Assembly (NCBI GenBank): GCA_041659245.1
Contig: JBAZYQ010000001.1
Span: 4,912 to 68,911 of the forward strand
From: Candidatus Nanoarchaeia archaeon
GTDB lineage: Archaea; Nanobdellota; Nanobdellia; SCGC-AAA011-G17; GW2011-AR17
Length of the DNA stretch: 64,000 bases
Direction: 5' to 3'
Positions 1 to 64,000 of this stretch are shown here, one piece after another. The translations under genes and the position numbers were made by a program. The number at the start of each line of letters is the position of its first letter. Positions within the stretch are counted from its first letter, which is position 1. A model generated the notes under the pieces. It worked only from the letters and a program-made list of their open reading frames with translations, searched no databases and was not told the origin of the DNA.

Positions 1-434
1 TCATTGCAAAATGGATTGGTGGAGAATTTTACAGGAAACTAGTATTTATTTGGGGTTATGGCAAGAATGCAAAAAAGCATAATAGGGAATTAAAATGGCT
101 ATACAAGGCATTTGGGGAAAGGCTATGGATAACTACTTTTTCAGAAGCATGCGAATATTTTGATTTAAGGAAAAAAAGCAAAATAGACATTAAACAGCAA
201 AAAGATAAGATTATCATAACTATAGATAGCAGGGATAGCTTATCTTGGGATGGCAGGGCAATGCCTGTTTCATTAAAACTAAAAGGCATTGCAAGTGTCA
301 AAAATTGCAGCTTACTGAAAGGCACCAAAAAAATTAGGATAAATTCGTTTAGGGCGCTCTCTAACGGCGATATTATAATTGATGATGTAATACTAAAACC
401 TAATGCTATTACTAGATATGAATTTGGGTTCTAA
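1..434 (+). CDS. 5'-truncated CDS (C-terminal ~143 aa) of a hypothetical protein
   Basis: Frame 3 is open from the window edge to TAA at 432-434 (…WDGRAMPVSLKLKGIASVK…YEFGF*). No recognisable motif. Confidence 0.35.
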   Translation, partial: IAKWIGGEFYRKLVFIWGYGKNAKKHNRELKWLYKAFGERLWITTFSEACEYFDLRKKSKIDIKQQKDKIIITIDSRDSLSWDGRAMPVSLKLKGIASVKNCSLLKGTKKIRINSFRALSNGDIIIDDVILKPNAITRYEFGF

Positions 435-503
435 ATGAATATGTCCCTGAATTAAATCTATAACTCCTAAAAATTTATAAAGGATATCTTTCTCGTTATC
501 TTT

Positions 504-1448
504 ATGAAAAACATATTGGTTACAGGCGGAGCCGGCTTTATAGGCAGTCATCTCTGCGAGACGCTTGTGAATAAGGGGCACAATGTTGTTTGCATGGACA
601 ATTTAAGCACGGGCAATAAGAATAATATTTCCCATTTGCATGAAAACTTTAAGTTTGTAAAAGGCGATGCAAATTCAATCGAGGATTTAAAGCCTTTATT
701 TGCTGAAAATAGGTTTAATTCTGTTTTTCATTATGCTGCTCTTGTTGGTGTTGAAAGAACTCTGAAACATCCGCTTGCTGTTCTTAATGATGTTAACGGC
801 ATACAGCATATTCTCAGATTAGCAAAGGAGAATGGCACAAAAGAAGTAATCTATTCATCTTCATCTGAAGTTTACGGGGAGCCCGTTGAAATCCCTGAGA
901 TTGAAGATGGGCATCTGAATGCAAAGCTGCCTTATGCTGTAACAAAGTTAATGGGCGAAAAGCTTATGAGGGCTTATTATGAAGAATTTGGCTTAAAAAC
1001 AGTCTCGTTAAGATTCTTTAATGTATATGGTCCAAAACAGGATTCAAGTCCATATGGATTTGTTGTCGGCATTTTTATAAAACAATTGCTTGAAGGCAAA
1101 AACCCTACCATATTTGGTGATGGCACGCAAACAAGAGATTTTGTTTATATACAAGATAACATCAATGCCGCCTTAAAAGCCATGGATAGCCCCAAATGCG
1201 CAGGGGAATCCATAAATATAGGAAGCGGAAAATCAATAACAATCCTTGAATTGGCAAATACATTGGCAAATATGATTAACAGTAAAATTAAACCTAAATT
1301 TATTGGTACTAACAGGATAGATATCAAGCACAGGCGTCCTAATGTCTCAAAGATGCAATCTCTTTTGGGATTTTATCCGGAATATAAGCTTGAACAAGGG
1401 CTTGCGAAGACAATAGAGTGGTATAAAGAGAAGGGTAATGCTAAATAA
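504..1448 (+). CDS. NAD-dependent epimerase/dehydratase (extended SDR), UDP-glucuronate decarboxylase / UDP-sugar 4-epimerase-like
   Basis: N-terminal TGGAGFIGSH Rossmann motif, DNLSTG, SSSSEVYG, YxxxK (YAVTK) catalytic motif, NVYGP; 314 aa. Confidence 0.8.
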   Translation: MKNILVTGGAGFIGSHLCETLVNKGHNVVCMDNLSTGNKNNISHLHENFKFVKGDANSIEDLKPLFAENRFNSVFHYAALVGVERTLKHPLAVLNDVNGIQHILRLAKENGTKEVIYSSSSEVYGEPVEIPEIEDGHLNAKLPYAVTKLMGEKLMRAYYEEFGLKTVSLRFFNVYGPKQDSSPYGFVVGIFIKQLLEGKNPTIFGDGTQTRDFVYIQDNINAALKAMDSPKCAGESINIGSGKSITILELANTLANMINSKIKPKFIGTNRIDIKHRRPNVSKMQSLLGFYPEYKLEQGLAKTIEWYKEKGNAK

Positions 1449-1573
1449 GTCTAATATTCTTTTTATTAAACATTCTGTTTCTTTTATTGATGGTTAGGAG
1501 AGAGCCCACCCTTATTGATAACATTTAAATACCTATCTTTTAATTCTTAAAACTTAAAGTGGTATCTAAAGAT

Positions 1574-2272
1574 ATGATTGTAAATGTTTGCAATGCGAAT
1601 AAAGAATTAAAGAATTTAGGGCTAGTTATTTTTACTTGGGGCAATGTCAGCGCAATAGATAGGGCCAGAGGAGAAGTAGCTATAAAGCCAAGCGGAGTTC
1701 CATACGATAAACTGCAACCGGAGGATATTGTTGTTGTAGATTTAGACGGTAGAATAATTTCTGGTTCTAAAAAACCCAGTTCAGACACACTAGCTCATTT
1801 GGAGTTGTATAGGCGATTTAAAGGGGTTGGTTCTATTGTACATACCCATTCCGTATATGCCTCTGCTTTTGCTCAGGCAAGAATGCCAATCGCTTGCATG
1901 GGGACAACTCATGCAGATTATTTTTCGGGTCCTGTTCCTGTAACCAGGCTTATGACGAAAGAAGAAGTAACAAAAGATTATGAATTAAATACAGGAAAGC
2001 TGATAGTGGAACATTTTCTGGAAAACAAGCTGGATCCTATGATTATGCCTGCCTGTTTGGTTGCTGGTCACGCACCATTTATATGGGGCAATAGCCCGGC
2101 AGAGGCGGTTCATAATGCAAAAGTATTAGAAACTGTCGCTCAAATGAATCTTTTAACATTGCAGTTAAATTCTAATATAACTGATTTGCCCTCTTTTTTA
2201 TTGGAAAAGCATTATATGCGTAAACATGGCCCTACTGCATATTATGGGCAAAAAAGAGCAAAAAATGACTAA
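1574..2272 (+). CDS. Class II aldolase/adducin-family protein (L-ribulose-5-phosphate 4-epimerase / L-fuculose-phosphate aldolase-like)
   Basis: TWGNVS and HTHSVYASAF motifs typical of the AraD/FucA fold. ATG at 1574; the track's 1559 start is GTG. Stop overlaps the next gene's start. Confidence 0.7.
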   Translation: MIVNVCNANKELKNLGLVIFTWGNVSAIDRARGEVAIKPSGVPYDKLQPEDIVVVDLDGRIISGSKKPSSDTLAHLELYRRFKGVGSIVHTHSVYASAFAQARMPIACMGTTHADYFSGPVPVTRLMTKEEVTKDYELNTGKLIVEHFLENKLDPMIMPACLVAGHAPFIWGNSPAEAVHNAKVLETVAQMNLLTLQLNSNITDLPSFLLEKHYMRKHGPTAYYGQKRAKND

Positions 2273-3101
2273 TCTTATCCCCATGGCTGGTATTGGAAGC
2301 CGTTTTTTAGAAAAAGGATTTACTTTACCTAAACCTTTAATTCCTGTTTTGGGGCTGCCAATGCTCATAAAGGTAATAAGGGATTTGCCCCCTTCTGACA
2401 AATGGATATTCTTAGTGAGAAAGGAGCATATTGATGAGTACCAGATTGATGCCGTAATAAATCATGAGTTACCTGATGCAATTATTATTCCTGTAGCAGA
2501 AACGACTGAAGGGCAAGCATGTACCTGTTTATTGGCGAAAGAGCATATCAACATGGCGGAGCCGCTTTTTATTGCTGCCTGTGACAGCGGTTTTTTATAT
2601 GATCATGAAAAATTTGAAGAATTTAAAAAAGACAAAAATATAGATGCAGTTTTTTTTACTTTTTCAAAACAGAACATTCTGAGAGTCAATCCTTCTGCAT
2701 GGGGCTGGTGTATATTAAATAATGATGGCAAGACAATTAAGAGTATGTCGATAAAAATTCCTATTTCTAAGGATCCTTACTATGATCATGCAATTACAGC
2801 CTCTTTCTTCTTTAAAAAGGCGCAGGACTTTTTTGATGCTGTTTCACTTATGATCAACGAGGATTATAGAATTAACAATGAATTTTACGTTGATTCGGTG
2901 CCAATATTCCTTAATAGAATGGGCAAAAAGACAGCCATATTCGATGTGGACCTTTTTGTAAGCTGGGGCACTCCTAATCAGTTATTTGATTTTCAGAAGG
3001 TATCTTATTTTGTTGCAAATAATCTCAGTCCAAAACTGTTGCCAGAAGAGTATAAGCCTCTTTTTAAATTATGGAAAAAATATATTAAAGGAGTATCATG
3101 A
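2265..3101 (+). CDS. Sugar-phosphate nucleotidyltransferase (NTP_transferase family)
   Basis: MAGIGSRF…LPKPL N-terminal signature of sugar-1-P nucleotidyltransferases. ATG at 2265 overlaps the upstream stop (ATGACTAA). Confidence 0.6.
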   Translation: MTNLIPMAGIGSRFLEKGFTLPKPLIPVLGLPMLIKVIRDLPPSDKWIFLVRKEHIDEYQIDAVINHELPDAIIIPVAETTEGQACTCLLAKEHINMAEPLFIAACDSGFLYDHEKFEEFKKDKNIDAVFFTFSKQNILRVNPSAWGWCILNNDGKTIKSMSIKIPISKDPYYDHAITASFFFKKAQDFFDAVSLMINEDYRINNEFYVDSVPIFLNRMGKKTAIFDVDLFVSWGTPNQLFDFQKVSYFVANNLSPKLLPEEYKPLFKLWKKYIKGVS

Positions 3102-3829
3102 CTGTTTTATTATCTATTGTTGTGCCTTGTTATAATGAAGGAAAAAATATTCCTTTTTTAGTTAAAAGATTCTTAGAAGCGAAAAAAGACAATACTTCTT
3201 CTCAATTGGTGATGGTCAATAATGGCTCAACAGATAATTCTCTTCGCTTAATGCGGCAGTTTGCCGCGAAATATAGCTCAATAAATATTGTTAATATAAA
3301 ATACAATAAAGGATATGGACACGGCATATGGTCTGGAATATCCAAGGCTTCAGGGAAATTTATAGCCTGGACACATGCTGACCTTCAAACAGATATCAAA
3401 GATGCGTTTGTTGCTTATGACCTAATAAAACATAAGATAGATAATAAAACCTGTTTTGTAAAAGGGAAAAGAAAAAAGAGGGCTTTTTTTGATTCTTTTT
3501 TCTCTTATGCAATGTCAATTTTTGAATCAATTGTATTTGGAAGGATAGTTTATGATATAAATGCCCAACCTAACTTATTTCATAGGGAATTTCTTAAACA
3601 AGTACATAATCCTCCACTTGATTTTTCTTTTGACTTGTTTATATATTTAACAGCCTTATATTCAAAACAGAAGATTATACGGTTTCCTGTGGACTTTCCT
3701 GAAAGAATCCATGGGCAATCCCATTGGAATACGGGCATAAGGGACAAGTATAAGTTTATTAAACGGACTATCTCTTTTACATGGGAATTAAAGAGGAGAA
3801 TGAGGAAAAATGATAATAGCCGCACATAG
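3098..3829 (+). CDS. GT2-family glycosyltransferase (polyprenol-phosphate sugar synthase-like)
   Basis: LSIVVPCYNEGKNI…VMVNNGSTDNS…HADLQTD: GT-A fold with DxD-type motifs. ATGA start/stop overlap with the upstream gene. Confidence 0.8.
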   Translation: MTVLLSIVVPCYNEGKNIPFLVKRFLEAKKDNTSSQLVMVNNGSTDNSLRLMRQFAAKYSSINIVNIKYNKGYGHGIWSGISKASGKFIAWTHADLQTDIKDAFVAYDLIKHKIDNKTCFVKGKRKKRAFFDSFFSYAMSIFESIVFGRIVYDINAQPNLFHREFLKQVHNPPLDFSFDLFIYLTALYSKQKIIRFPVDFPERIHGQSHWNTGIRDKYKFIKRTISFTWELKRRMRKNDNSRT

Positions 3830-4421
3830 GGTAAATACAGTGGACATGCTGAAAAAAGTTCCTGTTGAGTATGGTGTTGAAGTGGATGTAAGGGTTGCGG
3901 GTAAAGAACTAATATTGAATCATGAGCCTTATATTGGTGGAGAGCTCTTGAAAGAATTCTTGAGCAACTATCGTCATAGTTTTATCATATTTAATATCAA
4001 GGAGGCCGGCATTGAATCCGACGTTATTAAATTAGCGCAGGACTATAATATAGAAGATTACTTTCTCCTTGATGTAGAATACCCTTTTATTTATCGTGCA
4101 ACAAGAAAAGACATATTCAAAAAGATAGCAGTGAGATTTTCTGAAGCAGAGCCTATTGAATTTGCTTTGGCGCATAAGGGTATGGTCGATTGGGTGTGGG
4201 TGGATACTAATACTATCCTGTCTTTAAATGCAGATGTTTATGCAAGGCTCCATAAAGCTGGTTTTAAAATTGCTTTGGTTTCACCGGATAGGTGGGGCAG
4301 ACCTGAAGATATTTTAAAATATAAAGCTTATTTGACAAAAGAGAAAATTCCAGTTGATTTAGTCATGGTAGATTTGCAATTGGCTCCAAAATGGCTGGAT
4401 TGCAAAGTGCAAGATGATTAG
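3810..4421 (+). CDS. Glycerophosphodiester phosphodiesterase (GDPD)-like protein, divergent
   Basis: IAAHRVNT…VEVDVRV…LNHE resembles the GDPD HR…ExD…HD layout. Weak call. Confidence 0.35.
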   Translation: MIIAAHRVNTVDMLKKVPVEYGVEVDVRVAGKELILNHEPYIGGELLKEFLSNYRHSFIIFNIKEAGIESDVIKLAQDYNIEDYFLLDVEYPFIYRATRKDIFKKIAVRFSEAEPIEFALAHKGMVDWVWVDTNTILSLNADVYARLHKAGFKIALVSPDRWGRPEDILKYKAYLTKEKIPVDLVMVDLQLAPKWLDCKVQDD

Positions 4422-7338
4422 GGAAATACTAAGAGACAGGAAAAACGTTCTATTTAGGTTTGTTACAGTGGGTTCTTTATCCACTATTATCAATGTTCTG
4501 GTTTTTATAATACTAATCCAATTGTTGGATCTGCATTATATTCTGTCCGCTTCAATAAGCTATATATGCGGATTTTGTTTGGGATTTATATTAAATACAA
4601 AGTTTTTGGCTGAATTTCAAAGATTTGAAATAAGAAAATATCTTATCGTATACAGCATTTCTCTCCTCATTCAATTATTATTTATGTTTTCAATGGTAAT
4701 AATGGGTCTCGAGGTATTTATTGCCTTTTTAGTGTCTTTGTTTTTGGGTTCTTTAACAAATTTTCTCGGGATAAAATATTTTGTCTTTGCCAAAACCGCA
4801 TTCATCAAGAAAATAAATTATCTTGTATTCAGGTTCAGATATTTTATTATCTATGTTGTAATTGGCTTAACCTCCATATTGGTGGAGCTGCTTGTAATTG
4901 CCTCCATTGAGAATCTTTTTTCAACTCTATACCTAAAACTTTTCCTTGGATTTATGGTAGGTATGATTTTTAGCTTTGTCCTAAACTTAAAACTGAATTT
5001 TGACATTCCAAAAGAAAAGAGCCTTAGGACCTTCAGATTGTTTGTTTTTATCTCTTTTTGTGCATTTATAATTAATCTATTGCTGATAAAACAAGTATTC
5101 CCTTTATTTGGCTTTGCTAATTATAATTATATTCCTTTAAGATTTATTAGTGCAGGCCTTCTGTTTATGATAACTTATACTCTCCACAGGAGATTTACAT
5201 TTAGGGATGTCAAGCAGGTAGGTATTGCTATTTATTTATCTGATTCTGAGGATATTGGTCTTATATATTCGAAGGTATCAATATACCCTGATTTTTTGCA
5301 TATAGATCTTGTTGATAAGACTTTTAATAAAAATGCGGCAGAAATAGATGTAACAAAGGGTGCAGACATAAATCAGTATTGGCCTTATACAAAAAAGATG
5401 ACTCATATTATGTCAAGGACACCATCCCATTGGATTGATAAGGTGGCTTATTTTAGCGATTATATTATAATCCATTCGGAAATAGATGAAGATGTAGGAA
5501 AATTGATAGCACAAATAAAATCTAGGGGTAAGAAGGCTGGCATTTCTATTATGTACAAAACACCAATTGCGTCAATAATGCCTTTCTTAAAAGAAGTGGA
5601 CTTAGTTCAAATCCTTGCAATAGAAAAACCGGGTTTTTCAAATCAGCATCTGCAGAAAAAGGCGCTGACTAGGCTGCATCAATTGACATTATTAAGAGAT
5701 AAATATAATTTTGAAATCTGTTTTGATGGGGGTTTAAAGCCGACAAATATTCATAAGATTAATGCCAAGTATATTGTTTCCGGTTCTGCAGTATTAAACT
5801 CAAAAAATGTAATTGAAACTATCCACACCATGAAAACAAGCGGGCGTTATTATTTTAATAAGGATGAGGACCTGAAGGCATTTCTGGCGAAATCTATACT
5901 CGATACTCTTAATGCGATAGAATTTGTGAAATCAGGGACTATTGTCGGCTCGTTTGTGGATAAGCCAGGTATTGAAGGGTTAAGTGATGTCGATATAGTT
6001 GTTATTGTGGATAAATTGAACAAATCTAAGTTTGAGCATATTTTAACAAGATTTAAGGAGCTAAAACCAGTAATTGAATTAAATTTTGACAAAAAAGTTT
6101 TAATCAATACATGCTTTGGTCCGCTTAAATTCAATGTTGGAGACAATATTGTTCTCCATTTAATGGTATATGATATTGAAGGACACAAGCTGCATTGCCT
6201 AATGAGCCCTTTTACATGCTATGATTGGCAAAGGTCTGATACTTTTGTAAAAAAGCACATGAGCGAATTGTACGCAATTTGCGGGCTTAGCGTATCTGAC
6301 TTCTTTAATTCCAGGAGAAGCATAAATGATTACATTAAGGATATTGAGGCCAGGCGGATTTCTTATAGGAAATATACTTTTGATGATAATGGGGCTTTAA
6401 GCGAGAAAATTAAATATAAAACTATGAATAATAAGGATATTTTTGAATTTAGTTACCATGTTATGAACTTCCTGATGCGAAATTTTTCGAAGCTTTATTT
6501 CCAAATAAATAAAAATTGGTCTTTTGAGGAAATAATCACTAATTACAGCTTATTATTTAACGAGACGTCGAGTCTCAAATTTTTTAAAAAATTGAAAAAA
6601 TATAAATCTACCAATAGTTTTCCAAAATGGAATAAAAAGCATGAGGCCCAGTTACAGGCATTTTTGCTGCATTTTAAGAAAGGATTTGAATCGATATTCT
6701 TTTTGCATGCAAAACATCTGTTTTTTATCAGGCATCAGCAGTCTTTGTTAAATAAACAAGGATATTTTATCGGACAAAAACTCAATCCCTCTATAACCTC
6801 TATTAATAATTCGCTTTTAATCCCCTTTTCAGATATGAGCATAGAGAAAATTATCTCTTCGCCTGCTGAAAGATGTATTCAAACAGCAGACGCCATTAAA
6901 AAATATACACATCTGCAATTTTCTATTGATGTAGATAAGAATTTACAGGAGATAGATTATGGGTCTGTAGAAGGGGAGGATATTAATTTTCTAAAGAAAC
7001 ATTATCCGGACATTGTAAATGCATGGGCCAATAAGGAAGACCCCTGCTTTCCTGGAGGAGAAAATTATGTTGCTCTTTGCAGAAGGCTAGATGCTTTCAT
7101 TAAAAATTTAAACACAATTCCTCAAAAGAGAATATTGGTATGTACGCATAATGTTTTTTTACGCTGTTTAATTGGCACTATTTGGCAGATACCAGCCCAC
7201 AAATGGCATTTAATAGAAATACCTTTTCTAGAGCCCATTCAAGTTTCCCTTGGTAAAAATGGAAAATGCTTTCTTGATCTCTCAGATGGACAAAAGGAAA
7301 GATATTTAAAGAAGCTTTTTTTATATAATAAGGAGTAA
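4414..7338 (+). CDS. Multidomain fusion: tandem GtrA-like 4-TM domains + ribulose-phosphate 3-epimerase-like TIM barrel + Pol-beta-type nucleotidyltransferase + histidine phosphatase (PGAM-like) domain
   Basis: N-terminal RFxxVG GtrA-like segments, twice. RPE-like blocks: FLHIDLVDKTF, IIIHSEI, ILAIEKPGFSNQ, ICFDGGL, IVSGSAV. NTase: GSFVDKPGIEGLSDVDIVVIV. C-terminal histidine-phosphatase-like FFIRHQQS…SSPAERCIQTA…VCTHNVFLRCL. Confidence 0.7.
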   Translation: MIREILRDRKNVLFRFVTVGSLSTIINVLVFIILIQLLDLHYILSASISYICGFCLGFILNTKFLAEFQRFEIRKYLIVYSISLLIQLLFMFSMVIMGLEVFIAFLVSLFLGSLTNFLGIKYFVFAKTAFIKKINYLVFRFRYFIIYVVIGLTSILVELLVIASIENLFSTLYLKLFLGFMVGMIFSFVLNLKLNFDIPKEKSLRTFRLFVFISFCAFIINLLLIKQVFPLFGFANYNYIPLRFISAGLLFMITYTLHRRFTFRDVKQVGIAIYLSDSEDIGLIYSKVSIYPDFLHIDLVDKTFNKNAAEIDVTKGADINQYWPYTKKMTHIMSRTPSHWIDKVAYFSDYIIIHSEIDEDVGKLIAQIKSRGKKAGISIMYKTPIASIMPFLKEVDLVQILAIEKPGFSNQHLQKKALTRLHQLTLLRDKYNFEICFDGGLKPTNIHKINAKYIVSGSAVLNSKNVIETIHTMKTSGRYYFNKDEDLKAFLAKSILDTLNAIEFVKSGTIVGSFVDKPGIEGLSDVDIVVIVDKLNKSKFEHILTRFKELKPVIELNFDKKVLINTCFGPLKFNVGDNIVLHLMVYDIEGHKLHCLMSPFTCYDWQRSDTFVKKHMSELYAICGLSVSDFFNSRRSINDYIKDIEARRISYRKYTFDDNGALSEKIKYKTMNNKDIFEFSYHVMNFLMRNFSKLYFQINKNWSFEEIITNYSLLFNETSSLKFFKKLKKYKSTNSFPKWNKKHEAQLQAFLLHFKKGFESIFFLHAKHLFFIRHQQSLLNKQGYFIGQKLNPSITSINNSLLIPFSDMSIEKIISSPAERCIQTADAIKKYTHLQFSIDVDKNLQEIDYGSVEGEDINFLKKHYPDIVNAWANKEDPCFPGGENYVALCRRLDAFIKNLNTIPQKRILVCTHNVFLRCLIGTIWQIPAHKWHLIEIPFLEPIQVSLGKNGKCFLDLSDGQKERYLKKLFLYNKE

Positions 7339-7344
7339 ATTCAA

Positions 7345-8793
7345 ATGGTAAAAATATTATTCTTGCAGCAGATATGGTTTCCTTTTCAGGGAGTCATGAC
7401 TTTATCGGCGGCATTAAAGCGGGCAGGACACGAAACTGCAGTTGCAGTCGGAAAAGACGAGAGACTTTTTAAAGAGATTTACGAATTTAAACCAGATATA
7501 ATTGCGTTTCCGGTTATTACCTCTTATAGAAGATTTATGATAGAAACTGTTAAAAAAATAAAGGCTAAGAATATTAAGGCTTTAATTGCAATTGGGGGAT
7601 ATGATGCCTCTTTTTTCCCGCAAATAATAGAGAAACTACCGATTAATGTTTTATGTATTGGAGAAGGAGACGATGCTTTTGTGGAATTTGCGAATGCAGT
7701 GAAAGAGGGGAAGGACTATTCCCATATTAAAAATTTATGGGTTAAGCATAACGGAAAAATTATTAAGAATCCGATAAGGTCTTTTAAAGACCTGAAGAAT
7801 AAGCCCTTCGACGACAGAGATATTTATAGGGATTATGACTCTTATTTTAAAGATATTGAATTTGAGCAAGTGATGGTTGGCAGGGGTTGCCCTTATTGCT
7901 GCTCTTATTGTTTTAATCATAAGTATAGGGAACTTTATGCACCTGTTGATAAGCAATATTGTGCTTTGAGGGATGTTGATAATGTCATAGAAGAATGCTT
8001 AATACTTAAAAATAAATATAAGGTTAAGAATTTATTCTTTAATGATAGTACTCTTGGTTATGATAAAAAATGGATATTAAAATTTCTTAAGGAATATCGG
8101 GAAAGGGTAAATATGCCTTTTTCTATTAATGCTTGTGCAAATGAGCTTACCGAAGATGTATGTAAGGCATTAGCTGATACAAAACAGTGCTATATTATAC
8201 GCTTGGGGCTTGAAACAGGAAATGAAGACCTCAGATTTAATGTTTTAAACAAGAAGATGACAAATAAACAATATATGGACGCAACTAACCTTTTGAAAAA
8301 ATATAAGCTTAAATATTCTATGGCTGTCATGTTTGGGCTTCCGGGAGAAACATTGGCAAATTCTTTTGAAACTCTGGATTTAGCTATTAAACTATCAGAT
8401 AAGAATACTGTTGTTGCTGTGAATATCTTTAAGCCATTTCCCAAACTGAATATAACCGAATATGGGGTTAAGCATGGGTTTTATAAATCTGAACTAATAA
8501 ATGATTCAAACTTGATAGGTGATAATGTTATGAATTTTTTTGAATGTTTTAGGCAAGATGAAGAAGGCAGGGTAATTTTGAATTTATCCAGATTATCCCA
8601 GATATATTTGCATTTCCCTATTCTAAGAAAACTAATCCGGACAAAATTAATATATCGGTCGGATAATGCGATTTATAGGGCAATATGGAAATTTAGCGAT
8701 TATTATTACACAAGCAGGCATCATATTAATGCGTCGCTGCCTTTCTTATTTAAGTATGTATTTAAGCATATGGGTAAAGGGGTAAGGGGATAA
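7345..8793 (+). CDS. Cobalamin-binding (class B) radical SAM enzyme, subfamily 1
   Basis: N-terminal B12-binding-like Rossmann segment (MVKILFLQ…IAFPVITS…IAIGG), then radical SAM cysteine motif RGCPYCCSYC (CxxxCxxC). Paralog of 34555..36090. Confidence 0.85.
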   Translation: MVKILFLQQIWFPFQGVMTLSAALKRAGHETAVAVGKDERLFKEIYEFKPDIIAFPVITSYRRFMIETVKKIKAKNIKALIAIGGYDASFFPQIIEKLPINVLCIGEGDDAFVEFANAVKEGKDYSHIKNLWVKHNGKIIKNPIRSFKDLKNKPFDDRDIYRDYDSYFKDIEFEQVMVGRGCPYCCSYCFNHKYRELYAPVDKQYCALRDVDNVIEECLILKNKYKVKNLFFNDSTLGYDKKWILKFLKEYRERVNMPFSINACANELTEDVCKALADTKQCYIIRLGLETGNEDLRFNVLNKKMTNKQYMDATNLLKKYKLKYSMAVMFGLPGETLANSFETLDLAIKLSDKNTVVAVNIFKPFPKLNITEYGVKHGFYKSELINDSNLIGDNVMNFFECFRQDEEGRVILNLSRLSQIYLHFPILRKLIRTKLIYRSDNAIYRAIWKFSDYYYTSRHHINASLPFLFKYVFKHMGKGVRG

Positions 8794-8824
8794 TCTTAAA
8801 TATAGTAATTGGCTTAATTAGGCT

Positions 8825-9445
8825 ATGGAATATGTTTTTGCCCTTAAACCGGAACCTTGTCTATATAATAAAATAAGAATATTGAAAACTTCTTTAAAAA
8901 AGCAAATGGGAAATCAGTTGTATATCAATGACGAACCGCATGTTACTCTCTGCGTATTGGATTTAGGCGATGATATATCTTTTAAAGATAAGCTCGACTT
9001 TATAATCGGTTCTTTTCGTTCTAAATTTAAAAAAATAAGATTTTCGATAAATGCATGGTCTATTTTTTCTGAGGATCCAGTTACTTCTTGTTCAACTTTA
9101 GTTTGTCGGCTCAATATGCCCGGCAATGTCCTGAATAATCTTCAATCTAAATTATTAAAGGAATTACAACTTTTTCGTACAAAAGACATTGCTTTGCGTT
9201 ATATAAAAGTTAAATTCAAAAATAAAGAATTCAATAACTGCTTGCAGCAATATGGGTATCCATTTATGGGCATGATATGGATACCGCATATAAGTATTGG
9301 CTCATTTGATAAAAAAGCCATTAATAAGGCAATTGAAAAAACAGAAAATAAGTGTCCTATTGGCCTCTATTCTTTTCAATCATTGATTGTTTATAAGCTG
9401 CTTCCATCTGATAAATTAGTTCCGCTATATAAATACCCTTTTTAG
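8825..9445 (+). CDS. 2H phosphoesterase superfamily protein (LigT / cyclic phosphodiesterase-like)
   Basis: Two H-x-T/S-x motifs in hydrophobic context: EPHVTLCVL and IPHISIGSF, about 105 aa apart, in a 206-aa protein. Confidence 0.5.
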   Translation: MEYVFALKPEPCLYNKIRILKTSLKKQMGNQLYINDEPHVTLCVLDLGDDISFKDKLDFIIGSFRSKFKKIRFSINAWSIFSEDPVTSCSTLVCRLNMPGNVLNNLQSKLLKELQLFRTKDIALRYIKVKFKNKEFNNCLQQYGYPFMGMIWIPHISIGSFDKKAINKAIEKTENKCPIGLYSFQSLIVYKLLPSDKLVPLYKYPF

Positions 9446-9448
9446 ATA

Positions 9449-11314
9449 TTAGCCTGTTAGATTATATACAATATACTCTCTATTTTTTGTGATTAGTGGA
9501 AATTCCAACTCTTTGTCTTTATTGAATATTGCATATGAAAAGTGGAACTTTTCTTTTAAGATTTGCAATTGCGTTTCATTGAGTGTAGTATAATACTCGT
9601 TAAGATGTTGATTTTCCCCATAGGTTCTGTCATCCAAGGTGAAATGGTTATTTGTTACATTTATAATACGGATATACCACTCTACCATATACCTGTCATC
9701 TAAAGGTATTGTTTTAAAATCAACAACAATAGCCCTATTGAGGCATAATCTCCATTGCTCTTCATCAGGCGGTGTTAAAAATATAGAATTTATAGGTGTA
9801 TTCTCTTGTGCAAAAAGGCAGATTTCTTTCATTTCCGGTTCAAAATCTGATCTTGCATTTAAAGGTGATATCTTAAGGTCAACAAACGAGATTATTACCA
9901 ATATTGCTATTAAAAGGAAAATAATCTTTTTGTTTTTAGGATATATAATCAAAGCTGAACATAAAAGGTAGATAAAAAAGATTATAAATGCTGGCACCAA
10001 TAGGCTTTTAATCAGGGATATTTTTTCTTGTGAAGTTAAATATCTTAGCAGGGTTGGAAATGTAAAATATAGCAATCCTCCCAAGATAATGGCAATGGCA
10101 ATGCCTGCAAAAAGAAAATATCCTCTGTTTATTTTAATATAATTGTTCTCTTTTAGTTTTATAAAAATAAATATTAATGCCAAGAGAATAAATAAATACC
10201 TTAAGACAAATGTGGCAAAAGAGAATATGAATAATAAAGCAAATAGTTTTAGGGGAATACTTTTGGCACTTGCCCATAGCTCATAAGCTTCATTAAAAAT
10301 TATAATATATGAGACCATGAACATGAAGGCAACAGCCCGGAACATATGAAATAAAGCAAAGGACGAGATTGGAATTATTTCTACAAATATATACCCAGTG
10401 ATAGCATATAAAATGCATATTATATAAGATACATAAAATACAGATTTTTGCTTGAAGTTATTATCTCTTAAAAATAACAATCCCAATACTACCAGAAGTA
10501 TGGTTGCAACAAAAAGACTAAAATCCCAAGAGCTTGGCAGGCAATGCCATGGATGCCTGAATCTGGCAACTATGTGGGTAATCAGGCTCTGGTCTGTAAA
10601 CCTTGAAGAAATTAGCAGGCCTTGGATAAGAGCAGGTGCACCTATTATTATAAAAGATATAGGTTTTATCAAGTAAATAAGATTTGATTTGGTAAAAATA
10701 GGTTTGCGTATGTTAATGAAAATATGTATAAAGTAGTATATTGAGAAACACATAAGTCCTGTAATTGTATGGAATATTGCTGCCAATCCTAATATGGCAA
10801 ATCCGCTTACAGTCTTATTCCGCAGTATAAGGTTTAAGGAAATAAGTGCAAAACACCATGAGATAATATTTGGGGTAAGGATGCTGTCAATAAGATTAAT
10901 GGAACCTAAAAATGATGTTTGATACGCCATGATAAAAAACAAGCTAAATAAGGCTGATTTTGCCTTATTTTTATAAAAATAATCTGCAAGATAGAATAAG
11001 GATAGGGCAATCCCCTGTGTAAACAATAAGGTTAATAAAAAGAAAGTAACTGACAGGCTGCCTATTATTTTATATGTGCAAAGGACAAAATAGTTAAATA
11101 TGGATCTAATATTAAATCCTTCCATTGAATTGGTATACCAGTCATTAACAAGGTAGCTTGTATCATTAATGCGGTACATATTTGGTAAATATTGATTATG
11201 GTTACCGATGCCATAACCGCTATATATGAAGATAAATAGAACTGTGACGCAGATAAAGCAAAATATCTCAAATCTGTATTTTTGCAGTATATTCTTAATA
11301 TAATCAGACTTCAT
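9449..11314 (-). CDS. Polytopic integral membrane protein (~14 TM) with C-terminal soluble domain; possible GT-C-like glycosyltransferase
   Basis: 621 aa. Hydrophobic helices throughout the first ~480 aa, then a hydrophilic C-terminal domain. No specific motif recognised. Confidence 0.5.
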   Translation of the reverse strand: MKSDYIKNILQKYRFEIFCFICVTVLFIFIYSGYGIGNHNQYLPNMYRINDTSYLVNDWYTNSMEGFNIRSIFNYFVLCTYKIIGSLSVTFFLLTLLFTQGIALSLFYLADYFYKNKAKSALFSLFFIMAYQTSFLGSINLIDSILTPNIISWCFALISLNLILRNKTVSGFAILGLAAIFHTITGLMCFSIYYFIHIFINIRKPIFTKSNLIYLIKPISFIIIGAPALIQGLLISSRFTDQSLITHIVARFRHPWHCLPSSWDFSLFVATILLVVLGLLFLRDNNFKQKSVFYVSYIICILYAITGYIFVEIIPISSFALFHMFRAVAFMFMVSYIIIFNEAYELWASAKSIPLKLFALLFIFSFATFVLRYLFILLALIFIFIKLKENNYIKINRGYFLFAGIAIAIILGGLLYFTFPTLLRYLTSQEKISLIKSLLVPAFIIFFIYLLCSALIIYPKNKKIIFLLIAILVIISFVDLKISPLNARSDFEPEMKEICLFAQENTPINSIFLTPPDEEQWRLCLNRAIVVDFKTIPLDDRYMVEWYIRIINVTNNHFTLDDRTYGENQHLNEYYTTLNETQLQILKEKFHFSYAIFNKDKELEFPLITKNREYIVYNLTG

Positions 11315-11436
11315 TTTTTATATTTACAGCGGATAAGTTTATAAATTTACCTAAGAATAGATTATTTTATATAGTTGATTATTATGTTTAACCAAATTAT
11401 TTTTCTAGCATTATCCTTATTTTGGAATATATAACA

Positions 11437-12876
11437 TCAACTGGACTTTTTCATGCTGCTAATCAATGCCATTGCCCCATTTATGTAAACCTTTACCCTG
11501 TCTTTTGAGCCAAGATATTTGAGCTGCCTCAATATAAATTTTGGGCGTAAATAGAAGCTTCTCATTGCATATTTCTGGAGCTCTTTGAGCTCTTCAGCAT
11601 TTCTGCCTTCAGGCATGTAAACAAGCTCCTTGTTTGACCATCCGGCCCATGTTTGATAATTTTCCCATTGGAATGACTTTAGTGTTTTGTCTTTCTTTGT
11701 GATTTCATATAATTTTGTTCCAGGATATGGCACTGTTATAGTGAATTGCACCCAGTCAGGGTCAATTTCCTTTGAAAAACTGATTGTCTGCATGCTTTCT
11801 TCCTTTGTTTCAGAAGGCAAACCGAGCATAAAGAATGCTTTTATCTCGATTCCTGCTTCCCTTGTCCATTTGAATGCATCCCTCACCTGCTGCAGCGTTA
11901 TTCCCTTATCTATCAAATTCAGCAACCTCTGGTTTCCGCTTTCAACGCCGTAATGCATGCTCCAGCAGCCTGCTTTTTTCATTATTTTCAGCAGTTCTCT
12001 GTCAACAAGATTTACTCTTGTCATGCAGCTCCATTCAAATCTCTTGTTTAATCCCAGCCGCATAATCTCATTGCATAATTCAATAACGTGCCCTCTGTCT
12101 ACTGTAAAAGTATCGTCCCTAAATATTATGTCTTTTGCGCCGTAATCATTCAGAAGAGTGTTTATTTCCTCAATTATTCTTTTCACAGAATGCTTTCTGT
12201 AAACTCTTCCGGAAACTTTTGAGCAGTATGCGCATTTGAAAGGGCATCCTCTTGAGGCAAGTATAAGATAGCTTGGAAGCCTTTTGAAGTATGTTGGCGC
12301 CGGAGTATATTTAGCCATTGGCAAAAGATCCCTTGCGGGCAATGGAATGGAATCAATGTCTGTTTTTATCTCACGCGCAGGATTTATCGTTATTTTGCCG
12401 TTATTTCTGTATGCTATGCCTTTTATGCTTTCAAAATGCTTTTTTTCTGAAATTGCGTTAAGCAATTCCACTATTGTGTCTTCAGCTTCCCCGAAGCAGG
12501 CAAAGTCGATGTTCTTGTTTTCTTCGAGGGTTATTTCAGGAAAAACAGTGACGTGAGGACCGCCGGCAATAATCTTTGCTTTTGGAAGTGTCTCTTTTAC
12601 AAGGCTGATTATTTCCTTTGCGCGAAGATACATTGGTGTAAGTATAGACACGCCCACAATATCAGGATTTGATTCAATAATACGTTTTTTTAATTCTTCA
12701 GTGCTGATGCGCACAGCGGCAATGTCCAATATTTCAACGTCAGCCGCTTTTGCTTCTCTTATTACCGCAGCAAGATAAGCCAATCCCATTGGCTCGCACA
12801 TAGGCCCCACCTTGCCAAGATATTTACCGTATCTTTCATCAAGCGTAAGCCCTGGCTGAATAAGCATAATTTTCAT
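11437..12876 (-). CDS. Cobalamin-binding (class B) radical SAM enzyme, subfamily 2
   Basis: MKIMLIQPG…MGLAYLAAV…IVGVS B12-binding-like N-terminus; SRGCPFKCAYCS CxxxCxxC. Start moved to the internal ATG at 12876 (the track extends to 12933). Confidence 0.85.
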   Translation of the reverse strand: MKIMLIQPGLTLDERYGKYLGKVGPMCEPMGLAYLAAVIREAKAADVEILDIAAVRISTEELKKRIIESNPDIVGVSILTPMYLRAKEIISLVKETLPKAKIIAGGPHVTVFPEITLEENKNIDFACFGEAEDTIVELLNAISEKKHFESIKGIAYRNNGKITINPAREIKTDIDSIPLPARDLLPMAKYTPAPTYFKRLPSYLILASRGCPFKCAYCSKVSGRVYRKHSVKRIIEEINTLLNDYGAKDIIFRDDTFTVDRGHVIELCNEIMRLGLNKRFEWSCMTRVNLVDRELLKIMKKAGCWSMHYGVESGNQRLLNLIDKGITLQQVRDAFKWTREAGIEIKAFFMLGLPSETKEESMQTISFSKEIDPDWVQFTITVPYPGTKLYEITKKDKTLKSFQWENYQTWAGWSNKELVYMPEGRNAEELKELQKYAMRSFYLRPKFILRQLKYLGSKDRVKVYINGAMALISSMKKSS

Positions 12877-12995
12877 TAGGAACTGAAAGTGTGTTTCATA
12901 TTTAAATAGTTTCGGGATAATAGTGGCAAACATTTAGTAATATATAATTTAAAATCAAATAGCCTTAGAGGATCAAAACATAATAACTCTTTTAT

Positions 12996-13871
12996 TTATT
13001 TTTTCATATCCGCTAAAAATCCAAAGAATAATATTTGGAGACCAGAAATTATTAATAATATGCATAAGACTGTACTTGGCAGATGCCCTACTTTGCCTGT
13101 TTTAAAGAATAGCATGGTAAGCCAAAGTCCAAGTAATAATCCTGTGATAATAAAACTGCCTCCAATGCTCCCAAAGAATTTAATGGGGTTATAATCCCTT
13201 TGCACTCTAAGGATATTTATCCATGCTTTAAATGCGTATCCGAATGGATTCTTTATTAATTTGCTTTTTCCTTCCCTGGCAGAAAAATAGGTTGGGATCT
13301 CTTTCACCTTGAAATCTTCCGTTACTGCCCTTAGTATTTGTTCTTGGGTATAAGTATGGTTTGATATAATATCTAAAGATGCAACTTTCCTGTTAAATGC
13401 TCTAAAACCAGTCTGGCAATCGTTAATTTTATATTTTAATATCTTGGATATGGCTCGGGAGAAAGCGCGATTTCCAATCTTTTTTAATAAAGGCATCTTT
13501 TCTATGCCTCCGGCAAACCTGTCTCCTAATACCAAATCATAGCCCTTCTCAACTTCGTGTATTAATCTTGGAATGTCTTTTGCCTGGTATTGCCCGTCTG
13601 CATCTGTATGCACAATAATATCTGCGCCCATCTTCAGGCTTTTTTTAATTTCAGTTCGAAATGCCTCAGCCAGTCCCCTATTAGTAAAATGCGAAAAAAC
13701 AAACGCTCCTGCTTGTTTAGCAAGACTTTCTGTTTGATCTGTGCTTCCGTCATTTACAACAAGAAGTTTATAATTATATCTCTCCTTAGCCATTACATCC
13801 TTTATGTCTTTAATCACATGACCTATTGTTTTTGCTTCATTGTATGCCGGGATGGTAATTACAACTTTCAT
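12996..13871 (-). CDS. GT2 polyprenol-phosphate sugar synthase (Dpm1/ArnC/GtrB-like) with C-terminal TM anchor
   Basis: VVITIPAYNEAKTIGHVI…LVVNDGSTDQT…HTDADGQ, then a C-terminal hydrophobic segment. Confidence 0.85.
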   Translation of the reverse strand: MKVVITIPAYNEAKTIGHVIKDIKDVMAKERYNYKLLVVNDGSTDQTESLAKQAGAFVFSHFTNRGLAEAFRTEIKKSLKMGADIIVHTDADGQYQAKDIPRLIHEVEKGYDLVLGDRFAGGIEKMPLLKKIGNRAFSRAISKILKYKINDCQTGFRAFNRKVASLDIISNHTYTQEQILRAVTEDFKVKEIPTYFSAREGKSKLIKNPFGYAFKAWINILRVQRDYNPIKFFGSIGGSFIITGLLLGLWLTMLFFKTGKVGHLPSTVLCILLIISGLQILFFGFLADMKK

Positions 13872-13894
13872 ATTAAATCATCATTTTTGGGGTT

Positions 13895-15064
13895 TTATAA
13901 ACCTTTTGCAGAGTACATCTTAAATTCCCCAATCTGTTTTATCAGGCTGAGATTAAGCATATGCTTGGTATAAATATAGTCAACATGTTCACTATAGCTT
14001 TCCAGATTGCCGACTATAATTTTATCATTAAGCCAAAAGCCAATTATACTATTTGTTCTATTCCCTATATCGCGTTCATATATGCCTGTTTGGTTCAATT
14101 TTGAGATAATAGCCTCATCACGTTCATCTAGCAGATATACGGAATATTGCGGATCATATTGATTCATAAACATGCCTATTTGTACTTGGGGTCCTGCTGC
14201 CCAATATACCCTGGTATTGTATATTGTTACTGAATAAGCCAACAGTGAGATTAGAATAAAGAAAATAATTGAAAAATAAAATATGCGCTTGGTATGAGGG
14301 TATATCATCTTGTATAGTATATAAAATATCAATCCCAATATGGCTGCAAAAATAATCTGTGATATGAAAGAGGAATTAAATACTAATCTTATTAGTTCGG
14401 CTAAAATTCCCAGCCAGGACAAGGATAAATTATTAACCGGAAACAAAGGAAATAAATATAAGACTGAAGAGCAAAGAAGTAATGATACGATAATGAAAAT
14501 AGATTTCATATTAATTTTTGTAGGCATCTTTTCAAAGGCAATTATTCCTATTATTATGATTAAAGGCAATACTGCTTCGATATACCTTCCTATAGGTCTG
14601 CCTAATAACCAATTAGAATAGATTCCAACTTGTGCAGCTGCATTATGATTTGAGGCAATAAGCAAGGTTACAAATATGCATAGACCTGAAATAACCAACA
14701 AATAAGGGTATTTAGCTTTTGCTTTCAGCAGATTTAAAAATCCAATGGAATAAATGAAACCAGAACTTATTATCAAATAGCCGAGAGATATTAAAAACCA
14801 AAGCAGAATTGTGCCTATTTTCAGTCCATGGCTTGTTTCAAGACTATAGTACCCTCCTGAAACTGAATTAATTGAAAATCCAAATAAAAGCCCGTTTCGT
14901 ATCAGCCATAAAACGATGAATGGGATGGCTGAGATAATAAATACAAATGTTTTTTTGGCATTTAATTTAAAATCTTTGTCTTCCCAGGCCTTAAACGTAT
15001 AAGCCCCAATACCTACAAAAAGCAAAGCAATGCCGCTTACTTTTGTTAAGTATGATAAGCCCAC
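13895..15064 (-). CDS. GT-C (PMT/ArnT-like) glycosyltransferase, C-terminal portion; likely one gene with 15106..15600 interrupted by a frameshift
   Basis: Polytopic membrane ORF with no ATG start (GTG in the track). Its frame stays open upstream to 15236, overlapping the end of the upstream ORF in another frame. Confidence 0.5.
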   Translation of the reverse strand: MGLSYLTKVSGIALLFVGIGAYTFKAWEDKDFKLNAKKTFVFIISAIPFIVLWLIRNGLLFGFSINSVSGGYYSLETSHGLKIGTILLWFLISLGYLIISSGFIYSIGFLNLLKAKAKYPYLLVISGLCIFVTLLIASNHNAAAQVGIYSNWLLGRPIGRYIEAVLPLIIIIGIIAFEKMPTKINMKSIFIIVSLLLCSSVLYLFPLFPVNNLSLSWLGILAELIRLVFNSSFISQIIFAAILGLIFYILYKMIYPHTKRIFYFSIIFFILISLLAYSVTIYNTRVYWAAGPQVQIGMFMNQYDPQYSVYLLDERDEAIISKLNQTGIYERDIGNRTNSIIGFWLNDKIIVGNLESYSEHVDYIYTKHMLNLSLIKQIGEFKMYSAKGL

Positions 15065-15105
15065 AGATAGCCCTGCAATAATCGGCCATTTGTATCCTTT
15101 TGAGG

Positions 15106-15600
15106 TTACTGCTTTGTAAATTGTAAAAACTGAAAAAGGAATAAAGGATAATATAGGCTTTCGCTCATTATAAAAGGGGCAAATGCTAGATTTGAAGGCA
15201 ATACTGATACAACAACAGCCGTAAGAAATGCTGATTTATCCTCAAGAAATTCTTTTGCAAGAAGCCATGCGGGAATTATTATTAGTGAAGATAATAGTGC
15301 ATTAAGAAATTTCATAAAAATGTAAACATATTGCATATCCTTAAATTTATATGAAATTGAGATTAGAATGGGGTAAAGCGGAGGAAATTGCGCAGAAGGC
15401 ACACCATGTTCTGTAAATTCCTGGTCAAAATAGAAGCTCCTTGCTATTTTTGCATATGAATCTTCATCGCTATATCCTGATATTGTGGGCACAAATGAGG
15501 AAAACACAACTTTTACAATAACCAATGCTAGAAAAATCAACAAAAGCCGTTTTGTATACATTTTCATTAGACTTAAATCAGTTATACTTTTTATAAACAT
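15106..15600 (-). CDS. GT-C (PMT/ArnT-like) glycosyltransferase, N-terminal portion
   Basis: TM1, then YSDEDSYAKIARSF: the DE/DxD first-loop motif of the PMT/ArnT/AglB GT-C families. Confidence 0.55.
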   Translation of the reverse strand: MFIKSITDLSLMKMYTKRLLLIFLALVIVKVVFSSFVPTISGYSDEDSYAKIARSFYFDQEFTEHGVPSAQFPPLYPILISISYKFKDMQYVYIFMKFLNALLSSLIIIPAWLLAKEFLEDKSAFLTAVVVSVLPSNLAFAPFIMSESLYYPLFLFQFLQFTKQ

Positions 15601-15666
15601 TATGAATTGCCTTAAACCTCCGGCATTATATTCTAATATGGATTATTAGAATGTAATAGAAAACAT

Positions 15667-16863
15667 CTACTTTCCTGCTATTTCTTTTAGTACTTTTTCA
15701 ATTGCTTTAATGTGTAATTTAGAATTCAACTTGGAGTGCACATAATGAAATGCATTGGCTGAAAATACTTCGGCTAACTTGTTATCCTTAAGAATTTTTA
15801 GTATTGCGTTTGCAAGAGCTTCGCTATTTGCCGGCTCCACAAGAATACCTGTTTTTTCATCAAGCACTAAATCCATAATGCCTCCCCTTGCTGAACCAAC
15901 AATGGGCCTGCCGACTGACATACATTCATAAATCACAAATGGCGAATTTTCCATCCAAACGCTCGGAATAGCAAATACCCTGCACTTTTCAAACTCATTT
16001 AGGATTTTGCTGTGAGGTATCTTTCCTGTGAATTCAATCTTATTAGTTAGCCCTAACTCTTTTGCAAGGCTTTCCAGATTTTTACGTTCAGGACCATCAC
16101 CAACAATGCGCAGGTGAGCAGAGGGATAATGAATTAATACTTCCTTGAATGCGCGGATAAGAAAATCAACCCCTTTGTTCCTGCTTAACAATCCTGCGTA
16201 TAGCACGAGCCCTTTTTGTGATTTTGCAAAATTCATCTTTGAATTGCCAAATTCCATGAAATTATGTATGCACTGCACGTTCCTAAAACCATGTTTCCTT
16301 AAGTCGGCAGCCAACATTTTGCTAGGAGATATAAACTGTTGAATTATCCTCTTAGTAAGCTTAATCCTTAATTTATTTCTTGGATATGCCATGAAGAAAT
16401 GCAATGGTTTTATGCATCCTTTTAGCATACATTTCAATGCAATCCCTTCAACGCCTTCACAAGGCTTAAGGCTTTTTTTGATAACACACCATGATGAAGG
16501 ACAAATCTGTCCCCAATCATGAATTGTCTGCACCACGGGGACTTTTGAGGCAGAGAGTGCAAGCAGAACAGGGATTGAATGGACATAATTATTGTGCATA
16601 AATACAACATTGGGATTAAACTGCTTGATAAATTTTTTGAGCATAGAATATACCCTAAAGTTAAAAACAAATTTGCCCAGACTTTTTTTAAGTTTATTTG
16701 ACGGATATGCAACTATAACCTTATTTTCTTCAGTTATGCTATTATCTTCGTATCCAAATAATGCCACTTTATGATTTCTGCCGAGTAATTTGGAAACAGC
16801 AAAAATATATGTTTCTGCACCGCCGCCTTCCTTGCAGGAATCATTTATTAATAGGATTCTCAT
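15667..16863 (-). CDS. GT4-family glycosyltransferase (GT-B fold)
   Basis: C-terminal E-x7-E motif ENSPFVIYECMSVGRPIVGSARGGIMD. Confidence 0.85.
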   Translation of the reverse strand: MRILLINDSCKEGGGAETYIFAVSKLLGRNHKVALFGYEDNSITEENKVIVAYPSNKLKKSLGKFVFNFRVYSMLKKFIKQFNPNVVFMHNNYVHSIPVLLALSASKVPVVQTIHDWGQICPSSWCVIKKSLKPCEGVEGIALKCMLKGCIKPLHFFMAYPRNKLRIKLTKRIIQQFISPSKMLAADLRKHGFRNVQCIHNFMEFGNSKMNFAKSQKGLVLYAGLLSRNKGVDFLIRAFKEVLIHYPSAHLRIVGDGPERKNLESLAKELGLTNKIEFTGKIPHSKILNEFEKCRVFAIPSVWMENSPFVIYECMSVGRPIVGSARGGIMDLVLDEKTGILVEPANSEALANAILKILKDNKLAEVFSANAFHYVHSKLNSKLHIKAIEKVLKEIAGK

Positions 16864-16930
16864 AACTTAAAATTTATTTTGAGGGTATATAAATATAATG
16901 AATTTCTAAATTTAATTTATATAAAATTCC

Positions 16931-18139
16931 TTATCTCCCTATTCCAACATACGTCGTTTGCCTGGATATAACCTCTTTATCCAGGAAATTTCTGCCATCC
17001 ACCACAATCTTTGCTTTAGAATAATCCATATTCTTAAATTCAGGGTGAGAAGTCAATAACACAACAATATCCGTGCTGTTTATTGCCTCTTCAGCTGTTG
17101 CATTGCTCAAATGACACACATAGGGCTCATGTATAAGAAGATTGGCCTTTCTTTTCCTGAGCTCTTCTATAATCTCCAATGCAGGGCTTTCCCTCAAATC
17201 CTCAACTCCCCCCTTGTAGGCAAGCCCCATGATTCCTATTTTACTGCCTTTTACGCTCTTTCCAGCTTCATTTAGGGCATTAACGATTAAATCAACTGTG
17301 TGGAAAGGCATGGAATTGTTAATCTCCCTTGCAAGCTTCAGGAGCTTATGGTCGAATCCCAATGTATTGGCTTTTTCAATAAGATAATAGGGGTCTACTG
17401 AGATGCAGTGGCCACCTACGCCACAGCCTGGATAGTGGGCAAGGAAGCTGAATGGCTTTGTTTTTGCGCCTTCTATCACTTCTGTTATGTCAATTCCAAA
17501 TTTTGTGAATGATTTTGCAAGCTCGTTTACAAAGGCTATATTAACATCCCTAAAGGAGTTTTCAACAATTTTTACAGCTTCTGCTGCCTTAATACTGCTC
17601 ATTTCTTTCACAGGAGCATCTAAAATGTTCTCATAAAATGCCTTTGCGCGTTTGCAGCCTTCTTTTGTGGTTGCGCCAATAACCCTTGGGATGTTTCCAA
17701 CATGCCATTTTGGATCGCCAGGGTTAATTCTCTCGGGACAGTGTGCTATATCAAAATCAATGCCTGCTTTTAATCCTGCAGCTTCTAATATGGGCTGGAC
17801 ATCTTCTTCTGTGACACAAGGGTTGACAGTTGATTCCATTACCACCAGCATGCCTTTGTGCAATCCTCTAGCCACTTCATTGGATGCAGAGATTACGCAG
17901 CTCAAGTCCGGCTTTTTGTTATGGTCAACAGGCGTGGGGACGCAGATTATTGCAATATCCGAATTGGATACTGCATTTGGCTCATTGAGAATGATTCCAG
18001 GGAATTTTTGCCTTATTCGTTCTGCTTTGGAAGAATCAACCTCAATGCCATAGACCTTATAGCCTTTTTTGAGGCACAGCTCAGCCAATGGCAGGCCAAC
18101 GTAGCCAAGCCCTATAATACAGACACTTTCCATGTCCAA
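16931..18139 (-). CDS. UDP-glucose/GDP-mannose dehydrogenase-family nucleotide-sugar dehydrogenase (WecC/AglM-like)
   Basis: CIIGLGYVGLPLA N-terminal Rossmann segment; central and C-terminal dimerisation/UDP-binding regions; 402 aa. Confidence 0.85.
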   Translation of the reverse strand: MDMESVCIIGLGYVGLPLAELCLKKGYKVYGIEVDSSKAERIRQKFPGIILNEPNAVSNSDIAIICVPTPVDHNKKPDLSCVISASNEVARGLHKGMLVVMESTVNPCVTEEDVQPILEAAGLKAGIDFDIAHCPERINPGDPKWHVGNIPRVIGATTKEGCKRAKAFYENILDAPVKEMSSIKAAEAVKIVENSFRDVNIAFVNELAKSFTKFGIDITEVIEGAKTKPFSFLAHYPGCGVGGHCISVDPYYLIEKANTLGFDHKLLKLAREINNSMPFHTVDLIVNALNEAGKSVKGSKIGIMGLAYKGGVEDLRESPALEIIEELRKRKANLLIHEPYVCHLSNATAEEAINSTDIVVLLTSHPEFKNMDYSKAKIVVDGRNFLDKEVISRQTTYVGIGR

Positions 18140-18216
18140 AATGAACTTTTTAAGGATATTTAAGGATTATGGTTCTATACTGTAGAATACAATTTTTGCA
18201 TATTTAATTTTCCCCT

Positions 18217-19284
18217 ATGCTTGTCTTCGAAAGATTTATAACTCATCCTGTCTACACAAATAAAATGCAATACGCTTATACTCCTGAGCCAGGCATATGT
18301 CCATTATGCGGCTCAAACAATGCAAAACTATTATACGAGATAGACTCAGAGGATGTAGCAAAAAATTTTTTAGTTAAAGAGAGAGATCCTCAAAAATTTG
18401 AACAGTTGGTAACAAATGTAAACAACACCTGGAAAAGTACAACTTGTAAAGTTATACAATGTGATAACTGCGGATTATGCTATACAAATCCTTTTGTTGC
18501 CGGAGACAATGAATTTTATAACTTAATATACGGCGGAACCGGCAAATCCCGATGGAAATGGGAGTTTGAAGTAACTTTCCAGAAAATAAAAGAAATTATG
18601 GGGGGAATTAATCCTAATGAAACTACTCTCTTAGAAATTGGCGCAGCAGACGGAACTTTCATTAAAAAAATATCTCCTTATTTGATACCTAAGCAAAATA
18701 TACTCTGTACTGATTATTCAGAAAATTGCAAAAAGTTAATTGAGCAATATGGAATAAAATGTGAAACAATTGATATAACCAAAACAAAAAATCCAAAATT
18801 TAAGAACAAATTTTCAATACTATGCATGTTTCAGGTGCTTGAGCATATGGACTCAATTGATTATTTTTTTAAAGCAGCATATTTCCTCACAAAGCCCAAT
18901 GCAGACATATTTATAGCAGTGCCAAATGATAAGATGATTGCAATACAAGAGCTTTATGGTGAACTGCTTGACGAACCGCCTCATCATACTTCCAGATGGA
19001 ATAAAAAATGCTTTGAGATAGCCTCGCAAAAATATGGATTCAAACTATTGGACTACAAGATTGAACCCTGCAGATTAATCCCTGCATTTAAACAGATTAT
19101 AATCTATAAATATAAACGAAAGCGCCAAATTAGGGGAAATATCTATTGCAAATCAGCATTGATAAAGAACAATAGATTAAGAAGAATAGCTGAAATTATG
19201 CTTGTAGCCTATCTTTCGATTACGAGCTTAACCATTCTACCTAAACTTCAGGGGAATTCCCAATGGGTTCATCTTAGAAAATAA
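18217..19284 (+). CDS. SAM-dependent methyltransferase with N-terminal Cys4 zinc-ribbon (Methyltransf_13-like)
   Basis: CPLCGS…CDNCGLCYTNPF zinc ribbon, then LLEIGAADGTF class I MTase motif I. An alternative start is at 18265. Confidence 0.7.
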   Translation: MLVFERFITHPVYTNKMQYAYTPEPGICPLCGSNNAKLLYEIDSEDVAKNFLVKERDPQKFEQLVTNVNNTWKSTTCKVIQCDNCGLCYTNPFVAGDNEFYNLIYGGTGKSRWKWEFEVTFQKIKEIMGGINPNETTLLEIGAADGTFIKKISPYLIPKQNILCTDYSENCKKLIEQYGIKCETIDITKTKNPKFKNKFSILCMFQVLEHMDSIDYFFKAAYFLTKPNADIFIAVPNDKMIAIQELYGELLDEPPHHTSRWNKKCFEIASQKYGFKLLDYKIEPCRLIPAFKQIIIYKYKRKRQIRGNIYCKSALIKNNRLRRIAEIMLVAYLSITSLTILPKLQGNSQWVHLRK

Positions 19285-19439
19285 AAATTCAATCTTAAGC
19301 TATACTTCCCTTTAAGTTAGTATAATCCCTAATGGATTATATGGCTTAATTCTCCCCACCTAATAATTAATTAACATTGAAGCAAATGTAATTATGGCGA
19401 AGAAACATTTATAAAGCTTAAATCTATATCATTCCTAAA

Positions 19440-20867
19440 ATGAATCTATGCTTTGTAAACTTAAATGATAATGGGGGAACGGTTTATCCCTTGGGTATTT
19501 TATCTTTAATGACTTATTTAAAACAATATTCTGAATTTCCTTTGGAAATGAGCCTTGCAGATGCGAATTTTGATATGGATCTAATGGATAAAATAATATG
19601 CTCAAAACCGGATGTGGTTGGCATAAGTGCTATGACTGTGGAATACGGTCAGGCGATAGAATTTGCTAAAGAATTGAAGAAAAGACTAAATATTCCAATA
19701 ATCTTAGGCGGTGTACATATATCTACATTGCCATTATCATTACATGCTTCTTTTGATATAGGTGTTATAGGCGAAGGAGAAGAAACCCTCCTGGAAATCC
19801 TTAAGCTATATGCTCAAAAGAAAACTTTTTTGCCAGATGATTTACGAGCAATAAAAGGGCTCATTTTTCATAATAATGGCGAAAAATGCATGACAGAACC
19901 AAGGGCATTTTTGGACCTTGATAAGATTCCGATAGGGGACAGGTCTTTGCTTAATCAAAAATATTTTAAACCAAGAATAATGCACACGGGCAAATTTAGT
20001 GTTTTTGATTCGATATTCACAACGCGAGGATGCCCTTATAATTGCAGATTTTGTTCTTCAAGTTCTTTCTGGAAAAAAGTAAGATACCATTCCCCCCAAC
20101 ACGTTGTAAATGAAATTAAATATTTATATGATATACATAAGATAAAATTCATAGCCATTATCGATGATCTTTTTATTGCTGATAGGAATAGAATCAAAGA
20201 AATAATCTCCCTTTTAAAACATGAAGACTTACTTGGAAAAATAACTTTTAGTTGCTATGCAAGAGTAAATTTAGTGGATGATGACTTATGCAGATTATTA
20301 AAAGAAATGAATGTAGTTCTGGTTGGATTTGGTTTTGAGAGTGGCAGTGATAGGATGCTAAAATGGCTGAAAAAAGATAATTCATTGTCAGCAGAAAAAA
20401 ATAGAAAAGCTGCAAAAATGTGCAAGGATTATGGGCTGATGGTAGAGGGATATTTATTATTCGGTTCTCCGGGAGAAACTATTGATGACATGAATCAAAC
20501 CGTGGATTTAATAGATTATTTCATTAAGATAAAATTGGACAATCTGGGGCTTTTTGTGCTTACTCCTTTTCCGGCGACAGAAATATGGGAAATTGCAAAA
20601 CAAAGGGGCAAGGTTAATGATTGTAAAATGGACTGGGCCTTACTTTCTCTTACCCGAGATGAACCACTCCTATTGGATGACAGCATAAGCAAGGAACAAT
20701 TTATGCAAGTTTTTTTAAAAGCGAGAAAAAAATTAAGATATTTTATATGGAAAAAAATTATGAGAGACTTGAAAAATGGCAATATGCTGCTTATGATAAA
20801 AACTGCAATCAAAAATCCAAAACGTTTGACTAACCTTTTGTTTAATGGACCTATCGACTCTGAATAG
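19440..20867 (+). CDS. Cobalamin-binding (class B) radical SAM enzyme, subfamily 2
   Basis: B12-binding-like N-terminus (PLGILSLMTYL…VVGISAMT…ILGGVH); TRGCPYNCRFCSSSS CxxxCxxC. Confidence 0.85.
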   Translation: MNLCFVNLNDNGGTVYPLGILSLMTYLKQYSEFPLEMSLADANFDMDLMDKIICSKPDVVGISAMTVEYGQAIEFAKELKKRLNIPIILGGVHISTLPLSLHASFDIGVIGEGEETLLEILKLYAQKKTFLPDDLRAIKGLIFHNNGEKCMTEPRAFLDLDKIPIGDRSLLNQKYFKPRIMHTGKFSVFDSIFTTRGCPYNCRFCSSSSFWKKVRYHSPQHVVNEIKYLYDIHKIKFIAIIDDLFIADRNRIKEIISLLKHEDLLGKITFSCYARVNLVDDDLCRLLKEMNVVLVGFGFESGSDRMLKWLKKDNSLSAEKNRKAAKMCKDYGLMVEGYLLFGSPGETIDDMNQTVDLIDYFIKIKLDNLGLFVLTPFPATEIWEIAKQRGKVNDCKMDWALLSLTRDEPLLLDDSISKEQFMQVFLKARKKLRYFIWKKIMRDLKNGNMLLMIKTAIKNPKRLTNLLFNGPIDSE

Positions 20868-20923
20868 GGCAAATCCGATCATCAGAGTGGGGCATCATAC
20901 ATAAATCTTTTTAAGCTAATATA

Positions 20924-22435
20924 GTGCCTAATTGTATGACAGAGCAGGCAATACTGAATAAAATATCCAAAGGCGCAACTCTACTTTTAATAGGGATGGT
21001 TATTTCCAAGGTATTTTCATACATTTATAGGGTTATTATTGCCCGTTATTTGGGAGCAGATGTATATGGATTATTCAGTATTGGATTAGCGGTTATAGGC
21101 ATCTTAGTTAGTCTCTCACTTGTCGGGCTCCCTCAGGGAATATTGAGGTATGTATCTTATTATAGCGGGAAACGCGATGAAAAATCCATTCATGCAATAA
21201 TAAATAATGCTTTTAAGATTATAATCCCCCTCTCGCTATTATTTACATTGTTGCTTTTTATTTTTGCCAAATGGATTTCTCTTTATTTTTTCCATGACCC
21301 TTCCCTGGTTAACATGCTGAAATTAATGTCTTTTGCAATACCTCTTACTGTAATCGCAATAGGCATAGAATACTCATTCCAGGCATTTCAAAAAATAAAC
21401 TATATAGTTATAGCTAAAACTATTGTGGGACCTGTCTCAAAAGTAACAATTTCACTCATAGTACTAATTATGGGCTACAAGCTTATGGGCATAGCTTTTG
21501 CTTATATCTTCTCGCTATTTATTTCCGCTTTATTGATGGCATATTTTCTTAAAAAGATAGTTTCTTTTAGGAAAATAGCCTTAGCGCCGCCTATTTTTTA
21601 CAAGCAATTATTATATTTTTCACTTCCATTAATGTTTTCGGAATTATTTATTTCGCTTTTGACTTGGAGCGATACATTAATTTTAGGGTATTTTGTTCCT
21701 GCTGTACAAGTAGGTATATATAATGCTGCAGTACCTACTGCATATCTTATTTTTACAATACCCGTTGCATTAATAACTTTATTTATGCCAACAATAAGCG
21801 GTATGTATGCAAGGAAAGAGGATTTTAGCAATCTCTATGATACTATAAATAAATGGATGTTTTTGGTTGGTGTGCCTTCTGTGTTGGTTTTAGGATTATA
21901 TTCCAAACAGATACTTTCAATATTATTTGGTAAAATATTCGTTGAAGGCTATTTTGTATTAATTCTGATTGCAATAAGCTTCTTTATATATTCTCTCATG
22001 CTTACATCAGAATCAATACTTATTATAATGAAAAAGACAAAATTAATATTGTTCAATAGTTTTTTAACAGTTTTGCTAAATATTATTATGAACCTGTTGC
22101 TTATACCCAAATATGGGCTTATGGGGGCGGCAATTGCAACTGCTTCTGCATTTTTATTGACGAGTATTCTTGTTGCGATAGAAACATATTATCTCACAAA
22201 ATTGTTCCCGTTAAAATTAGGCTATATCAAGTGTATAATCTCTGCTGCTATACCTTTTACTCTTATAGTTTATCTTAATACTTACATAAATACCCATGTG
22301 CTATTTGGGCTCATCTTTTTGGCTTTAATATATCTTGTGTTGTATATAATACTATTAAGGCTTACACATGCTTTAGGCGCAGAGGAAATAAGTCTTATCA
22401 AAAGTGCATGGCAAAAGGTCAAGACTAAATTTTAA
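20924..22435 (+). CDS. Polysaccharide biosynthesis protein / oligosaccharide flippase (Wzx, MOP superfamily-like)
   Basis: ~12-14 TM, 503 aa; layout and N-terminal KGATLLLIGMVISKVFSYIYRVIIARYLG typical of Wzx-like flippases. Confidence 0.7.
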   Translation: MPNCMTEQAILNKISKGATLLLIGMVISKVFSYIYRVIIARYLGADVYGLFSIGLAVIGILVSLSLVGLPQGILRYVSYYSGKRDEKSIHAIINNAFKIIIPLSLLFTLLLFIFAKWISLYFFHDPSLVNMLKLMSFAIPLTVIAIGIEYSFQAFQKINYIVIAKTIVGPVSKVTISLIVLIMGYKLMGIAFAYIFSLFISALLMAYFLKKIVSFRKIALAPPIFYKQLLYFSLPLMFSELFISLLTWSDTLILGYFVPAVQVGIYNAAVPTAYLIFTIPVALITLFMPTISGMYARKEDFSNLYDTINKWMFLVGVPSVLVLGLYSKQILSILFGKIFVEGYFVLILIAISFFIYSLMLTSESILIIMKKTKLILFNSFLTVLLNIIMNLLLIPKYGLMGAAIATASAFLLTSILVAIETYYLTKLFPLKLGYIKCIISAAIPFTLIVYLNTYINTHVLFGLIFLALIYLVLYIILLRLTHALGAEEISLIKSAWQKVKTKF

Positions 22436-22487
22436 TGATTTAGGACAATATAGATATATTTTTAAATGCTTAGTCTTATTTAATTCT

Positions 22488-24011
22488 ATGCCAAATATAA
22501 AAAAACACATAGTACTATACAATCCTCAGCAGGAAGAAGGCAAAACAAAGATTGACATATCACTTGCGCTGTTAAGCATTGCTGCTATCCCTTATGAAGA
22601 AGGTTATAAGATACATTACGTTAACAATTCAGATTCAAATGCGCTGGAAAAAGCAATTGATTATTCTAGGGGTTCCCTTTGTGTTGCTTTTAGTGTCATG
22701 ACGGGGTATCAGATTAAGGATGCATTAAAAGTAAGCAGGGCTATTAAGAATAAGTATCCTGAAGTCAAGATTGTCTGGGGCGGGTGGCATCCTTCAATAT
22801 TGCCTGAACAGACGATACAGAATGAACTCATAGATCTAATTGCAGTGGGGCAGGGCCAGCGAACATTTGCTGAGCTTGTTAGGGCGCTGGATAAGAATCA
22901 GCCTCTTGAAAAAGTAAAGGGAATCCTGTATAAGCAGGATGGTAAAATAAAGAAGACAGAGCCAAGAACATTTGAAGACATAAATAATTTTCCACCTCTT
23001 CCCTATGGCCTAATAGACGGAAAAGGATTCATAAGGAATGTTGATGAGGTAGCAACAAGAATTATTGACTATTTTACCAGTCAGGGTTGTCCTCATAGAT
23101 GCAGATTTTGCGCAGACCCTTTAGTTTACAAGCATCGCACAACAATGCTGAAACCGGAACGAATTATAACTGACATTGAACATTTGATAAATGATTATGG
23201 AATAAACGGCGTAATCTGTACTGATACTAACTTCTTTATTGATGAGAAGAGGGTAAGAGAGATATGTAAATCATTGATTGAAAATGGGATAAAGATTTCA
23301 TGGGGAAGCATGAATGGCAGGACAGAACATTTATTAAGGCTTTCAGATGATACATGGAAATTGCTGAAGGAATGTAATTTTTCCAGTTTTCTTGTTGGAG
23401 CCGAGTCAGGAAGCGATGAAAGTCTGAGATTCATACAAAAAGATGCGACAGTAAAAGATACCTTGGAACTTGCAAAAAAATGCAAGCAGTACGGGTTTAA
23501 AGCCTATTATTCTTTCATGCTTGGACTGCCTCCAAATCCGGATTTAATGGAGCCTTATTCTCTGCAGATTAAAAAAGACTGGAAGGCTCTTATTAAAATA
23601 ACAAAAGATATACTTTCAATAAGTAAAGACAATATGTTTTATTTTCTTATCTATACACCTTATCCTGGGACCCCCTTTTACGAGCTATGCAAGAAAAATG
23701 GGCTTAAAGAGCCAGGTAGCCTTGAACAATGGGGGGATTTTACTCTAGACAGGGTTAAGACTCCATGGATGCCAAGAGAATATGTATCTTTGCTCGAACA
23801 AATGAACATGCTCTTTATTCCATTCTTGACTGGAAGTATTTATGTTAAGCTAGGGAAATATGGGCTGCTTGGTAAGGCTGTGAAGATAGCCTTTCTTCCA
23901 CTGCACGGACTGGTAATGTTAAGATGGAAGTTTGAATTCTTTTCACTGCCAGTTGAATACAAACTTATGAAACTGGCAAGAAAAATAGCGCGAAAAATCA
24001 GTTCGATATGA
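22488..24011 (+). CDS. Cobalamin-binding (class B) radical SAM enzyme, subfamily 2
   Basis: MPNIKKHIVLYNPQ… B12-binding-like N-terminus; TSQGCPHRCRFCAD CxxxCxxC. Start moved to the ATG at 22488 (the track extends to 22404, overlapping the upstream gene). Confidence 0.85.
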   Translation: MPNIKKHIVLYNPQQEEGKTKIDISLALLSIAAIPYEEGYKIHYVNNSDSNALEKAIDYSRGSLCVAFSVMTGYQIKDALKVSRAIKNKYPEVKIVWGGWHPSILPEQTIQNELIDLIAVGQGQRTFAELVRALDKNQPLEKVKGILYKQDGKIKKTEPRTFEDINNFPPLPYGLIDGKGFIRNVDEVATRIIDYFTSQGCPHRCRFCADPLVYKHRTTMLKPERIITDIEHLINDYGINGVICTDTNFFIDEKRVREICKSLIENGIKISWGSMNGRTEHLLRLSDDTWKLLKECNFSSFLVGAESGSDESLRFIQKDATVKDTLELAKKCKQYGFKAYYSFMLGLPPNPDLMEPYSLQIKKDWKALIKITKDILSISKDNMFYFLIYTPYPGTPFYELCKKNGLKEPGSLEQWGDFTLDRVKTPWMPREYVSLLEQMNMLFIPFLTGSIYVKLGKYGLLGKAVKIAFLPLHGLVMLRWKFEFFSLPVEYKLMKLARKIARKISSI

Positions 24012-24108
24012 TATTGATACAAGATTAATTGCAATTCATTTTTTTGTAAAAGAAGAAGGAACCACAATAACACAAGGTTTATATAGGGCTATTTTCTAAA
24101 ATTAGTTA

Positions 24109-24789
24109 ATGCAGACTAAAAATATCCAATATTACAATAACAAATATTTTGAATGGCAGAAGACAGCGGGAAAGCTTGGGGGAATACTTGATTTATTCAA
24201 ATTTAAGGAATTCATAATGCCTACAGATAAAGTTATAGACTTTGGTTGTGGCGGCGGTTATTTGCTTGCAAATATCAATTGTGCGGAAAAGAAGGGCATA
24301 GAAATTAATGAAAACGCATGGCCATTTGCAAAGCAGAACAAAGTCGATGTGGTTAAAAGTGCGGAAGATATCCAGGATAATTGGGCTGATGTGATTATAT
24401 CTAATCATGCTTTGGAGCACACGCTAAATCCTTATGGGGAATTAAGAAAATTATATCCTAAATTGAAAAAAGGAGGCAGGATTGTGTTTGTTCTGCCGCA
24501 TGAAATTAGGAGCAAATATATTCCGGGCGATGTTAACCAGCATCTTTATACGTGGAGTCCTATGTGTGCGGGAAATCTATTTACCACGGCAGGCTATAAG
24601 GTTGAAAGGGTTGAAACAATAAAATATCAGTGGCCGCCTTATTATCAGCGTGAAATATTGACTTGCCTGGGCAAAGGGACATTTGATTTGCTGTCTAGGA
24701 TATATGCAAGAGTTTATCCTTTTTTAATAACGGCAAAAACTGTAAGAAATATATACCATTTACAAGTAAGGGTTATTGCAAGAAAATAA
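24109..24789 (+). CDS. Class I SAM-dependent methyltransferase
   Basis: VIDFGCGGGYLL motif I; 226 aa. Confidence 0.7.
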   Translation: MQTKNIQYYNNKYFEWQKTAGKLGGILDLFKFKEFIMPTDKVIDFGCGGGYLLANINCAEKKGIEINENAWPFAKQNKVDVVKSAEDIQDNWADVIISNHALEHTLNPYGELRKLYPKLKKGGRIVFVLPHEIRSKYIPGDVNQHLYTWSPMCAGNLFTTAGYKVERVETIKYQWPPYYQREILTCLGKGTFDLLSRIYARVYPFLITAKTVRNIYHLQVRVIARK

Positions 24790-24877
24790 TCCTGTTTTTA
24801 TTAAATTAAAGGGTTGCTTAAGCAATGCTTTATTATGTGCTCTTTTGATTCTAGTAAGCAGCTACTTTTGTTAAGGC

Positions 24878-25975
24878 CTATCTGTTTATTATTTTGCTGC
24901 AGATTCCTTCAATTTCTTTTTCTGTCAAATTAACAGACGAAGGCAGGTAAAGCCCTTTTATTGATAATTCTATTGAAACCGGATAATCTTTAGAATTATA
25001 CTTATCTTTTGGCAGATAGGGCTGTTTATGCAAAGGCCAGAAAAAGAATCTGGTGTCTACGCCTTTTTCATATAATTCTTTTTTAAGCTCATCTCTTGTT
25101 ATGCCAAAATCATCTTCAATCAAGATGCCGTACATCCAATAGACATTTCTAACATCACTTAGTTCAGGCGGCGTTATTATGCCTTTTACTTTGCTTAAGT
25201 ATTTATTGTAAGTTTTTGCAATCTGTCTTTTTTTTGCTATTGTCTCTTCAATTCTTTCCAGCTGTGCCAATCCTATTGCTGCCTGAATATTGGTGAGCCT
25301 GAAATTATATCCTATTTCCGCATGTATATGCCTTCTTTCCTTGTCAAAAGCAAGGTTGTGCAGCCATCTTGCTCTCTCTGCCAGCGCCTTGTCATTTGTG
25401 ACAATCATTCCGCCTTCACCTGTTGTTATTATCTTATTGGCATAAAAGCTAAAACAGCCAATATTTCCGAAACTTCCCACTTTTTTCCCTTTATATTCTG
25501 CACCGTGAGCTTCTGCGCAGTCTTCTATTACCTTCAGATTATGCTTTTTAGCAATTCCCATTATGCTGTCCATCTCGCAGGGGTGTCCGTATATGTGAAC
25601 GACCATTATTGCTTTTGTTCTGTTTGTTATTTTTCCTTCAATTCTTTTTGGGTCAATGTTCCATGTTTCTCTACACGAGTCTATAAATACCGGCTCTGCT
25701 CCTACATACTGAATTGCAAAGAGGCAGGAAGCCATTGTGAAATCAGAGACAATAACTTCATCTCCTTTTTTTATATTAAGCGCAAGAAGAGCCAGATGCA
25801 ATGCTGTTGTGCCATTTGTGGTGGCAACGCCGTATTTTACCCCGCAATATTCAGCAAATGATTCTTCAAATCGTGCATTATATTTGCCGTTATAAGAAAT
25901 CCATTTATCTTTTAAGCAATCTTTTACATATTCTGCTTCTTTTTCGCCTATTTCCGGCTCAAACACGGGAATCAT
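24878..25975 (-). CDS. DegT/DnrJ/EryC1/StrS-family PLP-dependent sugar aminotransferase
   Basis: MIPVFEPEIGEKE…TNGTTALHLAL N-terminus. Lys-containing block KIITTGEGG. Confidence 0.85.
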   Translation of the reverse strand: MIPVFEPEIGEKEAEYVKDCLKDKWISYNGKYNARFEESFAEYCGVKYGVATTNGTTALHLALLALNIKKGDEVIVSDFTMASCLFAIQYVGAEPVFIDSCRETWNIDPKRIEGKITNRTKAIMVVHIYGHPCEMDSIMGIAKKHNLKVIEDCAEAHGAEYKGKKVGSFGNIGCFSFYANKIITTGEGGMIVTNDKALAERARWLHNLAFDKERRHIHAEIGYNFRLTNIQAAIGLAQLERIEETIAKKRQIAKTYNKYLSKVKGIITPPELSDVRNVYWMYGILIEDDFGITRDELKKELYEKGVDTRFFFWPLHKQPYLPKDKYNSKDYPVSIELSIKGLYLPSSVNLTEKEIEGICSKIINR

Positions 25976-26367
25976 TTTGTTATGTCTACTCTGATTACAT
26001 CTTTTTCATACCCATTGTCTGTCCTTGAGAAGTCATGGAAATCTAGAAACTCAAAATCTTCCAAGGCAATTATCGTATGAATCACTTTTGGCGGTATGCT
26101 AATGAAATCCCCTTCTTTTATTATGTTCTTTTCTGTTTTTGCATTGGGATCTTCCGAATCCTTGCTTAGGAATTCAGCTTTTCCTTTTAATACATAATTG
26201 AACTGTTTCGCCTTGTTGTGGTAATGGTTTCCCCTTACAGCTCCTTTTTTTGAGGTTATCAGCCCAATATGCAATATATTTTCATCATCCAGAATATCAT
26301 GGATAGCTCCGCGCTGGTCTTCAAATGCCGGTTTTATATGCTTTATGCTTATTTTTTTGTTTTCCAT
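25972..26367 (-). CDS. Cupin-fold sugar 3,4-ketoisomerase-like protein (FdtA/WxcM C-terminal domain-like)
   Basis: 131-aa cupin with RGNHYH…VIHTI His-rich metal/active-site motifs. Stop overlaps the aminotransferase start by 4 bp. Confidence 0.55.
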   Translation of the reverse strand: MENKKISIKHIKPAFEDQRGAIHDILDDENILHIGLITSKKGAVRGNHYHNKAKQFNYVLKGKAEFLSKDSEDPNAKTEKNIIKEGDFISIPPKVIHTIIALEDFEFLDFHDFSRTDNGYEKDVIRVDITK

Positions 26368-26371
26368 AGTT

Positions 26372-27607
26372 TCACTCCAGTATTTTTGGTTTTGGTATTG
26401 GTATTATGAACTTGCAGCCGTTTTTTCTGTGAGCTTCAAGGTTCTTTATTATTTCTTCAGCAAAGTTCCAAGGCAGGATTATTCCATAATCCGGCTTGTC
26501 TTCAAGTATTTTTTGGTCAGGATATATCGCAAGATGCAATCCTGGGCTGAATCTTCCAATTTTTAATGTTGATTTTTCTGTCAGATACTCAATAATTCCG
26601 TTGTTAAGCGCACAATAATTAAGCATGGTATTGCCTTTTGCAGGCGCCCCTATTCCCACTATTTTTTTACCCTGTTTCTTAAGCTCGATCAGTATAGATA
26701 CCAGCTCTAATCTTTGTTTCCTGACTTCTTCTGCAACTTTATTCAGCTTTTCAAGTGAGTACACTTTTGCTTCCTCTTCCAGATTGACCAGCTCATTAAC
26801 AATATGGGCTATTTCTCGCTTTCCTTTTCTTCCAATGAAAACTCTGATTGAACCCCCGTGTATTCCTGAGCGGTAAACATCAAAAATTTCCATTCCAAAT
26901 TTATTGAAAAAAGGGATGAGCGGCTTTATCGAGAGATATGACAAATGTTGGTGATATATTGTGTCGTACTCATTGTTTTCAACCAGATTAATAAGATAAG
27001 GAGATTCAAAAATAAATACGCCATCATCTGTAAGGAGCAAATCAATTGCTTTCATAATATCATCAAGGTCATCTATATGCGCAAAGACATTTGTTCCGGT
27101 TATTGCATGGGCTTTGCCTCTTTCTGTTAATATTTTTGCTGCTAATTTTTCAGTAAACAGGCTGCAAATTGTTTCTATGCCTCTGTCATTTGCAATTTTT
27201 GCAACAATAGGTGCAGGATCAACCCCCAGTACTTTCATTCCATTGCTTTTGAATCCTTCCAGCAATACGCCCACATTGCTTCCAATATCCACCAGAAATG
27301 AGCCTCTTTTAAGGCCTATTTTTTGGCAGATGGAATTTGCCATTTCAGAATAATGCACCTTGCCTGTTTCAGTTATAGAAGATTCATACATATATTCGCC
27401 CTGATAAAGAACCTTGGGCGGGACAACATAATCTAGCTGATGAAACCCGCAATTAAGGCAGATTTGCACCCTTAACGGATAAAATGCCTCTTCCTCATTT
27501 AATTCTTCTTTTCTCAGAAAATGATCAGAATGCGGGTGAAAACCCAAATCCAGATAGGTTTTAAGTTTCTTTCCCTTGCATAAACGACATTCTGTTTTTA
27601 GTGGCAT
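26372..27607 (-). CDS. NDP-hexose C-methyltransferase-like (TylC3 family: Zn-ribbon + class I MTase + C-MT C-terminal domain)
   Basis: N-terminal CRLCKG…CLNCGFHQL zinc ribbon, central LVDIGSNVGVLL motif I, ~130-aa C-terminal extension; 411 aa. Confidence 0.65.
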   Translation of the reverse strand: MPLKTECRLCKGKKLKTYLDLGFHPHSDHFLRKEELNEEEAFYPLRVQICLNCGFHQLDYVVPPKVLYQGEYMYESSITETGKVHYSEMANSICQKIGLKRGSFLVDIGSNVGVLLEGFKSNGMKVLGVDPAPIVAKIANDRGIETICSLFTEKLAAKILTERGKAHAITGTNVFAHIDDLDDIMKAIDLLLTDDGVFIFESPYLINLVENNEYDTIYHQHLSYLSIKPLIPFFNKFGMEIFDVYRSGIHGGSIRVFIGRKGKREIAHIVNELVNLEEEAKVYSLEKLNKVAEEVRKQRLELVSILIELKKQGKKIVGIGAPAKGNTMLNYCALNNGIIEYLTEKSTLKIGRFSPGLHLAIYPDQKILEDKPDYGIILPWNFAEEIIKNLEAHRKNGCKFIIPIPKPKILE

Positions 27608-27676
27608 TACGTCTAAACTGTTTTTTGTTTATTAATAAGCTTTATGGATATCGTGCCGCTATACAGTCCTATAAGC

Positions 27677-28462
27677 CTACAGCTTTGTTTTAGGCTTTTT
27701 AACAATGCATAGAATAGAAACGCCAAAAGGCAGATTAATCCTTTTTAAAACATTTGATTCAAGCAAAAAAATTGATTTGAAGAATTTATTAACAAATGGT
27801 GAAATATTGTCTATATCTGAAGAGACGGGCTTATTCTTATTTATCAAATTATCTATTTTTCTCATTACAAATACAAATGGAAATAAGAATGTATTGAAAT
27901 AAGAAGATTTTTTTATAATAAATCCGCAGTCACTCAATTTTCTGCATATCTCTTTCTTTGTATATCTTTCTCTTACATGGGCTGCAATATCGTGCCTACT
28001 ATGCATTGCAGGGCATGCTGCATCAGTCAAAATCAACAAGCCGTCCGGCTTTAATACCCTATATATTTCTCTTATTGCTTCGTTATCATCCTTAATCTGC
28101 TTATGATACAAAACATCAAGGCAGGTTACAATGTCAAAAAATTCGGATTTAAACGGCATTTTTATTACAGAACCCTTAAACAAATTCTTAAGCCCTCTCG
28201 CTTTGCAAAATTTAAGGGCCGCAGGCATTATGTCAAGTCCGTAAGTGTCATATCCTCTTGATTTTAAATCATAAAGCACCATGCCTGTGCCGCATCCGAC
28301 ATCAAGAAGCTTTAATCCTTTGCTGTTTTTGGGCAGGTTGTCATTTACTATTTTGCGCTTTACAATAAACCACCAATAGGCTTTTTCGAGTTTATACATT
28401 TTTTCATATTCCTGTAATTCCATTTTAGTTGCGCGCCTCGCTGGTTTTATTTTTAAAAACAA
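27677..28462 (-). CDS. Class I SAM-dependent methyltransferase
   Basis: LLDVGCGTGMVLYDL motif I, LILTD motif. Likely true start near 28423 (MELQEYEKMY). Confidence 0.75.
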   Translation of the reverse strand: MFLKIKPARRATKMELQEYEKMYKLEKAYWWFIVKRKIVNDNLPKNSKGLKLLDVGCGTGMVLYDLKSRGYDTYGLDIMPAALKFCKARGLKNLFKGSVIKMPFKSEFFDIVTCLDVLYHKQIKDDNEAIREIYRVLKPDGLLILTDAACPAMHSRHDIAAHVRERYTKKEICRKLSDCGFIIKKSSYFNTFLFPFVFVMRKIDNLINKNKPVSSDIDNISPFVNKFFKSIFLLESNVLKRINLPFGVSILCIVKKPKTKL

Positions 28463-28471
28463 TTAAATAGA

Positions 28472-29191
28472 TTATTTATTTGGTCTGAATCTTAATCTTA
28501 TGATTGTTGTCCCTAAATTCCATGCATGCCCTATAAGGGTTTTAAATGAGTCTGCTGTCTTGGTTTCACCGAGAACTCTGTCATAGGTAATGTAAGGGAT
28601 ATCTTTTATCTTGAATCCCATTTTATAAGCTTCATATAGGAACTGTATGCAATATTCTGCATAATTGCCTTTTAAGTTTATATGTTTGAATACGTCCTTT
28701 TTTACTGCAACAAATCCGGTTGTATAATCTGTAATCTTGGGTGTGAGCAGCAGCATTGCAAATTGATTTATTGCCCAGCTGTATGCAATTCTTGGTATTG
28801 TTCTTGTATCTTTTCCGCCTTTAATATATCTTGATGCAGCGGCAATATCATATCCTTCATTAATTATTACGTTCAAGAGTTTAGGTAATAAATGAGGCGG
28901 ATGAGATAAATCGCAATCCATCCAGACAACTATTTCGCCTTTGGCTTCGTGTATGCCCCTTTGAATTGCGGTTACAAGCCCCCTTTCCTTGGTTCTTTTA
29001 ATAACGCGCACATTTGGTTTGTCGAGCTTCTCAACCGTTCTTGCTGTACCGTCAGGGGAATTATCATCAACAACTATTATCTCAAAAGGTAGTTTTACGT
29101 AATGTTCTATTTCTTTTATAACCAGGGGTACATTTTCGGTTTCATTGTAAGTGGGCAAAATAACAGAAACTTTAATTTGTTTGGGATTCAT
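28472..29191 (-). CDS. GT2 polyprenol-phosphate sugar synthase (Dpm1/ArnC/GtrB-like)
   Basis: VSVILPTYNETENV…IVVDDNSPDGT…DCDLSH. Confidence 0.85.
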   Translation of the reverse strand: MNPKQIKVSVILPTYNETENVPLVIKEIEHYVKLPFEIIVVDDNSPDGTARTVEKLDKPNVRVIKRTKERGLVTAIQRGIHEAKGEIVVWMDCDLSHPPHLLPKLLNVIINEGYDIAAASRYIKGGKDTRTIPRIAYSWAINQFAMLLLTPKITDYTTGFVAVKKDVFKHINLKGNYAEYCIQFLYEAYKMGFKIKDIPYITYDRVLGETKTADSFKTLIGHAWNLGTTIIRLRFRPNK

Positions 29192-29344
29192 GACTAAATT
29201 AAGAAATAACTGGTTTAAATAATTTACTAAACCTTCATTTGTGTATACTCGAGAGGCATATACTATGAGAAATCTATACTTGCAGATTGTATCTCCTCAT
29301 ATAAATGAAATATTTGCCTTTCAATTTTTATATTGCTGAAAAGT

Positions 29345-30832
29345 TTAAGCCGTTGTCAGAAGACAGGTGTCATTTCGTTTTCCTTTGGCTTTAAGCCCAC
29401 ATTTTTGCAGATTAGTACAAGATTCCTTATAGCTTACTATCTCTGTTACATTCAGTTTTTTAAGAACATTTAATAAACCGGTGCAATTGTTATTGTTAAA
29501 TGTGTCTGCTGCAGCAACAAGTAATTCTTGCTTTTCAATAGATACTTCATGGGTTGTCCAACCATTGGCAGTTGAAAGATTTAAGTAAATTGCGCCATAA
29601 GAATAGAATGCTCTTAAATAAGCATCTTTTGGCGGAACACCCAAGAATAAGTAAGTACCTTTAATTTGAGGCAATAATAGCATTATATCTTTAGCCAAAG
29701 GGCTATTTTCTTTGAAATAGGGAGTATGAATATGGGATAATGTAACACTTACAACAGGGAAGATTATTAAAATACCTAAAATGCCATACTTCATTAATCT
29801 ATTGATTCTATTTACGTCTATATTGAATAGGAAATAAATAATGCACATCAAAAATAGTAATAGGAATGAGTCGACATAAACTTGGTTTAAATAAGGAATA
29901 AATATCACTAGTTTTGTTATAAGCAAAACTGCCATTAAAATTACAGGCAGGAAAAAAAACTTAGTTTTATAGTTTTGTTCAGTTGATTTCCAGTATATGT
30001 AAAAGAGGAATATTAATGCAATAGATATAATAACGGCAGCTATGTTTGTCCATGCCCATTCGCTTCTAAAACTTAATGACTCACTAGTTAATGCATACTC
30101 GTATATCGTACTTTGGCTATAATCTTTCAAAAAAGGATACCACCAAAACGATGTTAATATTACTGTTATAATCGAGGATATTAATATTTTTATCTTTTCT
30201 TTGCTTATGAGAACAAAAGAAGCGAGCATGATGCCCGCCAATAATGTTTCCTGGGGGTGAGATAATATCATTATTGCAAATATAGGGATAAATAAGAGAT
30301 AGAATTTATTATCTATTTTGTGGTTTATGTACCATAAAATAATGCCTAAAAATGGAATAAAAAATACCCATGCGAAAAAATGCGGATAAGAACCAAGCCT
30401 TATAAAATTGCCTATACTTATCGGGTTTCCAAAGAATAATGCAAAAAAAGCAATTCTTTTAATTATGCTCCATTGCAGATATTTTCCGATTATGGCTATA
30501 AATATGGCAGATAAGAGATATAATACTATCATTGAAATATAAGATGCAATCTGTACATTTTTTGTAATCCAATATAATGGCAATGTAAAGAAAAACCAGC
30601 CAGGTGAATAAAACTTAAGCACTACTAGTCCCCCATACCATTCCGGAGCAATATTATGGAATCCATATTTAGCTAAAAAATGCAGCAATGTCATAAAACA
30701 ACTTGCATCATTAGCATAATCAAAAGGGAAAATAGTCATTATCTTTGCTTGGTCTATTAACCTGAAGATAATATAACTTATTAAAATTATAATAATCGGA
30801 TAAAAATATTTATCTTCAATGGTTTTTGGCAT
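29345..30832 (-). CDS. Polytopic membrane protein, GT-C-like glycosyltransferase candidate
   Basis: ~13 TM. Acidic first-loop motif FDYANDASCFMTLLHF, analogous to the DxDS motifs of AglB and the 15106..15600 fragment. Cys-rich C-terminal extracytoplasmic tail. Confidence 0.5.
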   Translation of the reverse strand: MPKTIEDKYFYPIIIILISYIIFRLIDQAKIMTIFPFDYANDASCFMTLLHFLAKYGFHNIAPEWYGGLVVLKFYSPGWFFFTLPLYWITKNVQIASYISMIVLYLLSAIFIAIIGKYLQWSIIKRIAFFALFFGNPISIGNFIRLGSYPHFFAWVFFIPFLGIILWYINHKIDNKFYLLFIPIFAIMILSHPQETLLAGIMLASFVLISKEKIKILISSIITVILTSFWWYPFLKDYSQSTIYEYALTSESLSFRSEWAWTNIAAVIISIALIFLFYIYWKSTEQNYKTKFFFLPVILMAVLLITKLVIFIPYLNQVYVDSFLLLFLMCIIYFLFNIDVNRINRLMKYGILGILIIFPVVSVTLSHIHTPYFKENSPLAKDIMLLLPQIKGTYLFLGVPPKDAYLRAFYSYGAIYLNLSTANGWTTHEVSIEKQELLVAAADTFNNNNCTGLLNVLKKLNVTEIVSYKESCTNLQKCGLKAKGKRNDTCLLTTA

Positions 30833-30956
30833 TTTTAAAAATAATTATAACCAATTTATAAACTTTATGTCTAATAAGGATAGGTGTGCTTAGAGGCAAT
30901 TGTCAGCATGTAGATAATTAATTTGAGCTATGACTTCTACTTTTTATCTAAAATTA

Positions 30957-33668
30957 TTAACGCTTAATCTTATCTATTTCAGGATCAGGTAGTTCATCTT
31001 TATAGTATTCCGGCGGTATCTTTAGACCTTCGGGATAATCTACTTTCCATATCTTTGTAGGTCCTATAAGCCTTCCTTGGTATAAAGCAAGAGGCATTCC
31101 CGTATTCTCATCTGAATAAGCCAGTTTTATGTAAGGCCAGTCTTGGTTAAGCAGGTAAAGCTTTGCAAACAAGCCTTTATACACTTCAGGCGAGAGATAT
31201 AAGGCTGCACCCAAGGGGTTAGCTTGTCCATTGGATTCGATTGTAGGGATTATCCTTAAGCATCCTTCGAGCATATCTTTGCCTGGGAATATATATTCTT
31301 GCCCATTCAGGTAAACACATTTTAATGGCACTTTTATTTGCTGTGCATTATATACGATAACTGCTTCAGGCTGCATAATCTTCTGAGCTATTTTTGTTCC
31401 ATTTGCATCTTTAACTTCAATATTCTGTATAGGCAGAAATACTCCTGCAACTCCTGCGGCATTAGCAGGAAAGAGTTTTCCCTGATAAATAAAGTCATCA
31501 TCCAGCGGCGTTCCGCCTGCAAACAAGTATACTATTTCTTCTCTTGTTTCCCTTATCTGGTCAGGCTGCATAACCATCGTTGAAATCCATGAATATCGGT
31601 CATAATTCCTGTCTGCACCTATCGATGAATAAGCAGGATATTTGCCTATTTCATCACTGATTATAAGCAAGTATGAAACATTTTTTGATTTCATAAATTC
31701 CAATGCTTCTGTCTCATTTTGCCCAGTAAGGATATGTCTTCCAACAAAGTAGTTTATTGCTCCAAAAGCATTTCCTCCATCGCTTATAGTGGCTCTATTG
31801 GCACCCCATTGAACCCAATAGCCATAATCCCACCAATGAGCAAAGACAGCATCTTCAGGAGTGTTATCTTTAGCCCATGACATGGCATTTTGCCATTGCT
31901 GGTTAAAGCTGGGGCCCACATAGCTTGCTTGGGCGCTTACATTTTTATAAAATCCCCAGAATGTTAATCCCACCACTAAAGCAATTAAAATAAATGCAGT
32001 TATCTTATATGCCTCTTTTTTGAGCTTTTTGGCCCGTTCAAATAATTCAATAGCGCAATATCCTGCAAGAACTGCCGTTACAGGCGCAAAAATGAACAGC
32101 AGTCTTATTGCGCTTCTTGCTGCAATTATCATGATTATAAACCAGATAATCATTAAGGGAATCATTATATCTATATTTAAAACGCTTTCATTGGCTTCTT
32201 TGTTTTTGTAAATATATTTTATATATCCATATCCTAATATGCCAAAGAAAACAATCAGTGAACCAATATAAACTATCTGGGATATTGGTGTTTCACCATT
32301 GAATGTTGATGAAGCGGAGTATCTGCTCATGCTGAATAGCAGTATGAATAATGCAAATGCGCCGGTAAGTATCCAAATATTCTTTTTTTGAATGGTCTTA
32401 ATCTTGCTTATTAAAACATAAAACATCAATATGGCGCCTGCAAAAAACAGCCACATATACAATGGTCCGAAAAAAGCTTCAAGGCTGCTGCCGCTTGAGA
32501 ACTGTCCTATCCAATCTGTAAAATAAGGCTGATGATTTTCTGCAACTGTCACCTGCCATCTGCTTGTTGCGAATGGGCTGGTTATTTGTTCATATACTTC
32601 GCGAAAAACATTTTCAATTACAGTATGCCCTTCTGTCAATAATAAGAAACCTACCCCTAACCCTATAGTTATAAGTAAAGCAAAGAATCCTAGTGGCATT
32701 TTAGCTTCAACTTTTTTTGTGAATGTGCTTAGTTTATTAACATTTAATATTATCCAGACTAATGATACCAAGAAGCCTATTAACATAACTTGAGATGTTA
32801 AGGAATTAGTAAAAGCGATAAAAGGGAATCTTGCCGGATAAAATAAATGTGCAAAAAGTATTAGCAATATCATCCAGATTGTATAGGCATAGAACTGATG
32901 CCTTTTGAATATACCCACCAGATTGCAAATTATGGTATGTACGCCTAAAGCTAGCATTATAAATATGTATCCACCCCATACGGCTGCTAATAGCCCTGAT
33001 AATATTCCTGCTAACGCTGCAAAAGGTATAAATTTTTGTGGTTTTTCTTCTTTTAATGCTGATACATAAAAATAAAGCGCTGCAAACATCAATGCAACAG
33101 CAAGGGCTTCCTTATCTGCCACTCCTGCCATTGTCCTGTAAAGGAATGCAGGCACTACTACAAGGAATGCTGTTGATATGATGGCAACCTTATGGTTAAA
33201 CATCTTTTTTACAAACAAGAAGAAAAATATTGCTGCTATGAAAAATGAGATTACAGGGTATAATATGGCTGCGTTAACCGTTGTTGCGTTTGGATTGAAT
33301 ATTTGCAGTATTTTTTGCAGATATGCAATGCAATTGGATAATATTCCAAATTCCCCCCGTGGATCAAAGCCAAAAGGATAATAACGTAATATATCATTTG
33401 CCATAATCTTGCCATGCACTGCAATATATTCTGCATATCTCAGAAAAGCATAGCTGTCAACATCAGGAAGCCATTTCCCTTGTAATAATGGCAGATTAAG
33501 AGTTCTTATGTAATATCCTAACCAAGCTATAATTACCATAATAATATAGATAATCCAATCTTTTTTTTGTTTAAATCTGCCTAAAAAGGCATCTTTTCTT
33601 TCTTGAAGCTCTTTTGTTATAGAATCAGAAGTACTTTGGGGTTCTTCTTTTAAGTCATAGTCTGTCAT
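30957..33668 (-). CDS. aglB: Archaeal oligosaccharyltransferase AglB (STT3 family)
   Basis: Signature WWDYGYW motif (AHWWDYGYWVQ). First-loop DVDSYAFLRY DxD motif. 13 TM plus a large C-terminal domain; 903 aa. Confidence 0.92.
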   Translation of the reverse strand: MTDYDLKEEPQSTSDSITKELQERKDAFLGRFKQKKDWIIYIIMVIIAWLGYYIRTLNLPLLQGKWLPDVDSYAFLRYAEYIAVHGKIMANDILRYYPFGFDPRGEFGILSNCIAYLQKILQIFNPNATTVNAAILYPVISFFIAAIFFFLFVKKMFNHKVAIISTAFLVVVPAFLYRTMAGVADKEALAVALMFAALYFYVSALKEEKPQKFIPFAALAGILSGLLAAVWGGYIFIMLALGVHTIICNLVGIFKRHQFYAYTIWMILLILFAHLFYPARFPFIAFTNSLTSQVMLIGFLVSLVWIILNVNKLSTFTKKVEAKMPLGFFALLITIGLGVGFLLLTEGHTVIENVFREVYEQITSPFATSRWQVTVAENHQPYFTDWIGQFSSGSSLEAFFGPLYMWLFFAGAILMFYVLISKIKTIQKKNIWILTGAFALFILLFSMSRYSASSTFNGETPISQIVYIGSLIVFFGILGYGYIKYIYKNKEANESVLNIDIMIPLMIIWFIIMIIAARSAIRLLFIFAPVTAVLAGYCAIELFERAKKLKKEAYKITAFILIALVVGLTFWGFYKNVSAQASYVGPSFNQQWQNAMSWAKDNTPEDAVFAHWWDYGYWVQWGANRATISDGGNAFGAINYFVGRHILTGQNETEALEFMKSKNVSYLLIISDEIGKYPAYSSIGADRNYDRYSWISTMVMQPDQIRETREEIVYLFAGGTPLDDDFIYQGKLFPANAAGVAGVFLPIQNIEVKDANGTKIAQKIMQPEAVIVYNAQQIKVPLKCVYLNGQEYIFPGKDMLEGCLRIIPTIESNGQANPLGAALYLSPEVYKGLFAKLYLLNQDWPYIKLAYSDENTGMPLALYQGRLIGPTKIWKVDYPEGLKIPPEYYKDELPDPEIDKIKR

Positions 33669-33770
33669 TCGTATTTATAGTCTTATGGTTTATTTAAATA
33701 GTTTTTGTTTTGATATTCATATATGGGCTTAAAATCATTATTTAAAATTAATGCTAATCCTTGAATTTTA

Positions 33771-34433
33771 TCACTTTTTATGGATAAATAAGATTATAAC
33801 TCCCAATAAGGGATAGGTTTTAATTTTATAATCCTTTTCTTCAGAACAATATTTTTTTAGACAGCTTTCAAGAGATTTTTTTGAAAAAAATACTAATGAG
33901 GTCCATGGCCAAAATCTGTTTAATATTTTGGGTCGTGTGATTTTATACCATAAATTGTGGTACGAAACAGTATAAGGTACGGATATAATGGCATACCCTC
34001 CTTTTTTTGTAATCTTTAGGTGTTCTTTGAGGATTTTAGCGGGGTCTGCAAAATGTTCAATTAAACCCTGACTCCAAACAACATCAAACTTTTCTTTTGT
34101 CTTTAATTTTAAGCAATTATCGTTAATAAACCTGCTATTTTGGACGTTTAATTTATTAAAATGGTTTCTACTTCTATCTAAAGATATATCTGAATAGTCT
34201 ACACCTGTTACCTTAGTAGCATAAGGTGCAACCATAGCAAGAAATGTGCTACTCCCACAACCTAATTCACAGAAATTTTCTACATTCATATATTTTTTTA
34301 AAATAGTAAAAAATCGTTTGTTGTAAAATATTCTACCAAGGTTAACAATCTTATTTATAATTAGCTTATTTCCCCAAATAGTATCCCATTCTTTTTTTTG
34401 TGCGAGCCGTTCTGCGATAAGGCTATCTGCCAT
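33771..34433 (-). CDS. Class I SAM-dependent methyltransferase
   Basis: FCELGCGSSTFL motif I; 220 aa. Confidence 0.7.
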   Translation of the reverse strand: MADSLIAERLAQKKEWDTIWGNKLIINKIVNLGRIFYNKRFFTILKKYMNVENFCELGCGSSTFLAMVAPYATKVTGVDYSDISLDRSRNHFNKLNVQNSRFINDNCLKLKTKEKFDVVWSQGLIEHFADPAKILKEHLKITKKGGYAIISVPYTVSYHNLWYKITRPKILNRFWPWTSLVFFSKKSLESCLKKYCSEEKDYKIKTYPLLGVIILFIHKK

Positions 34434-34554
34434 TTTTAATTAAAGGTTATTGCTTCTATATAAGTTTGTCGGTATTTTGCGCTTATAAACTGATAATCCA
34501 ATTAATTTTAAAGATACAAAATGCTTTTAAATCACTTATGTTCTTTAAATCACT

Positions 34555-36090
34555 ATGAAAATAGTATTAATCTCAACTTCAACTTATCCTTCTGACCAGG
34601 GACTGCGGACAATCTCCTCATGTCTTAAGAGGGAAGGCTATGATGTTAAGATGGTTTTCATGCCAATGGCGGAGGATTATTCACTTGAATATTCAAAATC
34701 AGTTCTTGGACAGCTTAAAGAAATATGCAAGGATGCAAGGCTGATTGGGATTTCTGCTTATGCTTCAACTTCAGTAAGGGCTGAACAGCTTATAAATTAT
34801 TTAAAACAGCTTAATGTGCCTATTGTATGGGGCGGGCCTCATGCAACAATTTCTCCTGATATGTGCATAAAGCAGTGCGATATTGTCTGCAGGGGCGAGG
34901 GTGAATATGCAATGCTTGAGCTTGCAAAGAGGGTGAAAGAAGGCAAGGATTATTCTGATGTTCCAAACCTGTGGGTTAGGAAAGGCGATGAAATAATCAA
35001 GAATGAAATAAGCAATATGCCTGACTGCCTTGACTGCTTTGCTCCTCCGGACTATGACTTGGAAGACCATTACCTGCTTGAAGGAAACAAGCTTGTTCCA
35101 TTCAGGGAAAAGCACCTTAACGGCATGATATTCTTCATGACAACAAGGGGCTGCCCGAATGCGTGCGCCTACTGCTGCAATCATCTTTACAGGCAATTGT
35201 ATCACGGGCACGGCAAATTATTAAGAAGTTACAGCATAGATTATGTAATCAAAGAGCTTCAAAGGCTAAGGGACAAATTTCCTTCGGTTGGCGTATTTGA
35301 CATTCGCGATGAAACATTTTTTGCAAGGCCGCTTTCAGAAATAAAGGAATTTGCAGAAAGATACCAAAAAGAAGTAGGTGTAAGGTGGAAGTGCCTTGCA
35401 GATCCAACAACGATGAGCGAGGAAAAGCTTCAGCTGCTTGTTGACGCAGGGCTTACTGACATAATCATCGGAATACAGTCAGGTTCTGACAGGATAAACC
35501 TGGAGATTTATAAGAGATTCATCAAGAGAGAGCAGGTTTTGAAGGCTGCAAAGATTGCAAATAAGTTTAAGGGAAAGCTCGCAGTGATGTATGACATAAT
35601 AACAACAAATCCTTATGAGAATCCTGAGGATGTTTTGGATTCAATAAACCTGCTGCGCGAGATACCAAAGCCATATTTCCTGTCTGTGAATAATCTTGTT
35701 TTCTTTCTTGGAACTCCACTTTATGAAAAGGCAATTGCAGACGGCATTATAAAATCAAAAAAAGACTCTGCCTCTCATTTGAATTATTGGGACAGGTGGA
35801 ACCACATAAAACTGAAGAAGAAGAATGCCTACCTTAATCTCATATTAAATCTGATGAGGGGGCCTGTCACAGACAAGAGATATGGGATAATACCTGCTCC
35901 TTTGCTGAATAAGCTGATATCCAAGAAAGCAGTTGATTATAACCTGAAGCATAATATTCCTACATATACTGCAGGGCAGTTTGTGCAGGCTGGGGATTAT
36001 TTCAGGGAGCACGTTGCAAAGCCGCTTTACAGGAACATGCTTCCGACTTCTGTCAAGGTATGGTATGATAAGGTTAGATATAGGGTATAG
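34555..36090 (+). CDS. Cobalamin-binding (class B) radical SAM enzyme, subfamily 1
   Basis: MKIVLISTST…LIGISAYAS…VWGGPH B12-binding-like N-terminus; TRGCPNACAYCCNH CxxxCxxC. Shares KEGKDYS / NLWV / CCNHLYRQLY blocks with 7345..8793. Confidence 0.85.
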   Translation: MKIVLISTSTYPSDQGLRTISSCLKREGYDVKMVFMPMAEDYSLEYSKSVLGQLKEICKDARLIGISAYASTSVRAEQLINYLKQLNVPIVWGGPHATISPDMCIKQCDIVCRGEGEYAMLELAKRVKEGKDYSDVPNLWVRKGDEIIKNEISNMPDCLDCFAPPDYDLEDHYLLEGNKLVPFREKHLNGMIFFMTTRGCPNACAYCCNHLYRQLYHGHGKLLRSYSIDYVIKELQRLRDKFPSVGVFDIRDETFFARPLSEIKEFAERYQKEVGVRWKCLADPTTMSEEKLQLLVDAGLTDIIIGIQSGSDRINLEIYKRFIKREQVLKAAKIANKFKGKLAVMYDIITTNPYENPEDVLDSINLLREIPKPYFLSVNNLVFFLGTPLYEKAIADGIIKSKKDSASHLNYWDRWNHIKLKKKNAYLNLILNLMRGPVTDKRYGIIPAPLLNKLISKKAVDYNLKHNIPTYTAGQFVQAGDYFREHVAKPLYRNMLPTSVKVWYDKVRYRV

Positions 36091-36099
36091 TTTTATTCT

Positions 36100-36750
36100 T
36101 TACTCTTTTTCTGCAACAATAATCATCTCTTTTTGGTTGCGCAGATATCCGCTAGATTTCAGAACAGCCATTGCAAAAGGCAATGGGAGTTTATAAAATA
36201 GAGAAAATCCAAAGGCATAATTGAATTTGGCAATCTTCACTTTGAATCCCACCGTATGCAATAAAGCCCATATTGCTGAGACTGTCCAGGCATACAAATG
36301 CCATGCTTTAAAATCAGGGGCTTTTATGCCTTCATTTTTGTTAGCCGGAAGTACAAGCACAAGTTTGCCTCCTTTTTTCAATACGCGAAGAAATTCTCTT
36401 AAATAATAAGCCGGCTCTTCCAAATGTTCAAGCACATGACAGCAAATTATACCCTCAATTGAACCTGAATCTATCTTTTTTATATCTTTTATTACATTTA
36501 TCCCTTTCTTTTTACATTGTTTTATTGCAAAATTGCTTATATCAATACCTGTTGAATTTTTCTTATGCATGAAAATATTTTGCCCCATGCCGCAGCCAAA
36601 TTCAATAAACTTTCCGTTTTTGCTGTTTTCAAAATACTTCCAATAAATTTTGTCAGCATATCTGGCACGAAACAGATAATATTTGATGTCACTAAGAAGC
36701 TTTTTATGGAACATACTATGGTAACTTTCTTCATATTTATTATTTTTCAT
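36100..36750 (-). CDS. Class I SAM-dependent methyltransferase
   Basis: FIEFGCGMGQNI motif I, LVLVLP motif; 216 aa. Confidence 0.75.
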   Translation of the reverse strand: MKNNKYEESYHSMFHKKLLSDIKYYLFRARYADKIYWKYFENSKNGKFIEFGCGMGQNIFMHKKNSTGIDISNFAIKQCKKKGINVIKDIKKIDSGSIEGIICCHVLEHLEEPAYYLREFLRVLKKGGKLVLVLPANKNEGIKAPDFKAWHLYAWTVSAIWALLHTVGFKVKIAKFNYAFGFSLFYKLPLPFAMAVLKSSGYLRNQKEMIIVAEKE

Positions 36751-36876
36751 CTTATTATTTGAGTTGAGTATCTTTAAATGCTTTTCGTGGATATGTACAT
36801 CTACTTAAACCCGATTTAAGTTCTGTGTTGCTTAATGACAAATATTTATAAATCGTAGACATCTCCCTTTTAGGGT

Positions 36877-38691
36877 ATGGACATAGAATCCCATGAAGAT
36901 AAAGGTGTAATCTCATCTTGCAAGCAAGGCAATGCTTTTTCAGAAATCAAAAAAGACAAGCTTTTGCTTTCCCTATTTTTAATCCTAATCCTACTGGGCA
37001 TAGCTGTAAGATTTGTTTATCCTACCGAACCCGGACTTTGGAATGATGATATGAGTACTGTTCCAACTGCTGTAATGTGGTTTTATCCTCATGATTATTA
37101 TCCTGGTTTATCTGCTCAGGGTGAGCCTGCTTTAAGTAATTATATCATCGGAAAATCCTGTATGCTTTCCGGACAAGATTTCTCTAATGTTTCTAAAATC
37201 AATCCAGTCTGGTTTCCGGATAGAGCTGTTTTACTGGGCAAGGCTATGTCTTTATCAGAAGATTATTGCAGGATTCCGATGTATATCTTTGGTTTATTAT
37301 TCTTAATAGTTATAACTATCTTAAGTTTTATGCTACTTGACAAATATTCTGCATTATATACTATCTCCTTTTTTTCGTTTTATCCTTCTGTATTGCAACT
37401 TAGCAGGTGGATACGCGGAGATATAATCTTATACACTTTTTTAGTTCTAGGGTTAATATTTCTTTGGAAGTTTTATATTTCTCCTAAATATTCTAAACGT
37501 GAGATTGTCTTTTTCATTATATCGATGGCTTGGTTTGCACTATCCTTGGGCACCAAACTGCCTGCTGCAGTCTATGCTTTATTTGCTTTTTTAGTCATGC
37601 TGGAAAAATACAAGGAAGTTATTTTTTTAGGAATAGAAAAGGCAAAAGGCTGGTTGGGGCTGACTTTTAAAACTAATTTCGGAAGCAACGAAAAGCCTCG
37701 TCCGTTTAGAGTTTTTGTTTTAGCAGTTTCTTCCTTAGTTGCTTATATTCTGATGCTGCTTCCCCCCTATGAATTTGATTTGAAAAACATATGGCTCGTA
37801 ATTCAAATGTACAGGCGTACTGCCGGTTCCATGGGGGAATTTACACTTAATCTGGATATAGGGTCTACTTTTTATGAATTTGTTCTTAATATAAATGTTA
37901 TTGATATTTTTCTCTTGCTCGGGGCGATATATATATTTATAGCCTTATTGTTAAAAACCAAGGACAAGAATGAAAAATTTATATTTATGCTGATATTGCT
38001 TTTTATCTTTATGTCTATGATTTTTCCGACAATATCCCTACTCAGGATTTTTACGAGTTTTGCATTCGGATTGATATTTTTGATGTCTCTTGTGTTGTCT
38101 TCTAAGCATTATTCTTTGTCAGGAATTTTAAAATTAAACAGCAAAACTACTAGGAGATTATACTTAATTATACTGGTTATATACATTTTTATCTCGGCAT
38201 ATATAACTTTTTCTTCTTCGCCATACTTTTTGCATCAAAATAGCATTATCTGTGCAATTACGGATTGCGTTCCTTTAGGATATGGGGATTATGCCGGGTC
38301 ACAAGCAGGGGAATATGCGAGTAATCTTCTTAAAAATAATAGTGAAGATACCTTTGAGATACTTGAACGAAATCAGCTGATATATTATTATGCTATGTCT
38401 GAACAACATTACTTAGCATGGGCATTTAGAGAATCATTTAAACAGCAAACAGGAAGGGCACGTAATATACAAAATATACTCACTTATTATCATCCCTATA
38501 ATCGGACTGTAAGATATTTATTTATAGATCCGAATTATAATTATCCTAGCGAATATGGCTATCCTGATGAATCTAGAGATTATATTGAAGCATTAAAATT
38601 AGATTATATACCTAATGACAAAATAGTATTAAAACATGGTTTTGAAGCATTTTGGGTATATGATTTAAAGAATTTGCAAAAAAGAATATAA
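36877..38691 (+). CDS. Polytopic membrane protein, GT-C-like glycosyltransferase candidate
   Basis: 604 aa, many TM helices. Acidic first-loop motif after TM1 (WNDDMSTVPTAVMWFY). Hydrophilic C-terminal domain. Confidence 0.5.
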   Translation: MDIESHEDKGVISSCKQGNAFSEIKKDKLLLSLFLILILLGIAVRFVYPTEPGLWNDDMSTVPTAVMWFYPHDYYPGLSAQGEPALSNYIIGKSCMLSGQDFSNVSKINPVWFPDRAVLLGKAMSLSEDYCRIPMYIFGLLFLIVITILSFMLLDKYSALYTISFFSFYPSVLQLSRWIRGDIILYTFLVLGLIFLWKFYISPKYSKREIVFFIISMAWFALSLGTKLPAAVYALFAFLVMLEKYKEVIFLGIEKAKGWLGLTFKTNFGSNEKPRPFRVFVLAVSSLVAYILMLLPPYEFDLKNIWLVIQMYRRTAGSMGEFTLNLDIGSTFYEFVLNINVIDIFLLLGAIYIFIALLLKTKDKNEKFIFMLILLFIFMSMIFPTISLLRIFTSFAFGLIFLMSLVLSSKHYSLSGILKLNSKTTRRLYLIILVIYIFISAYITFSSSPYFLHQNSIICAITDCVPLGYGDYAGSQAGEYASNLLKNNSEDTFEILERNQLIYYYAMSEQHYLAWAFRESFKQQTGRARNIQNILTYYHPYNRTVRYLFIDPNYNYPSEYGYPDESRDYIEALKLDYIPNDKIVLKHGFEAFWVYDLKNLQKRI

Positions 38692-38738
38692 CACTTATCT
38701 CCAATAAATTAATATTTAAAAATATATCTTAAGCATAT

Positions 38739-40154
38739 TCACTTTAATATAAACTTAATAAAGCCCATTCCGCTGTTCAATACTTTCTTTCTAATCTTCG
38801 GATGCTTTAGTTTCCCCAGATATTTCACTATAATCCTTGGTCTTATATAAAATGCCATCCATGCCCTTTTATAATATTTCTCAAGCTCTTCCTTTGTAAG
38901 CCCGTGCGGCACGAAATTATCTGCATTAAACATATTTGTTTTTTTCCAATCCTTATCAAATGTTCCATATTTATCTGCCAAATTATATGCGGCTGCTCCG
39001 GGGAGAGGCGTGAAACAGGTAATATGGAAATCAGTAAGCGGGATTTTTCTTATAAATCTCAGCGTTTCTTCAATTGTTTCCTTTGTTTCACCGAAATTAC
39101 CCAGCATAAAGAGCCCCTTGACATCCATTCCTGCCTTCCTTGCCATTTTTATTGCTTCTTCAATTTGTTCTTTTTTTACTCCTTTGTTAAGTATATCAAG
39201 AATCTTTTGTGAGCCGCTTTCACACCCAAAGTTTATCTGCCAGCATCCTGCTTTATTCATTAGCTTTAGCAGTTCCGCATCAATAGTGTCCACGCGCCCC
39301 AGGCATGACCATGTTATATCAATCTTTTCGTTGATTATCCTTTCGCATATCTCTTTTAACCTTTTTTTGAACAGTAAAAAATTATCATCTTCAATGAAAA
39401 GCTCTTTGATACCATAATCCTGCTGCAATTTTTTAATCATTCTGATTACATAATCTGCGCTATAACATCGACATAAGTTTCCAAAAACACTCCTGTCGCA
39501 AAATATGCACTGCCCTGTGCATCCTCTTGAAGTGATAAGCAATGTTGCGGGATACCTGTGCATTGTATCTGCAGCGGGCTGGTAGTATTTAACAAGATTA
39601 GGCAGCATATCCCATGCGGGAAATGGTAGCCTATCCAAATCCATAATCGGCTTTCTTTTGCCTGTGAATATAATCTTGTCTTTTTCACGAATTATGAGCC
39701 CCTGGATTTTGTCGATACTTTTTCCTTCATCAAGAGTATCAAGCAGTTCCAGGATTGTATCTTCAGCTTCCCCTACCACGCCTATTTCAAAGACAGGGAA
39801 TATATTCATTGTTTGTTCAGGCACTGCAGTTATATGCGGTCCGCCAAGAATTATCCTTATTTTAGAATTAGCTTTATGCACTCCTTCTGCAACTTCTGCT
39901 GCAGTATAAACAGACATTGTTGTGGAAGTGATTCCCAGATAATCCGGTTTTTCCGCTATAATTGCATCTATTGTTTCTTTAATTGTCATTTTTAGGGCAA
40001 GGGCATCAATTATTTTTGTGTTATACCCCTTATCTTTTGTAACTGCCGCAAGAATAGCGAGTCCCAAAGGTGGTAGTTCGCTTCCTGCATCTCCCAACTC
40101 GTTATATAATTCGCTTAAGTTTTGAGGCGGATTAAGAAAAACTATTTTGCTCAT
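38739..40154 (-). CDS. Cobalamin-binding (class B) radical SAM enzyme, subfamily 2
   Basis: B12-binding-like N-terminus (PPLGLAILAAV…YLGITSTT…ILGGPH); SRGCTGQCIFCDRS CxxxCxxC. Start overlaps the stop of 40151..40888 by 4 bp. Confidence 0.85.
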   Translation of the reverse strand: MSKIVFLNPPQNLSELYNELGDAGSELPPLGLAILAAVTKDKGYNTKIIDALALKMTIKETIDAIIAEKPDYLGITSTTMSVYTAAEVAEGVHKANSKIRIILGGPHITAVPEQTMNIFPVFEIGVVGEAEDTILELLDTLDEGKSIDKIQGLIIREKDKIIFTGKRKPIMDLDRLPFPAWDMLPNLVKYYQPAADTMHRYPATLLITSRGCTGQCIFCDRSVFGNLCRCYSADYVIRMIKKLQQDYGIKELFIEDDNFLLFKKRLKEICERIINEKIDITWSCLGRVDTIDAELLKLMNKAGCWQINFGCESGSQKILDILNKGVKKEQIEEAIKMARKAGMDVKGLFMLGNFGETKETIEETLRFIRKIPLTDFHITCFTPLPGAAAYNLADKYGTFDKDWKKTNMFNADNFVPHGLTKEELEKYYKRAWMAFYIRPRIIVKYLGKLKHPKIRKKVLNSGMGFIKFILK

Positions 40155-40888
40155 TCTTTTACCCCTCTTATTCTTCGCCAGGTAAATTTCATTAAAGTTT
40201 TCATTGCCTTTATTATTTCCTGTCTTGATATTTTTGAAACGCCGACTCTTCTGTCTTCGAAGATTATCGGTATCTCACCAATCTTAAAATTATTTACTTG
40301 ACATTTATACATCATTTCCAGAAGAAATGAATATCCATTTGAGTAAATATTATTGAGATTGATTGTGCTTAATACTTCTTTTTTGTAGCATCTGAATCCT
40401 GCTGTGCAATCATTGGCTTTAAGCCCAAGCAAAGTATGAGCTAGAAGATTTGTGCTGCGGCTTATTATCTTTCGTGATATCCCCCAATTTTTGGTGCCTC
40501 CGCCAGGCACATATCTTGAACCCACGCAGAGGTCACATGTTTCCATCTTTTTGAGCATACTTGGCAGATAGCTTGGCTTATGGGAAAAGTCAGCGTCCAT
40601 GGTAATGGCATAATCATACTCTTTTTCCAGAGCAAACCTGAATCCGGCGATATAAGCTGTGCCAAGCCCCATTTTACCAGGCCTTTCTATTATAAACAGA
40701 TTTTGTTTAAATTTTTCATACATGATTTTTTTTACAATTGCTGCCGTTCCATCTGGAGAATTATCATCAACAACTACTATATGTAGTCCTAAATTATTTT
40801 TTGAAGAAACATCATATATTTCTGTTATTAGCGTGCTTATATTTTCTTTTTCATTATATGTTGGAAGGATAATTATGGCTTTTTTCAT
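40151..40888 (-). CDS. GT2 polyprenol-phosphate sugar synthase (Dpm1/ArnC/GtrB-like)
   Basis: KAIIILPTYNEKENI…VVVDDNSPDGT…DADFSH. Confidence 0.85.
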   Translation of the reverse strand: MKKAIIILPTYNEKENISTLITEIYDVSSKNNLGLHIVVVDDNSPDGTAAIVKKIMYEKFKQNLFIIERPGKMGLGTAYIAGFRFALEKEYDYAITMDADFSHKPSYLPSMLKKMETCDLCVGSRYVPGGGTKNWGISRKIISRSTNLLAHTLLGLKANDCTAGFRCYKKEVLSTINLNNIYSNGYSFLLEMMYKCQVNNFKIGEIPIIFEDRRVGVSKISRQEIIKAMKTLMKFTWRRIRGVKE

Positions 40889-41056
40889 ATTAGAGTTACC
40901 TTTTACATATTTGCATATAATCTTTTAATTTTATCGGTTTCTGATGTGTTGTTAAAATAGTGCAGATTTAAAAACTTTGCCTTATTTTGTAATAACTAGC
41001 TAAAACCGGCAAATTTCGCATGCAATGTGGTTTTTAGCTAAAATGATTTGTTTTTC

Positions 41057-41072
41057 AATAAATTTATAAATC
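41057..41072 (+). promoter_or_regulatory. Candidate archaeal BRE/TATA box (AATAAATTTATAAATC) ~25-30 bp upstream of the gmd ATG, suggesting a leaderless transcript
   Basis: TTTATAAA with an A-rich upstream BRE-like element at the expected -26/-27 spacing from ATG 41095. Sequence-only; the AT-rich background gives a high false-positive risk. Confidence 0.25.
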
Positions 41073-41094
41073 CCTTAGCATAAATCTAGATAAA

Positions 41095-42087
41095 ATGCCC
41101 AAAACAGCACTCATCACAGGAATAACAGGACAGGACGGCTCTTATCTTGCTGAATTCTTACTGGGCAAAGGATACACTGTTTACGGATTAATAAGGCGCT
41201 CTTCAACAGAAACCACAGGCAGGATACAGCATTTAGTTGATTCAGGAAAAATTCAATTGATAGGCGGAGATATAATAGACCATCTTTCATTAATACAGGC
41301 TGTGCAAAAATCGGGCGCAGACGAGGTTTACAATCTTGCTGCAATGTCTTATGTGAAAGCTTCTTGGGATCATCCTGTTGCGACTGCTGATTACACAGGT
41401 ATAAGCGTCACCAAGATGCTTGAAGCAATAAGAACCATCAATCCAAAGATAAAATTCTACCAGGCATCAAGCAGCGAAATGTTCGGCAAGGTGCAGGCAG
41501 TGCCGCAAAATGAAAAAACTCCTTTCTATCCAAGAAGCCCTTACGGAATTGCAAAGCTTTTCGGGCACTGGACAACTGTGAATTACAGGGAAAGTTACAA
41601 TATATTTGCGTGCAGCGGAATACTATTTAATCATGAATCCCCAAGAAGGGGAATGGAATTTGTAACAAGAAAGATATCCCATAATGTCGCTAAAATAAAA
41701 TTAGGGCTTTCAAACGGTTTTAGCCTTGGCAATATGGATGCAAAAAGAGACTGGGGTTTTGCAGGGGATTATGTTAAGGCAATGTGGCTTATGCTTCAGC
41801 AGGACAAGCCGGAGGATTATGTTATTGCAACAGGCGAAACGCATTCTGTCCGCGAATTCGTGGATGCTGCTTTTTCGCACGTAGGCATAACAGACTGGGA
41901 AAAGTATGTCAAGGTTGATGCAAGGTATATGAGGCCTGCAGAAGTTGAGCTGTTGGTAGGAGATGCCTCAAAAGCAAGGGATGTGCTTGGCTGGAAGCCT
42001 GATGTTTCATTCAAGGAACTTGTTGCCATGATGGTTGATTCTGACTTAAGGTTGTTGAAAAATGAGAGTTCTAATAACAGGAATTGA
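41095..42087 (+). CDS. gmd: GDP-mannose 4,6-dehydratase
   Basis: [20 protein letters not shown]-terminus, YxxxK (YGIAK), characteristic Gmd blocks ([22 protein letters not shown]); 330 aa. Confidence 0.9.
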
Positions 42088-42976
42088 CGGATTTGTAGCG
42101 CCATTTCTTGCTCGGCTTGAAAAAAACACCAATGAAGTTTTTGGCGCTTATCTTAAGGAGCCCATAAGGGAAAAAGGAATAAATTATATTCTTATGGATT
42201 TGCTTGATGAAAAAGCAGTTGACAAAGTTATTGCAGATGTAAAGCCCGATGTCATATATCATCTTGCAGGCTTCAGCTCTGTTGCAGACAGCTGGAAAAC
42301 ACCTAAAATGGCAATGAAAATCAATGCTGGCGGGACATACAATCTTCTTAATGCGGTACAAAAAGCAGGAATAAACCCCCGAATTGTAGCTGTTTCTTCT
42401 GCAGATGTTTATGGTAATCCATTGCATTTGCCAATTAGTGAGTCACACCCATTAAATCCGCAAAGCCCCTACGGCGAATCCAGGATTGAGCAGGAAAATA
42501 TTATATCTGGATTCAAAAAGCTGGACGTGATTATTTCAAGAAGCTTCAGCCATACTGGCCCGGGGCAAAGCACCAAGTTTGTATGCTCTGATTTTGCATA
42601 TAAGATTGCTGCAATTGAGAAAGGTATTGCAGACAATATTCTAATGCACGGTGACATTAAAATTAAAAGGGATTTTTCAGATGTGAGGGATATTGTAAGG
42701 GCATATGTGCTTCTTGCAAGGAAAGGAAAGCCGCATCAGGCATACAATGTCTGTTCAGGCAAGGCTTATTCAATAGGGCAGATACTGGACATATTTTTAA
42801 GAATGAGCAAATCAAAGATAATAAAAAAGTTTGATTCTTCTAAAACAAGAAAAGCTGACATTCCCGTACTGCAGGGAGATAATTCAAAGCTTGTCAATGA
42901 TACCGGCTGGAAGCCGGAGATTAAGTTAGAGGAAACACTTAAGGAATTGCTGGAATACTGGAGAAATAATATTTAG
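42062..42976 (+). CDS. GDP-4-dehydro-6-deoxy-D-mannose reductase (Rmd)-like short SDR
   Basis: [24 protein letters not shown] YxxxK. 304 aa; overlaps the gmd 3' end by 26 bp; paralog of 50197..51141. Confidence 0.6.
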
Positions 42977-43032
42977 CAAACTGAGCTTATGCATTCACAA
43001 GGCTTTTTAACCCTCTTTTCCAGATTTATTCT

Positions 43033-44181
43033 ATGAAAATAGGCTTTTTGCTCTCATCCTTCTATCCTGCAACAGGCGGAAGGGAGACAATTACATTTAA
43101 TCAGGCGAGGGAGCTGGCAAGAAGGGGGCACGAGGTGCATGTATTCACTTCTTTGGCAAATGGGCTGAAAAAAGAAGAGGTTGTTGAAAAAATACACATA
43201 CACAGAAGCAAGACATGGTTTAAGTACAAATATTATCTTGAATTTAATCCGGGCTGGGTATGGAATGTGATGAAATGCAAGTTGGATATTCTTCATATTC
43301 AAAGCTTTGGCTTTATCATGGCTGACAAGATTGTTTTGCTGAAAAAGATTTTTACAAAAACAAAACTGGTGAATACGCCGCATGGGCCTTTCATGGCTCT
43401 GGACAAATACCCCCTTTGGCAGGCTGTTTTGAAAAAAGTATATACTGCGCTGGAATATCCTGTTAATCGGCTTTATGACGCTGTAATACAGGTTAATCCG
43501 GAGCAGTGGACTTGGATGGTTAAAGCAGGCGCAAGAAAAGACAGGATTCATCTTATTCCCAATAGCATTCCTCATGAATTATTTGGAAAATACGACTCCA
43601 GGAAATTCATTGAAAAATACGATTTGAAAGGCAAGATAGTAATAAGCTATGTCGGAAGAATCCAGAAATACAAGGGGCTTGACCAGGTGATTGCTGTTTT
43701 GCCTGATGTTCTTAAGAAACATAAGAATGCTGTTTTTCTTGCAATGGGCAAGGATGCTGATGACATGGACAGGCTTAAGAAGATGGCTGCTGAGCTTAAT
43801 GTTGAAAAGCAGGTTATATTGACAGGCTCTGTTACTGAAGAAGAGAAGATTCAGGGCTTGGATGTTTCGCAGATATTCGTGTTTCCTTCTGAATGGGAGG
43901 CATTTGGAATAGTCCTTGTTGAGGCAATGGCTCGCGGAAATGCTTTAATTAGCACTAAGACAGAAGGGGGCAGGTATCTTGTTGAAGAAGGCGTAAACGG
44001 CTATCTCTATGACTACAAGAATACCGAGCAGCTAAAGAAATGCCTTTTGAAATTGCTGGATGATGAAAAATCCAGAAAGCTTATAATAAGCAATAATCTG
44101 AAAAAATCGCACAGGTTCAAGATTGAAACCATAACTGACGAGCTTGAAACGCTGTATAAATCACTGACAAAGGCGAAATAA
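43033..44181 (+). CDS. GT4-family glycosyltransferase
   Basis: FPSEWEAFGIVLVEAMARGNALISTKTEGG E-x7-E region; 382 aa. Confidence 0.85.
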   Translation: MKIGFLLSSFYPATGGRETITFNQARELARRGHEVHVFTSLANGLKKEEVVEKIHIHRSKTWFKYKYYLEFNPGWVWNVMKCKLDILHIQSFGFIMADKIVLLKKIFTKTKLVNTPHGPFMALDKYPLWQAVLKKVYTALEYPVNRLYDAVIQVNPEQWTWMVKAGARKDRIHLIPNSIPHELFGKYDSRKFIEKYDLKGKIVISYVGRIQKYKGLDQVIAVLPDVLKKHKNAVFLAMGKDADDMDRLKKMAAELNVEKQVILTGSVTEEEKIQGLDVSQIFVFPSEWEAFGIVLVEAMARGNALISTKTEGGRYLVEEGVNGYLYDYKNTEQLKKCLLKLLDDEKSRKLIISNNLKKSHRFKIETITDELETLYKSLTKAK

Positions 44182-45204
44182 ATGAAAGTAATATGCAGGG
44201 TGCCGGTAAGAATCAATCTCGCAAATGGCGGGGACACTGATTACTATATTAAGGAAGCCGGCTGGGGATGCGTTGTCAATGCAACTCTTTCCTCGCATTT
44301 CTATGAAGTTGAGCTTAACGAAGATAATAATTTCAAGATGGACATTGTTGATTATTTTGACTATGCGCATAACATGAACAGGACATACAGGCTTGACTCT
44401 GATTTTTCAGAGCTGGACTTGCTGAAAGCATCATTAAAGGAAACAGGATTCAATGGAAGAAATTCTTTTGTATCAAGGACAAATGTTCCAATGCAATCCG
44501 GATTGGGAGGCTCTTCCTCAGTATGCGTTGCAATACTTTCTGCAATTAAGCATTACAGGAATGAGCAGATAAACCCGCATGAGATTGCATCAATGGCTTA
44601 CTCTATTGAGAGAAACAGATTAAATGTGCCCGGCGGATACCAGGACCAGTATGCTGCGGCGTTTGGAGCAGGCTTTAATTACATGGAATTCAGGAATGAC
44701 GGGGTTTCTGTTGAGAATCTTAATCTTTCTGATGAAGTTATTGAAAAGCTGGAGAAAAATCTGATTTTGTATTATATTTCAAAAAGAAGCGTTTCAGGAA
44801 CCGAGGTTCACAAGGCGCAGGAGCAGAAAGCGGCTTTGGAATGGGAGCAGGTTAAGTCACTGCTTGTTGAAAAAAGAGATAATGCCGTAAAGACAAAGGC
44901 GGCTTTACTTTCAGGGGATTTATCACAATTCGCCTTGCTTTTAAAAATTGACGGAGAGCTGAAGAATAAATTGTCTCCAAAGGCTTCAAATGAATTTATT
45001 GATTCTTTGATGGAAACTGCTTATTTGAATGGCGCAATCGGCGGGAAGATTTCAGGGGCTGGAAGCGGCGGGTGCATGTTCTTTTACGTGCCTGAGGAAA
45101 AGCAATCGCAATTTAAGCAGGCGATGGAGAATTCTGGCGCGATTGAGATGAATTACAGGTTTCAGAGAAGCTATGAGCCGGGAATTCTCTTGAAGAGATT
45201 GTGA
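44182..45204 (+). CDS. GHMP-family sugar kinase (D-glycero-D-manno-heptose 7-phosphate kinase HddA-like)
   Basis: GHMP motif PMQSGLGGSSSVCVAIL; C-terminal GAGSGGCMFFYV. Starts immediately after the upstream stop (TAAATG). Confidence 0.7.
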   Translation: MKVICRVPVRINLANGGDTDYYIKEAGWGCVVNATLSSHFYEVELNEDNNFKMDIVDYFDYAHNMNRTYRLDSDFSELDLLKASLKETGFNGRNSFVSRTNVPMQSGLGGSSSVCVAILSAIKHYRNEQINPHEIASMAYSIERNRLNVPGGYQDQYAAAFGAGFNYMEFRNDGVSVENLNLSDEVIEKLEKNLILYYISKRSVSGTEVHKAQEQKAALEWEQVKSLLVEKRDNAVKTKAALLSGDLSQFALLLKIDGELKNKLSPKASNEFIDSLMETAYLNGAIGGKISGAGSGGCMFFYVPEEKQSQFKQAMENSGAIEMNYRFQRSYEPGILLKRL

Positions 45205-45264
45205 TTCGGAAGGTTTATATATTACTTCTTCGGGGTAACTCTAGAGTATTCAGGGGGTAAATCA

Positions 45265-46017
45265 ATGGTAAATCTTGAACAAATAACAGCAATCGCAACA
45301 ACTACTTTTTACAAGCCGGGCTCTGAGAATGATGCAATGAGGGCTGAGATTGCAAAAAAGACTGTAAGAAATGCGGCTGATTTGGGATATCCTATTGTTA
45401 TTGTTGACGGCGGCTCTTCTGATGAATTGCTGAAAGAGTTTCAAAGCTACGGGCAAAATGTTTATGTTCATGTCGAGCCAAAAATGGGCATGGGAGAAAG
45501 CAGAAGGCACGCCCTGAATCTTGCAATGAAGCTTGGCAGGCATGTTATTGCATGGGTTGAGCCTGAAAAAGAAAATTATATTCATAGTATTGCAAAAACA
45601 GTTGAGCCTATTTTTGACGGCTCTGCTGATTTGGTTGTACCCAGAAGGGCATCATTGGCATCTTATCCTCTTGGGCAGCAGCAGGCGGAAAGCATGGGCA
45701 ATTTATTCTGGAACAAATTAACAGGGCATGATTTGGACATGTGGTTCGGGCCAAGGACTTTCAGAAGGGATATCAGCGCTTATTTTACAACATATAACGG
45801 AGAGTATGGCGACAAATGGGATTCAATTTTCATACCGGTAATGGATGCCATAATCGGCGGAGAGAATGTTAAGAGTGTTACAGTTGATTACACCCATCCT
45901 GCAGAGCAGACTGCTTTTGAAGAGCAGGACTTGAGCTTGTATTTGAAGAGAGTCAAGCAGCTGGAAAACCTGCTTCCTGCATTGGAAACACACTGGAAAA
46001 AAAGAAAGGGAATCTGA
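45265..46017 (+). CDS. Hypothetical protein, possible GT-A-fold (nucleotide-diphospho-sugar transferase-like)
   Basis: IVIVDGGSSDELL resembles the GT2 xDD motif region. Otherwise unrecognised. Confidence 0.35.
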   Translation: MVNLEQITAIATTTFYKPGSENDAMRAEIAKKTVRNAADLGYPIVIVDGGSSDELLKEFQSYGQNVYVHVEPKMGMGESRRHALNLAMKLGRHVIAWVEPEKENYIHSIAKTVEPIFDGSADLVVPRRASLASYPLGQQQAESMGNLFWNKLTGHDLDMWFGPRTFRRDISAYFTTYNGEYGDKWDSIFIPVMDAIIGGENVKSVTVDYTHPAEQTAFEEQDLSLYLKRVKQLENLLPALETHWKKRKGI

Positions 46018-46023
46018 AATAAG

Positions 46024-46734
46024 ATGATACAACTCGGCACTCTGGGAAACTTCTTCCACGCAATCTGGCTTGGCAGGATAGAAGGTTCTCTTAAGCTGGA
46101 GAATACAAATTTTATCGGGCAGGACAATGTCATTGCAGTTGGAAGAGATTTAAAAAATGATTTGGAATCTGTTGTTGCTCTTCAGCCTGATATTGTTGTT
46201 GCAGGAAATCACGGGTGCAGGGTTAATTGCTCCGAGTGCTGCGACAAGCCTGCTTACAGGAACAGGGTTACGAGAAGATACTGCGAATACCTTACTGAAG
46301 TTGGAAATTATTGCATTACAAAGCTTGCAGGCAAAAACTGCACAGACGATGTTTGCGAAAAATGGTTCTGCTTAGAGTTTTGCGAAGATCCTGTTGACAG
46401 GTTCTCTGGAAATTCACTTGAAGTGCCTTTGATAGGAAATACTGCGAATATTTACAGCCTAAGGCAGAAGGTGGAATTTTTGGCAATTGTTACAGCAGTG
46501 CAGACAGGTATTAAAACATGCAATATAGCTTCGCTTGCGTCACGCGGTAGGGAAGTAATACTTTACAAAAAGGCAAAAGAAATGCTGTTGAAAACAGCTG
46601 ATGTGAAAGCGGCTGCACTTATTGAGAATGATGAATTTGAACAGGCAAAGGCATTGATGGGAAGCAATAATTATTTTGAAGCGCTGAAGCAGTGGGAAGA
46701 AAGATATTGCAAGAGGAAGAAGTTGAAGTTATAA
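46024..46734 (+). CDS. Cysteine-rich hypothetical protein (possible metal/Fe-S binding)
   Basis: Cys clusters HGCRVNCSECCDK (CxxxCxxCC) and YCEYL…NYCITKLAGKNCTDDVCEKWFCLEFC. The 236-aa size is too short for a canonical radical SAM barrel. Confidence 0.4.
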   Translation: MIQLGTLGNFFHAIWLGRIEGSLKLENTNFIGQDNVIAVGRDLKNDLESVVALQPDIVVAGNHGCRVNCSECCDKPAYRNRVTRRYCEYLTEVGNYCITKLAGKNCTDDVCEKWFCLEFCEDPVDRFSGNSLEVPLIGNTANIYSLRQKVEFLAIVTAVQTGIKTCNIASLASRGREVILYKKAKEMLLKTADVKAAALIENDEFEQAKALMGSNNYFEALKQWEERYCKRKKLKL

Positions 46735-46748
46735 TCTTGAGATACAAA

Positions 46749-47960
46749 ATGAAAAACATAATAATCGTGAATCAGGCGCCGCACGGAATAGGTCCCATAT
46801 TGAGGGCTGCGGAATTTGCGCAGGATTTGTATCATATGCTAAAAAAAGATAATCCTGCCAATGAATATGAAATTGTCTTTACAGAACCTGAAAAGCCGTT
46901 TCTAAAGAAAGTTTTGCAAAATGAAACATTTCTAAATGACGAGGCTTTGGAGCATGTATGGCTTTCGCCTGAATTTGGAGCTCTTGTAAATTCATTTGAT
47001 TTCAGCAGTTCAGATTACAAAGACAGGCTGGAAAATATAGCTGCCAACAGAAGCAATCTTGAAGCAAAACTTTTATCATTGCTTGAAAATGGAATGGAGG
47101 CTTATAAGCTTGTAAAGCCGGAAGAAAGGATGGCTGTAAAAAGCGATAATTTGTTATGTGAAGTCAGCCATAATCCCATTCTAAGAACTGCTGTTGACGG
47201 TTCGCTTAGCATGTTTTATACAACAATAGGATTGTTTTCAGAAATATTAAAGCATGCTTCTGATGTAAACCCCAGATACAATGATGCAGAACTGCAGAAA
47301 GTAGTGCAGGCTTGCATATCAGAAGCAAAAGACGTAGAAAGCGTGCAGACTTTTCTTATGGTGGCAGAGCCATCAGCACTTACATACAAGGGGAATACAA
47401 ACAAAAATGAGCTTTGGATTCCGCCTTTCATAAGGCCTCCTGCAGGAAGCACTGAAACACTCAAACAAGGAGTTTATCTGAATATTTCAGGAATAGATTC
47501 AGTGCAGAAACAGATAGTTGATTTGGCAAAGCCATTCATGGATGCAGGCTATGCTGTTTATTATCCACCAAGCTACAAGCAAGGCATTGAAGGCGGTATA
47601 GAAAAAGCGCCTGTTGAAAAAGGCATAAGCATTTTCTCAAATCCTGCAATTATTGCAGCTGTCGGCAGAATGGGCTGGAGTTCTGTGTGGGAGCCCATGA
47701 TGAATGGAAGCCCGTTTATTACATATGAATATGATGAGAAAGAAGATCCTGAAATGCATCATAATGTAAGAACACTTGAACAGCTTGGATTGGGTGTTGT
47801 GATGAAGACAGGAGATGAACCAAAAGTTGTAATGGAAAAGGCGCTTGCATTGAGACCAAAAATACAGCAATATCTTGGAACACTTCAGCAAAAGTATGGC
47901 ACATTAAATGGAATAGAGTTTGCGGCAAAAAGGGCTTACTCAGCGCTTAAAGGCTGGTAG
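46749..47960 (+). CDS. Hypothetical protein with GT-B (MurG/GT28/GT1-like) C-terminal domain features
   Basis: C-terminal PAIIAAVGRMGWSSVWEPMMNGSPFITYEY…QLGLGVVM resembles the GT-B donor-binding region. Start placed at the internal ATG 46749. Confidence 0.4.
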   Translation: MKNIIIVNQAPHGIGPILRAAEFAQDLYHMLKKDNPANEYEIVFTEPEKPFLKKVLQNETFLNDEALEHVWLSPEFGALVNSFDFSSSDYKDRLENIAANRSNLEAKLLSLLENGMEAYKLVKPEERMAVKSDNLLCEVSHNPILRTAVDGSLSMFYTTIGLFSEILKHASDVNPRYNDAELQKVVQACISEAKDVESVQTFLMVAEPSALTYKGNTNKNELWIPPFIRPPAGSTETLKQGVYLNISGIDSVQKQIVDLAKPFMDAGYAVYYPPSYKQGIEGGIEKAPVEKGISIFSNPAIIAAVGRMGWSSVWEPMMNGSPFITYEYDEKEDPEMHHNVRTLEQLGLGVVMKTGDEPKVVMEKALALRPKIQQYLGTLQQKYGTLNGIEFAAKRAYSALKGW

Positions 47961-48024
47961 TTTGATTTTAATTCTAAATACAGATTCCATAATGCTTATA
48001 AGTTAAGGAAAGATTTCAAGATAT

Positions 48025-48915
48025 ATGATTTCAATTGTCATAACTGCATTCAAGGAGCCTTTGGTATATCGCGCTATTGAAGCAATTCTTTTCCAGAAAA
48101 TCAAGGAGGATTTTGAGCTTGTTGTTGCAGCGCCTGACAAGGAAACAGAAGATCTTGTAAAGGAATACCACAAAAAATACAAGCAGATAAGATTCTTCAA
48201 GGATCCGGGAAAGGGAAAGAGCTTTGCATTAAATCTCTTATTCAAGGAATTGAAAGGAAAAATCTGGATTTTCACTGATGGAGATGTATTTTTGGACAAT
48301 GGCGCAATAAACGCAATGCTTGACATGTTCAAGGATGAAAAAATAGGCTGTGTTTGCGGCAGGGTAATGTGCGAGAATCCAAGATACACGATGTTTGGCT
48401 ATTGGGGCAAATTGCTTGCTGATGTTGGAGCGCACAGGATAAGAAAGGAATTGTTCAAGCAAAAGCAGTTTCTTGAATGCTCAGGCTATTTGTTTGGCTT
48501 CAGAAACAATGGAATCATTACAAGCATTCCTGTTGATGTTGCCGAGGATTCAATAATACCTTATTATTTCTGGAAAAAAGGTTATACAATCGGCTATGCA
48601 GAGAATGCAAGAGTATTTGTGAAGAATCCGACAAACCTGCATGACTGGATGAAGCAGAGAAAGAGGACTGCTGATGCGCATACAAAGCTTACAAAATATG
48701 TTCCTGATTTTCCAAAAGTAAAATCATTCAAGAACGAGGCTTCAAAAGGAATAAGATGGATTTGGGGCTATCCAAAAAGCGTCAAGGAATTCTTTTGGAC
48801 AATACTTCTTGTGTTTGCAAGGCTCTATATGTGGCTTTCATTGTTCTATGACCTGAAATTCAAGAGAAAAGGGTATGTTGACGGCTGGGAAAGAAGCGAA
48901 ACAACTAAGATTTAG
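48025..48915 (+). CDS. GT2-family glycosyltransferase
   Basis: ISIVITAFKEP…VVAAPDKET…FTDGDVF (DxD), C-terminal hydrophobic helix. Stop overlaps the convergent gene end. Confidence 0.75.
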   Translation: MISIVITAFKEPLVYRAIEAILFQKIKEDFELVVAAPDKETEDLVKEYHKKYKQIRFFKDPGKGKSFALNLLFKELKGKIWIFTDGDVFLDNGAINAMLDMFKDEKIGCVCGRVMCENPRYTMFGYWGKLLADVGAHRIRKELFKQKQFLECSGYLFGFRNNGIITSIPVDVAEDSIIPYYFWKKGYTIGYAENARVFVKNPTNLHDWMKQRKRTADAHTKLTKYVPDFPKVKSFKNEASKGIRWIWGYPKSVKEFFWTILLVFARLYMWLSLFYDLKFKRKGYVDGWERSETTKI

Positions 48916-49622
48916 ATTTTTCCTGTTTTCATCATTTCTTCTATTTGCTTCATTCTATCAAATGAGCCCATGTCTTCAAGAAATTCTTCTGTATAATAAG
49001 CATAAACCTTTTTGCCTTGTTTTAGCAATTCAGGAAGAAGCTGCCTTTCAAGATTATAGCTTCCTTCTGGGATTATTGAAAGAGATTTTGGGCTTAAAAC
49101 ATACATTGAAGCATTTGTCTTGTCAATCTTAGGAGTTTCTGCTGAATGCGGCTTTAGCCAGAAATGCTTTACTTTACCTTTCTTGTCATATTCAATCAAA
49201 TCGCTTTCTTCAGGATGGCTTCCTTTTTGCACAACTACTGTTGCATCAGCTTTCATTTTCTTATGAAATTGCATGAGCTTTTTTGCGTCAATTTTGCACA
49301 CTATATCGCCTGAAAGCACAATAAAGTCCTCTTTTAGCTTTTCTTTTATTATTCTTAAAGGGCCTCCTGTTCCAAGCGGACTTTTCTCTACTGAGTATTC
49401 AATGTGAACTCCTAATTTGCTTCCATCTCCAAAGTATTTTTCAATTACATTGGATAAATAGCCTGAGCAGATTATGATATCTGTAATTCCCTGTGTTTTT
49501 GCCCATTCTATTGTATGCTCAAGAATAGGTTTTCCATTAATCAGAAGCATTGGCTTTGGAGTGTCATAAGTAAGCGGCTGAAGCCTGACTCCTTTTCCAC
49601 CAGCCATTAGAACTAGTTTCAT
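48912..49622 (-). CDS. Sugar-1-phosphate nucleotidyltransferase (D-glycero-D-manno-heptose 1-phosphate guanylyltransferase HddC-like)
   Basis: LVLMAGGKGVRLQPLTYDTPKPML N-terminal signature. ~236 aa, short like HddC. Start overlaps the gmhA stop. Confidence 0.7.
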   Translation of the reverse strand: MKLVLMAGGKGVRLQPLTYDTPKPMLLINGKPILEHTIEWAKTQGITDIIICSGYLSNVIEKYFGDGSKLGVHIEYSVEKSPLGTGGPLRIIKEKLKEDFIVLSGDIVCKIDAKKLMQFHKKMKADATVVVQKGSHPEESDLIEYDKKGKVKHFWLKPHSAETPKIDKTNASMYVLSPKSLSIIPEGSYNLERQLLPELLKQGKKVYAYYTEEFLEDMGSFDRMKQIEEMMKTGKI

Positions 49623-50218
49623 TTTTTGCCGTAAAGCTCGTTTTCAATGACTTCGCACATGACATGCCCCACTGTGATGTGCATTTCCTGTATTCTTGCG
49701 CATCTTTCAGAAGGAACCTTAAGAACATAATCCAATCCCATGCTGTTCATCTTTCCGCCATTTGAGCCTGTCCATGCAATTGCCTTTGCGCCTTTTTCCT
49801 TTGCAGCCTTGAGCGCATTGATTACATTGTCAGAATTGCCTGATGTTGAAATTCCTATAACAGCATCATTTTCATTTACCAAGTCCATTACCTGCCTTGA
49901 AAACAAGTGTTCATAGCCCATGTCATTGCCTATTGCAGTGAGGATTGAAGTGTTTACAGTAAGCGCTATTGCCGGAATGCTTGGTCTTTTGTTTTCCCTG
50001 TCAAGCAAACAGACTAATTCTGCCGCAATATGCTGGGCGTCTGCTGCAGAGCCGCCATTGCCCAGAATAATCATCTTGCCCTTGTTTTTGTAGCAATTGA
50101 CTATAATTTTGCACATCTGCTCTATTTCATTTGACATTGAAACAAGCTTTTGCTTTGATTCAAGCGATTCATTCAAGCTTTTTGTGATTGTATTTATCAT
50201 TTGATTTTTTCCCTCCAA
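49619..50218 (-). CDS. gmhA: Phosphoheptose isomerase (sedoheptulose-7-phosphate isomerase, SIS domain)
   Basis: IILGNGGSAADAQHIAAEL and SGNSDNV SIS motifs; 199 aa. Confidence 0.85.
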   Translation of the reverse strand: MEGKNQMINTITKSLNESLESKQKLVSMSNEIEQMCKIIVNCYKNKGKMIILGNGGSAADAQHIAAELVCLLDRENKRPSIPAIALTVNTSILTAIGNDMGYEHLFSRQVMDLVNENDAVIGISTSGNSDNVINALKAAKEKGAKAIAWTGSNGGKMNSMGLDYVLKVPSERCARIQEMHITVGHVMCEVIENELYGKK

Positions 50219-51141
50219 AACTCAACCATATCCTTAAGAGTCTTGTCAATGGGTATAGACTGCTTCCACCCTGTGCTGTTTTTAAGCTTTGTGGAGTCTC
50301 CGAATATTATTGTTTCGTCAGTGGTTCTCAATAACTTGGGATCAACTTCTATTTTGCATTTTATGCCTGTGATTTTTATTATTTCATCAAGTATGTCTTT
50401 AATCAGATATGCCTTTTCTCCGCAAAGGTTATAGACTTCTCCTGCTTGTCCTTTTTCAGCCAGAAGATAGAATGCATTGATTATGTCTCTCACATCTGTG
50501 ATAGCTCTTTTTGCATTAAGGTTTCCAACTTTAAAGACAGGATTCTGCTTCCCCTTCTCTATCATCACTGCCTGTTTTGTGAAATCAGAGCAAACATCAT
50601 TGACTTTTCCTGGGCCTGTTGTGTTGAATATTCTTACTCTTATGCCTTTCATTCCAAAATTCTTAAAATACTGGTACGTGAGAAAATCCTGCCCAACCTT
50701 GCTGACTCCATAGGGATGCAGTGGAAGCAGTGAATGCTCTTCTTTTATCGGAATCTCTTCAGGCTTTACAAATCCGTACTCTGCTGATGAGCATGCAACA
50801 ATCACAACCGGATTCATTTTTAATTCTTTCAATGACTCAAACAAGTTGATTGTGCCTTCAATGTTTGACTGTACTGTGAAGTTTGGCTTTTCCCATGAAA
50901 CAGTTGGATAGCTTTGCGCAGCAAGATGGTAGACTTGGTCAGGCTTGAATTCCTTCAATAGCTTCTTGAATTTTTCCTTGTCTCTTACGTCAAGCTCAAC
51001 TGCCTTTCCTAATTTTTTTAATTCCTTTATATCAGAAATAGGCTCATAATAAGTTGACATGACTTCCGCGCCTTTCTCATGCAAAAATCTTGCAAGATGG
51101 GGGCCCATGAATCCGCCTGCGCCTGTTATGAATGCTCTCAT
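50197..51141 (-). CDS. Rmd-like short SDR (NDP-sugar reductase/epimerase), paralog of 42062..42976
   Basis: MRAFITGAGGFMGPHLARF, YGVSK. Conserved blocks with 42062..42976 (TGPGxxxxxVCSDF, EKG, NLNAKRxxTDVRDI, YNLCGEKAY). Start overlaps the gmhB stop. Confidence 0.8.
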   Translation of the reverse strand: MRAFITGAGGFMGPHLARFLHEKGAEVMSTYYEPISDIKELKKLGKAVELDVRDKEKFKKLLKEFKPDQVYHLAAQSYPTVSWEKPNFTVQSNIEGTINLFESLKELKMNPVVIVACSSAEYGFVKPEEIPIKEEHSLLPLHPYGVSKVGQDFLTYQYFKNFGMKGIRVRIFNTTGPGKVNDVCSDFTKQAVMIEKGKQNPVFKVGNLNAKRAITDVRDIINAFYLLAEKGQAGEVYNLCGEKAYLIKDILDEIIKITGIKCKIEVDPKLLRTTDETIIFGDSTKLKNSTGWKQSIPIDKTLKDMVEFWREKIK

Positions 51142-51701
51142 TTGTTCTCACCTAATATTATCTTTGCCGCATCATATAAATCTTCTGCAGTATAGTTAGG
51201 GACAGCCTCTGCTGTATTGTCCTTTCCGCCGTAGCCTGTCAGAACAAGAATTGTTTTCACGCCTGCTGACAAACCTGCTTTAATATCTGCTTTTTTGTCT
51301 CCAACCATAAAGCTTTGTTTTAAATCAATATTATGCTCTTTTGCAGCCTGAATAAGCATTCCCGGCTTTGGCTTTCTGCAATCGCATTCTGTCTTGTATT
51401 TTCCAATGCCTTTTTCAGCATGGTGAAAGCACATGTATGTCGCATCAACCCTGGCTCCTTTTTCTTTAAGCAAGGAAATAACTTTCAAATGCACTTTCAT
51501 TGCCTGCTCTTCAGAGCACATTCCCCTGCCAACAGCAGCCTGGTTTGTTATTATGATAACTTTGTATTTCTTGTTAAGAAGCGCAATTGCCTCGGCAGCT
51601 TTTGGAATAAGAGATACATCTTCCTCTTTGGTAATGTGGTCTACATCCTTTATTATAACTCCGTCCCTGTCCAAAAATACTGCTGGTTTTTTTAGTTCCA
51701 T
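51138..51701 (-). CDS. gmhB: D,D-heptose 1,7-bisphosphate phosphatase (HAD family IIIA)
   Basis: AVFLDRDGVII HAD motif I, CDCRKPKPGML Zn-site/motif, GDKKADI motif. Confidence 0.85.
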   Translation of the reverse strand: MELKKPAVFLDRDGVIIKDVDHITKEEDVSLIPKAAEAIALLNKKYKVIIITNQAAVGRGMCSEEQAMKVHLKVISLLKEKGARVDATYMCFHHAEKGIGKYKTECDCRKPKPGMLIQAAKEHNIDLKQSFMVGDKKADIKAGLSAGVKTILVLTGYGGKDNTAEAVPNYTAEDLYDAAKIILGENK

Positions 51702-51800
51702 TACTATAATTGAAGGCTTTTGAAATGCTTAAAAAGTTTGTGTATAGCGCGTCGAAACTGCAGATAAACAGTTTACATTTCTTATACATAAGGCTTTTAA

Positions 51801-52721
51801 ATGGTTCCTTGCAAAATTCTGCATATGAACGACAAAGTTTATCTTATGGCAAACAATGCAGCAATTGACGCTACAATACTTACAAAAGGTGACATAGTGC
51901 CTGCGTATGCAAAACATCATGGAATCCCTTTGGAGAGAATAGCTGCAATAGGCGATGAAATAATAGACTTGCCTATGCTTACAACTGAGGGATTGGGCTT
52001 TGTTGGCGCTCCTGCCAATGCTCAGGACAAGGTAAAGGAGGCAGTTGCAAAAATGCAGAATGGCTGGATTTCTTCGTGCCAAGTGCTTGACGCATTTATT
52101 GAGTTTTATGCTCTCACCAAGAAAAGAAATATTTCCCATATAATCTCAGACAAAGATGGAGTGCTTCTTGCAAAGGGTGACTTGGCAAGGGGCGCTGAAT
52201 TTTATGCTCTTATGCAATATGCAGGAGTTGGCGGGAATCCTTTTGTTACTGTATTAACAGGTTCTTCTGTAGGACAGAATGCAAAATTCATGAAAGGATA
52301 TGGCCTTGATGCAAGGCTTGAATCAAATCCTGCTATAAAGAAAAATCCTTATCTGCTTCTCGCTGAAAACGGGTTAATTCATCTTGATGTGCTGTCAGGC
52401 AATACCTTGAACTTTTGTAAAATACTTAATCCCTATCTTCTCACAAAACTGAAAAATGAATTTGAGCCTGAAGTTGCTAGGAGAATGGAAGCAGAGATAT
52501 TCCCTATATTTGGTTTTGAGTGGAGTGCTGATTCTGAAGATCAGGCTGAGAAGGTGTATCATGCTCCAAAGCAAGGCATGGTTACATTCAATGTGCCTCG
52601 CTATTTTAAAGACGGAAGCGATTACAGGAAATCAGCGCAGGCAAAAGCATACAGGGAAAACATGATAAAGCTCATGTCTGAAACTGCTGAGAAAATACAG
52701 ATGCATTATGAAATATTATAG
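51801..52721 (+). CDS. HAD-superfamily-like protein with unusual motif order (KdsC-like segment upstream of a DxDG motif-I segment)
   Basis: IAAIGDEIIDLPML (HAD motif III/IV-like) at ~aa 45-60 precedes IISDKDGVLL (motif I-like) at ~aa 113, then VTVLTGSS. Confidence 0.4.
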   Translation: MVPCKILHMNDKVYLMANNAAIDATILTKGDIVPAYAKHHGIPLERIAAIGDEIIDLPMLTTEGLGFVGAPANAQDKVKEAVAKMQNGWISSCQVLDAFIEFYALTKKRNISHIISDKDGVLLAKGDLARGAEFYALMQYAGVGGNPFVTVLTGSSVGQNAKFMKGYGLDARLESNPAIKKNPYLLLAENGLIHLDVLSGNTLNFCKILNPYLLTKLKNEFEPEVARRMEAEIFPIFGFEWSADSEDQAEKVYHAPKQGMVTFNVPRYFKDGSDYRKSAQAKAYRENMIKLMSETAEKIQMHYEIL

Positions 52722-52744
52722 AATGAATTTATTATTTCGGCTTT

Positions 52745-53671
52745 TTATTTCTTGTCTTTCCCAATCCTTATCATCAGCACGCCTACCAACGCAAGCCCAA
52801 TAGTCGCTATTGAATAAATCAAAGACGCAGCCATCACAAGCCCTGCGGGAACTCCTATCAAGCCGTACATGTAAACAGACGCTCCCTCTTTCAATCCCAA
52901 GCCTGAGATTGTTATTGGAATAAGGGCAAGTATATTTATGGTTACTGAGATAAGATATACATAGGGGAAATCAACATAAACTCCCGCCATCCCGAGCACA
53001 AGCCACATTGACAATGCAAGTATTGCCCAGCGGATTGCAGACAAAAGAATCAGGATTATGAACAATGAATAATCTTTTCTCATAAACAATTTTAGCTTTT
53101 CAGTGAATTCCTCAAATGACATTGCATATTTTTTAAGAAATTTTGAAATAACCTTTGTTCCAAAGCGAAGAAACAGGACAAATGAAAGCAATGCAATTAT
53201 TGCAATCATCATTGGAATGTAAATTTTTCCTCCAGGCAACAGAAGATAAAAGGTGATTGTGGCCATCATAACATAAAAAGCAAATGTTCCTGCCTTGTCA
53301 ACAAGATACATGATTGCAGAATCCTTCACTTCAATATTCTGCTTTTTAAGAAAATAAAGAATTGACAAGTCACCGAATTTTCCGGGAATTATCGTGCCTA
53401 TGCTCCAGCTTGAAACAAAATGCCTGAACAGCGTCATGAACCTTATTTTCACATTTATTCTTGAAAGAACAAGATAATATGATGCCGTGTTAAGCAATGC
53501 ATTAAGGAGATAGCCAATGGCAATTATTAAATAGACAAGGGGATTTGTGGATGAGATAATGCCTGCAATTTCCCTGAACCCGATTGCATATATCAGCGCT
53601 GAAATTATTGCAATTCCAAACCCGGCTTTCATGAGGGTAAAATATGGCTTTTTCATATTGCTGTAATGCAT
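52745..53671 (-). CDS. Flippase-like membrane protein (lysylphosphatidylglycerol-synthase TM region / UPF0104 family)
   Basis: ~8 TM. Resembles LPG_synthase_TM-type flippase-like domains, which are commonly fused or adjacent to GT2 in archaea. Probable start at the internal MKKPYF (~53656). Confidence 0.55.
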   Translation of the reverse strand: MHYSNMKKPYFTLMKAGFGIAIISALIYAIGFREIAGIISSTNPLVYLIIAIGYLLNALLNTASYYLVLSRINVKIRFMTLFRHFVSSWSIGTIIPGKFGDLSILYFLKKQNIEVKDSAIMYLVDKAGTFAFYVMMATITFYLLLPGGKIYIPMMIAIIALLSFVLFLRFGTKVISKFLKKYAMSFEEFTEKLKLFMRKDYSLFIILILLSAIRWAILALSMWLVLGMAGVYVDFPYVYLISVTINILALIPITISGLGLKEGASVYMYGLIGVPAGLVMAASLIYSIATIGLALVGVLMIRIGKDKK

Positions 53672-53920
53672 AGAAAGGTTTATATATAAGATGCCTACTT
53701 AATGTTCTGAAAGAAGATAGACGATAGTGAATGATATCTTCTTACTAATGTTCGAAAATTCATTTTCGAATAAATTGTTCTAGTTCCTATATGGAACGAG
53801 AGGCGTTTTGCCTCGCAAGTTCGCGCAACGCGAGCAGCGGAATGCATGCATTCCGTTCAGTGCCTACTCTGAATAGGCATACATCATAATGAGTGCTTGA
53901 TTGAACAATCCTGCATGATG

Positions 53921-53960
53921 TGGGCAAGACGGCAATAATATTGTATATTATTGCGTGCAC
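53921..53960 (+). other. 5' strand of the 16S pre-rRNA processing stem (pairs with 55547..55587)
   Basis: TGGGCAAGACGGCAATAATATTGTATATT is complementary to AATATACAATTTGCTAAAGTCTTGCCCA downstream of the 16S (10-nt perfect GTCTTGCCCA core plus an AATATACAAT block). Confidence 0.6.
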
Positions 53961-54059
53961 TAATAAGTAAAATTTTATACCTCTATTTTTTGGTAGCTAT
54001 ATTAGTTTAAGTTTAGTTTCGATTTATTTTCTACGACAGAAACGCGACATTTAATGAAT

Positions 54060-55535
<1,476 letters not shown>

Positions 55536-55604
55536 TTATTTATTTATGTACAATATTTAATATACAATTTGCTAAAGTCTTGCCCACAAAAATGCTTTGG
55601 CTTT

Positions 55605-55676
55605 GGGCTCGTAGCGCAGTGGTAGCGCACTGCCCTTGCAAGGCAGGGGTCTCGGGTTCGAATCCCGACGAGTCCA
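55605..55676 (+). tRNA. tRNA-Ala (anticodon TGC) in the 16S-23S spacer
   Basis: GGGCTCGTAGCGCAGTGGTAGCGCACTGCCCTTGCAAGGCAG…GGGTTCGAATCCCGACGAGTCCA. Cloverleaf with 7-bp acceptor stem and G3:U70. CCA not encoded. Confidence 0.9.
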
Positions 55677-55900
55677 TTATGTATTTCCATTTTGGATTTC
55701 ATACCCGGCTGCAGGAGAATAAAATTTAGCTAAAGCAGATCACATATCATATTCAAACATATCATTGTTTGATCCGAAACCGAAAGGTTTCATTTGTGCG
55801 GTTCGCGTCGCGAGAAGCGGACTAAGGGCATTATGTCCATGAAGCAATAGTTTCATGGTACAGTATCATCGCAAACCAAAAGTTTGCACAGATGTTCATG

Positions 55901-55930
55901 GTGCCGTGCATAGGCAAGACAGTCTAGATC
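55901..55930 (+). other. 5' strand of the 23S pre-rRNA processing stem (pairs with 58844..58873)
   Basis: GTGCCGTGCATAGGCAAGACAGTCTAGATC pairs with AATCTAGGCTGTCTTGCTTATCACGGCA, about 25/28 complementary. Confidence 0.6.
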
Positions 55931-55939
55931 CTACTTATG

Positions 55940-58850
55940 CCATCAGGTGAACGACTTGGTTCAGGACACTGAAGAAGGGCGTGGCAAGCTACGAAATTCT
56001 CTGGCGAGGTGCATGCGGCCATTGAACCAGAGGTACCCTAATGTGACCTCACATCGCGCAGCAATGCGCGATATCCGGAAACGGAGAGGAACCCGGGGGA
56101 CTGAAGCGTCTTAGTACCCGGAGGAAAAGAAATCAAACACGAGATGCCGTTAGTATCAGCGAGACAAAGCGGCAGAAGGCAAACCGAATGCTGTATAGAA
56201 ATGTACAGCGCATGTGGTGTTATAGGGACTGCATTTAGATCATAGTAAGTTGATTCAAAGTTTTCTGGAAAGAAATGCCATAGAGGGTGAAAGCCCCGTA
56301 GAAGTAAACTGAAACGGTTGAGCAGTTACCTGAGTAGCGCTACTTGGATATGTGGCGTGAAATCGGGAGGCATCAACTCCCAACCTTAAATATGTCCTGA
56401 GACCGATAGCGAAGCTAGTACCGTGAGGGAAAGTTGAAAAGAACCCGTAACAGGGAGTCAAAAGAGCCGGAAACCTGGTGGTGATCGTTAGATAGGGCAC
56501 TACGGTGTTCTATCGTTCGTTTCGAATAACGGGCCAAGGAGTGCATATGAGTGGCGAGGGTAATGGTGTTAAGCCAGCACCCTAAGGGAAACCAAATTTC
56601 CGCAGCCGCAAGGCGAGGGAAAAGGTATGAAAGTGCCATTAGTCACTTGTTTGCGACCCGAAACCGTGCGATCTAGTCGAGGGTAAGGTGAAATCCAGCA
56701 ATGGATGGAGGCCTGAAGAGTTACTGCGTGCATGCGTCCTTCTAACTTTCGACTAGGGGTGAAAAGCCAATCGAGCACGGTGATAGCTGGTTCCTGCCGA
56801 AATAGGCGCCAGTCTAGTTTCAGAGGAGATGACCGAGGAGGTAGAGCTACGGATTGGGAAGCCCGGGGGAGAAATCTCTCACTTTCCTGTCCAACTCCGA
56901 ATGCTTTGGTATCGTAGAATCTGAAAAACGGCGGCACTGGGGTAAGCTTGTGTCGCTAGGGGGGAACAGCCCAGACTGCAGTTAAGGTCCCTAAGTATTG
57001 ATTAAGTGTTAACGGGCGAAAGGGTTTGAAGCCCGAGACAGCGGGGAGGTATGCTCAGAAGCAGCAATCCTTCAAAGAAAGCGTAACAGCTCACCCGTCA
57101 AGGTCTCATGCCCTGAAAATGGACGGGACTAAATCAATTACCGATACTGCAGGCCACAGAAATGTGTGCGGTAGGCAGGTGTTCTGCAGGGGTAGAAGCA
57201 CGTTCGAGAGTATGTGTGGACCTTGTGGAATTATGAATCTTGGCGGTAGTAGGAACTAGACAGAGTGAAAATCTCTGATACCGAAAGGGCTAGGGTTTCT
57301 CAGCAATGTCAATCAACTGAGAGTAAGTCAGTCCTAACCGGCCTCCTAACTGGAGGAACTGGGAAAGGGCAAAAGGTTAATAATCCTTTACTAATCGGAT
57401 ACGCGCGGCAACGCAAGTTCCGCTTCAGACGTTTTTGGCTAGATCGACAGAAGCAGTCGCTTCTGTTAACATGGATAAGCCGGTGGAGTACCGTAATGGT
57501 GAGAAACCGGTTAAACTATGGAATAGCAGTCCTTATGGATTGTTCGATTGATGCCTGGAGCCCGTGAAAATGGAGCGGAAAAGGAATCTGATTATCTGTA
57601 CCAAGAACCAGCACTGGTGCCCCTAGATGAGAAGTCTAAGGTATGAGGGAATAAACTAAGCTAAGGGAAATCGACAAACTAGCCCCGTAACTTCGGAAGA
57701 AGGGGTCCCTGCGATTGTATTCGTATGAGTGCAATTACAGGGTTCAATAACTAGGGGGGCCCGACTGTTTAACAAAAACAAAGCAATTCGCGAGTCCGCA
57801 AGGATGTGTATGGATTGCTACGTCTGCCCAGTGCCAGTACTTTAAACTCCGGTTCAACGGAGCTAAGAGCTGGTAAACGGCGGGAATAACTATAATTCTC
57901 TTAAGGTAGCGAAATACCTTGTCGTTTAAATGACGACCTGCATGAAGGGCGTAACGAGGTCCCCATTGTCCCTAGCTAGAGTCCTCCGAACTCAACATTC
58001 TGGTGTGAAGTCCAGAGATTTCCAGTGGGAAGCGAAGACCCCGTAGAACTTTACTGTAGTTTGTTGCTGTGATGCGAGTTTTGTTGTGCAGCGTAGGCGG
58101 AAGTCGCTAAAGCAGGATCGCTAGATTCTGTGTAGACGCCGATGAAACACCGCCCTTCAGGGCTTGCATCGCTCACCTCGCGAGAGGGACACCAATAGAT
58201 GGACAGTTTGGCTGGGGCGGCACCCTGCTGAAAGTGTATCAGTAGGGCCCAAAGGTTGACTCATCCCATTTAGAAATTGGGAGTAGAGTGCAAGAGCAAA
58301 AGTCAGCCTAACTGAATTTCGAATCGAAAGAAATTCAGGGACGCAAGTCTGGTCTAGCGAACCTCTATGTCCTCCTTGATGGGGGCTAGAGATGACAGAA
58401 AAGCTATCTCGGGGATAACTGAGTTGTCGCGCCCTAGAGTTCCTATCGACGGCGCGGCTTGCTACTTCGATGTCGGCTCATCCTATCCTGGGCGTGCAGA
58501 AGCGTCCAAGGGTGGGGGTGTTCACCCATTAAAAGGGTTCGTGAGCTGGGTTAAGAACGTCGCGAGACAGTTTGTATGATATCTACCGGAAATGTATTAA
58601 GGTCTGAGGGGAAGAATCGTCTAGTACGAGAGGAACGGCGAATCGTGGCCTCTGGTCCATCGATTGTCCGACAGGGCAGGTCGAGCAGCTACGCCACAAG
58701 TCATAAATCCTGAAAGCATCTAAGGATGAAAGACGCCTCAAAAAGAGACCTAGAGCGCCTAAAGAACATAGGCTTGATAGGACTGGAGTGTAAGCACGAA
58801 GCTTCGGCGACGTGTTCAGCTCGCAGTTACTAAACACTCAAACTAAATCT
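55940..58850 (+). rRNA. 23S (LSU) rRNA, archaeal type
   Basis: 5' region GAAGAAGGGCGTGGCAAGCTACGA; conserved LSU blocks throughout (GGATAACTGAGTTGTCGCGC…, sarcin-ricin loop AGTACGAGAGGAAC). Ends bounded by the processing stem; approximate. Confidence 0.85.
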
Positions 58851-58892
58851 AGGCTGTCTTGCTTATCACGGCATTCCTTTTTTCAAAAATCT

Positions 58893-58935
58893 CGATTTTT
58901 GAATATCCGAAAATTTTTGATTTTCGAATATTTCA
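58893..58935 (+). terminator. Imperfect inverted repeat plus T-runs downstream of the 23S (candidate rRNA operon terminator)
   Basis: GAATATCCGAAAAT / ATTTTCGAATAT arms separated by TTTTGA, flanked by oligo-T runs that favour archaeal termination. Sequence-only. Confidence 0.25.
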
Positions 58936-59154
58936 TAATTCTATTTTATTTCTTTTATTCTTTGAATTAAAATTAAAAAGGAATGTGTATAGCGTGAGCT
59001 CTATTAAAATAAGGCGTAGAGTAAAGCCGAGCTCCGCTATTAATTCAAATAATTATTTGTTTTCAAAACAAGACAAGCAATTCTTTATAGCCGCAAGGCT
59101 CGCCTTACTCTTGTCTCAGATAATTATTTAAGCGGATTTCGGCATTGATAACAT

Positions 59155-60345
59155 ATGATCTTTAAGAAAGGCGAGCTAAAAGAATTATGGCCGTTCTATT
59201 TATATTACTTGATTTATGGATTTTCATCTCTGGTAATGCCTTTTATGATAATATATTTCAGGGATCTGAACCTGACTTTTTTCCAGATTGCATTAATCAC
59301 GTCGGGTTTCAGCATTGGGATGATGCTTTTTGAAGTGCCGACAGGCGCTTTTGCAGACGGATTGAGCAGAAAAATTTCAGTCATCATTGGCTTTCTGATG
59401 AATGCAGCTGCAATTTTAATGTTCCCTTTTTTTAACAGCCCTTATGTCTTATTTGTGCTTTGGACTTTCGCAGGAATAGGCATGAGCTTTATTAGCGGGG
59501 CAGAGGAAGCATGGGTTGTTGATAACCTGCGCAAGGCGAAACGGAAAGAGTTGCAGCAGGAATATTTTATCAAGGCGGCAAGCATTGCTGCATTTGGGGC
59601 GATATTTGCGCCATTGCTTGGCGCACTTTTTGTCAAATCACATCCAATTAAGTGGCTTTGGCTTATTTTCGGAGCTGGATTTTTGATAAACGCGATTATA
59701 TTATCTCTTTTTGCAAAGGAGCTTTACAAGCCGAAGCGCGTCAGCTTTTTGAAAAGCCTTAAAGAGACGTTTAAGAACGGTGCAAAGGGAATAAAGTTTA
59801 CATTTAGTCACAAGGTTATTCTGCTGCTGGTGTTAGGAGGGGCTTTTGCTATTCTTATGGAATTTGCATCTGACGGTTGGCAGCCTCTTTTAGTCAATTT
59901 TTCAATGCCAAAATACGGGTTGGGCATTATATTCTCTGTTGTGGCTGCAGTTTCAATGGTAGTGCCTTTTTTGTCAAGGCTTTTGCTGAGATTTAAGGTA
60001 AAGAATGTGATAGCAATTACTATTTTATTTAATATGATTTTATTATTTTCACTGATATTCCTATTTCCTCCAATGTTCATGTTTGCAGCTATAATATTCG
60101 TATTTAACAATGGGATTTGGTATTTGAATAACCCGCTTTTGCAATCTTATCTTCATAAATTTATTCCTACAAAAATAAGGGCAACAGTTATTTCTACGAA
60201 AAGCATGTTCAATAAGCTAGTTATAATCTTAGGTTCGCTTGTAGCAGGTGTTTTGATGGACTCTTTTGGTCCACAAAAGATAATTGCCTTAGGCAGTCTG
60301 TTCGGAATTTTCGCTATATTTTGCTACCTTAAGATAAAAGATTAA
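59155..60345 (+). CDS. MFS-superfamily transporter
   Basis: 12 predicted TM in 6+6 arrangement with a central loop, 396 aa; MFS-like GxxxDGLSRK loop 2-3 motif. Confidence 0.8.
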   Translation: MIFKKGELKELWPFYLYYLIYGFSSLVMPFMIIYFRDLNLTFFQIALITSGFSIGMMLFEVPTGAFADGLSRKISVIIGFLMNAAAILMFPFFNSPYVLFVLWTFAGIGMSFISGAEEAWVVDNLRKAKRKELQQEYFIKAASIAAFGAIFAPLLGALFVKSHPIKWLWLIFGAGFLINAIILSLFAKELYKPKRVSFLKSLKETFKNGAKGIKFTFSHKVILLLVLGGAFAILMEFASDGWQPLLVNFSMPKYGLGIIFSVVAAVSMVVPFLSRLLLRFKVKNVIAITILFNMILLFSLIFLFPPMFMFAAIIFVFNNGIWYLNNPLLQSYLHKFIPTKIRATVISTKSMFNKLVIILGSLVAGVLMDSFGPQKIIALGSLFGIFAIFCYLKIKD

Positions 60346-60411
60346 TTCACGCCGCGAGGCTGGCTTTTTCTTGCAAACGCTTATATATTACGAAGTCATA
60401 CCTCCTGTTCT

Positions 60412-61191
60412 ATGGCGAAAAACGCTATTCTCGCACTTCTTGCCGCTTGTTCTATGTATTCTGCAAATGCAAATGCTGAGCAGTGTGTTGACCCTGTGAA
60501 GGAAACAGAGATAGGAGCGACAGCTGCATATACTAATAATCAAAATGAGTTTGGAAACTTGGATGCATTCCAGCTTCGCATCGGCGGAAGCACTGTAACA
60601 AATGTTTATGATAATCTTGATTTGGTTTTGGACAGCGGATATACAATGAATTATTACGGATACGAAAATATAGGGCTTCAGAAAGACTCTGTGACTGATG
60701 TTTCTGCCTTGCTTATGACAAATTACATGTGCGATTATTTTGGAGGCGGGTTGAATGTTGTTTATTACGACGGGTTTGGGGCTTATGATGACGGCTCTGA
60801 CATGAGCCTTACTGACTATTCAATAGGGCCTGCTGCCAGGGCGCAGTTTCTTGCCGAGGACATGGTTTTGACTTTTGATTATTCAATCGGATTTGGCGAG
60901 TACGGCAACAACAGGAACGGCGAGACGTTTAATATCAAGAACCAGTTTGGAATTGGCTTGGATTATAATATTATTGAAGGGCTTTATGCAGAAGCTTATT
61001 CAGAAGTTGTTTACAATTACATGCCTTTTACCTCAAGGCAGACTCTTGAGATTGTTGCAGGCGCTGAGCTGAGCTACAGGTTTGTGAAGTTTATGGCATT
61101 GAATGTATTTTATGAGCATTCCCGGATTTGGGGCGAGCCCACAAGGGAGAATATTGATTCTGTCGGCGGCGGATTGTCGCTGTTTTTCTAG
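60412..61191 (+). CDS. Secreted beta-rich protein (signal peptide, Gly/Tyr/Asn-rich, C-terminal Phe); paralog of 61819..62640
   Basis: MAKNAILALLAACSMYSANANA signal peptide. Alternating hydrophobic/polar pattern suggesting beta-strands; ends …GGGLSLFF. Confidence 0.55.
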   Translation: MAKNAILALLAACSMYSANANAEQCVDPVKETEIGATAAYTNNQNEFGNLDAFQLRIGGSTVTNVYDNLDLVLDSGYTMNYYGYENIGLQKDSVTDVSALLMTNYMCDYFGGGLNVVYYDGFGAYDDGSDMSLTDYSIGPAARAQFLAEDMVLTFDYSIGFGEYGNNRNGETFNIKNQFGIGLDYNIIEGLYAEAYSEVVYNYMPFTSRQTLEIVAGAELSYRFVKFMALNVFYEHSRIWGEPTRENIDSVGGGLSLFF

Positions 61192-61268
61192 CTTCCTGTC
61201 TTGCCTAAAACGTATCTACTTATAAATGACAAATAATAGAAAGGTTTATATATGGGCTTCTCTTTCAA

Positions 61269-61502
61269 ATGACTAAGATTTATGGGGGTAAAATGGATAC
61301 TACACTTGAAAAGTTATGCCAGTATCATAGCTGCAGTGGAAAGGCAATCAGCATAATCTGTGCAAATAAAACAGGCGAGGATCCAATTTATGCGCTTGCA
61401 TGCGAAACCCATGAGCCGGATATTATCAGGGACATGAAAGATTTGTATGTACCCATGGGGTATCTTATTTCAATCCTTGACATTGCGGAGGATATTCAGT
61501 AA
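61269..61502 (+). CDS. Small hypothetical protein (77 aa, Cys-containing)
   Basis: ORF only. CQYHSCSGK…CANKTG…ACETHEPD could be a small metal-binding protein. Confidence 0.3.
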   Translation: MTKIYGGKMDTTLEKLCQYHSCSGKAISIICANKTGEDPIYALACETHEPDIIRDMKDLYVPMGYLISILDIAEDIQ

Positions 61503-61520
61503 AATAAGCAGGGGGATAAA

Positions 61521-61793
61521 ATGGACACAAACAAATTTTTGGACACGATGCTGGAAGACTTTGGGGTAAAAGCGCCTAAAGGCGTATCGCTTACAGTTGC
61601 TGTTAAAAGAAAAGACGGCTGGTCATATGGGGAATACAAGAATCCTGATGTGCTGATTGCTGTCAGCAGAGGAGATGACATACGGCTTTTCCCTGTCTGT
61701 GCAGAGCAGGCAAGGCAGAGGCTAAGCTCGCTGCAGGCATGGTTTGAGACAGATGGATACATAGTCGGGCAATACGATATAATTGTAAAATAA
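61521..61793 (+). CDS. Small hypothetical protein (90 aa)
   Basis: ORF only, in co-directional tandem between the two secreted paralogs. Confidence 0.3.
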   Translation: MDTNKFLDTMLEDFGVKAPKGVSLTVAVKRKDGWSYGEYKNPDVLIAVSRGDDIRLFPVCAEQARQRLSSLQAWFETDGYIVGQYDIIVK

Positions 61794-61818
61794 AAAAATC
61801 TTGAAATAAAAAATCAAA

Positions 61819-62640
61819 ATGACAAAAGGCAAAATAAAAGCAGGACTGGCGGCAATCTTGGCAGCTGCTTCAGTGTCAGCTTCTAATGCAAAAGCAGAGG
61901 ATTTTGTTCCTGAAACAGATGATACAGTTACAATAGCTTTAACAGCAGGATACCAGGACAATAATCTTGAGGATTATTCTTCATTGGATTTTTCAGAAGG
62001 ATGGCAATTAAGAGGGCAGGGAGAATCAGCAGTCACTTTTTATCCCGGAGCGCAGCTTGTCACAAGGGGGCTTTTGGAAATAGACAATGTTAATTATTCA
62101 GACGGCAACGGGGAAAATCTTGTTGTTGACACAGATATTTCTGAATTATGGGAATGGGCTCACAGGGCAGAAACTTACGCATTGAATCTTGGCGCAGGTG
62201 TTAATTTTGACTGCAGGTATGAGACTGGAAATTATCTTGAAGTTCCAATAACAAAAACAATTTGCGGTGCAGGGCCTATGATTGATTTTACAATTGATTC
62301 AGAGTATGTTAATTTCGGGCTTAATTATGCTCTTGATTTTGGCACAATGGGAAATAATGTTCAGGGGTTCAATGATTTGATGAAGCACAAGCTGAGATTA
62401 AATCTTGGATTTCATCTTGGGCCTGTTGATGTTGAGGGCTATGTGCAGGGAGAGTATAATACTGCAATGGAAGGCGCAATAAACAGGGAAAATTTATTTT
62501 TATACGGCGGAACAAATGCAAAAATATGGGTGCATGAGAATGTTGCTTTGCAGGCAGGCTATGAATACATATGGTTTTATGGAGACCAGGACGGCGTTGA
62601 CAGCAATACTTACAGCCTTGGCTTAGTGGGGAGGTTTTGA
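61819..62640 (+). CDS. Secreted beta-rich protein (signal peptide, C-terminal Phe); paralog of 60412..61191
   Basis: MTKGKIKAGLAAILAAASVSASNAKA signal peptide. Shares GNN and alternating-residue blocks with 60412..61191; ends …GLVGRF. Confidence 0.55.
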   Translation: MTKGKIKAGLAAILAAASVSASNAKAEDFVPETDDTVTIALTAGYQDNNLEDYSSLDFSEGWQLRGQGESAVTFYPGAQLVTRGLLEIDNVNYSDGNGENLVVDTDISELWEWAHRAETYALNLGAGVNFDCRYETGNYLEVPITKTICGAGPMIDFTIDSEYVNFGLNYALDFGTMGNNVQGFNDLMKHKLRLNLGFHLGPVDVEGYVQGEYNTAMEGAINRENLFLYGGTNAKIWVHENVALQAGYEYIWFYGDQDGVDSNTYSLGLVGRF

Positions 62641-64000
62641 TGGGAATTAAAAGCTGGCTTAAGAAAACAGGAATGGCAGTTTCATTAGCAGGCGCTTTGA
62701 CCGGTTGCGACATGCTTTCGCCTGAAGGAGAACAGGTAATACAGGATGCTGACGGAGTTTTGACAGCTGAAGAGCAGGCAAATGCCGAGCAGGCTCTTTC
62801 ACCTGACTATTATGCAAATGATTTCATTCCTTTCAAGCCGCTTGTGAATGACTTTAATGTTTTCATGGGAAATGAACTGGTTTCGCAGGGATTAAATGAA
62901 AGAAGGTTTGATGATGAACTGCATGTTTATATGGTAAATGATGAAGCTGAAATGAGAGAAAAATATACATACGGCAACAGGCCATGGGTGCCTCCCGCGT
63001 TTCACGGAGACACAAATTCCACTTTATACATACTGAAGAATTCATATATCCCTGCTGATTTCATAATGGCATTCACGCATGAGTCAGGGCATCATTTCAG
63101 AAGCTCTGCTTATGAGTTTCCTTCAAAGGCGTATGAAATGTATTTTGCATTCAGGGCTTACGGCTTTAACAGGAGAATTGGCTCTTTGTTTGCGGATTAC
63201 GCCTCTCCAGTCCCAATGTCCACTTCAGGGGATGAAAGCAGAAGGTGCCTTCCTGTTGATGAATACTTTGCAGGCGATTATCACAAATATTATTCATTTG
63301 GAGATCTTGGCTTTCTTATACAGGCAAACCTTGAAAACGGGAACCTGGAAAAGGCATTTAACAATATCCTTACAAGGCCCATACTTTATCTTGAGCAAAC
63401 AACTGTTGATGCTGCAAGGCAGTACGGCAACATGTGCGAAGTAGGACTTGGCGAGTTTAGAAAACTGCTGGAAAAGCCGGGCTTCAGGCAGGGGTTATTG
63501 AGGCACATGTCTCCTGAAGAGGCAAATGAGTTTACTGATTATCTGCTCATTAATGCAAATGACATTATGTCTGCTGTAAAATCAAACGAGGGCATGTATC
63601 CCAATATTTTGGAAAGGCAGGAGATGCTCCGCAATGAAGAACAATTCCTTGATTCATATCCTAATAACCCTTTTTTCAGGGGAAATGTTACTGAAATGAT
63701 TTCATATGGATATTACCTGAATGCATTGGACCTGCTTAACGATTCTGCGCAAATGGCTACAAATGCAGGGATAGTAAAAGCACATAAAATTGCAACAGAC
63801 ATAATCGCCTTAAATAAGGATTATCCGTGCCAGTATAAATTCTATGAGTGCATGGGCAAGGCTGCTGCAGTGAGGGCTTCACAAGCGCTAGGTTATTTAC
63901 TTGCAACATATTATCCAAATGAGCTCATAGCTTCAGGAGTTGAAACGCCTGAGACACTAATCTTAATACCTAATGAATATGCTTCAAAGTTTTATTCAAA
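62639..64000 (+). CDS. 3'-truncated CDS: lipoprotein-like secreted protein with HExxH zinc-metallopeptidase motif
   Basis: ATG overlaps the upstream stop (ATGA). Signal plus lipobox-like LAGALTGC; AFTHESGHHF (HExxH). Frame is open to the window end. Confidence 0.5.

Follow-up and report, generated by a model that had tools for sequence, protein, structure and literature searches.

The window analysed here, a stretch of 64,000 nucleotides, comes from the MAG of a DPANN archaeon (Candidatus Nanoarchaeia) and contains a surface-sugar locus of about 50 kb, with four GT2 lipid-sugar synthases, four membrane transferases and AglB. We consider it reasonably probable that several three-component extracytoplasmic glycosylation modules are encoded in parallel in this locus, beside the AglB N-glycosylation machinery; the lipid-sugars made by the four synthases are most likely used outside the cell by the membrane transferases. 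Direct support comes from the folds predicted for two of the transferases (C and D), family memberships, motif conservation, predicted topology and a conserved gene neighbourhood, and the pairing of synthases with transferases is suggested by their proximity. Pathways for GDP-6-deoxyhexose, UDP-uronic acid, amino sugars and C-methyl sugars are also found in the locus. The genes concerned are the following.

3098..3829, + strand: GT2 no. 1, polyprenyl-phosphate sugar synthase-like, 243 aa (Pfam Glycos_transf_2)
4414..7338, + strand: fusion protein, 974 aa (Pfam GtrA_DPMS_TM, 4.6e-19 in two stretches, Ribul_P_3_epim and His_Phos_1)
7345..8793, + strand: B12-binding radical SAM enzyme (Pfam B12-binding and Radical_SAM)
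9449..11314, - strand: protein A, polytopic DUF6798 protein, 621 aa (DUF6798, 5.6e-16)
11437..12933, - strand: B12-binding radical SAM enzyme (Pfam), between protein A and GT2 12996, on the same strand
12996..13871, - strand: GT2 no. 2, 291 aa (NCBIfam AglJ, 3e-47, full length)
13895..15600, - strand: protein B, PMT_2/ArnT-type GT-C, 568 aa if intact (Pfam PMT_2 and PMT once repaired)
20924..22435, + strand: Wzx/MOP-type flippase, 503 aa (Pfam Polysacc_synt, 1.3e-35)
28472..29191, - strand: GT2 no. 3, Dpm1-like, 239 aa, motif 'MDCDLSHPP' (PDB DPMS 5mlz, 1.5e-36, residues 5-213)
29345..30832, - strand: protein C, PTPS_related-like family, 495 aa (GT-C fold in the predicted structure)
30957..33668, - strand: AglB oligosaccharyltransferase, 903 aa (Pfam STT3, 4.3e-21, and STT3-PglB_core; NCBIfam archaeo_STT3, 8e-35)
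36877..38691, + strand: protein D, GT-C-fold transferase by its predicted structure, 604 aa
38739..40154, - strand: B12-binding radical SAM enzyme (Pfam)
40151..40888, - strand: GT2 no. 4, Dpm1-like, 245 aa, motif 'MDADFSHKP' (PDB DPMS 5mlz, 2.7e-31, residues 3-234)

All four GT2 genes were found where an earlier note on this DNA had placed them, and its description of their products as Dpm1-like polyprenol-phosphate-sugar synthases is borne out. Their closest solved relatives are P. furiosus DPMS (PfDPMS, 5mlz), ArnC and GtrB, with alignments that cover the entire catalytic domain, and the NCBIfam matches agree, with AglJ, dolichyl-phosphate hexose transferase, PpgS, ArnC and PgfS on top. For GT2 3098 the best PDB matches, all full-length, are ArnC 9hwj (1.5e-10, residues 5-209), GtrB 5ekp and DPMS 5mlz; its metal motif is a variant, 'THADLQ', where His replaces the first Asp of DxD. 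GT2 12996 matches DPMS (9.5e-16) and ArnC (1.9e-12) over residues 2-287, and combines the motif 'TDADGQY' with a pair of C-terminal TM helices, an ArnC/GtrB/AglJ architecture; TM helices are absent from the three other synthases. GT2s 28472 and 40151 have in common the motif MD[AC]D[LF]SH.P, which we take to be of DPM1 type in its MD[AC]D[LF]SH part. In NCBIfam the former matches a dolichyl-phosphate hexose transferase (5.4e-25), and the latter PpgS, ArnC and AglJ. The four proteins are mutually diverged (20-37% identity). Since all scores lie far under the NCBIfam equivalog cut-offs, neither the sugar nor even the lipid acceptor is fixed by these matches.

Among the transferases, protein B has a broken frame in the window, one T being lost from a run of six (minus strand, 15133-15137). 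Over 4.1 kb, the one difference in an independent assembly (L009) is T6 instead of T5, and the protein encoded there is intact, with 568 aa, and the same as our reconstruction. The open reading frames 13895-15064 and 15106-15600 were therefore rejected as separate genes. Repaired protein B scores above the Pfam gathering thresholds for PMT_2 (36.5 bits), in a match that crosses the junction (residues 73-231), and for PMT (31.5 bits).

Searches of PDB sequences with profiles of the A, C and D families gave no match, and the GT-C assignment of proteins C and D thus rests on predicted structures, in which both adopt the GT-C fold, as the earlier note had proposed. Protein C contains some 11 TM helices, and four cysteines are conserved in its C-terminal domain. 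Its top Foldseek match is DPY19, and its nearest structural neighbours are STT3/AglB and DPY19. The C family is restricted to DPANN; PF10131 is matched by 14 of 48 homologues, protein C itself being below detection for PF10131 and matching nothing in Pfam or NCBIfam. The model of protein D (pLDDT 86.7), which includes an external C-terminal domain of about 155 residues, has only GT-Cs among its top 21 structural matches, led by Pmt4, ALG12, Pmt2 and ArnT, all enzymes that use polyprenyl-monophosphate sugars. At the sequence level, D lies just 0.2 bits above the Pfam PMT gathering score, a MIR domain was not detected in it with Pfam, and its sole NCBIfam match, to an Agl23-type model, is weak (2.9e-5). 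Protein A, which ends in a soluble domain of about 130 residues, is probably a GT-C, judging from profile comparison: hhalign relates its family (1775 cluster representatives) to the C family with 78-80% probability, and its C-terminal 'NTPxD...R..D' segment aligns with AglB immediately ahead of WWDYG (W612-W-D-Y-G616). DUF6798 is matched by 61 of the 62 sequences of the A alignment, A included; in the literature it is mentioned in no paper, and neither PF10131 nor PF20604 has a published function.

The earlier note had also described an acidic, DxDS-like motif after the first TM helix of these proteins and of AglB. The four segments that it quoted are present, namely D69-V-D71-S-Y in loop 1 of AglB, D45-E-D47-S-Y in protein B (ORF 15106), N41-D42-A-S in protein C, where N41-D42 starts the first external helix, and N56-D57-D58-M-S in protein D. 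Their conservation exceeds chance: all 48 homologues of C have D42, and in 20 homologues of D, D57 is invariant and D58 at least 90% conserved. What the transferases share, however, is not DxDS but one Asp in the loop that follows TM1; the residue before it is N or D, usually N (N-D). In protein A, for which the note had quoted no segment, this Asp is part of N57-D58 ('YLVNDWY'), D58 being the sole invariant column among 62 family sequences; the loop-1 Asp is thus invariant in all three family alignments made (A, C and D). Its predicted location is outside the cell, as the note had assumed. By the positive-inside rule, applied to the AlphaFold helices, the N-terminus would be cytoplasmic and the first loop external: Lys and Arg make up 16/56 residues of the predicted inside loops of protein C against 6/105 outside, and 19/89 against 6/58 in protein D.

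These features bear on whether the GT-C-fold proteins, A and C especially, might be polymerases, ligases or non-catalytic partners of AglB rather than monosaccharide transferases. We regard this as very unlikely, as the invariant Asp sits at the expected GT-C catalytic position and is retained in very diverged homologues, and active transferases head the list of structural neighbours, above PIG-U and GAB1.

Each GT2 gene had been described as the neighbour of a gene for a many-TM protein. Strict adjacency was observed for 12996 with 13895-15600 and for 28472 with 29345 (the GT2 gene lies 153 bp downstream of the protein C gene), but the other pairs are set apart: a B12-radical-SAM gene separates 40151 from 36877, the two being convergent, and 3098 lies 5.6 kb from 9449, again convergently. 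Other DPANN genomes also keep GT2 and GT-C genes near each other. In 29 species-representative DPANN loci containing a C homologue, a small GT2 gene was found within 7 kb in 27 and within 3 kb in 23, and within one to three genes in all three D-family loci examined, some such proximity being expected by chance because a glycan island is dense in glycosyltransferases. AglB, whose gene is directly upstream of that of protein C in the window, is the immediate neighbour of the C homologue in 15 of the 29 loci and no more than 7 kb away in 20. That this family adjoins AglB repeatedly across DPANN is new.

Some or all of the Dpm1-like GT2s could instead act within the main AglB pathway, adding a first hexose in the manner of AglJ that is then elongated, and the GT-Cs would use unrelated donors such as lipid-linked oligosaccharides. 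GT4 enzymes, Wzx and AglB do form a complete cytoplasmic assembly route in the locus, and the structural neighbours of protein C both act on proteins. AglJ is also the best NCBIfam match of GT2 12996, which could be the one to start the N-glycan on dolichyl phosphate and not feed a GT-C, and it is matched by 33 of the 36 GT2s neighbouring C homologues in other DPANN loci (ArnC by 28 of 36; E<=1e-8). AglJ is, however, a Dol-P-hexose synthase of the same subfamily, and the two roles are therefore not separable by sequence. Moreover, four diverged synthases exceed the needs of one initiation step and are equalled in number by the non-AglB GT-Cs, and protein D is nearest to enzymes using Dol-P-monosaccharides. 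We thus hold this explanation to be unlikely.

A logic of the ArnC/ArnT or GtrB/GtrC type, as put forward in the earlier note, remains the best reading, since loop 1 is predicted outside, the synthases are Dpm1/ArnC/GtrB-like and the GT2/GT-C neighbourhood is conserved. It needs amending, the DxDS motif being reduced to a single Asp, and 4414 not being a GT-C-like partner: it is polytopic, but by Pfam it joins two GtrA/DPMS-TM (flippase-type) domains to a ribulose-phosphate 3-epimerase-like and a histidine phosphatase domain. It is a candidate for the third, flippase component, and shares one + strand gene run with GT2 3098 and radical SAM gene 7345.

B12-radical-SAM genes recurrently sit between synthase and transferase, which is also new. 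Here the order is B, GT2, radical SAM, A; gene 38739, convergent with the gene of protein D, has a 4-bp overlap with the stop of GT2 40151, and the orthologous GT2/radical SAM pair follows a C-type GT-C in a related locus (L015). Such pairs might make modified glycolipid head groups rather than decorate proteins or glycans, the GT-Cs being functionally unrelated. Radical SAM chemistry on lipid-linked sugars has precedents in HpnI (a glycosyltransferase), HpnK and HpnJ, with their cyclitol ethers, and in archaeal Cds, with calditol (PMC13459092). Genes 11437 and 38739 each come immediately after a GT2 gene, 5 of 31 related loci likewise have GT2 and radical SAM genes side by side, and HpnJ is the top NCBIfam match of both 11437 and 38739 (2.7e-73, 247 bits, and 6.1e-64, 217 bits). 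These scores are nevertheless far under the 577-bit cut-off, with BchE nearly equal, and therefore reflect generic class-B radical SAM similarity, the only kind seen for 7345. With GT2s that resemble polyprenyl-phosphate synthases and not HpnI, and pairs that lie within GT-C operons, a glycolipid role appears highly improbable.

We infer the donor sugars, the acceptors, the flippase and all activities of the modules as follows. At the cytoplasmic face, each GT2 would load one nucleotide-sugar-derived sugar onto dolichyl (polyprenyl) phosphate. The lipid-phospho-sugars might be flipped by 4414, by Wzx 20924, also a possible flippase for lipid-linked glycans built by the locus, or by the synthases themselves. 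At the outer face, proteins A to D would take them as donors, catalysis depending on the conserved Asp of the first external loop. Acceptors may be AglB-installed N-glycans, Ser/Thr of surface proteins or other envelope glycoconjugates. Because the association of its family with AglB is conserved in DPANN genomes, protein C is the best candidate for an extracellular step modifying the N-glycan or its lipid-linked precursor.

Two Pfam families of uncharacterised membrane proteins, PF10131 (PTPS_related) and PF20604 (DUF6798), include C homologues and protein A, respectively. In eukaryotes, Dpm1 is paired with PMT, ALG3/9/12 and DPY19, which are Dol-P-Man-dependent lumenal GT-Cs. The best structural matches of D (Pmt4, ALG12, Pmt2) and C (DPY19) belong to these GT-Cs, and GT2s 28472 and 40151 match PfDPMS at 1e-31 to 1e-36; sequence identity is 7-15%. 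Bacterial three-component extracytoplasmic glycosylation systems, pentofuranose systems included, are a precedent (PMC11127046). GtrA/GtrB/GtrC, ArnC/ArnT and CsbB-GtcA-YfhO likewise cluster genes for a GT2 polyprenyl-phosphate sugar synthase and an external polytopic GT-C, and the small flippase-type membrane protein has its counterpart in the GtrA domain of 4414. Here, in contrast, the host is archaeal, with dolichyl phosphate therefore the presumed carrier, one set is replaced by four synthases and four GT-Cs, the single GtrA-type protein is fused to epimerase-like and phosphatase domains, radical SAM genes are interleaved, and most synthases lack TM helices. In Haloferax volcanii, the Dol-P-mannose synthase AglD and the PMT-like Dol-P-Man mannosyltransferase AglS, with AglR, add the last sugar of the N-glycan outside the cell, after transfer by AglB (PMC4973528). 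The protein C gene, adjoining aglB, has a similar context, but there are more modules here, D matches the Agl23-type model weakly, and C and A have no NCBIfam match. The kind of system is therefore already known; its members in this locus are uncharacterised, and their copy number is unusually high.

The stretch at ~500-53700 of the window is one large glycan locus of about 53 kb, with at least 45 genes by Pfam annotation of about 50 ORFs. We consider it fairly probable that it holds several three-component modules beside the AglB pathway. In such modules, Dpm1-like GT2s would make dolichyl-phosphate monosaccharides inside the cell, these would be flipped, with a GtrA fusion protein and Wzx as candidates, and the GT-C-type membrane proteins A to D would transfer the sugars outside via a conserved Asp in the loop after TM1 (loop 1). 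Besides the oligosaccharyltransferase AglB, the inventory comprises four other GT-Cs, four lipid-sugar synthases, six B12-binding radical SAM enzymes (rSAMs) and about six methyltransferases. The main features are the following.

3098 (+), GT2, candidate lipid-sugar synthase
4414-7338 (+), GtrA fusion protein
7345-8793 (+), B12-binding rSAM
9449-11314 (-), GT-C-type protein A
11437-12933 (-), B12-binding rSAM
12996 (-), GT2, candidate lipid-sugar synthase
13895-15600 (-), GT-C-type protein B
19440-20867, B12-binding rSAM
22404-24011, B12-binding rSAM
28472 (-), GT2, candidate lipid-sugar synthase
29345-30832 (-), GT-C-type protein C
30957-33668 (-), AglB
34555-36090, B12-binding rSAM
36877-38691 (+), GT-C-type protein D
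38739-40154 (-), B12-binding rSAM
40151 (-), GT2, candidate lipid-sugar synthase

Pfam also recognised nucleotide-sugar genes (GMD, several epimerases, UDP-Glc dehydrogenase, DegT aminotransferase, a sugar C-methyltransferase, cupin, SIS, NTP-transferase and GHMP kinase), assembly and transfer genes (GT4 and GT2 transferases and a Wzx flippase, with AglB), and, as methyltransferases, five of class I and one C-methyltransferase. AglB is matched by Pfam STT3 (76.3 bits) and STT3-PglB_core, and carries D69-V-D71 in loop 1 and W612-WDYG; exact-sequence look-ups of AglB and of a 164-aa fragment matched no record. Two proteins encoded in the window match, at 100% identity, proteins of a 'Candidatus Nanoarchaeia archaeon' MAG, which makes the organism a DPANN archaeon. 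The G+C content of the window is about 35%, rising to 0.50 because of a complete archaeal rRNA operon (16S, tRNA-Ala(TGC), 23S) at 54058-58853 (+), directly after the glycan locus.

Gene order was next compared with the earlier claim that each GT2 stands next to a GT-C protein. A plus-strand run (GT2 3098, a 203-aa unknown protein, the GtrA fusion, rSAM 7345 and a 2',5'-ligase-like gene) converges on a first minus-strand run, which reads GT4, B, GT2 12996, rSAM 11437 and A. A second minus-strand run reads methyltransferase, AglB, C, GT2 28472, methyltransferase, C-methyltransferase, cupin and DegT. D, on the plus strand, converges on rSAM 38739 and GT2 40151, the genes of which share a 4-bp overlap. 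Two GT2/GT-C pairs are thus strictly adjacent, but the others are separated by one gene or by 5.6 kb. Downstream of GT2 28472, at 24878-27607 (-), the DegT aminotransferase, an FdtA-like cupin and a two-domain sugar C-methyltransferase (Methyltransf_13/14) form a set suggestive of a C-methylated amino-deoxy sugar, and this set is also found near C homologues elsewhere, for example in the related locus L019.

The four GT2 genes were found at the positions that the earlier note gave, and its comparison with polyprenol-phosphate-sugar synthases was borne out: when each was searched against all PDB sequences, the best matches were DPMS, ArnC and GtrB. GT2 28472 and GT2 40151 matched PfDPMS (5mlz) at 1.5e-36 and 2.7e-31, respectively. 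GT2 12996 matched 5mlz at 9.5e-16 and aligned with ArnC over residues 2-287, two C-terminal TM helices included, and GT2 3098 matched ArnC at 1.5e-10 (residues 5-209), with GtrB and DPMS next. All four have a GT-A domain closest to DPMS/ArnC/GtrB, with the full domain and C-terminal interface helices. Their leading NCBIfam matches were AglJ, dolichyl-phosphate hexose transferase (DPhHxTase), PpgS, ArnC and PgfS, and none of the four reached an equivalog cut-off (AglJ 161 against 325, DPhHxTase 88 against 375). With scores so far under the cut-offs, sequence comparison establishes the subfamily, that of polyprenyl-phosphate glycosyltransferases (Dpm1/GtrB/ArnC/AglJ type), but no sugar specificity. 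The metal motifs are TDADGQ in 12996, MDCDLSHPP in 28472 and MDADFSHKP in 40151, the last two presumably like the eukaryotic DPM1 motif; DxD is intact in these three of the four, and GT2 3098 has the variant THADLQ, with His for the first Asp. Pairwise identity among the four is only 20-37%, so that they are old paralogues, presumably with differing specificities; the same figures rule out recent tandem duplication as the origin of the modules. An additional GT2 of 296 aa with C-terminal TM helices lies at 48025-48915 (+), 3.8 kb from an LPG_synthase_TM-family membrane protein (52745-53671, -), with a sugar-nucleotide/heptose-like set (NTP transferase, SIS, epimerase, HAD phosphatase) in between.

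Some of the four GT2s might instead start the N-glycan on Dol-P and not feed a GT-C. This applies especially to GT2 12996, which is AglJ-like. We regard this alternative as unlikely, and the supply of sugars to GT-Cs by the GT2s as the better reading.

Protein C has no Pfam or NCBIfam match. Apart from its own database copy, 49 homologues could be detected, and all of those with a named source are DPANN archaea. PF10131 (PTPS_related) was matched by 14 of 48 aligned homologues. AlphaFold, run on that alignment, gave a confident model (pLDDT 93.9, pTM 0.92), which predicts a polytopic GT-C fold, with an N-terminal TM module, a long helix-bearing loop 1 and a variable C-terminal module. A Foldseek search with this model ranked DPY19, STT3A/B and AglB first, and transporters appeared only at probability <0.1, which upholds the GT-C fold that the earlier note had proposed. 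D42, one of ten invariant columns among the 48 homologues (30-55% identity), directly precedes helix 43-56 in the model, and the C-terminal domain has four conserved Cys. C is so tightly linked to AglB, and so close in structure to STT3 and DPY19, which act on proteins, that it is the best candidate for an N-glycan-related step.

The model of D likewise predicts a GT-C fold. In its family (20 homologues) D57 is invariant and D58 is at least 90% conserved. The match of D to Pfam PMT is borderline (22.9 bits for a cut-off of 22.7), that to PMT_2 is below cut-off (19.6 for 26.1), and Pfam found no MIR domain; assignment of D to GT39 PMT was accordingly rejected. D would work like a PMT/ArnT-type enzyme, yet is not classed as GT39.

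Protein B appears in the window as two ORFs, 13895-15064 and 15106-15600, and their reading as two proteins was rejected. Adding one T to the T5 run at 15133-15137 (minus strand) gives a continuous GT-C-like sequence across the ORF junction. The repaired 568-aa protein matches PMT_2 PF13231 at 36.5 bits (cut-off 26.1; model 3-159/160, residues 73-231), spanning the frameshift site, and Pfam PMT at 31.5 bits (cut-off 22.7). L009 (Logan SRR18595301), assembled independently from another run, aligns over 4.1 kb without a mismatch and with one gap only, T6 for T5; it encodes exactly the reconstructed B, with the same Pfam matches. Since the repaired frame passes Pfam and the gene is intact in L009, B is one PMT_2/ArnT-type GT-C gene in two frames, the break in which may have arisen in assembly or may reflect a population (homopolymer, phase-type) variant. 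Its loop 1 carries D45-E-D47-S-Y-A, which we take to resemble the ArnT motif 'DExxYA'. The metagenome scan found no relatives of B, and as a single sequence it gave chance-level matches only against PDB sequences. D and B resemble PMT and ArnT. No meaningful match was given by hhalign for D with B or for A with D.

A is a DUF6798 protein, of a family with 1775 cluster representatives that no paper in our literature search mentioned. The only invariant column of the family (62 sequences, with a mean identity to the query of about 24%) is D58, in 'YLVNDWY'; for A the earlier note had quoted no motif. By hhalign, the A and C families match with a probability of 78-80% over TM3-7 and the C-terminal domain, and A matches AglB at 58% over 45 columns just upstream of WWDYG; family profiles of A, C and D matched nothing above chance level among PDB sequences. 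Two members of the A family are matched by EpsG. On these profile comparisons A is a probable GT-C. The public annotation of A (P0071) starts at M64 (558 aa), which cuts off TM1 and the loop bearing D58; the longer ORF likely has the true start, because homologues align from residue ~15. A or C might instead be a polymerase or a non-catalytic AglB partner; with an invariant loop-1 Asp in both families, we judge this very unlikely, and keep to transferases as the reading for both.

The earlier note had described an acidic DxDS-like motif shared by loop 1 of these proteins. All the motif strings that it quoted are present, but the common element is [N/D]-D and not DxDS; only AglB (DVDSY) and B (DEDSY) are alike beyond it. 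In the AlphaFold models of C and D, the conserved Asp immediately precedes the short helix with which the post-TM1 loop opens. Topology was predicted by taking the AlphaFold helices as TM segments and applying the positive-inside rule. For C, the loops predicted inside hold 16 K+R among 56 residues and those outside 6 among 105; for D the figures are 19 among 89 inside and 6 among 58 outside. By crude hydropathy the N-termini of A and B are also K/R-rich. With this inward bias, loop 1 is predicted on the outside, where the GT-C mechanism needs it, and the extracytoplasmic location proposed for the acidic motif is supported for C and D.

As a partner of GT2 3098, the gene at 4414 had been taken for a GT-C, which it is not. 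It encodes a 974-aa GtrA/epimerase-like/phosphatase fusion, with two N-terminal GtrA_DPMS_TM domains, a ribulose-phosphate-3-epimerase-like domain, a ~300-aa unassigned middle and a histidine phosphatase. Gtr systems have GtrA as their third, flippase-type component, so the fusion protein has a place in the proposed scheme, though not that of a GT-C. A GtrA-family component, as in Gtr-type three-component systems, is present, as one such protein for four synthases, together with Wzx. The genes upstream are 1559 (class II aldolase/AraD-like), 2226 (NTP-transferase-like), GT2 3098 and 3810 (the unknown 203-aa protein); with 4414, they may form a pentose- or phosphosugar-based pathway to a lipid-linked donor.

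We then asked how far the arrangement is conserved. In all three long contigs with a C homologue and all three with a D homologue, a small GT2 (229-321 aa) lies a few genes from the GT-C, often with B12-radical-SAM genes near. A scan with the C-family alignment, using one GTDB genome per species, gave 29 loci (L010-L038), all from Woesearchaeota, Nanoarchaeota or unclassified DPANN-type archaea. Their ORFs were annotated by phmmer with the window proteins as queries, and the following counts are raw frequencies, not enrichment over a genome-wide background.

AglB at most 7 kb from the C homologue: 20/29 loci
AglB directly adjacent to the C homologue: 15/29 loci, mostly AglB then C on one strand
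Small GT2 at most 7 kb from the C homologue: 27/29 loci
Small GT2 at most 3 kb from the C homologue: 23/29 loci
Small GT2 adjacent to the C homologue: 9/29 loci
B12-radical SAM gene near the C homologue: 15/29 loci

The AglB/C gene pair was not described in the literature found by searches on other points. At E<=1e-8, 33 of 36 neighbouring GT2s were matched by AglJ, 32 by PgfS and 28 by ArnC, which places them in the lipid-phosphate synthase subfamily. One of these loci (L015) has clear orthologues of GT2 40151 and rSAM 38739 (367 and 780 bits) directly after the C-type GT-C, on the same strand.

The six rSAMs of the window are 23-35% identical. Two are directly downstream of Dpm1-like GT2s (GT2 12996, then rSAM 11437, then A; GT2 40151, then rSAM 38739, convergent on D), a third, rSAM 7345, follows GT2 3098 at a distance, and up to four stand beside a C-type GT-C in related DPANN loci (L004, L016). 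The rSAMs might tailor the dolichyl-phosphate-bound sugar before GT-C transfer, by C-methylation or ring rearrangement of the kind proposed for HpnJ/Cds. This idea is quite unlikely as it stands; if true, the sugar that the GT-C brings to the cell surface would be radically modified, in a four-component variant of the three-component pathway, giving sugars that no nucleotide-sugar pathway supplies. Another conceivable product of the GT2-radical SAM pairs is modified glycolipids of the kind made by HpnI/HpnJ or Cds (PMC13459092). Likeness to HpnJ is weak (247 and 217 bits, under half of the 577 cut-off, with BchE nearly equal), so that specific HpnJ orthology is not supported, and we hold glycolipid synthesis to be highly improbable. 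A literature search for B12-radical SAM, glycosyltransferase, archaea and gene cluster found no paper combining all four. The recurrent linkage of rSAM and lipid-sugar-synthase genes is a testable lead.

The genomes of DPANN archaea are very small, and these archaea rely on contact with host cells; to our knowledge almost nothing is known of their surface glycans. For such a genome, the locus commits a very large share of genes to surface sugar chemistry, and the family of C (29345-type) may modify N-glycans after their transfer or may be a partner of AglB. The general mechanism is already known: it is textbook three-component logic, established in bacteria (PMC11127046), with AglD/AglS as an archaeal precedent (PMC4973528). 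Relative to these systems, the new elements are four uncharacterised GT-C members within one DPANN locus, an uncharacterised family, that of C, as a conserved AglB neighbour in Woesearchaeota and Nanoarchaeota, the tentative placing of DUF6798 in the GT-C superfamily, with a candidate catalytic Asp, and the recurrence of B12-radical-SAM genes in synthase/transferase modules.

Follow-up and report, generated by a model that had tools for sequence, protein, structure and literature searches.

In the late steps of the mycarose (TylC3/TylK/TylC2), L-epivancosamine (EvaC/EvaD/EvaE) and noviose (NovW/NovU/NovS) pathways, an NDP-4-keto-6-deoxyhexose is acted on by a C-methyltransferase and by a cupin epimerase (TylK, EvaD and NovW, respectively), and the last enzyme resolves the 4-ketone. 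Kansosamine, from the lipooligosaccharide of Mycobacterium kansasii, and sibirosamine, from sibiromycin, are 4-amino-4,6-dideoxy-3-C-methylhexoses with an O- or N-methyl group. For the virenose of Coxiella a GDP-linked route through Gmd and a TylC3-like enzyme has been proposed in silico (PMC3539893). The cupin domain of CapF requires zinc for epimerisation (PMC5393024), and no GDP-sugar 3,4-ketoisomerase is known (PMC8944477).

Comparison of the genes in a 64,000-nucleotide stretch of a DPANN (Nanoarchaeia) genome, here called the window, points to a real gene set in this uncultured archaeon for a GDP-linked, C-methylated amino-6-deoxy sugar that is probably destined for cell-surface glycans. 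The set is predicted to encode a variant of known sugar chemistry. Proteins identical to those encoded here are assigned at NCBI to Candidatus Nanoarchaeia. Translation of the window confirms the four minus-strand ORFs of the original prediction (Table 1), and their spacing is tight: the aminotransferase and cupin genes overlap by 4 nt, 4 nt separate the cupin from the C-methyltransferase, and 69 nt separate the latter from the class I methyltransferase. The limits of the operon needed revision at its right end, however. The co-directional run extends past 28462 through a GT2 gene and a gene for a 495-aa membrane protein to AglB, which is the first of seven genes. In addition, the ORF of the class I methyltransferase reaches a TTG at 28462 (27677–28462, 261 aa), but its orthologs are 246–249 aa long and the public gene call likewise begins at ATG 28423; this ATG is probably the true start, and the edge originally drawn therefore lies about 39 nt too far.

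Table 1. Predicted genes of the glycosylation locus and the Gmd gene, with positions in the window.
Predicted product	Position	Strand	Length (aa)	Family or basis
DegT-family PLP aminotransferase, GDP-perosamine-synthase-like	24878..25975	-	365	DegT_DnrJ_EryC1
Nucleotide-sugar cupin, distinct family	25972..26367	-	131	Polysacc_synt_C
TylC3/TcaB9/MtmC-type NDP-hexose C-methyltransferase	26372..27607	-	411	Methyltransf_13 + Methyltransf_14
Class I SAM methyltransferase	27677..28423	-	248	Methyltransf_11
GT2 glycosyltransferase, polyprenyl-phosphate sugar synthase-like (DPM1/AglD/ArnC type)	28472..29191	-	239	Glycos_transf_2
GT-C-fold membrane glycosyltransferase	29345..30832	-	495	AF2 model + Foldseek
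AglB/STT3 oligosaccharyltransferase	30957..33668	-	903	Pfam STT3
GDP-mannose 4,6-dehydratase (Gmd)	41095..42087	+		TIGR01472 gmd equivalog

The aminotransferase is a clear DegT-family PLP enzyme (DegT_DnrJ_EryC1, 425 bits). Its best solved relative is the Caulobacter GDP-perosamine synthase (3BN1, 4e-99; 44.8% identity over 357 columns), and Lys181, which lines up with the lysine mutated to alanine in the 3DR4 mutant chain, is by this alignment the catalytic lysine. All seven top NCBIfam matches are sugar PLP enzymes, the first five named for C-4 chemistry, although each of the seven scores is below its family cut-off. This identity to Per does not by itself place the amine, because synthases of GDP-perosamine (C-4) and of GDP-mycosamine (C-3) can share 69–73% identity and sequence does not predict which carbon of a GDP-ketosugar is aminated (PMC8944477).

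The C-methyltransferase matches Methyltransf_13 (73.5 bits), a class I methyltransferase core and Methyltransf_14 (169.7 bits), in line with the TylC3 type first proposed. It aligns over its full length with MtmC (4RV9, 4.7e-93), KijD1 (1.3e-70) and TcaB9 (about e-67), and is thus by sequence a relative of the solved sugar 3-C-methyltransferases and not a member of a non-sugar group. The N-terminal Zn-ribbon cysteines (C7, C10, C50 and C53), the SAM motif VDIGSNVG and the motif YDTIYHQH with its conserved final histidine are all present. One departure counts against the assignment: the Glu of the Y-x-E-H motif, present in MtmC and the KijD1/TcaB9 group, is replaced by Gln in this protein, as it is in 29 of its 120 closest homologs.

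The cupin, originally described as FdtA-like, proved to be so only at the level of the superfamily. It passes the Polysacc_synt_C model (PF14667; 39.3 bits, threshold 28.7) and matches Cupin_2 and Cupin_1, but misses that of FdtA (17.5 bits against 23). The profile and fold comparisons given below, with the AF2 model (pLDDT 95.5), confidently place it among the nucleotide-sugar cupins rather than with unrelated small cupins. Its closest sequence relative appears to be the Zn-dependent epimerase domain of CapF: a profile of the family searched against PDB sequences gives 4e-10 for the Cap5F cupin, 3e-7 for an RmlC-like protein, 6e-6 for QdtA and 1.6e-5 for FdtA, and one family member, P0202, matches the CapF cupin at 1e-10. 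The family also has the [KR]GNH[WY]H motif, the E/Q position and the distal histidine of CapF, and nine residues are invariant in 45 homologs (D17, R19, G20, G42, R45, H48, H50, G62 and H97). From these similarities the protein is probably a metal-dependent epimerase of a 4-keto sugar. CapF/WbjC differs in that its cupin domain, at the C terminus, is joined to an SDR reductase and has a UDP-4-keto-6-deoxy-HexNAc derivative as substrate; the present family stands alone or is fused to the C-methyltransferase, and its metal binding is predicted.

The cupin could alternatively be a GDP-sugar 3,4-ketoisomerase that moves the ketone to C-3, from which the aminotransferase would make a 3-amino-3,6-dideoxy (mycosamine-type) sugar, with the C-methyl group added at C-5 beforehand or at C-2 or C-4 after isomerisation. 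At about 130 aa the protein has the size of FdtA and QdtA, and its RGxHxH motif and third histidine are at positions that we take to correspond to those of FdtA; size and motif thus also fit the FdtA/QdtA/WlaRA-type dTDP-sugar 3,4-ketoisomerases. Foldseek matches of the model are ketoisomerases and epimerases (TM 0.67–0.81), many of the top ones being 3,4-ketoisomerases (TM 0.70–0.76), and the fold does not separate the two activities. The weak FdtA match spans the motif region, several family members carry PF05523, and the 4-nt overlap with the aminotransferase gene recalls FdtA/FdtB-type pairs. In other genomes, a Rhizomicrobium locus (L036) has Gmd, cupin and aminotransferase with no C-methyltransferase, and related aminotransferases adjoin cupins matching the FdtA model in L090 (a sister locus; 54% identity) and L091. 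Nonetheless, we consider this reading unlikely. First, the profile similarity to the CapF epimerase cupin is some 10^4-fold better than to QdtA or FdtA, whose Pfam threshold is missed. Second, conventional 3,4-ketoisomerisation is impossible once C-3 is methylated, so the C-methyltransferase would need a regiochemistry absent from all solved relatives. Third, the C-methyltransferase precedes the cupin both in gene order and in fusion proteins. Fourth, cassettes that lack the aminotransferase have partner SDRs whose best matches are the 4-ketoreductases Fcl and RmlD, as expected if the ketone remains at C-4. Of the two sugar types first put forward, the perosamine type (C-4) is accordingly favored and the mycosamine type less likely, because there the C-methyltransferase would need either a 3-keto substrate or C-5 as its target.

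The grouping of these genes is not peculiar to this genome. Among 80 genome loci with the cupin, 68 have a C-methyltransferase within 1.5 kb of it and 24 of the 80 also have an aminotransferase of the window type; in addition, there are four C-methyltransferase–cupin fusion proteins of 545–558 aa. C-methyltransferase, cupin and aminotransferase therefore form a conserved cassette, common in uncultured archaea and bacteria: it occurs in DPANN archaea, CPR/Patescibacteria, Rhizobium, Pelagibacter and others, and is retained in one MAG each of Pseudomonadota, Parcubacteria and Flavobacteriales. The description of such sugars as typical of actinomycete antibiotics is thus too narrow. A C-branched aminodeoxysugar would still be unusual in an archaeal glycan, as first remarked; a 2024 review of archaeal N-glycans includes no C-methyl sugar.

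Gmd is presumed to supply the 4-keto-6-deoxy substrate. It is the sole dehydratase in the window above a curated cut-off (NCBIfam TIGR01472, 459.3 bits against 415), and neither RmlA nor RmlB is found there. Its position 13 kb from the cassette on the opposite strand counts against this role, and the overlapping SDR at its 3′ end (42062–42976) probably turns the Gmd product into a 6-deoxyhexose. However, Gmd orthologs (62% and 53% identity) lie directly beside the C-methyltransferase–cupin–aminotransferase triad in the DPANN relatives L092 and L093, and others flank the cassette in the bacterial loci L011, L040, L046, L047 and L055. This adjacency, seen in several bacteria and in both of the closest archaeal relatives, supports the GDP linkage originally proposed. 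The window also contains heptose-type genes, namely GmhA-like (49619–50218), GmhB-like (51138–51701) and HddA-like kinase (44182–45204) genes, with a guanylyltransferase-like NTP-transferase (48912–49622) and an embedded Gmd/LegB-like SDR (50197–51141). These could furnish a GDP-6-deoxy-4-keto-heptose and hence a C-methyl amino-deoxyheptose, but they are more than 20 kb from the cassette, which elsewhere is flanked by a true Gmd ortholog (53–62% identity to that of the window, or at least 300 bits) and not by a heptose-pathway gene, and we regard such a substrate as very improbable.

The class I methyltransferase is real (Methyltransf_11, 82.5 bits), but its proposed role in N- or O-methylation of the sugar nucleotide is less secure, as its relatives travel with GT2 and GT-C genes. 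Orthologs with 50–55% identity adjoin GT-C genes in L090, which has no C-methyltransferase, and L093 (50%), and more distant relatives (109–147 bits) adjoin GT2 genes in L007/L009, L015, L022 and L048, the last three without an aminotransferase; against it, the methyltransferases encoded after the aminotransferase within type A cassettes score only 24–35 bits. At E≤1e-5 its PDB matches are all generic methyltransferases, and TylM1- or DesVI-type sugar N-methyltransferases show no similarity. These neighborhoods indicate that it belongs genetically with the GT2/GT-C part, from which the other three genes, abutting or overlapping, are set off by the 69-nt gap. It may thus be part of a delivery module, for example methylating the lipid-linked or transferred sugar, and the sugar operon would then comprise three genes, a serious possibility if somewhat short of probable. 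Set against it, the bacterial cassettes L006, L007, L011 and L047 have other class I methyltransferases after the aminotransferase, and an N-acyltransferase that could cap the amine was looked for in the window and not found, which would make N-methylation plausible.

The GT2 protein (Glycos_transf_2, 126.6 bits) has dolichyl-phosphate hexose transferase (87.6 bits) and Und-P-Ara4FN transferase as its best NCBIfam matches, both below cut-off, and its orthologs in L090 (58% identity) and L093 (43%) adjoin the aminotransferase or cassette. The 495-aa protein has no Pfam match, but its AF2 model (pLDDT 93.5) has DPY19 C-mannosyltransferase, STT3, AftD, AglB, ArnT and PglB as top Foldseek matches (E 4e-7 to 5e-3), indicating a GT-C fold; some homologs carry PF10131, and D42 is invariant in 38 homologs. 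AglB matches the Pfam models STT3 (76.3 bits) and STT3-PglB_core (35.1 bits) and, below cut-off, NCBIfam archaeo_STT3 (120 bits). That these three genes are tied to the sugar genes solely through gene neighborhood counts against including them.

We infer every step of the following route, and we lean, with modest confidence, towards it as a whole and towards the four genes as the nucleotide-sugar part of a seven-gene glycosylation unit. Gmd would convert GDP-mannose to GDP-4-keto-6-deoxy-D-mannose. The C-methyltransferase would transfer a methyl group from SAM to a carbon beside the ketone, C-3 as in all solved relatives; sequence does not distinguish this from C-5, which is less likely. The cupin would then flip a stereocenter beside the ketone through a His/His/Gln/His site resembling the Zn site of CapF, and the aminotransferase would turn the 4-ketone into an amine, giving a GDP-4-amino-4,6-dideoxy-C-methylhexose of the kansosamine/sibirosamine type. 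The GT2 protein is predicted to charge dolichyl phosphate with this sugar; on the outer side of the membrane, the GT-C protein would pass it to a glycan, before or after AglB links that glycan to protein. An N- or O-methyl group may be contributed by the class I methyltransferase.

The proposed route has parallels in several known systems. The predicted delivery steps resemble ArnB/ArnC/ArnT (L-Ara4N) and Haloferax AglD/AglS, where the product of an aminotransferase or sugar pathway goes to a GT2 polyprenyl-phosphate sugar synthase and from there to a GT-C enzyme outside the membrane; the GT2 matches to the Dol-P-hexose transferase and ArnC models and the fold match of the 495-aa protein to ArnT agree with this, although the window scores are all below family cut-offs, no formyl- or acyltransferase is present, and donor and acceptor assignments are putative. 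The GDP-perosamine pathway (Gmd and Per/RfbE) starts and ends with counterparts of the window Gmd and aminotransferase, between which a C-methyltransferase and a cupin would be inserted here. The GDP-virenose pathway of Coxiella burnetii (Gmd, a TylC3-like methyltransferase and an Fcl-like epimerase/reductase), itself an in silico prediction, also leads from GDP-mannose to a 3-C-methyl-6-deoxyhexose of a cell-surface glycan, with neither an amino group nor a separate cupin proposed (PMC3539893); the logic of this trio recurs in an archaeal fusion locus, L002, whose SDR is Fcl-like (245 bits). The window set follows the same logic as the mycarose, epivancosamine and noviose pathways, but these use dTDP where GDP is predicted here, have cupins of about 200 aa in the RmlC family (PF00908), end with a reductase rather than an aminotransferase, and serve actinomycete secondary metabolism rather than a cell-surface glycan. 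Finally, kansosamine and sibirosamine, although actinobacterial and presumed dTDP-linked, are in structure exactly the type of sugar that the enzyme set predicts.

All four minus-strand ORFs are at the positions given by the original prediction, apart from a small correction at the start of the fourth: the methyltransferase ORF is present, but its start, first given as 28462, is placed by the public gene call and by the orthologs at an ATG at 28423 (248 aa). There is a 4-nt overlap between the aminotransferase and cupin genes, the cupin gene is separated from that of the sugar C-methyltransferase (C-MT) by a further 4 nt, and a gap of 69 nt lies between the C-MT and methyltransferase genes. 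The window has a GC content of about 35%, its 16S and 23S rRNA genes are of archaeal type, with a tRNA gene in the spacer as is ordinary for archaea, and proteins identical to those it encodes are labelled 'MAG: Candidatus Nanoarchaeia archaeon' at NCBI. There is no argument for recent horizontal transfer, as the GC of the 24-28 kb region (0.36) equals that of the rest of the window; the nearest named non-archaeal cassette is in a Pseudomonadota MAG.

Locations of the cassette genes and of the other features discussed, in window coordinates
Feature	Position	Strand	Remarks
GtrA-like fusion protein	4414-7338	+	974 aa
B12-binding radical SAM gene	7345-8793	+	
GT-C-like membrane protein	9449-11314	-	621 aa, DUF6798
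B12-binding radical SAM gene	11437-12933	-	
GT-C-like ORF	15106-15600	-	164 aa, matches only the N-terminal part of STT3, possibly a fragment
B12-binding radical SAM gene	19440-20867	+	
B12-binding radical SAM gene	22404-24011	+	
Aminotransferase	24878-25975	-	
Cupin	25972-26367	-	131 aa
C-MT	26372-27607	-	411 aa
Class I methyltransferase	27677-28423	-	
GT2	28472-29191	-	239 aa
GT-C-fold membrane protein	29345-30832	-	495 aa
AglB	30957-33668	-	
B12-binding radical SAM gene	34555-36090	+	
GT-C-like membrane protein	36877-38691	+	604 aa, weak PMT match
B12-binding radical SAM gene	38739-40154	-	
Gmd	41095-42087	+	
SDR	42062-42976	+	overlaps Gmd end by 26 nt
GDP-heptose-type genes	44182-45204	+	
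GDP-heptose-type genes	48912-51701	-	
16S rRNA	54058-55534		
tRNA	55605-55676	+	within 16S-23S spacer
23S rRNA	55923-58853		

The Methyltransf_13 and Methyltransf_14 domains expected of the C-MT are both found (73.5 and 169.7 bits) together with a class I SAM domain (55 bits), each above threshold, and the protein has the complete three-part TylC3/TcaB9/MtmC architecture of an N-terminal Zn-binding domain, a class I SAM domain and a C-terminal Methyltransf_14 domain. It aligns over its full length with the solved sugar 3-C-methyltransferases 4RV9, 5T64 and 3NDI, with E-values of 4.7e-93 for MtmC (4RV9), 1.3e-70 for KijD1 and about e-67 for TcaB9. The Zn-ribbon cysteines are C7, C10, C50 and C53, the CxxC...CxxC pattern being found in 105 of the 120 closest homologs, and the glycine-rich SAM motif is VDIGSNVG. 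Y218 and H221 of the Y-x-E-H active-site motif are kept, with Gln220 where MtmC and KijD1 have Glu; among the same 120 homologs HQH occurs in 29 and HEH in 73, and the His of the motif is the proposed base in TcaB9. All characterised relatives methylate a carbon adjoining a 4-ketone. The family is very large (6099 of 8000 scored candidates at E<=1e-30); four of its members are fusions of a C-MT with a cupin, and their C-terminal domain shows plain homology to the window cupin.

The association of the two proteins extends well beyond this genome. Scanning with the cupin profile, and keeping one genome per species, gave 80 loci from many phyla on which synteny was counted. A C-MT gene lies no more than 1.5 kb from the cupin gene in 68 of the 80; an aminotransferase of the window type is also present in 24, five of which have a Gmd ortholog within 8 kb, and other loci have the arrangement Gmd-C-MT-cupin or Gmd-cupin-aminotransferase. 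There are three types of cassette. Type A, that of the window, is [Gmd]-C-MT-cupin-aminotransferase; type B is SDR-SDR-C-MT-cupin, in Patescibacteria; and type C is cupin-C-MT-SDR, in Omnitrophota, Planctomycetota and actinomycetes. Type A is present in cultured Rhizobium phaseoli, R. redzepovicii and R. bangladeshense, as well as in a Pelagibacter MAG, a Halobacteriota single-cell genome, and Pseudomonadota and Parcubacteria MAGs, and in a Flavobacteriales MAG the same genes are arranged differently and the aminotransferase is less closely related (194 bits). In the two closest archaeal relatives a Gmd ortholog adjoins the triad: identities to the window are 71% (C-MT), 74% (aminotransferase) and 62% (Gmd) at locus L092, and 57%, 58% and 53% respectively at L093 (archaeon GW2011_AR3), which also has orthologs of the GT2 (43%) and of the methyltransferase (50%), the latter adjoining a GT-C gene.

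Several loci carry additional genes. In the three rhizobia (L024, R. redzepovicii; L028, R. phaseoli; L038, R. bangladeshense) an NTP-transferase, an SDR and a second C-methyltransferase are encoded about 4 kb downstream of C-MT-cupin-aminotransferase, and we know of no C-methyl amino sugar reported from the LPS of these organisms. A search of a plasmid collection with the cupin gave no match and no annotated Rhizobium plasmid copy. On archaeal contigs with STT3 (L002-L005) a NUDIX hydrolase and an RfbT-like methyltransferase come after the C-MT-cupin fusion gene, and the locus also holds a second C-MT, more distantly related, as well as an Fcl-like SDR. The Rhizomicrobium sp. MAG (L036) has Gmd-cupin-aminotransferase with no C-methyltransferase between, a natural version of the cassette minus C-MT that could reveal the cupin's own effect on GDP-4-keto-6-deoxymannose. 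Known examples of C-methyl-branched amino sugars come chiefly from actinomycete antibiotics and from a small number of bacterial lipopolysaccharides, and the original prediction called such sugars typical of the former. At the genomic level this does not hold, the cassette being in DPANN archaea, CPR bacteria and cultured Rhizobium. Streptomyces homologs of the cupin are in an isolated SDR-cupin-C-MT trio adjoining GH3 glycosidase and MFS transporter genes, and a characterised actinomycete gene cluster was rejected as the cupin's home, the trio lacking polyketide or glycosyltransferase context.

The cupin is a small single-domain protein that matches Polysacc_synt_C (PF14667; 39.3 bits, threshold 28.7, residues 16-104), Cupin_2 and Cupin_1. 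It was predicted to be FdtA-like, but the FdtA domain (PF05523) scores 17.5 bits, under its threshold of 23, and over residues 39-74 only; nor is there a match to the RmlC-type 3,5-epimerases (PF00908), a family of about 180-200 aa. Matches to oxalate decarboxylases extend over residues 31-103, the metal-motif core, and no further; their scores are raised by the bicupin having two domains, and they are functionally uninformative. H48, H50 and H97 never vary among 45 homologs, and N47, Q55 and Y120 hardly do; H48 and H50 form an HxH pair as in FdtA and WxcM-like 3,4-ketoisomerases. Foldseek places the structural model (pLDDT 95.5) among nucleotide-sugar cupins, with ketoisomerases (QdtA, FdtA, FdtD, WlaRA and WlaRB, TM 0.70-0.76) and epimerases (RmlC-like, ChmJ, EvaD, StrM and CapF) scoring about equally. 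The family profile finds its best full-length match in the C-terminal cupin of CapF (Cap5F residues 246-357; 4e-10), followed by a Sulfolobus RmlC-like protein (3e-7, weak), QdtA (6e-6) and FdtA (1.6e-5). A family member compared with CapF gives 1e-10 and a common pattern, [KR]GNH[WY]H...(E/Q)...H, and the metal-site motif of CapF, KGNHWH...E...H, aligns with H48, H50, Q55 and H97. This cupin domain of CapF is a Zn-dependent epimerase acting on a 4-keto sugar (PMC5393024). The window cupin belongs to an uncharacterised family that accompanies C-methyltransferases and is sometimes fused to them. The main rival to an epimerase is a 3,4-ketoisomerase acting on a GDP-sugar, which would lead to a 3-amino sugar. 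The cupin fits FdtA in size and HxH motif, and related aminotransferases in sister loci are paired with cupins that do pass the FdtA model; however, the greater similarity of the family to CapF counts against this reading, which we consider unlikely.

The aminotransferase (Pfam DegT_DnrJ_EryC1, 425 bits) is 44.8% identical to the GDP-perosamine synthase (Per) of Caulobacter, and its Lys181 occupies the position of the catalytic PLP lysine, aligning with the lysine of Per replaced by Ala in 3DR4. GDP-ketosugar aminotransferases acting at C-3 and at C-4 can be 69-73% identical and have no diagnostic motif (PMC8944477), so the site of amination is not predictable from sequence, a point on which the ketoisomerase reading can draw. 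For the same reason the similarity of the aminotransferase to C-4 enzymes (top NCBIfam hits; Per at 4e-99) was rejected as decisive for amination at C-4.

The cassette variants share the C-MT-cupin pair and differ in the third member, which may be an aminotransferase or an SDR; the partner SDRs best match the models of two 4-ketoreductases, Fcl and RmlD. A cupin epimerase acts beside a C-MT in the biosynthesis of mycarose, epivancosamine and noviose, after which a final enzyme resolves the ketone. Because the variants fit this logic, we favor a route of C-methylation, epimerization and C-4 transamination, in which Gmd would act first, the C-MT would add a methyl group, most likely at C-3, the cupin would epimerize the product, and the aminotransferase would transaminate C-4 to give a GDP-4-amino-4,6-dideoxy-C-methylhexose of the kansosamine/sibirosamine type. 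Two features of this scheme are at odds with a 3,4-ketoisomerase: a quaternary C-3 would make 3,4-isomerization impossible, and the partner SDRs are of the reductase type for a 4-ketone. We lean towards the epimerase model, as somewhat more likely than not.

The GDP linkage of the predicted sugar is well supported, because a Gmd ortholog adjoins the triad in relatives, Gmd (TIGR01472, 459.3 bits against an equivalog cut-off of 415) is the only dehydratase in the window above a curated cut-off, and the window contains no RmlA, RmlB or UDP-GlcNAc 4,6-dehydratase. A dTDP- or UDP-linked route is considered unlikely on these same absences and on the presence of Gmd beside the cassette elsewhere. 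The SDR overlapping the end of Gmd is probably a GDP-4-keto-6-deoxymannose reductase, Rmd- or Fcl-like, in which case Gmd would serve two products, the C-methyl amino sugar and a plain 6-deoxyhexose. Nothing specific came up in literature searches on the genes for kansosamine and sibirosamine, on the PDB entries 7B0M and 7B0D, or on GDP-linked systems combining a C-methyltransferase with a cupin.

The fourth gene appears to keep other company. The class I methyltransferase has a Methyltransf_11 domain and matches generic methyltransferases only. It shows no similarity to the solved TylM1/DesVI-type sugar N,N-dimethyltransferases, none of its 25 PDB matches at E<=1e-5 being described as a sugar N-methyltransferase, and its relatives follow GT2 and GT-C genes, not C-MT. 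Orthologs of 50-55% identity adjoin GT-C genes in L090, a locus without C-MT, and in L093, and more distant relatives (109-147 bits) adjoin a GT2 in L007/L009, L015, L022 and L048; the aminotransferase is absent from three of these cassettes. It is therefore no more than a candidate for N- or O-methylation of this sugar-nucleotide product. Beyond the fourth gene the co-directional run goes on with the GT2, the GT-C-fold protein and AglB. The best models for the window GT2 are a Dol-P-hexose transferase and ArnC. The 495-aa protein has no Pfam match, and its model (pLDDT 93.5) resembles the GT-C enzymes DPY19, STT3, AftD, AglB and ArnT, with an invariant D42 that fits the conserved acidic residue in the first external loop of GT-C enzymes. 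Its orthologs in three other DPANN loci are again accompanied by a GT2 of about 235 aa, small cupins, B12-radical-SAM genes and STT3, and in two of the three by a DegT aminotransferase. This gene neighborhood suggests that the finished sugar is delivered via dolichyl phosphate to an extracytoplasmic glycan.

The surrounding region is a glycosylation island with six scattered B12-radical-SAM genes and no fewer than six class I methyltransferases (18217, 24109, 27677, 33771, 36100 and others), and sister DPANN loci are likewise rich in B12-radical-SAM genes, up to four of which adjoin the GT-C ortholog (L091). This suggests that the surface glycans are heavily methylated, possibly by radical chemistry, and the enrichment may be more unusual than the C-methyl sugar cassette itself. 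The GDP-heptose-type pathway comprises an HddA-like kinase, a guanylyltransferase-like NTP-transferase, GmhA, a Gmd/LegB-like SDR and GmhB, all scoring below or near the NCBIfam cut-offs, and heptose may be another glycan component. The 974-aa protein joins two GtrA-like transmembrane domains to a ribulose-phosphate 3-epimerase and a histidine phosphatase domain, an odd fusion for a glycan locus.

Each of these enzymes falls in a known superfamily. What is new is the recognition of a conserved cross-domain cassette, its placement adjoining AglB in DPANN archaea, and the tying of a cupin family to C-methyltransferases; the finding is solid and testable, and for a specialist would not be very surprising. 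The compact Gmd-C-MT-cupin-aminotransferase cassette is widespread in episymbiotic, uncultured DPANN and CPR lineages and extends to cultured Rhizobium. C-methyl amino sugars may be common and overlooked on microbial surfaces, and in DPANN may belong to the host-contacting surface. Its presence in R. phaseoli and relatives makes the chemistry testable in a cultured organism, and the cupin is a candidate for isomerization or epimerization of a GDP-4-ketosugar, a step without a known enzyme on the mycosamine route. Tentatively, and with considerable doubt about the proposal as a whole, the cupin family might be either a metal-dependent epimerase for C-methylated GDP-4-ketosugars or the enzymatic 3,4-ketoisomerase of GDP-4-keto-6-deoxymannose that has long been sought, with the C-methyl-branched amino sugar displayed on DPANN/CPR surfaces via dolichyl- or polyprenyl-phosphate. 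If true, no C-branched sugar would be known earlier from a glycan of an archaeon; a 2024 review of archaeal N-glycans describes many unusual sugars, a C-methyl sugar not among them (PMC11407970). The proposed dolichyl-phosphate delivery can be likened to that of ArnB/ArnC/ArnT and of Haloferax AglD/AglS, and a GDP-linked C-methyl route like the one suggested here has already been proposed for Coxiella virenose (PMC3539893).

Follow-up and report, generated by a model that had tools for sequence, protein, structure and literature searches.

The 64,000-nucleotide stretch of DNA analyzed here (the window) carries five genes that likely constitute an alpha-anomer NDP-heptose route with one dedicated modifying enzyme, feeding the cell-surface or N-glycan island of a DPANN archaeon. 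We read the set as what appears to be an established pathway found in a new host, joined by a conserved fifth enzyme. The core GDP-heptose pathway seems ordinary, and the fifth enzyme, an SDR embedded among the heptose genes, is a tentative lead: most likely, it would reshape GDP-heptose for the cell-surface glycans of its host. The contig belongs to a MAG of "Candidatus Nanoarchaeia" (DPANN); the 16S-tRNAAla-23S operon at 54058 to 58853 of the window is of the archaeal type, and proteins identical to those of the window have been deposited as "MAG: Candidatus Nanoarchaeia archaeon" (MFA5887094 to MFA5887136). The five ORFs are surrounded by a glycan island of about 53 kb, including AglB/STT3, which the rRNA operon adjoins. 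An earlier note on this DNA had called heptoses rare in archaeal glycans. This holds for the chemistry, for which a single case, Thermoplasma acidophilum, is cited (PMC11407970), but not for the genes, which are common among DPANN MAGs; beta-NDP-heptose enzymes have also been reported from several kingdoms, archaea included (PMC11573728). All five ORFs and Gmd were found exactly where that note had placed them, in the following region:

41095 to 42087, plus strand: canonical GDP-mannose 4,6-dehydratase (Gmd; TIGR01472, 459 bits, above the cut-off of 415)
42062 to 42976, plus strand: second Rmd-like SDR (SDR2), putative GDP-4-keto-6-deoxy-D-mannose reductase (2pk3, 233 bits; 6x3b, 157 bits)
43033 to 44181, plus strand: GT4 glycosyltransferase, candidate heptosyltransferase (Pfam Glycos_transf_1 and Glyco_transf_4)
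44182 to 45204, plus strand: HddA-type GHMP kinase, putative D-glycero-D-manno-heptose-7-P 1-kinase of the alpha-anomer route (NCBIfam HddA, PDB relatives, fusions)
45265 to 46017, plus strand: weak GT2-like protein of the hddA operon (PF00535, 23.6 bits, barely over the cut-off)
46024 to 46734, plus strand: orphan Cys-rich protein (CxxxCxxCC) with nine conserved Cys
46692 to 47960, plus strand: 422-aa protein, possibly a GT-B glycosyltransferase (Glyco_tran_28_C, 20.3 bits, below threshold, its sole match)
48025 to 48915, plus strand: GT2 glycosyltransferase, co-conserved with the cassette (Pfam GT2 families)
48912 to 49622, minus strand: nucleotidyltransferase (NTase; NTP_transferase PF00483, 128.8 bits)
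49619 to 50218, minus strand: GmhA, sedoheptulose-7-P isomerase (NCBIfam GmhA models, ATGA overlap with the SDR stop)
50197 to 51141, minus strand: the embedded SDR, an extended SDR of the RMD-like clade (Pfam GDP_Man_Dehyd/Epimerase, PDB matches, triad)
51138 to 51701, minus strand: GmhB, heptose-1,7-bisphosphate 7-phosphatase of the HAD-IIIA type (NCBIfam, motifs)
51801 to 52721, plus strand: atypical HAD-like protein, divergent from gmhB

For GmhA, the HddA-type kinase, and GmhB, the top profile match is in each case a heptose enzyme; all three, like the NTase, stay under their NCBIfam equivalog cut-offs. The kinase (GHMP_kinases_N plus GHMP_kinases_C) reached 170 bits with NCBIfam HddA (cut-off 600), its top match, while the next family reached 70 bits and galactokinase models at most 65 bits. 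Its relatives occur fused with SIS/GmhA or HAD/GmhB. Its top three PDB relatives are all heptose kinases (3k85, 4n3o, and 4usk; E values of 1e-41 to 2e-33), the nearest being those of B. thetaiotaomicron, C. jejuni, and Burkholderia; by these scores and structures, a galactokinase-like identity was not borne out. Nor did the SIS protein (SIS_2) turn out to be of the KpsF/GutQ type: the NCBIfam search returned GmhA and DiaA models only, the GmhA models with 199.8 (cut-off 276), 179.5 (cut-off 209), and 149.7 bits. GmhB (Pfam HAD) scored 165.3 (cut-off 178) and 142.1 bits (cut-off 149.6) against the NCBIfam GmhB models and exceeded the cut-offs of the HAD-IIIA subfamily and histidinol-phosphatase domain models; its translation carries DRDG at residues 11 to 14 (D11/D13) and the loop C91-x-H93...C106-x-C108-RKPKPGM. 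In the proposed route, GmhA (49619 to 50200) would convert sedoheptulose-7-P to D-glycero-D-manno-heptose-7-P, the kinase would phosphorylate O1 to give the alpha-1,7-bisphosphate, and GmhB would take off the 7-phosphate.

The minus-strand genes form the chain gmhB>SDR>gmhA>NTase, with ATGA overlaps at all three junctions (gmhB/SDR, SDR/gmhA, and gmhA/NTase), which bears out the earlier description of the SDR as lying between gmhA and gmhB with overlapping stops. The overlap at the SDR/gmhA junction requires the gmhA start to be the ATG at 50200 and not the TTG at 50218; the former is probably the true start. Among the 24 closest DPANN loci, gmhA is found in 21, the NTase in 20, an ortholog of the embedded SDR in 19, the GT2 in 18 (at least 45% identity), gmhB in 16, and gmd in 3, the last figure being a lower bound because many of the loci lie on short contigs. 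The relatives also carry stop-free fusions: gmhB-NTase (14 loci), hddA-gmhA or gmhA-hddA (11), gmhB-NTase-SDR (3), NTase-SDR (2), and gmhB-SDR and gmhA-hddA-NTase (1 each). The SDR of relatives is fused to the NTase, GmhB, or GmhA, with SIS+SDR (P0199) and NTP_transferase+SDR proteins among the examples; no SDR-containing fusion was found among the bacterial loci examined. In the cassettes of two bacterial MAGs (L081 and L084), the order is SDR>NTase>HAD-SIS>GHMP>GT4, the SDR is the sole one of the sugar-nucleotide type, and no further extended SDR of this type was found within 8 kb.

The best characterized relative of the embedded SDR is a reductase, the RMD of A. thermoaerophilus (2pk3, 249 bits), and the second-best PDB match is the GDP-heptose 4,6-dehydratase of C. 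jejuni (7us5, 169 bits). Its triad is S118/Y144/K148, and A120 aligns with the Glu that is catalytic in GMD and in the heptose dehydratase of C. jejuni, as HMMER, MAFFT, and hhalign agree. Of 120 homologs, 117 have Ala or Gly here, and the Glu next to this position can give way to Gln, Val, or Ile. Since the enzyme lacks the dehydratase acid/base residue, its probable role is that of an oxidoreductase or epimerase that takes GDP-heptose itself as substrate and does not dehydrate it, most likely working by way of a transient keto intermediate. It would thus serve as a C4 (or C6) epimerase/oxidoreductase yielding a heptose isomer rather than as a DmhB-type partner of Gmd.

The earlier note had seen in Gmd and the embedded Rmd-like enzyme a mirror of DmhA/DmhB, with Gmd doubling as a DmhA-like dehydratase and the SDR acting as a DmhB/Rmd-like C4 reductase to yield GDP-6-deoxy-D-manno-heptose. 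The match to 2pk3, the plain reductase-like S/Y/K triad, and the position of gmd 8 kb away, near the cassette also in the three closest loci carrying it (L002, L003, and L005), are in keeping with that proposal, but we consider it unlikely. Gmd is a canonical enzyme (1rpn, the GMD of P. aeruginosa, 424 bits; 7us5, 119 bits) and has its own partner in SDR2, whose gene overlaps gmd by 26 nt; together, these speak against Gmd as a heptose dehydratase. The embedded SDR, moreover, stays with the heptose genes whether or not gmd is present, is the sole sugar-nucleotide-type SDR in three 21-kb loci (L010, L013, and L021) as well as the two 17-kb bacterial ones, and its fusions to the NTase and GmhB argue for direct use of the NTase product. 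SDR2, which is 37% identical to the embedded SDR, has a motif (SSADVYG) resembling SSGDVYG of P. aeruginosa RMD, and the gmd-SDR2 pair is kept in L002 and L005. We propose that the two form a separate GDP-D-rhamnose-type branch.

Quite improbable, in our view, is a role of the embedded SDR as a GDP-heptose 4,6-dehydratase of a non-canonical kind (DdahA/WcbK-like), with SDR2 as the reductase for both a 6-deoxyhexose and a 6-deoxyheptose branch. It does score higher with 7us5 than SDR2 does (116 bits), it stands first in the cassette or is fused after the NTase, as would fit a first-acting enzyme, and in an NJ tree its own clade lies beside that of 7us5 and the SDRs of L018 and L034. This sister grouping, however, is without bootstrap support, a candidate reductase nearby is absent from most cassettes, and the residues around position 120 speak against the proposal. 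L018 and L034, in which no ortholog of the embedded SDR was found, have a dehydratase-type SDR with the catalytic Glu next to their heptose genes.

The earlier note had called the NTase HddC-like. Its top NCBIfam match is mannose-1-P guanylyltransferase (183.5 bits versus 95.4 for HddC, cut-off 300), as are its top PDB matches, whereas its genomic associations point to heptose: in the NTase tree it belongs to an archaeal clade whose members all adjoin or are fused with heptose genes (GmhB, GmhA, HddA, SDR). The NTase is equally distant from GMPPB and from enzymes in a bacterial HddC context, and the split of its clade from GMPPB plus the bacterial NTases has a bootstrap of only 36/60. No second NTase was found in the 64-kb window, although gmd requires GDP-mannose, so mannose-1-P may be a substrate of this NTase, either the sole one or an additional one. 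That it is simply a ManC for GDP-mannose, the heptose genes leading to a different or non-nucleotide product or using an NTase elsewhere, is very improbable despite those scores and the need of gmd, given its operon with gmhA, its orthologs' fusions to GmhB, HddA-GmhA, and SDR, its lack of the C-terminal extension of the 352- to 360-aa ManC/GMPPB references (matches span model positions 3 to 222 of 352 and GMPPB residues 1 to 221 of 360), and the fact that dual specificity would meet both needs. GTP would be the nucleotide: the nearest characterized relatives are guanylyltransferases, and the embedded SDR falls into the GDP-sugar RMD/GMD group (PF16363, 208 bits; 2pk3 and 7us5), both of which count for GDP.

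The product of the SDR would be transferred by the co-conserved GT4 and GT2. The GT4 gene abuts hddA on its upstream side (TAA-ATG junction), 10 of the 24 DPANN loci contain an ortholog with at least 45% identity, and both bacterial cassettes have a GT4 after the kinase. As for the other neighbors, PDB searches gave no match for the GT2-like protein or for the 422-aa protein, which has a 67% ortholog in L008. The Cys-rich protein had no Pfam or NCBIfam match and occurs in 15 clusters only, the named ones all DPANN; its AF2 model (mean pLDDT, 62.9) matched no fold. The HAD-like protein carries C-terminal HAD motifs (Hydrolase_3, KdsC-like) at its N terminus and DKDGVL only then, in mid-protein; in L002, a 54% ortholog adjoins gmhB.

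Of the known systems, the bacterial GDP-heptose route shares all four activities with the window, and its kinase, too, is of the GHMP type, which would make the alpha-anomer logic match; C. jejuni makes all its modified heptoses out of this GDP-heptose (PMC10680097). The four-enzyme route claimed earlier is supported for GmhA, HddA, and GmhB but is loosened at the NTase, which is no nearer to bacterial HddC than to GMPPB. The window further differs in its DPANN host, in scores under the equivalog cut-offs for all four proteins, in having hddA in a separate, convergent GT operon, and in the multi-domain fusions of its relatives.

As in the DmhA/DmhB system of Yersinia pseudotuberculosis and the DdahA/WcbK system of C. 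jejuni, the heptose genes of the window have among them a member of the GDP-sugar RMD/heptose-dehydratase group of SDRs. Unlike in these systems, it has Ala in place of the dehydratase Glu, most relatives lack a dedicated dehydratase partner nearby, and the Gmd of the window is a canonical hexose enzyme. The Gmd/Rmd pathway to GDP-D-rhamnose (P. aeruginosa, A. thermoaerophilus) has its counterpart in gmd and SDR2, which look like a standard pair; the embedded SDR also matches A. thermoaerophilus RMD best, but it forms its own clade, tied to heptose genes and not to gmd. A parallel in layout is the ADP-L-glycero-beta-D-manno-heptose pathway (GmhA, HldE, GmhB, HldD), with the same logic of five functions: isomerase, kinase, phosphatase, NTase, and an SDR whose substrate is the completed NDP-heptose. 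There the kinase is of the HldE type and HldD is a 6-epimerase, whereas the window has a GHMP-type kinase, a PF00483 NTase with guanylyltransferase relatives, and an SDR to which HldD is only distantly related (heptose_epim model, 66 bits).

The five heptose ORFs described in the earlier note are all present, and they lie near gmd and a second SDR gene (SDR2) as follows.

41095-42087, plus strand: gmd
42062-42976, plus strand: SDR2, Rmd-like, overlapping gmd by 26 nt
44182-45204, plus strand: GHMP kinase, candidate HddA
48912-49622, minus strand: nucleotidyltransferase (NTase)
49619-50218, minus strand: SIS isomerase, candidate GmhA
50197-51141, minus strand: embedded SDR, RMD-like
51138-51701, minus strand: HAD phosphatase, candidate GmhB

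The four minus-strand genes run in the order gmhB, SDR, gmhA, NTase and are joined by three ATGA stop/start overlaps. Since the overlap with the SDR stop places the gmhA start at ATG 50200, the TTG start at 50218 is probably wrong. The 199-aa version of gmhA was the sole queried protein missing from the public collection, the other nine of ten being identical to entries labelled 'MAG: Candidatus Nanoarchaeia archaeon' (MFA5887094-MFA5887136).

The core proteins were compared with NCBIfam, Pfam, and the PDB. A heptose enzyme was the best NCBIfam match for three of the four (the kinase, SIS, and HAD proteins), and since all three score under the equivalog cut-offs they are divergent members of their families. 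The kinase, with GHMP N- and C-terminal domains (PF00288 and PF08544), matched HddA best (170 bits against a cut-off of 600; other kinases gave 70 or less, mevalonate kinase 70). Its closest PDB relatives were the heptose kinases 3k85, 4n3o, and 4usk/WcbL (E 1e-41 to 2e-33), compared with 7e-10 for mevalonate kinase and about 1e-9 or worse for mevalonate/galactokinases, which makes heptose kinases, and not galactokinases or mevalonate kinases, its nearest characterised relatives. The SIS protein (SIS_2, 81.9 bits in Pfam) had only GmhA models as its top NCBIfam matches, all below cut-off (199.8 of 276 and 179.5 of 209.45, and also 149.7 bits), and none to the KpsF/GutQ models of NCBIfam; its translation contains the motifs GNGGSAADAQHIAAEL and RIQEMHITVGHVMCEV, which may correspond to the catalytic Glu and His (E65 and H180 in E. 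coli numbering). For the HAD protein the best NCBIfam match was GmhB, just under the cut-offs (165.3 of 178 and 142.1 of 149.6), with 107 of 250 bits against the alpha-type GmhB domain model, while the HAD-IIIA domain cut-offs were passed (TIGR01662, 118.6 against 44.6; TIGR01656, 140.1 against 84.15). With D11-R-D13-G and the loop C91-x-H93...C106-x-C108-RKPKPGM, it has the DxD nucleophile motif and the Cys/His zinc loop in addition to the HAD-IIIA fold.

By similarity, the NTase (236 aa, PF00483, a short single-domain NTP_transferase) is the weak point of the pathway. NCBIfam matched it best to the mannose-1-P guanylyltransferase of mycobacteria, at 183.5 bits; for HddC (NF049965) it reached 95.4 bits against a cut-off of 300, and in the PDB human GMPPB (121 bits, the best match) exceeded Yersinia HddC 5xhw (77 bits). 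Clustering with hexose-1-P enzymes, which the earlier note had named as evidence against the pathway, was nevertheless not what a neighbor-joining (NJ) tree and the clade context gave, since the NTase falls in an archaeal clade whose members adjoin or are fused with heptose genes (at a few exceptional loci the gene lies some kb off on the same contig) and is equally distant from bacterial HddC-context NTases (1.36-1.43) and eukaryotic mannose-1-P guanylyltransferases (1.38-1.45). The separation of the clade has a modest NJ bootstrap of 36/60, computed on capped distances. The NTase would hold the HddC position though outside the bacterial HddC family. We infer GTP as its probable nucleotide, because its close characterised relatives are all guanylyltransferases and because the downstream, sometimes fused, SDR belongs to the GDP-sugar RMD/GMD group. 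As no second NTase was found in the window, a dual role on mannose-1-P and heptose-1-P is possible.

For synteny, the window proteins were searched against the stop-free ORFs of 80 loci, each surrounding a relative of the kinase in a GTDB species representative; about 45 of these loci are archaeal relatives of the heptose locus.

Orthologs in the 24 closest DPANN-type loci (lower bounds, many contigs being short) and gene fusions
gmhA: 21/24
NTase: 20/24
SDR, at least 50% identity: 19/24
GT2: 18/24
gmhB: 16/24
GT4: 10/24
gmd: 3/24
Fusion gmhB-NTase: 14 loci
Fusion hddA-gmhA: 8 loci
Fusion gmhA-hddA: 3 loci
Fusion gmhB-NTase-SDR: 3 loci (L010, L011, L013)
Fusion NTase-SDR: 2 loci
Fusion gmhB-SDR: 1 locus
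Fusion gmhA-hddA-NTase: 1 locus

Protein searches added SIS-GHMP, HAD-GHMP, NTP_transferase-SDR, and SIS-SDR fusions. The kinase represents a divergent archaeal clade, for which the fusions with GmhA and GmhB supply the functional linkage. The earlier reading of the four core genes as a GDP-heptose route (GmhA, HddA, GmhB, HddC) is thus supported, at the level of sequence, by profiles, PDB relatives, operon structure, synteny, and fusions.

Directly beside gmhA, many Woesearchaeota-type cassettes have another, divergent GHMP kinase gene, a paralog with 28-33% identity to that of the window. These paralogs are listed here by comparison locus; none was found in the window.

L009: 800-1816
L010: 8303-9397
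L011: 4206-5234
L012: 8368-9396
L013: 8338-9396
L014: 8357-9397
L021: 8358-9374
L023: 2696-3712
L028: 8388-9413

The embedded SDR follows the heptose genes, not gmd (19/24 against 3/24 loci). Its family comprises more than 120 clusters at 54% identity or more, with frequent fusions to NTase, GmhB, or GmhA, and its members are currently labelled 'GDP-mannose 4,6-dehydratase' by automatic annotation. No other SDR of the sugar-nucleotide type occurs in the 21-kb loci L010, L013, and L021, nor in the bacterial-MAG cassette L081 or the matching metagenome cassette L084; these two cassettes share the gene order SDR>NTase>HAD-SIS>GHMP>GT4. In none of these five loci was a dehydratase found within 8-10 kb, the span that the search covered, and a more distant partner is possible. 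Given the GmhB-NTase-SDR fusion, the SDR is best understood as taking the NTase product directly, and the fusion argues against a reductase dependent on a distant dehydratase. In L009 and L023 the SDR family occurs as two tandem copies.

The gmd gene is canonical (TIGR01472, 459 bits, above cut-off), and its product scores 424 bits against P. aeruginosa GMD (1rpn) but 119 against the C. jejuni GDP-heptose 4,6-dehydratase (7us5), which places it nearer to hexose Gmd than to the DmhA-like heptose dehydratase proposed before. SDR2 matches the RMDs of A. thermoaerophilus (2pk3, 233 bits) and P. aeruginosa (6x3b, 157 bits) and is 37% identical to the embedded SDR; the gmd-SDR2 pair is kept in two comparison loci, L002 and L005. 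A canonical gmd overlapping an Rmd-like gene would make a self-contained GDP-D-rhamnose-type pair, and gmd plus SDR2 (41095-42976, plus strand) is predicted to direct synthesis of GDP-D-rhamnose or 6-deoxy-D-talose in this archaeon. No mannose-1-P guanylyltransferase or phosphomannomutase that could feed gmd was found in the window. With gmd canonical and provided with its own partner, and the embedded SDR linked to the heptose genes, the analogy of Gmd plus the embedded SDR to DmhA/DmhB is not supported.

We then considered the active site of the embedded SDR, reasoning from alignments to 7us5 and Gmd and from the general mechanism of SDRs. In all known extended SDR dehydratases, the second residue beyond the catalytic Ser/Thr is an acid/base Glu; examples are GMD (S/T-S-E), RmlB (T-D-E), and 7us5 (S-S-E). 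The embedded SDR reads C-S118-S-A120-E-Y-G and does not have the S-x-E of the GDP-heptose and GDP-mannose 4,6-dehydratases (DmhA, DdahA, Gmd). A120 stands opposite the dehydratase Glu in HMMER, MAFFT, and profile-profile hhalign alignments to the 7us5 and Gmd groups. The motif was found in 117 of 120 homologs of at least 54% identity, and every one of the 117 has Ala or Gly here; the Glu that follows is Gln six times and Val once (and Ile in comparison locus L017), so neither residue would be an essential acid/base. A register pairing Glu121 with the dehydratase Glu by compensating indels was rejected, since all three alignments are ungapped, since Glu121 is replaced in those orthologs, and since the Ser-x4-Gly spacing is, as far as we know, invariant in extended SDRs. 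The Rossmann region has neither the Arg/Lys of the two RMDs nor a clear Asp at the end of beta2 (NAD versus NADP).

SDRs of another kind, both with a 7us5-like GPRR, were found beside heptose genes in two loci where no ortholog of the embedded SDR was found.

L018 (Pacearchaeota), 8250-9236: SDR with S-T-S-E-V-Y-G
L034 (Bathyarchaeia), 12152-13123: SDR with S-S-A-E-V-Y-G

These dehydratase-type SDRs suggest alternative first-modification enzymes and a lineage-specific choice between 6-deoxy and non-deoxy heptose products.

On the active-site, motif, and L018/L034 observations, we rank first a non-dehydrating action of the embedded SDR directly on GDP-heptose, which would be an epimerisation through a transient C4 or C6 ketone, or a C4 oxidation. 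Ranked second is a DmhB/Rmd-type reductase whose dehydratase is encoded elsewhere, here possibly by gmd. The protein is indeed an RMD-clade extended SDR with the triad S118, Y144, and K148, its best characterised relative is 2pk3 (249 bits, against 139 for 6x3b), and the RMD-like superclade that includes it is separated from Gmd with 100% bootstrap in the NJ tree, where its own clade stands beside that of 7us5 in a sister grouping without bootstrap support; a supplying dehydratase, however, does not regularly co-occur within the loci searched, gmd being so much rarer there than the SDR. A non-canonical dehydratase comes third, opposed by Ala/Gly at the Glu position. Building on a non-dehydrating action, we tentatively propose, at rather less than even confidence, that this widespread uncharacterised family is the dedicated fifth enzyme of a DPANN GDP-heptose cassette, yielding surface glycans with a heptose isomer undescribed in archaea.

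The cassette belongs to a single large glycan-assembly island, which by Pfam scans fills window positions 1-53,700 and encodes AglB/STT3, a Wzx-type flippase, at least nine candidate glycosyltransferases, several methyltransferases, a DegT aminotransferase, UDP-glucose dehydrogenase, and six B12-binding radical SAM proteins. An archaeal rRNA operon lies beyond it.

4414-7338, plus strand: 974-aa protein with GtrA-like TM segments and ribulose-phosphate 3-epimerase and histidine-phosphatase domains
7345-8793, plus strand: B12-binding radical SAM protein
11437-12933, minus strand: B12-binding radical SAM protein
15106-15600, minus strand: 164-aa ORF with an STT3 N-terminal match, separate from the full-length AglB/STT3
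19440-20867, plus strand: B12-binding radical SAM protein
22404-24011, plus strand: B12-binding radical SAM protein
30957-33668, minus strand: full-length AglB/STT3, 903 aa
34555-36090, plus strand: B12-binding radical SAM protein
38739-40154, minus strand: B12-binding radical SAM protein
46024-46734, plus strand: 236-aa orphan Cys-rich protein inside the hddA operon
51801-52721, plus strand: 306-aa HAD-like protein, divergent from gmhB
54058-58853: 16S rRNA, tRNA-Ala(TGC), 23S rRNA

The heptose/rhamnose part (40000-54000) has a G+C content of 0.38-0.42, compared with 0.31-0.39 in positions 1-40000, where 0.39 is reached only in 16001-18000; despite the higher G+C, the closest relatives of the kinase, SDR, and NTase are DPANN archaea, not bacteria. 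The six radical SAM paralogs are dispersed across the island of this small-genome DPANN archaeon, and sugar or lipid C-methylation is one possible role; comparison locus L082 likewise combines such genes with glycosyltransferases and the SDR family. The 974-aa protein appears to be an unusual membrane-anchored sugar-phosphate enzyme fusion. The orphan Cys-rich protein, in which nine Cys are conserved and a CxxxCxxCC string resembles that of radical SAM proteins, has only 15 known protein clusters, every taxon-labelled one from Nanoarchaeota or Woesearchaeota, and a 65% ortholog downstream of hddA in L003. It had no Pfam or NCBIfam match, and its AF2 model (pLDDT 62.9, poor in the Cys region) gave nothing at E<1 in Foldseek against the PDB; two further proteins of the same operon, 422 and 250 aa long, had no useful match in PDB sequence searches. 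The 306-aa protein, with C-terminal HAD motifs (GDxxxD, KdsC/Cof-like) at its N-terminus and a DKDGVL nucleophile-type motif further on, looks circularly permuted, or else like the remnant of a tandem, and its 54% ortholog adjoins gmhB in L002.

In C. jejuni, all the modified heptoses of the capsule derive from GDP-heptose (PMC10680097). The heptose chemistry of archaeal glycans is founded on very few cases; a review cites a single one, the Thermoplasma acidophilum N-glycan (PMC11407970). Beta-type NDP-heptose enzymes have been reported in archaea (PMC11573728). A full-text search of limited literature found no description of the GHMP/alpha route or of the embedded-SDR family in DPANN archaea. 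Judging by our comparisons, these archaea would commonly possess the alpha-type (GHMP-kinase) route as a modular trait, and since the cassette lies beside AglB and glycosyltransferases, the surfaces that they present to their hosts may carry heptose. In practical terms, the locus offers a defined enzyme set, including naturally fused GmhB-NTase-SDR proteins and the SDR family, which could enlarge the known repertoire by a new GDP-heptose isomer; results on the family would also correct its automatic labels. The core pathway is itself known, though its host is new, and automatic annotation had already recognised part of it; the new element is the conserved, often fused, uncharacterised SDR as its fifth member.

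Follow-up and report, generated by a model that had tools for sequence, protein, structure and literature searches.

The stretch of DNA analysed here (the window) comprises 64,000 nucleotides and encodes on its forward strand two predicted secreted proteins, A (60412-61191, 259 aa) and B (61819-62640, 273 aa), each modelled as a 12-stranded beta-barrel of the outer membrane protein (OMP) type. Between them lie two small open reading frames (ORFs), s1 (61269-61502, 77 aa) and s2 (61521-61793, 90 aa), and these four sets of coordinates agree with those given in an initial annotation. The host is an archaeon, as the SSU rRNA gene (54058-55534), a tRNA-Ala gene and the LSU rRNA gene (55923-58853) lie upstream of the barrel genes on the same strand, with 1.6 kb between the archaeal 23S rRNA gene and the barrel genes downstream of it on one contig. 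The archaeal rRNA operon is directly 5' of the barrel cluster in the window and in the related loci L005, L006 and L008, and in L005 and L006 the downstream side of the cluster carries Nop10, eIF2-alpha, S27e, L44e and GINS. This arrangement of the cluster beside archaeal rRNA and housekeeping genes is repeated in independent ENA, JGI, NCBI and Logan assemblies.

Directly upstream of A is an MFS transporter gene (59155-60345, forward strand; Pfam MFS_1, E 6.8e-33). It is 91% identical in L005 and L006, where barrel A is 45% identical, and in L008 and L015 a third barrel paralog is found in its place. The transporter was considered as a functional partner and rejected because of this housekeeping-like evolution and replacement; it is probably a neighbour and not a member of the module. 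A TATA-box-like element, TTATATAT (60381-60388, forward strand), is centred approximately 27 nt 5' of the ATG of A, which suggests that transcription starts from a native archaeal promoter and yields an mRNA with a short leader or none.

Signal peptides had been proposed for both proteins, and this is borne out by the n-, h- and AxA regions read from the sequences and by lone N-terminal helices in the structure models. The predicted signal peptide of A comprises residues 1-22 (60412-60477; MAKNAILALLAACSMYSANANA, followed by EQ), has a basic n-region, a hydrophobic h-region and an AxA site (ANA, followed by E), and is consistent with the family alignment and with the lone modelled helix at residues 2-19. 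Its residues 9-13 form a lipobox-like LLAAC in which C13 is nearly invariant across the family alignment, and the processing of A, by SPase I or as a lipoprotein, is therefore ambiguous. In B the predicted signal peptide comprises residues 1-26 (61819-61896; ending SASNAKA, followed by ED), with the same basic and hydrophobic regions, the AxA site AKA followed by E, the support of the alignment and a lone helix at residues 2-24.

A and B are tandem paralogs beyond what chance would be expected to give, as the initial annotation had claimed; they share 24% identity over their full length by BLASTP (E 0.002), and their family profiles align with a probability of 98.3% (hhalign, E 2.3e-14). AlphaFold (AF2) models, for which the underlying alignment held only 23 sequences, place 12 antiparallel strands after the signal helix in both proteins (A, pLDDT 85 and pTM 0.79; B, pLDDT 80 and pTM 0.77). 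When these models were compared with the PDB using Foldseek, the 50 matches listed per model were all bacterial outer membrane barrels, in agreement with the beta fold that had been proposed. The top ranks for both were taken by 12-stranded autotransporter translocators (Hbp 3aeh, EspP 2qom, EstA 3kvn, NalP 1uyn and BrkA 3qq2; probability 1.00), although TM-scores were moderate at 0.42-0.58 and the rmsd was high. The best matches of A were Hbp, EstA and EspP (E 3e-8 to 5.5e-8), with TM-scores of 0.49-0.58 to the autotransporter structures, and those of B were EstA, Hbp, NalP and EspP. OmpG and the E. coli porin 2x9k were also among the matches, and porins reached TM-scores of only 0.33-0.45. 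A search of the PDB with the family profile gave no sequence match at E values up to 10.

In the modelled strands, an apolar face of 5-7 residues, edged by aromatic residues, lies towards the side of the termini, and the opposite face is rich in Gly, Asn, Asp, Glu and Lys. The difference in hydrophobicity between the two faces exceeded that of within-strand shuffles in B (z 3.3; 3/2000), and was weak in A (z 1.6; 139/2000). In the reading favoured here, a hydrophobic, aromatic-edged belt would lie on the termini-bearing end of the modelled barrels, and the lumen-facing side would be hydrophilic and net acidic. Connecting segments at both barrel ends are mostly 2-5 residues long, with one loop of 10 residues in B (residues 48-57), and strand 1 begins only some 10-14 residues after the signal peptide in both proteins. 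Conservation in the family is about the same in loops, turns and strand cores, and the presence of hypervariable surface loops was therefore rejected.

Three further features mark the barrels. The tip of the beta7-beta8 hairpin carries a GNN motif, at residues 165-167 of A (60904-60912, invariant or nearly invariant columns) and at residues 178-180 of B (62350-62358; invariant G178, N179 and N180, loop conservation 0.92), and no other connecting loop in the alignment of A and B is as conserved as this one (0.77-0.92). B contains Cys132 and Cys149 (codons 62212-62214 and 62263-62265), which are both present in family members P0001-P0010 and P0024 and both absent from P0011 and P0012. The two residues lie at equal distances from the modelled turn at 140-141 and, as they co-vary and face each other across the beta5-beta6 hairpin, they probably form a disulfide, which would be consistent with the modelled register of that hairpin and with an extracytoplasmic location. 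Finally, both proteins end in a beta-signal of the canonical type, GGGLSLFF in A (61165-61188; G at -6, L at -3 and F at -1) and SLGLVGRF in B (62614-62637; G at -6 and F at -1), the latter with G at position -3, where its relatives have W, A, V or I.

The aromatic C-terminus had been pointed out initially as a mark of outer membrane barrels, and this extends from A and B to the family: F, W or Y is the last residue in 38 of 39 non-redundant members, with G at -6 in 36/39 and a hydrophobic residue at -3 in 33/39. The full signal, G-x-x-hydrophobic-x-aromatic, is found in 29/39 members, as opposed to 1.5% at internal positions. The Pfam family OMP_b-brl (PF13505) is matched by 11 of 25 family members, and its gathering cut-off of 28.7 bits is exceeded by four relatives (P0011, 30.0; P0026, 31.7; P0028, 33.7; P0040, 37.1 bits). 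B scores a sub-threshold 15.3 bits and A has no match, so that the family reaches into PF13505 without A and B themselves being assignable to it by score. All remaining weak Pfam matches of the family are to bacterial outer membrane barrel families. As A and B fall below the Pfam cut-off and lack a sequence match in the PDB, the link to bacterial OMPs rests on the fold prediction, the relatives and the motifs.

The family has been seen so far only in one DPANN group, among Nanoarchaeota/Woesearchaeota-type metagenome-assembled genomes (MAGs). An exhaustive profile search of 1.84 billion representatives returned 19 matches, every named one from Nanoarchaeota/Woesearchaeota MAGs, and no bacterial homologue. 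For A there are 10 homologue clusters, of which the named ones are all from Nanoarchaeia/Nanoarchaeota. A scan of the genome collection with alignment A1 found only two species representatives, and a metagenome scan with a distant subgroup found four loci. Three members (P0032, P0038 and P0046) carry N-terminal extensions of 200-280 aa ahead of the barrel. A diderm normally has many OMP families; in the examined loci only three barrel paralog types were found near one another. No prior description was found in literature on DPANN or Woesearchaeota that concerned a beta-barrel, porin, outer membrane protein or PF13505, and the nearest precedent is a brief remark that Altiarchaeales may have a PopA-like relative.

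The small ORFs belong to a real family of small Cys/His proteins. The s1 product has no signal peptide, contains the motif CxxxxC...CxxH, had no match in Pfam or NCBIfam, and is homologous to L015_69 (E 5e-10), with cross-matches to the s2 group. Its true start is likely to be Met9 at 61293, judging from a Shine-Dalgarno-like GGGGGT preceding it. The second ORF, s2, is a tandem paralog of s1 which has lost most of the Cys/His ligands, and is similar to L008_71 (8.5e-6), L004_83 (2e-4) and L015_68 (3.3e-6). An initiation region, GGGGG(A)TAAAATGGA, is common to both. The bracketing of two tiny ORFs by the barrels had been presented as a defining trait of the locus, but this does not hold, as the family is present in 0-3 copies per locus and is absent from single-barrel loci; the small ORFs were thus rejected as a fixed part of the system.

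The gene downstream of B (62640-64000, forward strand) encodes a predicted lipoprotein with a zincin motif. Its first 453 of 556 codons lie in the window, beyond the end of which the ORF continues, and the whole 556 aa are encoded on the identical contig L001. Its start overlaps the stop codon of B (TGATG at 62640), as had been noticed, and this overlap implies translational coupling; the two genes are also present or absent together across loci. The description of this protein as a metalloprotease-like lipoprotein is upheld at the level of motifs, with a lipobox LTGC (62697-62708) and a HExGH motif (63078-63092), but finds no counterpart in Pfam, NCBIfam or the PDB, in none of which was a match obtained. 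When four orthologues were aligned, the lipobox Cys was invariant within ALTGC or LAAGC, as were H147, E148, G150 and H151 of the HExGH motif and eight Cys residues, and a conserved Glu follows eight residues after HExGH.

Past the 3' end of the window, and absent from the initial annotation, is a gene for an Ig-like (CARDB) membrane-anchored protein. This gene follows the barrel wherever a locus extends far enough (L001-L003, which represent the window's own contig, L004-L011, L014 and L015), and still does so in L010 and L011 despite barrels that are only about 27% identical. Searches of the PDB gave nothing for the CARDB protein, a match to V-ATPase subunit C at E 0.02 being judged due to chance. 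At 94% 16S identity, the MFS protein is 91% identical, whereas identity falls to 45% for barrel A and to 55% for the CARDB protein, and the cluster thus appears to evolve in a surface-like manner, fast in comparison with its housekeeping neighbours. The conserved order of the proposed module would be the barrel or barrels, then (for B) the coupled zincin lipoprotein, the CARDB protein, and a small Cys-rich lipoprotein. NCBIfam gave nothing useful for any protein of the cluster. No Omp85 or POTRA domain was detected with Pfam in the six genes in or beside the locus, in 20 genes at 34.5-53.7 kb, or in the four genes downstream of B in L001, nor was one present in the precomputed Pfam listings of the remaining loci.

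Several known systems resemble parts of this locus. With OMP_b-brl proteins, A and B share a signal peptide, amphipathic all-beta strands and the C-terminal G-x-x-hydrophobic-x-aromatic pattern ending in Phe; unlike them, they occur in an archaeon without a demonstrated outer membrane or BAM, whereas OMP_b-brl is a Gram-negative family of the membrane beta-barrel clan. The structure usually cited for that family, 2LHF, is one that we take to be an 8-stranded barrel, in contrast to the 12 strands modelled in A and B. 2LHF is named in PMC9581022. The type Va autotransporters (Hbp, EspP, NalP, EstA, BrkA and AIDA-I), whose C-terminal barrels are 12-stranded and monomeric, are the closest in structure, and the pre-barrel extensions of P0032, P0038 and P0046 are a further likeness. 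However, A and B have neither a passenger domain nor a linker helix, the TM-scores are only those given above, and no match to the Pfam Autotransporter family (PF03797) was found in A, B or the family members scanned; membership of this class was therefore rejected. The small channels NanC/KdgM, Tsx and OmpG, which have 12 to 14 strands, are alike in size class, in being monomeric, open and plug-less, and in the hydrophilic, charged lumen that A and B would have, but their outer loops are long, whereas those of A and B are short at both ends, and A and B have no sequence-family match to KdgM, Tsx or OmpG. Classical trimeric porins (OmpF, OmpC and PorB) have 16-18 strands and a long loop L3, and A and B, with 12 strands, short connectors and no long constriction loop, were rejected as members of that class.

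To our knowledge, a single pore protein has been characterised from the outer membrane of an archaeon, namely Ihomp1 (Imp1227) of Ignicoccus hospitalis. It is a small alpha-helical protein which forms oligomeric pores, is not a beta-barrel and has no homology to A or B. Ignicoccus is itself a partner in a DPANN symbiosis. Its double membrane has been reviewed (PMC4243693). At the level of gene pairing only, the locus is also reminiscent of diderm systems in which a barrel gene is paired with that of an extended protein anchored in the inner membrane or of a lipoprotein (Thermotoga Ompbeta/Ompalpha, OmpA/Lpp, LptD-LptE, and Slam with surface lipoproteins); there is no sequence relationship to these, and the barrels of this locus are accompanied by an Ig-like/CARDB protein and, in the case of B, by a novel HExGH lipoprotein from an overlapping gene.

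A transmembrane beta-barrel that ends in a beta-signal is regarded as a hallmark of diderm bacteria and of the organelles descended from them. Archaeal barrels of the OMP type are unexpected, since neither such proteins nor a machinery for their insertion is known from archaea; we know of no Omp85/BamA-type insertase in archaea, nor of an outer membrane shown for Woesearchaeota-type archaea. Barrel assembly is thought to need machines of the Omp85 family (PMC8292188), and some archaea, among them the DPANN lineage ARMAN, have been reported to possess a double membrane (PMC4243693). We favour, with a little more confidence than doubt, the reading that A and B are Sec-exported, 12-stranded transmembrane barrels of the OMP type and belong to a fast-evolving envelope module of this tiny symbiotic archaeon of the DPANN/Woesearchaeota type. 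Their signal peptides would be cleaved and the barrels would insert into a bilayer outside the archaeal cytoplasmic membrane, most parsimoniously an outer membrane, or outer layer of lipid, that belongs to the archaeon itself. The Ig-like protein, which would be anchored in the cytoplasmic membrane by its C-terminal helix, may hold this outer layer at a fixed distance, and the barrels may serve as water-filled diffusion channels or as anchors, with B perhaps also partnering its own lipoprotein.

The bacterial look of A and B in fold and motifs would also fit ordinary Gram-negative OMPs brought in by a contaminant, by chimeric assembly of the contig or by mis-binning of the MAG. This is effectively refuted by the archaeal 23S rRNA gene on the same contig, the recurrence of the arrangement across independent assemblies, the archaeal ribosomal and translation genes on the other flank in L005 and L006, and a search in which the named homologues are all archaeal. 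A quite improbable alternative places A and B in a pseudo-periplasm as soluble or S-layer-associated proteins, either as barrels that bind lipids or other hydrophobic ligands and scavenge host lipids for a lipid-auxotrophic DPANN cell, or as a pore or spacer in a lattice of the Ig-like protein. In the general view, such archaea have a single membrane and an S-layer, the invariable partner is Ig-like, C-terminally anchored and resembles archaeal surface-layer proteins, the hydrophobic-substrate channels FadL and TodX are among the structural matches, and the amphipathicity of the strands does not by itself show which of their faces points outwards. Against this, no soluble protein is among the 50 fold matches listed per model, a 12-stranded lumen is on general structural reasoning too wide for a packed hydrophobic core, charged residues and Gly abound on the polar face in the manner of a porin lumen, and the OMP_b-brl matches and beta-signal are signatures of membrane barrels. 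It had also been proposed that the proteins are glycoprotein substrates of the adjacent island, and the count of N-x-S/T sequons speaks against this (none in A and one in B, compared with approximately 2.4 expected from composition).

A rather unlikely explanation is that an episymbiont secretes A and B at the contact site into the membrane of its host, possibly the outer membrane of a diderm bacterium. The host BAM would recognise the beta-signal, the barrel would act as a channel for metabolite uptake or as an anchor of the symbiont, and the Ig-like protein would link it back to the membrane of the archaeon. That the beta-signal is conserved in a lineage from which no insertase is known suggests that a recognition machine selects for it; the family is found only in host-dependent DPANN archaea, and the rapid evolution of the cluster relative to its housekeeping neighbours is like that of host-interaction genes. 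Furthermore, proteins with murein-transglycosylase domains are present in Woesearchaeota and Pacearchaeota, for which bacterial hosts have been proposed (PMC8204110). However, BAM acts on the periplasmic face of the membrane, no pathway is known by which the barrels would reach the periplasm of a host, and the loops are as conserved as the strand cores and not hypervariable. The syntenic core position beside the rRNA operon and the partners anchored in the archaeon's own membrane make a structural envelope module look likelier than an effector.

The wider proposition, that a Woesearchaeota-type DPANN clade builds a true outer membrane or colonises a membrane of its host, using OMP-type barrels with the universal beta-signal, is more tentative and we consider it somewhat less than evenly probable. 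If it is true, these would be the first bacterial-type transmembrane beta-barrels to function in the archaeal domain. The accepted picture would then be challenged in one of three ways. Some DPANN archaea would have an outer membrane populated by barrels, which bears on the origins of outer membranes and on the long-standing reports of double-membraned archaea; or barrels could be assembled without BAM, independently of Omp85 or by an unrecognised archaeal route; or an archaeal symbiont would exploit the BAM pathway of a bacterial host. The locus, with its two small barrels, Ig-like anchor and lipoprotein, provides handles on the envelope and host interface of uncultured Woesearchaeota.

The ORF list placed the genes for the two predicted secreted barrel proteins, A (259 aa) and B (273 aa), at 60412-61191 and 61819-62640 of the forward strand, with the small ORFs s1 (77 aa, 61269-61502) and s2 (90 aa, 61521-61793) between them on the same strand, and so reproduced exactly the positions in the initial annotation. 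An MFS transporter gene (59155-60345; Pfam E 6.8e-33) lies upstream of A. The ATG of a lipoprotein ORF, also on the forward strand, overlaps the TGA of B at 62640 (TGATG); this ORF continues past the window end and encodes 556 aa at full length on contig L001, which is identical to the window. TATA-like boxes can be read from the sequence ~27 nt 5' of the ATG of A and ~21 nt 5' of the annotated ATG of s1, which fits native archaeal expression. Most A-family members have a lipobox-like LLA[AG]C inside the signal peptide (in A, residues 9-13, 60436-60450), and because its Cys is nearly invariant in the A-family alignment, A might be lipid-modified instead of being cut at ANA|E.

A and B share 24% identity along their whole length (BLASTP, E 0.002), and profiles of the two subfamilies align with a probability of 98.3% (hhalign, E 2.3e-14). 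By sequence comparison they are paralogs in a small family so far found only in these archaea. Among 5.8 billion clustered proteins there were 12 homologous clusters for B and 10 for A, a profile search added one further family cluster, and 19 matches at E < 1e-3 were obtained when 1.84 billion representatives were searched exhaustively with HMMER. The initial annotation had considered a bacterial origin; however, all named members come from Nanoarchaeota, Nanoarchaeia or Woesearchaeota MAGs, and no bacterial homologue was found in either protein set. A third barrel paralog, shorter at 204-220 aa (family HMM E about 1e-33), is encoded upstream of A in two related loci (L008, 7951-8613; L015, 297-911), in the position of the window's MFS gene. 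Four members (P0032, P0038, P0045 and P0046) carry an N-terminal extension of 200-280 aa ahead of the barrel, which in P0046 is Pro/Lys-rich and akin to a periplasm-spanning tether or passenger-like region.

AlphaFold2 models were built from a shallow, 23-sequence alignment covering both subfamilies (A, pLDDT 85 and pTM 0.79; B, pLDDT 80 and pTM 0.77). Both begin with a helix that corresponds to the signal peptide and continue with 12 antiparallel strands, each 12-20 residues long, in keeping with the beta fold first suggested from the sequence. The strands are connected by 2-5 residues, with the sole exception of one 10-residue loop in B. Comparison with the PDB using Foldseek gave 249 matches for A and 275 for B at E <= 0.001, and the best 50 of each were all bacterial outer-membrane barrels. 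The top matches are the 12-stranded autotransporter translocators Hbp (3aeh), EspP (2qom), EstA (3kvn), NalP (1uyn), BrkA (3qq2) and AIDA-I (4mee), followed among the matches listed by FadL/TodX, OmpG and porins; the Foldseek probability is 1.00 and the TM-scores to the autotransporters are moderate (0.42-0.58). Cys132 and Cys149 of B occur together in 11 family members and are missing together in 2. They lie at equal distance from the modelled beta5-beta6 turn, as a cross-strand disulfide would require, and thus provide an independent check on the modelled strand register.

Pfam searches with A and B gave sub-threshold matches only, all to outer-membrane barrel families (PagL, OmpA_like, DUF5777 and OMP_b-brl). 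OMP_b-brl was matched by 11 of 25 diverse members, the remaining Pfam matches were likewise to outer-membrane barrel families, and four members passed the curated cut-off; A and B fall outside PF13505 by score, whereas relatives fall inside it. The C-terminal aromatic residue that the initial annotation had pointed out in A and B is a feature of the family, as it is present at -1 in 38 of 39 non-redundant members, together with Gly at -6 (36/39) and a hydrophobic residue at -3 (33/39). The full motif ends 29 of the 39 proteins, compared with 1.5% at internal positions, and we take it to be the G-x-x-hydrophobic-x-hydrophobic beta-signal of bacterial and mitochondrial barrels. The role of this signal in recognition by BAM/SAM has been reviewed (PMC8292188).

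Strand amphipathicity relative to within-strand shuffles reached z 3.3 for B and z 1.6 for A. On the apolar face, 5-7 alternate residues make up a belt at the termini end, with Tyr/Phe/Trp edges; on the opposite face, Gly, Asn, Asp, Glu, Lys and Arg are abundant and the net character is acidic. Loops are about as well conserved as turns and strand cores; of the connecting loops, that at the G-N-N tip of the beta7-beta8 hairpin is the best conserved in the A and B alignment. The suggestion that these proteins are glycoprotein substrates is unsupported because N-glycosylation sequons are depleted (none in A and one in B, against about 2.4 expected).

An archaeal rRNA operon lies upstream of the MFS gene and consists of the SSU rRNA (54058-55534), a tRNA-Ala and the LSU rRNA (55923-58853), the tRNA lying between the two; no linked 5S rRNA was detected within the window. 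The operon accounts for the GC jump at 54-58 kb and identifies the source organism as an archaeon, and proteins identical to A and B are named 'Candidatus Nanoarchaeia archaeon' at NCBI. The barrels are likewise directly downstream of archaeal rRNA operons in the related contigs L005, L006 and L008, and in L005 and L006 they are followed by Nop10, eIF2-alpha, S27e, L44e and GINS. These recurring archaeal flanking genes exclude the contaminated or chimeric contig that had been raised as a source of A and B. The 23S rRNA gene is interrupted in close relatives, extending over 3.6 kb in L005 (4918-8552), with a LAGLIDADG endonuclease ORF inside the span (7048-7533), and over 4.3 kb in L006 (563-4821); that of the window (55923-58853) is uninterrupted, at 2.9 kb.

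Gene neighbourhoods were compared in 15 related loci, of which the short contigs L012 and L013 and the window's own three contigs give no independent context. The invariable barrel partner is a protein of 390-430 aa that has a signal peptide, contains CARDB/Ig-like domains (CARDB reaches 28.6 bits in Pfam against a cut-off of 22.7, and fn3_6 and NPCBM_assoc match more weakly) and carries a C-terminal transmembrane helix that bears a basic tail. It follows the barrel gene or genes in L001-L003 (the window's contig), L004-L011, L014 and L015, and in L010 and L011 it is 41-42% identical, whereas the barrels are merely ~27% identical. B and the 550-aa lipoprotein, whose stop and start codons overlap, either co-occur or are jointly absent. 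In the lipoprotein, the lipobox Cys, HExGH and eight Cys are invariant; the protein gave no family match and no PDB match. In most loci the CARDB gene is followed by a Cys-rich, lipoprotein-like protein of 148 aa with six Cys (L001, 6411-6857, beyond the window end), which gave no family match; a second, diverged copy is present in L004. IS-type genes adjoin the cluster in two relatives, as an HTH and DDE_3 transposase (L004, 8576-9578) and an InsA-like zinc ribbon (L007, 153-1096), and L004, L007 and L015 each have a Polbeta/NTP_transf_2 nucleotidyltransferase downstream.

Between the window and L005, whose 16S rRNA genes are 94.0% identical, identity is 91% for the MFS protein, 45% for barrel A, 55% for the CARDB protein and 39% for the 148-aa protein; for L008 (16S 96.8%) the lipoprotein is just 53% identical. 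Such fast divergence of the cluster proteins is a pattern typical of exposed surface proteins.

The small ORFs are a genuine family of roughly 70 aa without a signal peptide and with the pattern CxxxxC...CxxH. From 0 to 3 copies stand in tandem between A and B, and most of these ligands are lost in s2. From its ninth codon s1 shares with s2 a near-identical initiation region, GGGGG(A)TAAAATGGA(T/C)AC, then MDT (61283-61299 and 61511-61527), which indicates that the two arose by tandem duplication and suggests 61293 as the true start of s1. The simplest reading is that the small ORFs would encode variable accessory proteins of the cytoplasm, perhaps with a regulatory role.

A surface-glycan biosynthesis island is located at 41095-53671. 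It has a GDP-heptose-type gene set, comprising a SIS isomerase (49619-50218), a nucleotidyltransferase (48912-49622), a HAD phosphatase (51138-51701) and a GHMP kinase (44182-45204), along with a GDP-mannose 4,6-dehydratase (41095-42087), two further epimerase/dehydratases, GT1, GT2 and GT4 glycosyltransferases and an LPG_synthase_TM protein (52745-53671). Heptose pathways are a typical feature of LPS, capsule and S-layer glycan synthesis in bacteria. The window also encodes two B12-binding radical-SAM proteins (34555-36090 and 38739-40154), between which lie a methyltransferase (36100-36750) and an unannotated 604-aa ORF (36877-38691).

In predicted fold and motifs A and B are like small monomeric bacterial OMPs, all of the evidence being computational. 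Autotransporters are ruled out, as A and B have no passenger, linker helix or PF03797 match, and classical porins are ruled out by the 12 modelled strands. The only characterised archaeal outer-membrane pore that we know of is Ihomp1 of Ignicoccus, which is alpha-helical, in contrast to the beta-barrels predicted for A and B. In the literature we found no description of OMP-type barrels from Woesearchaeota or any other Nanoarchaeota; the nearest is a one-line remark in PMC12228718 on a PopA-like relative that may exist in Altiarchaeales.

These facts add up to A and B being predicted Sec-exported, 12-stranded barrels of the OMP type, native to a narrow DPANN clade and coupled genetically to membrane-anchored envelope proteins of the archaeon. 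A barrel whose hydrophobic belt is about as high as one bilayer would need a bilayer to sit in. Insertion in the energised cytoplasmic membrane is implausible. The preferred reading is that they would sit in the archaeon's own outer membrane or outer lipid layer, with the Ig-like anchored protein serving as a spacer or tether and the lipoprotein as the partner of B. Several archaea that associate closely with other cells, among them the DPANN lineage ARMAN, are reported to have a double membrane (PMC4243693).

The main rival explanation is that the barrels are delivered into the membrane of a host. In its favour, the lineage has kept a conserved beta-signal and, to our knowledge, is not known to have BAM. 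Bacterial hosts have also been proposed for Woesearchaeota (PMC8204110). Location in the archaeon's own outer membrane is nevertheless preferred because the genes hold a core, syntenic position, their partners are anchored in the cell's own membrane and hypervariable loops are lacking. A non-membrane role, for example in lipid binding or S-layer integration, is a less likely alternative. Whilst the fold and the signal are known, the cellular and phylogenetic setting in which they are found here is new and without precedent.
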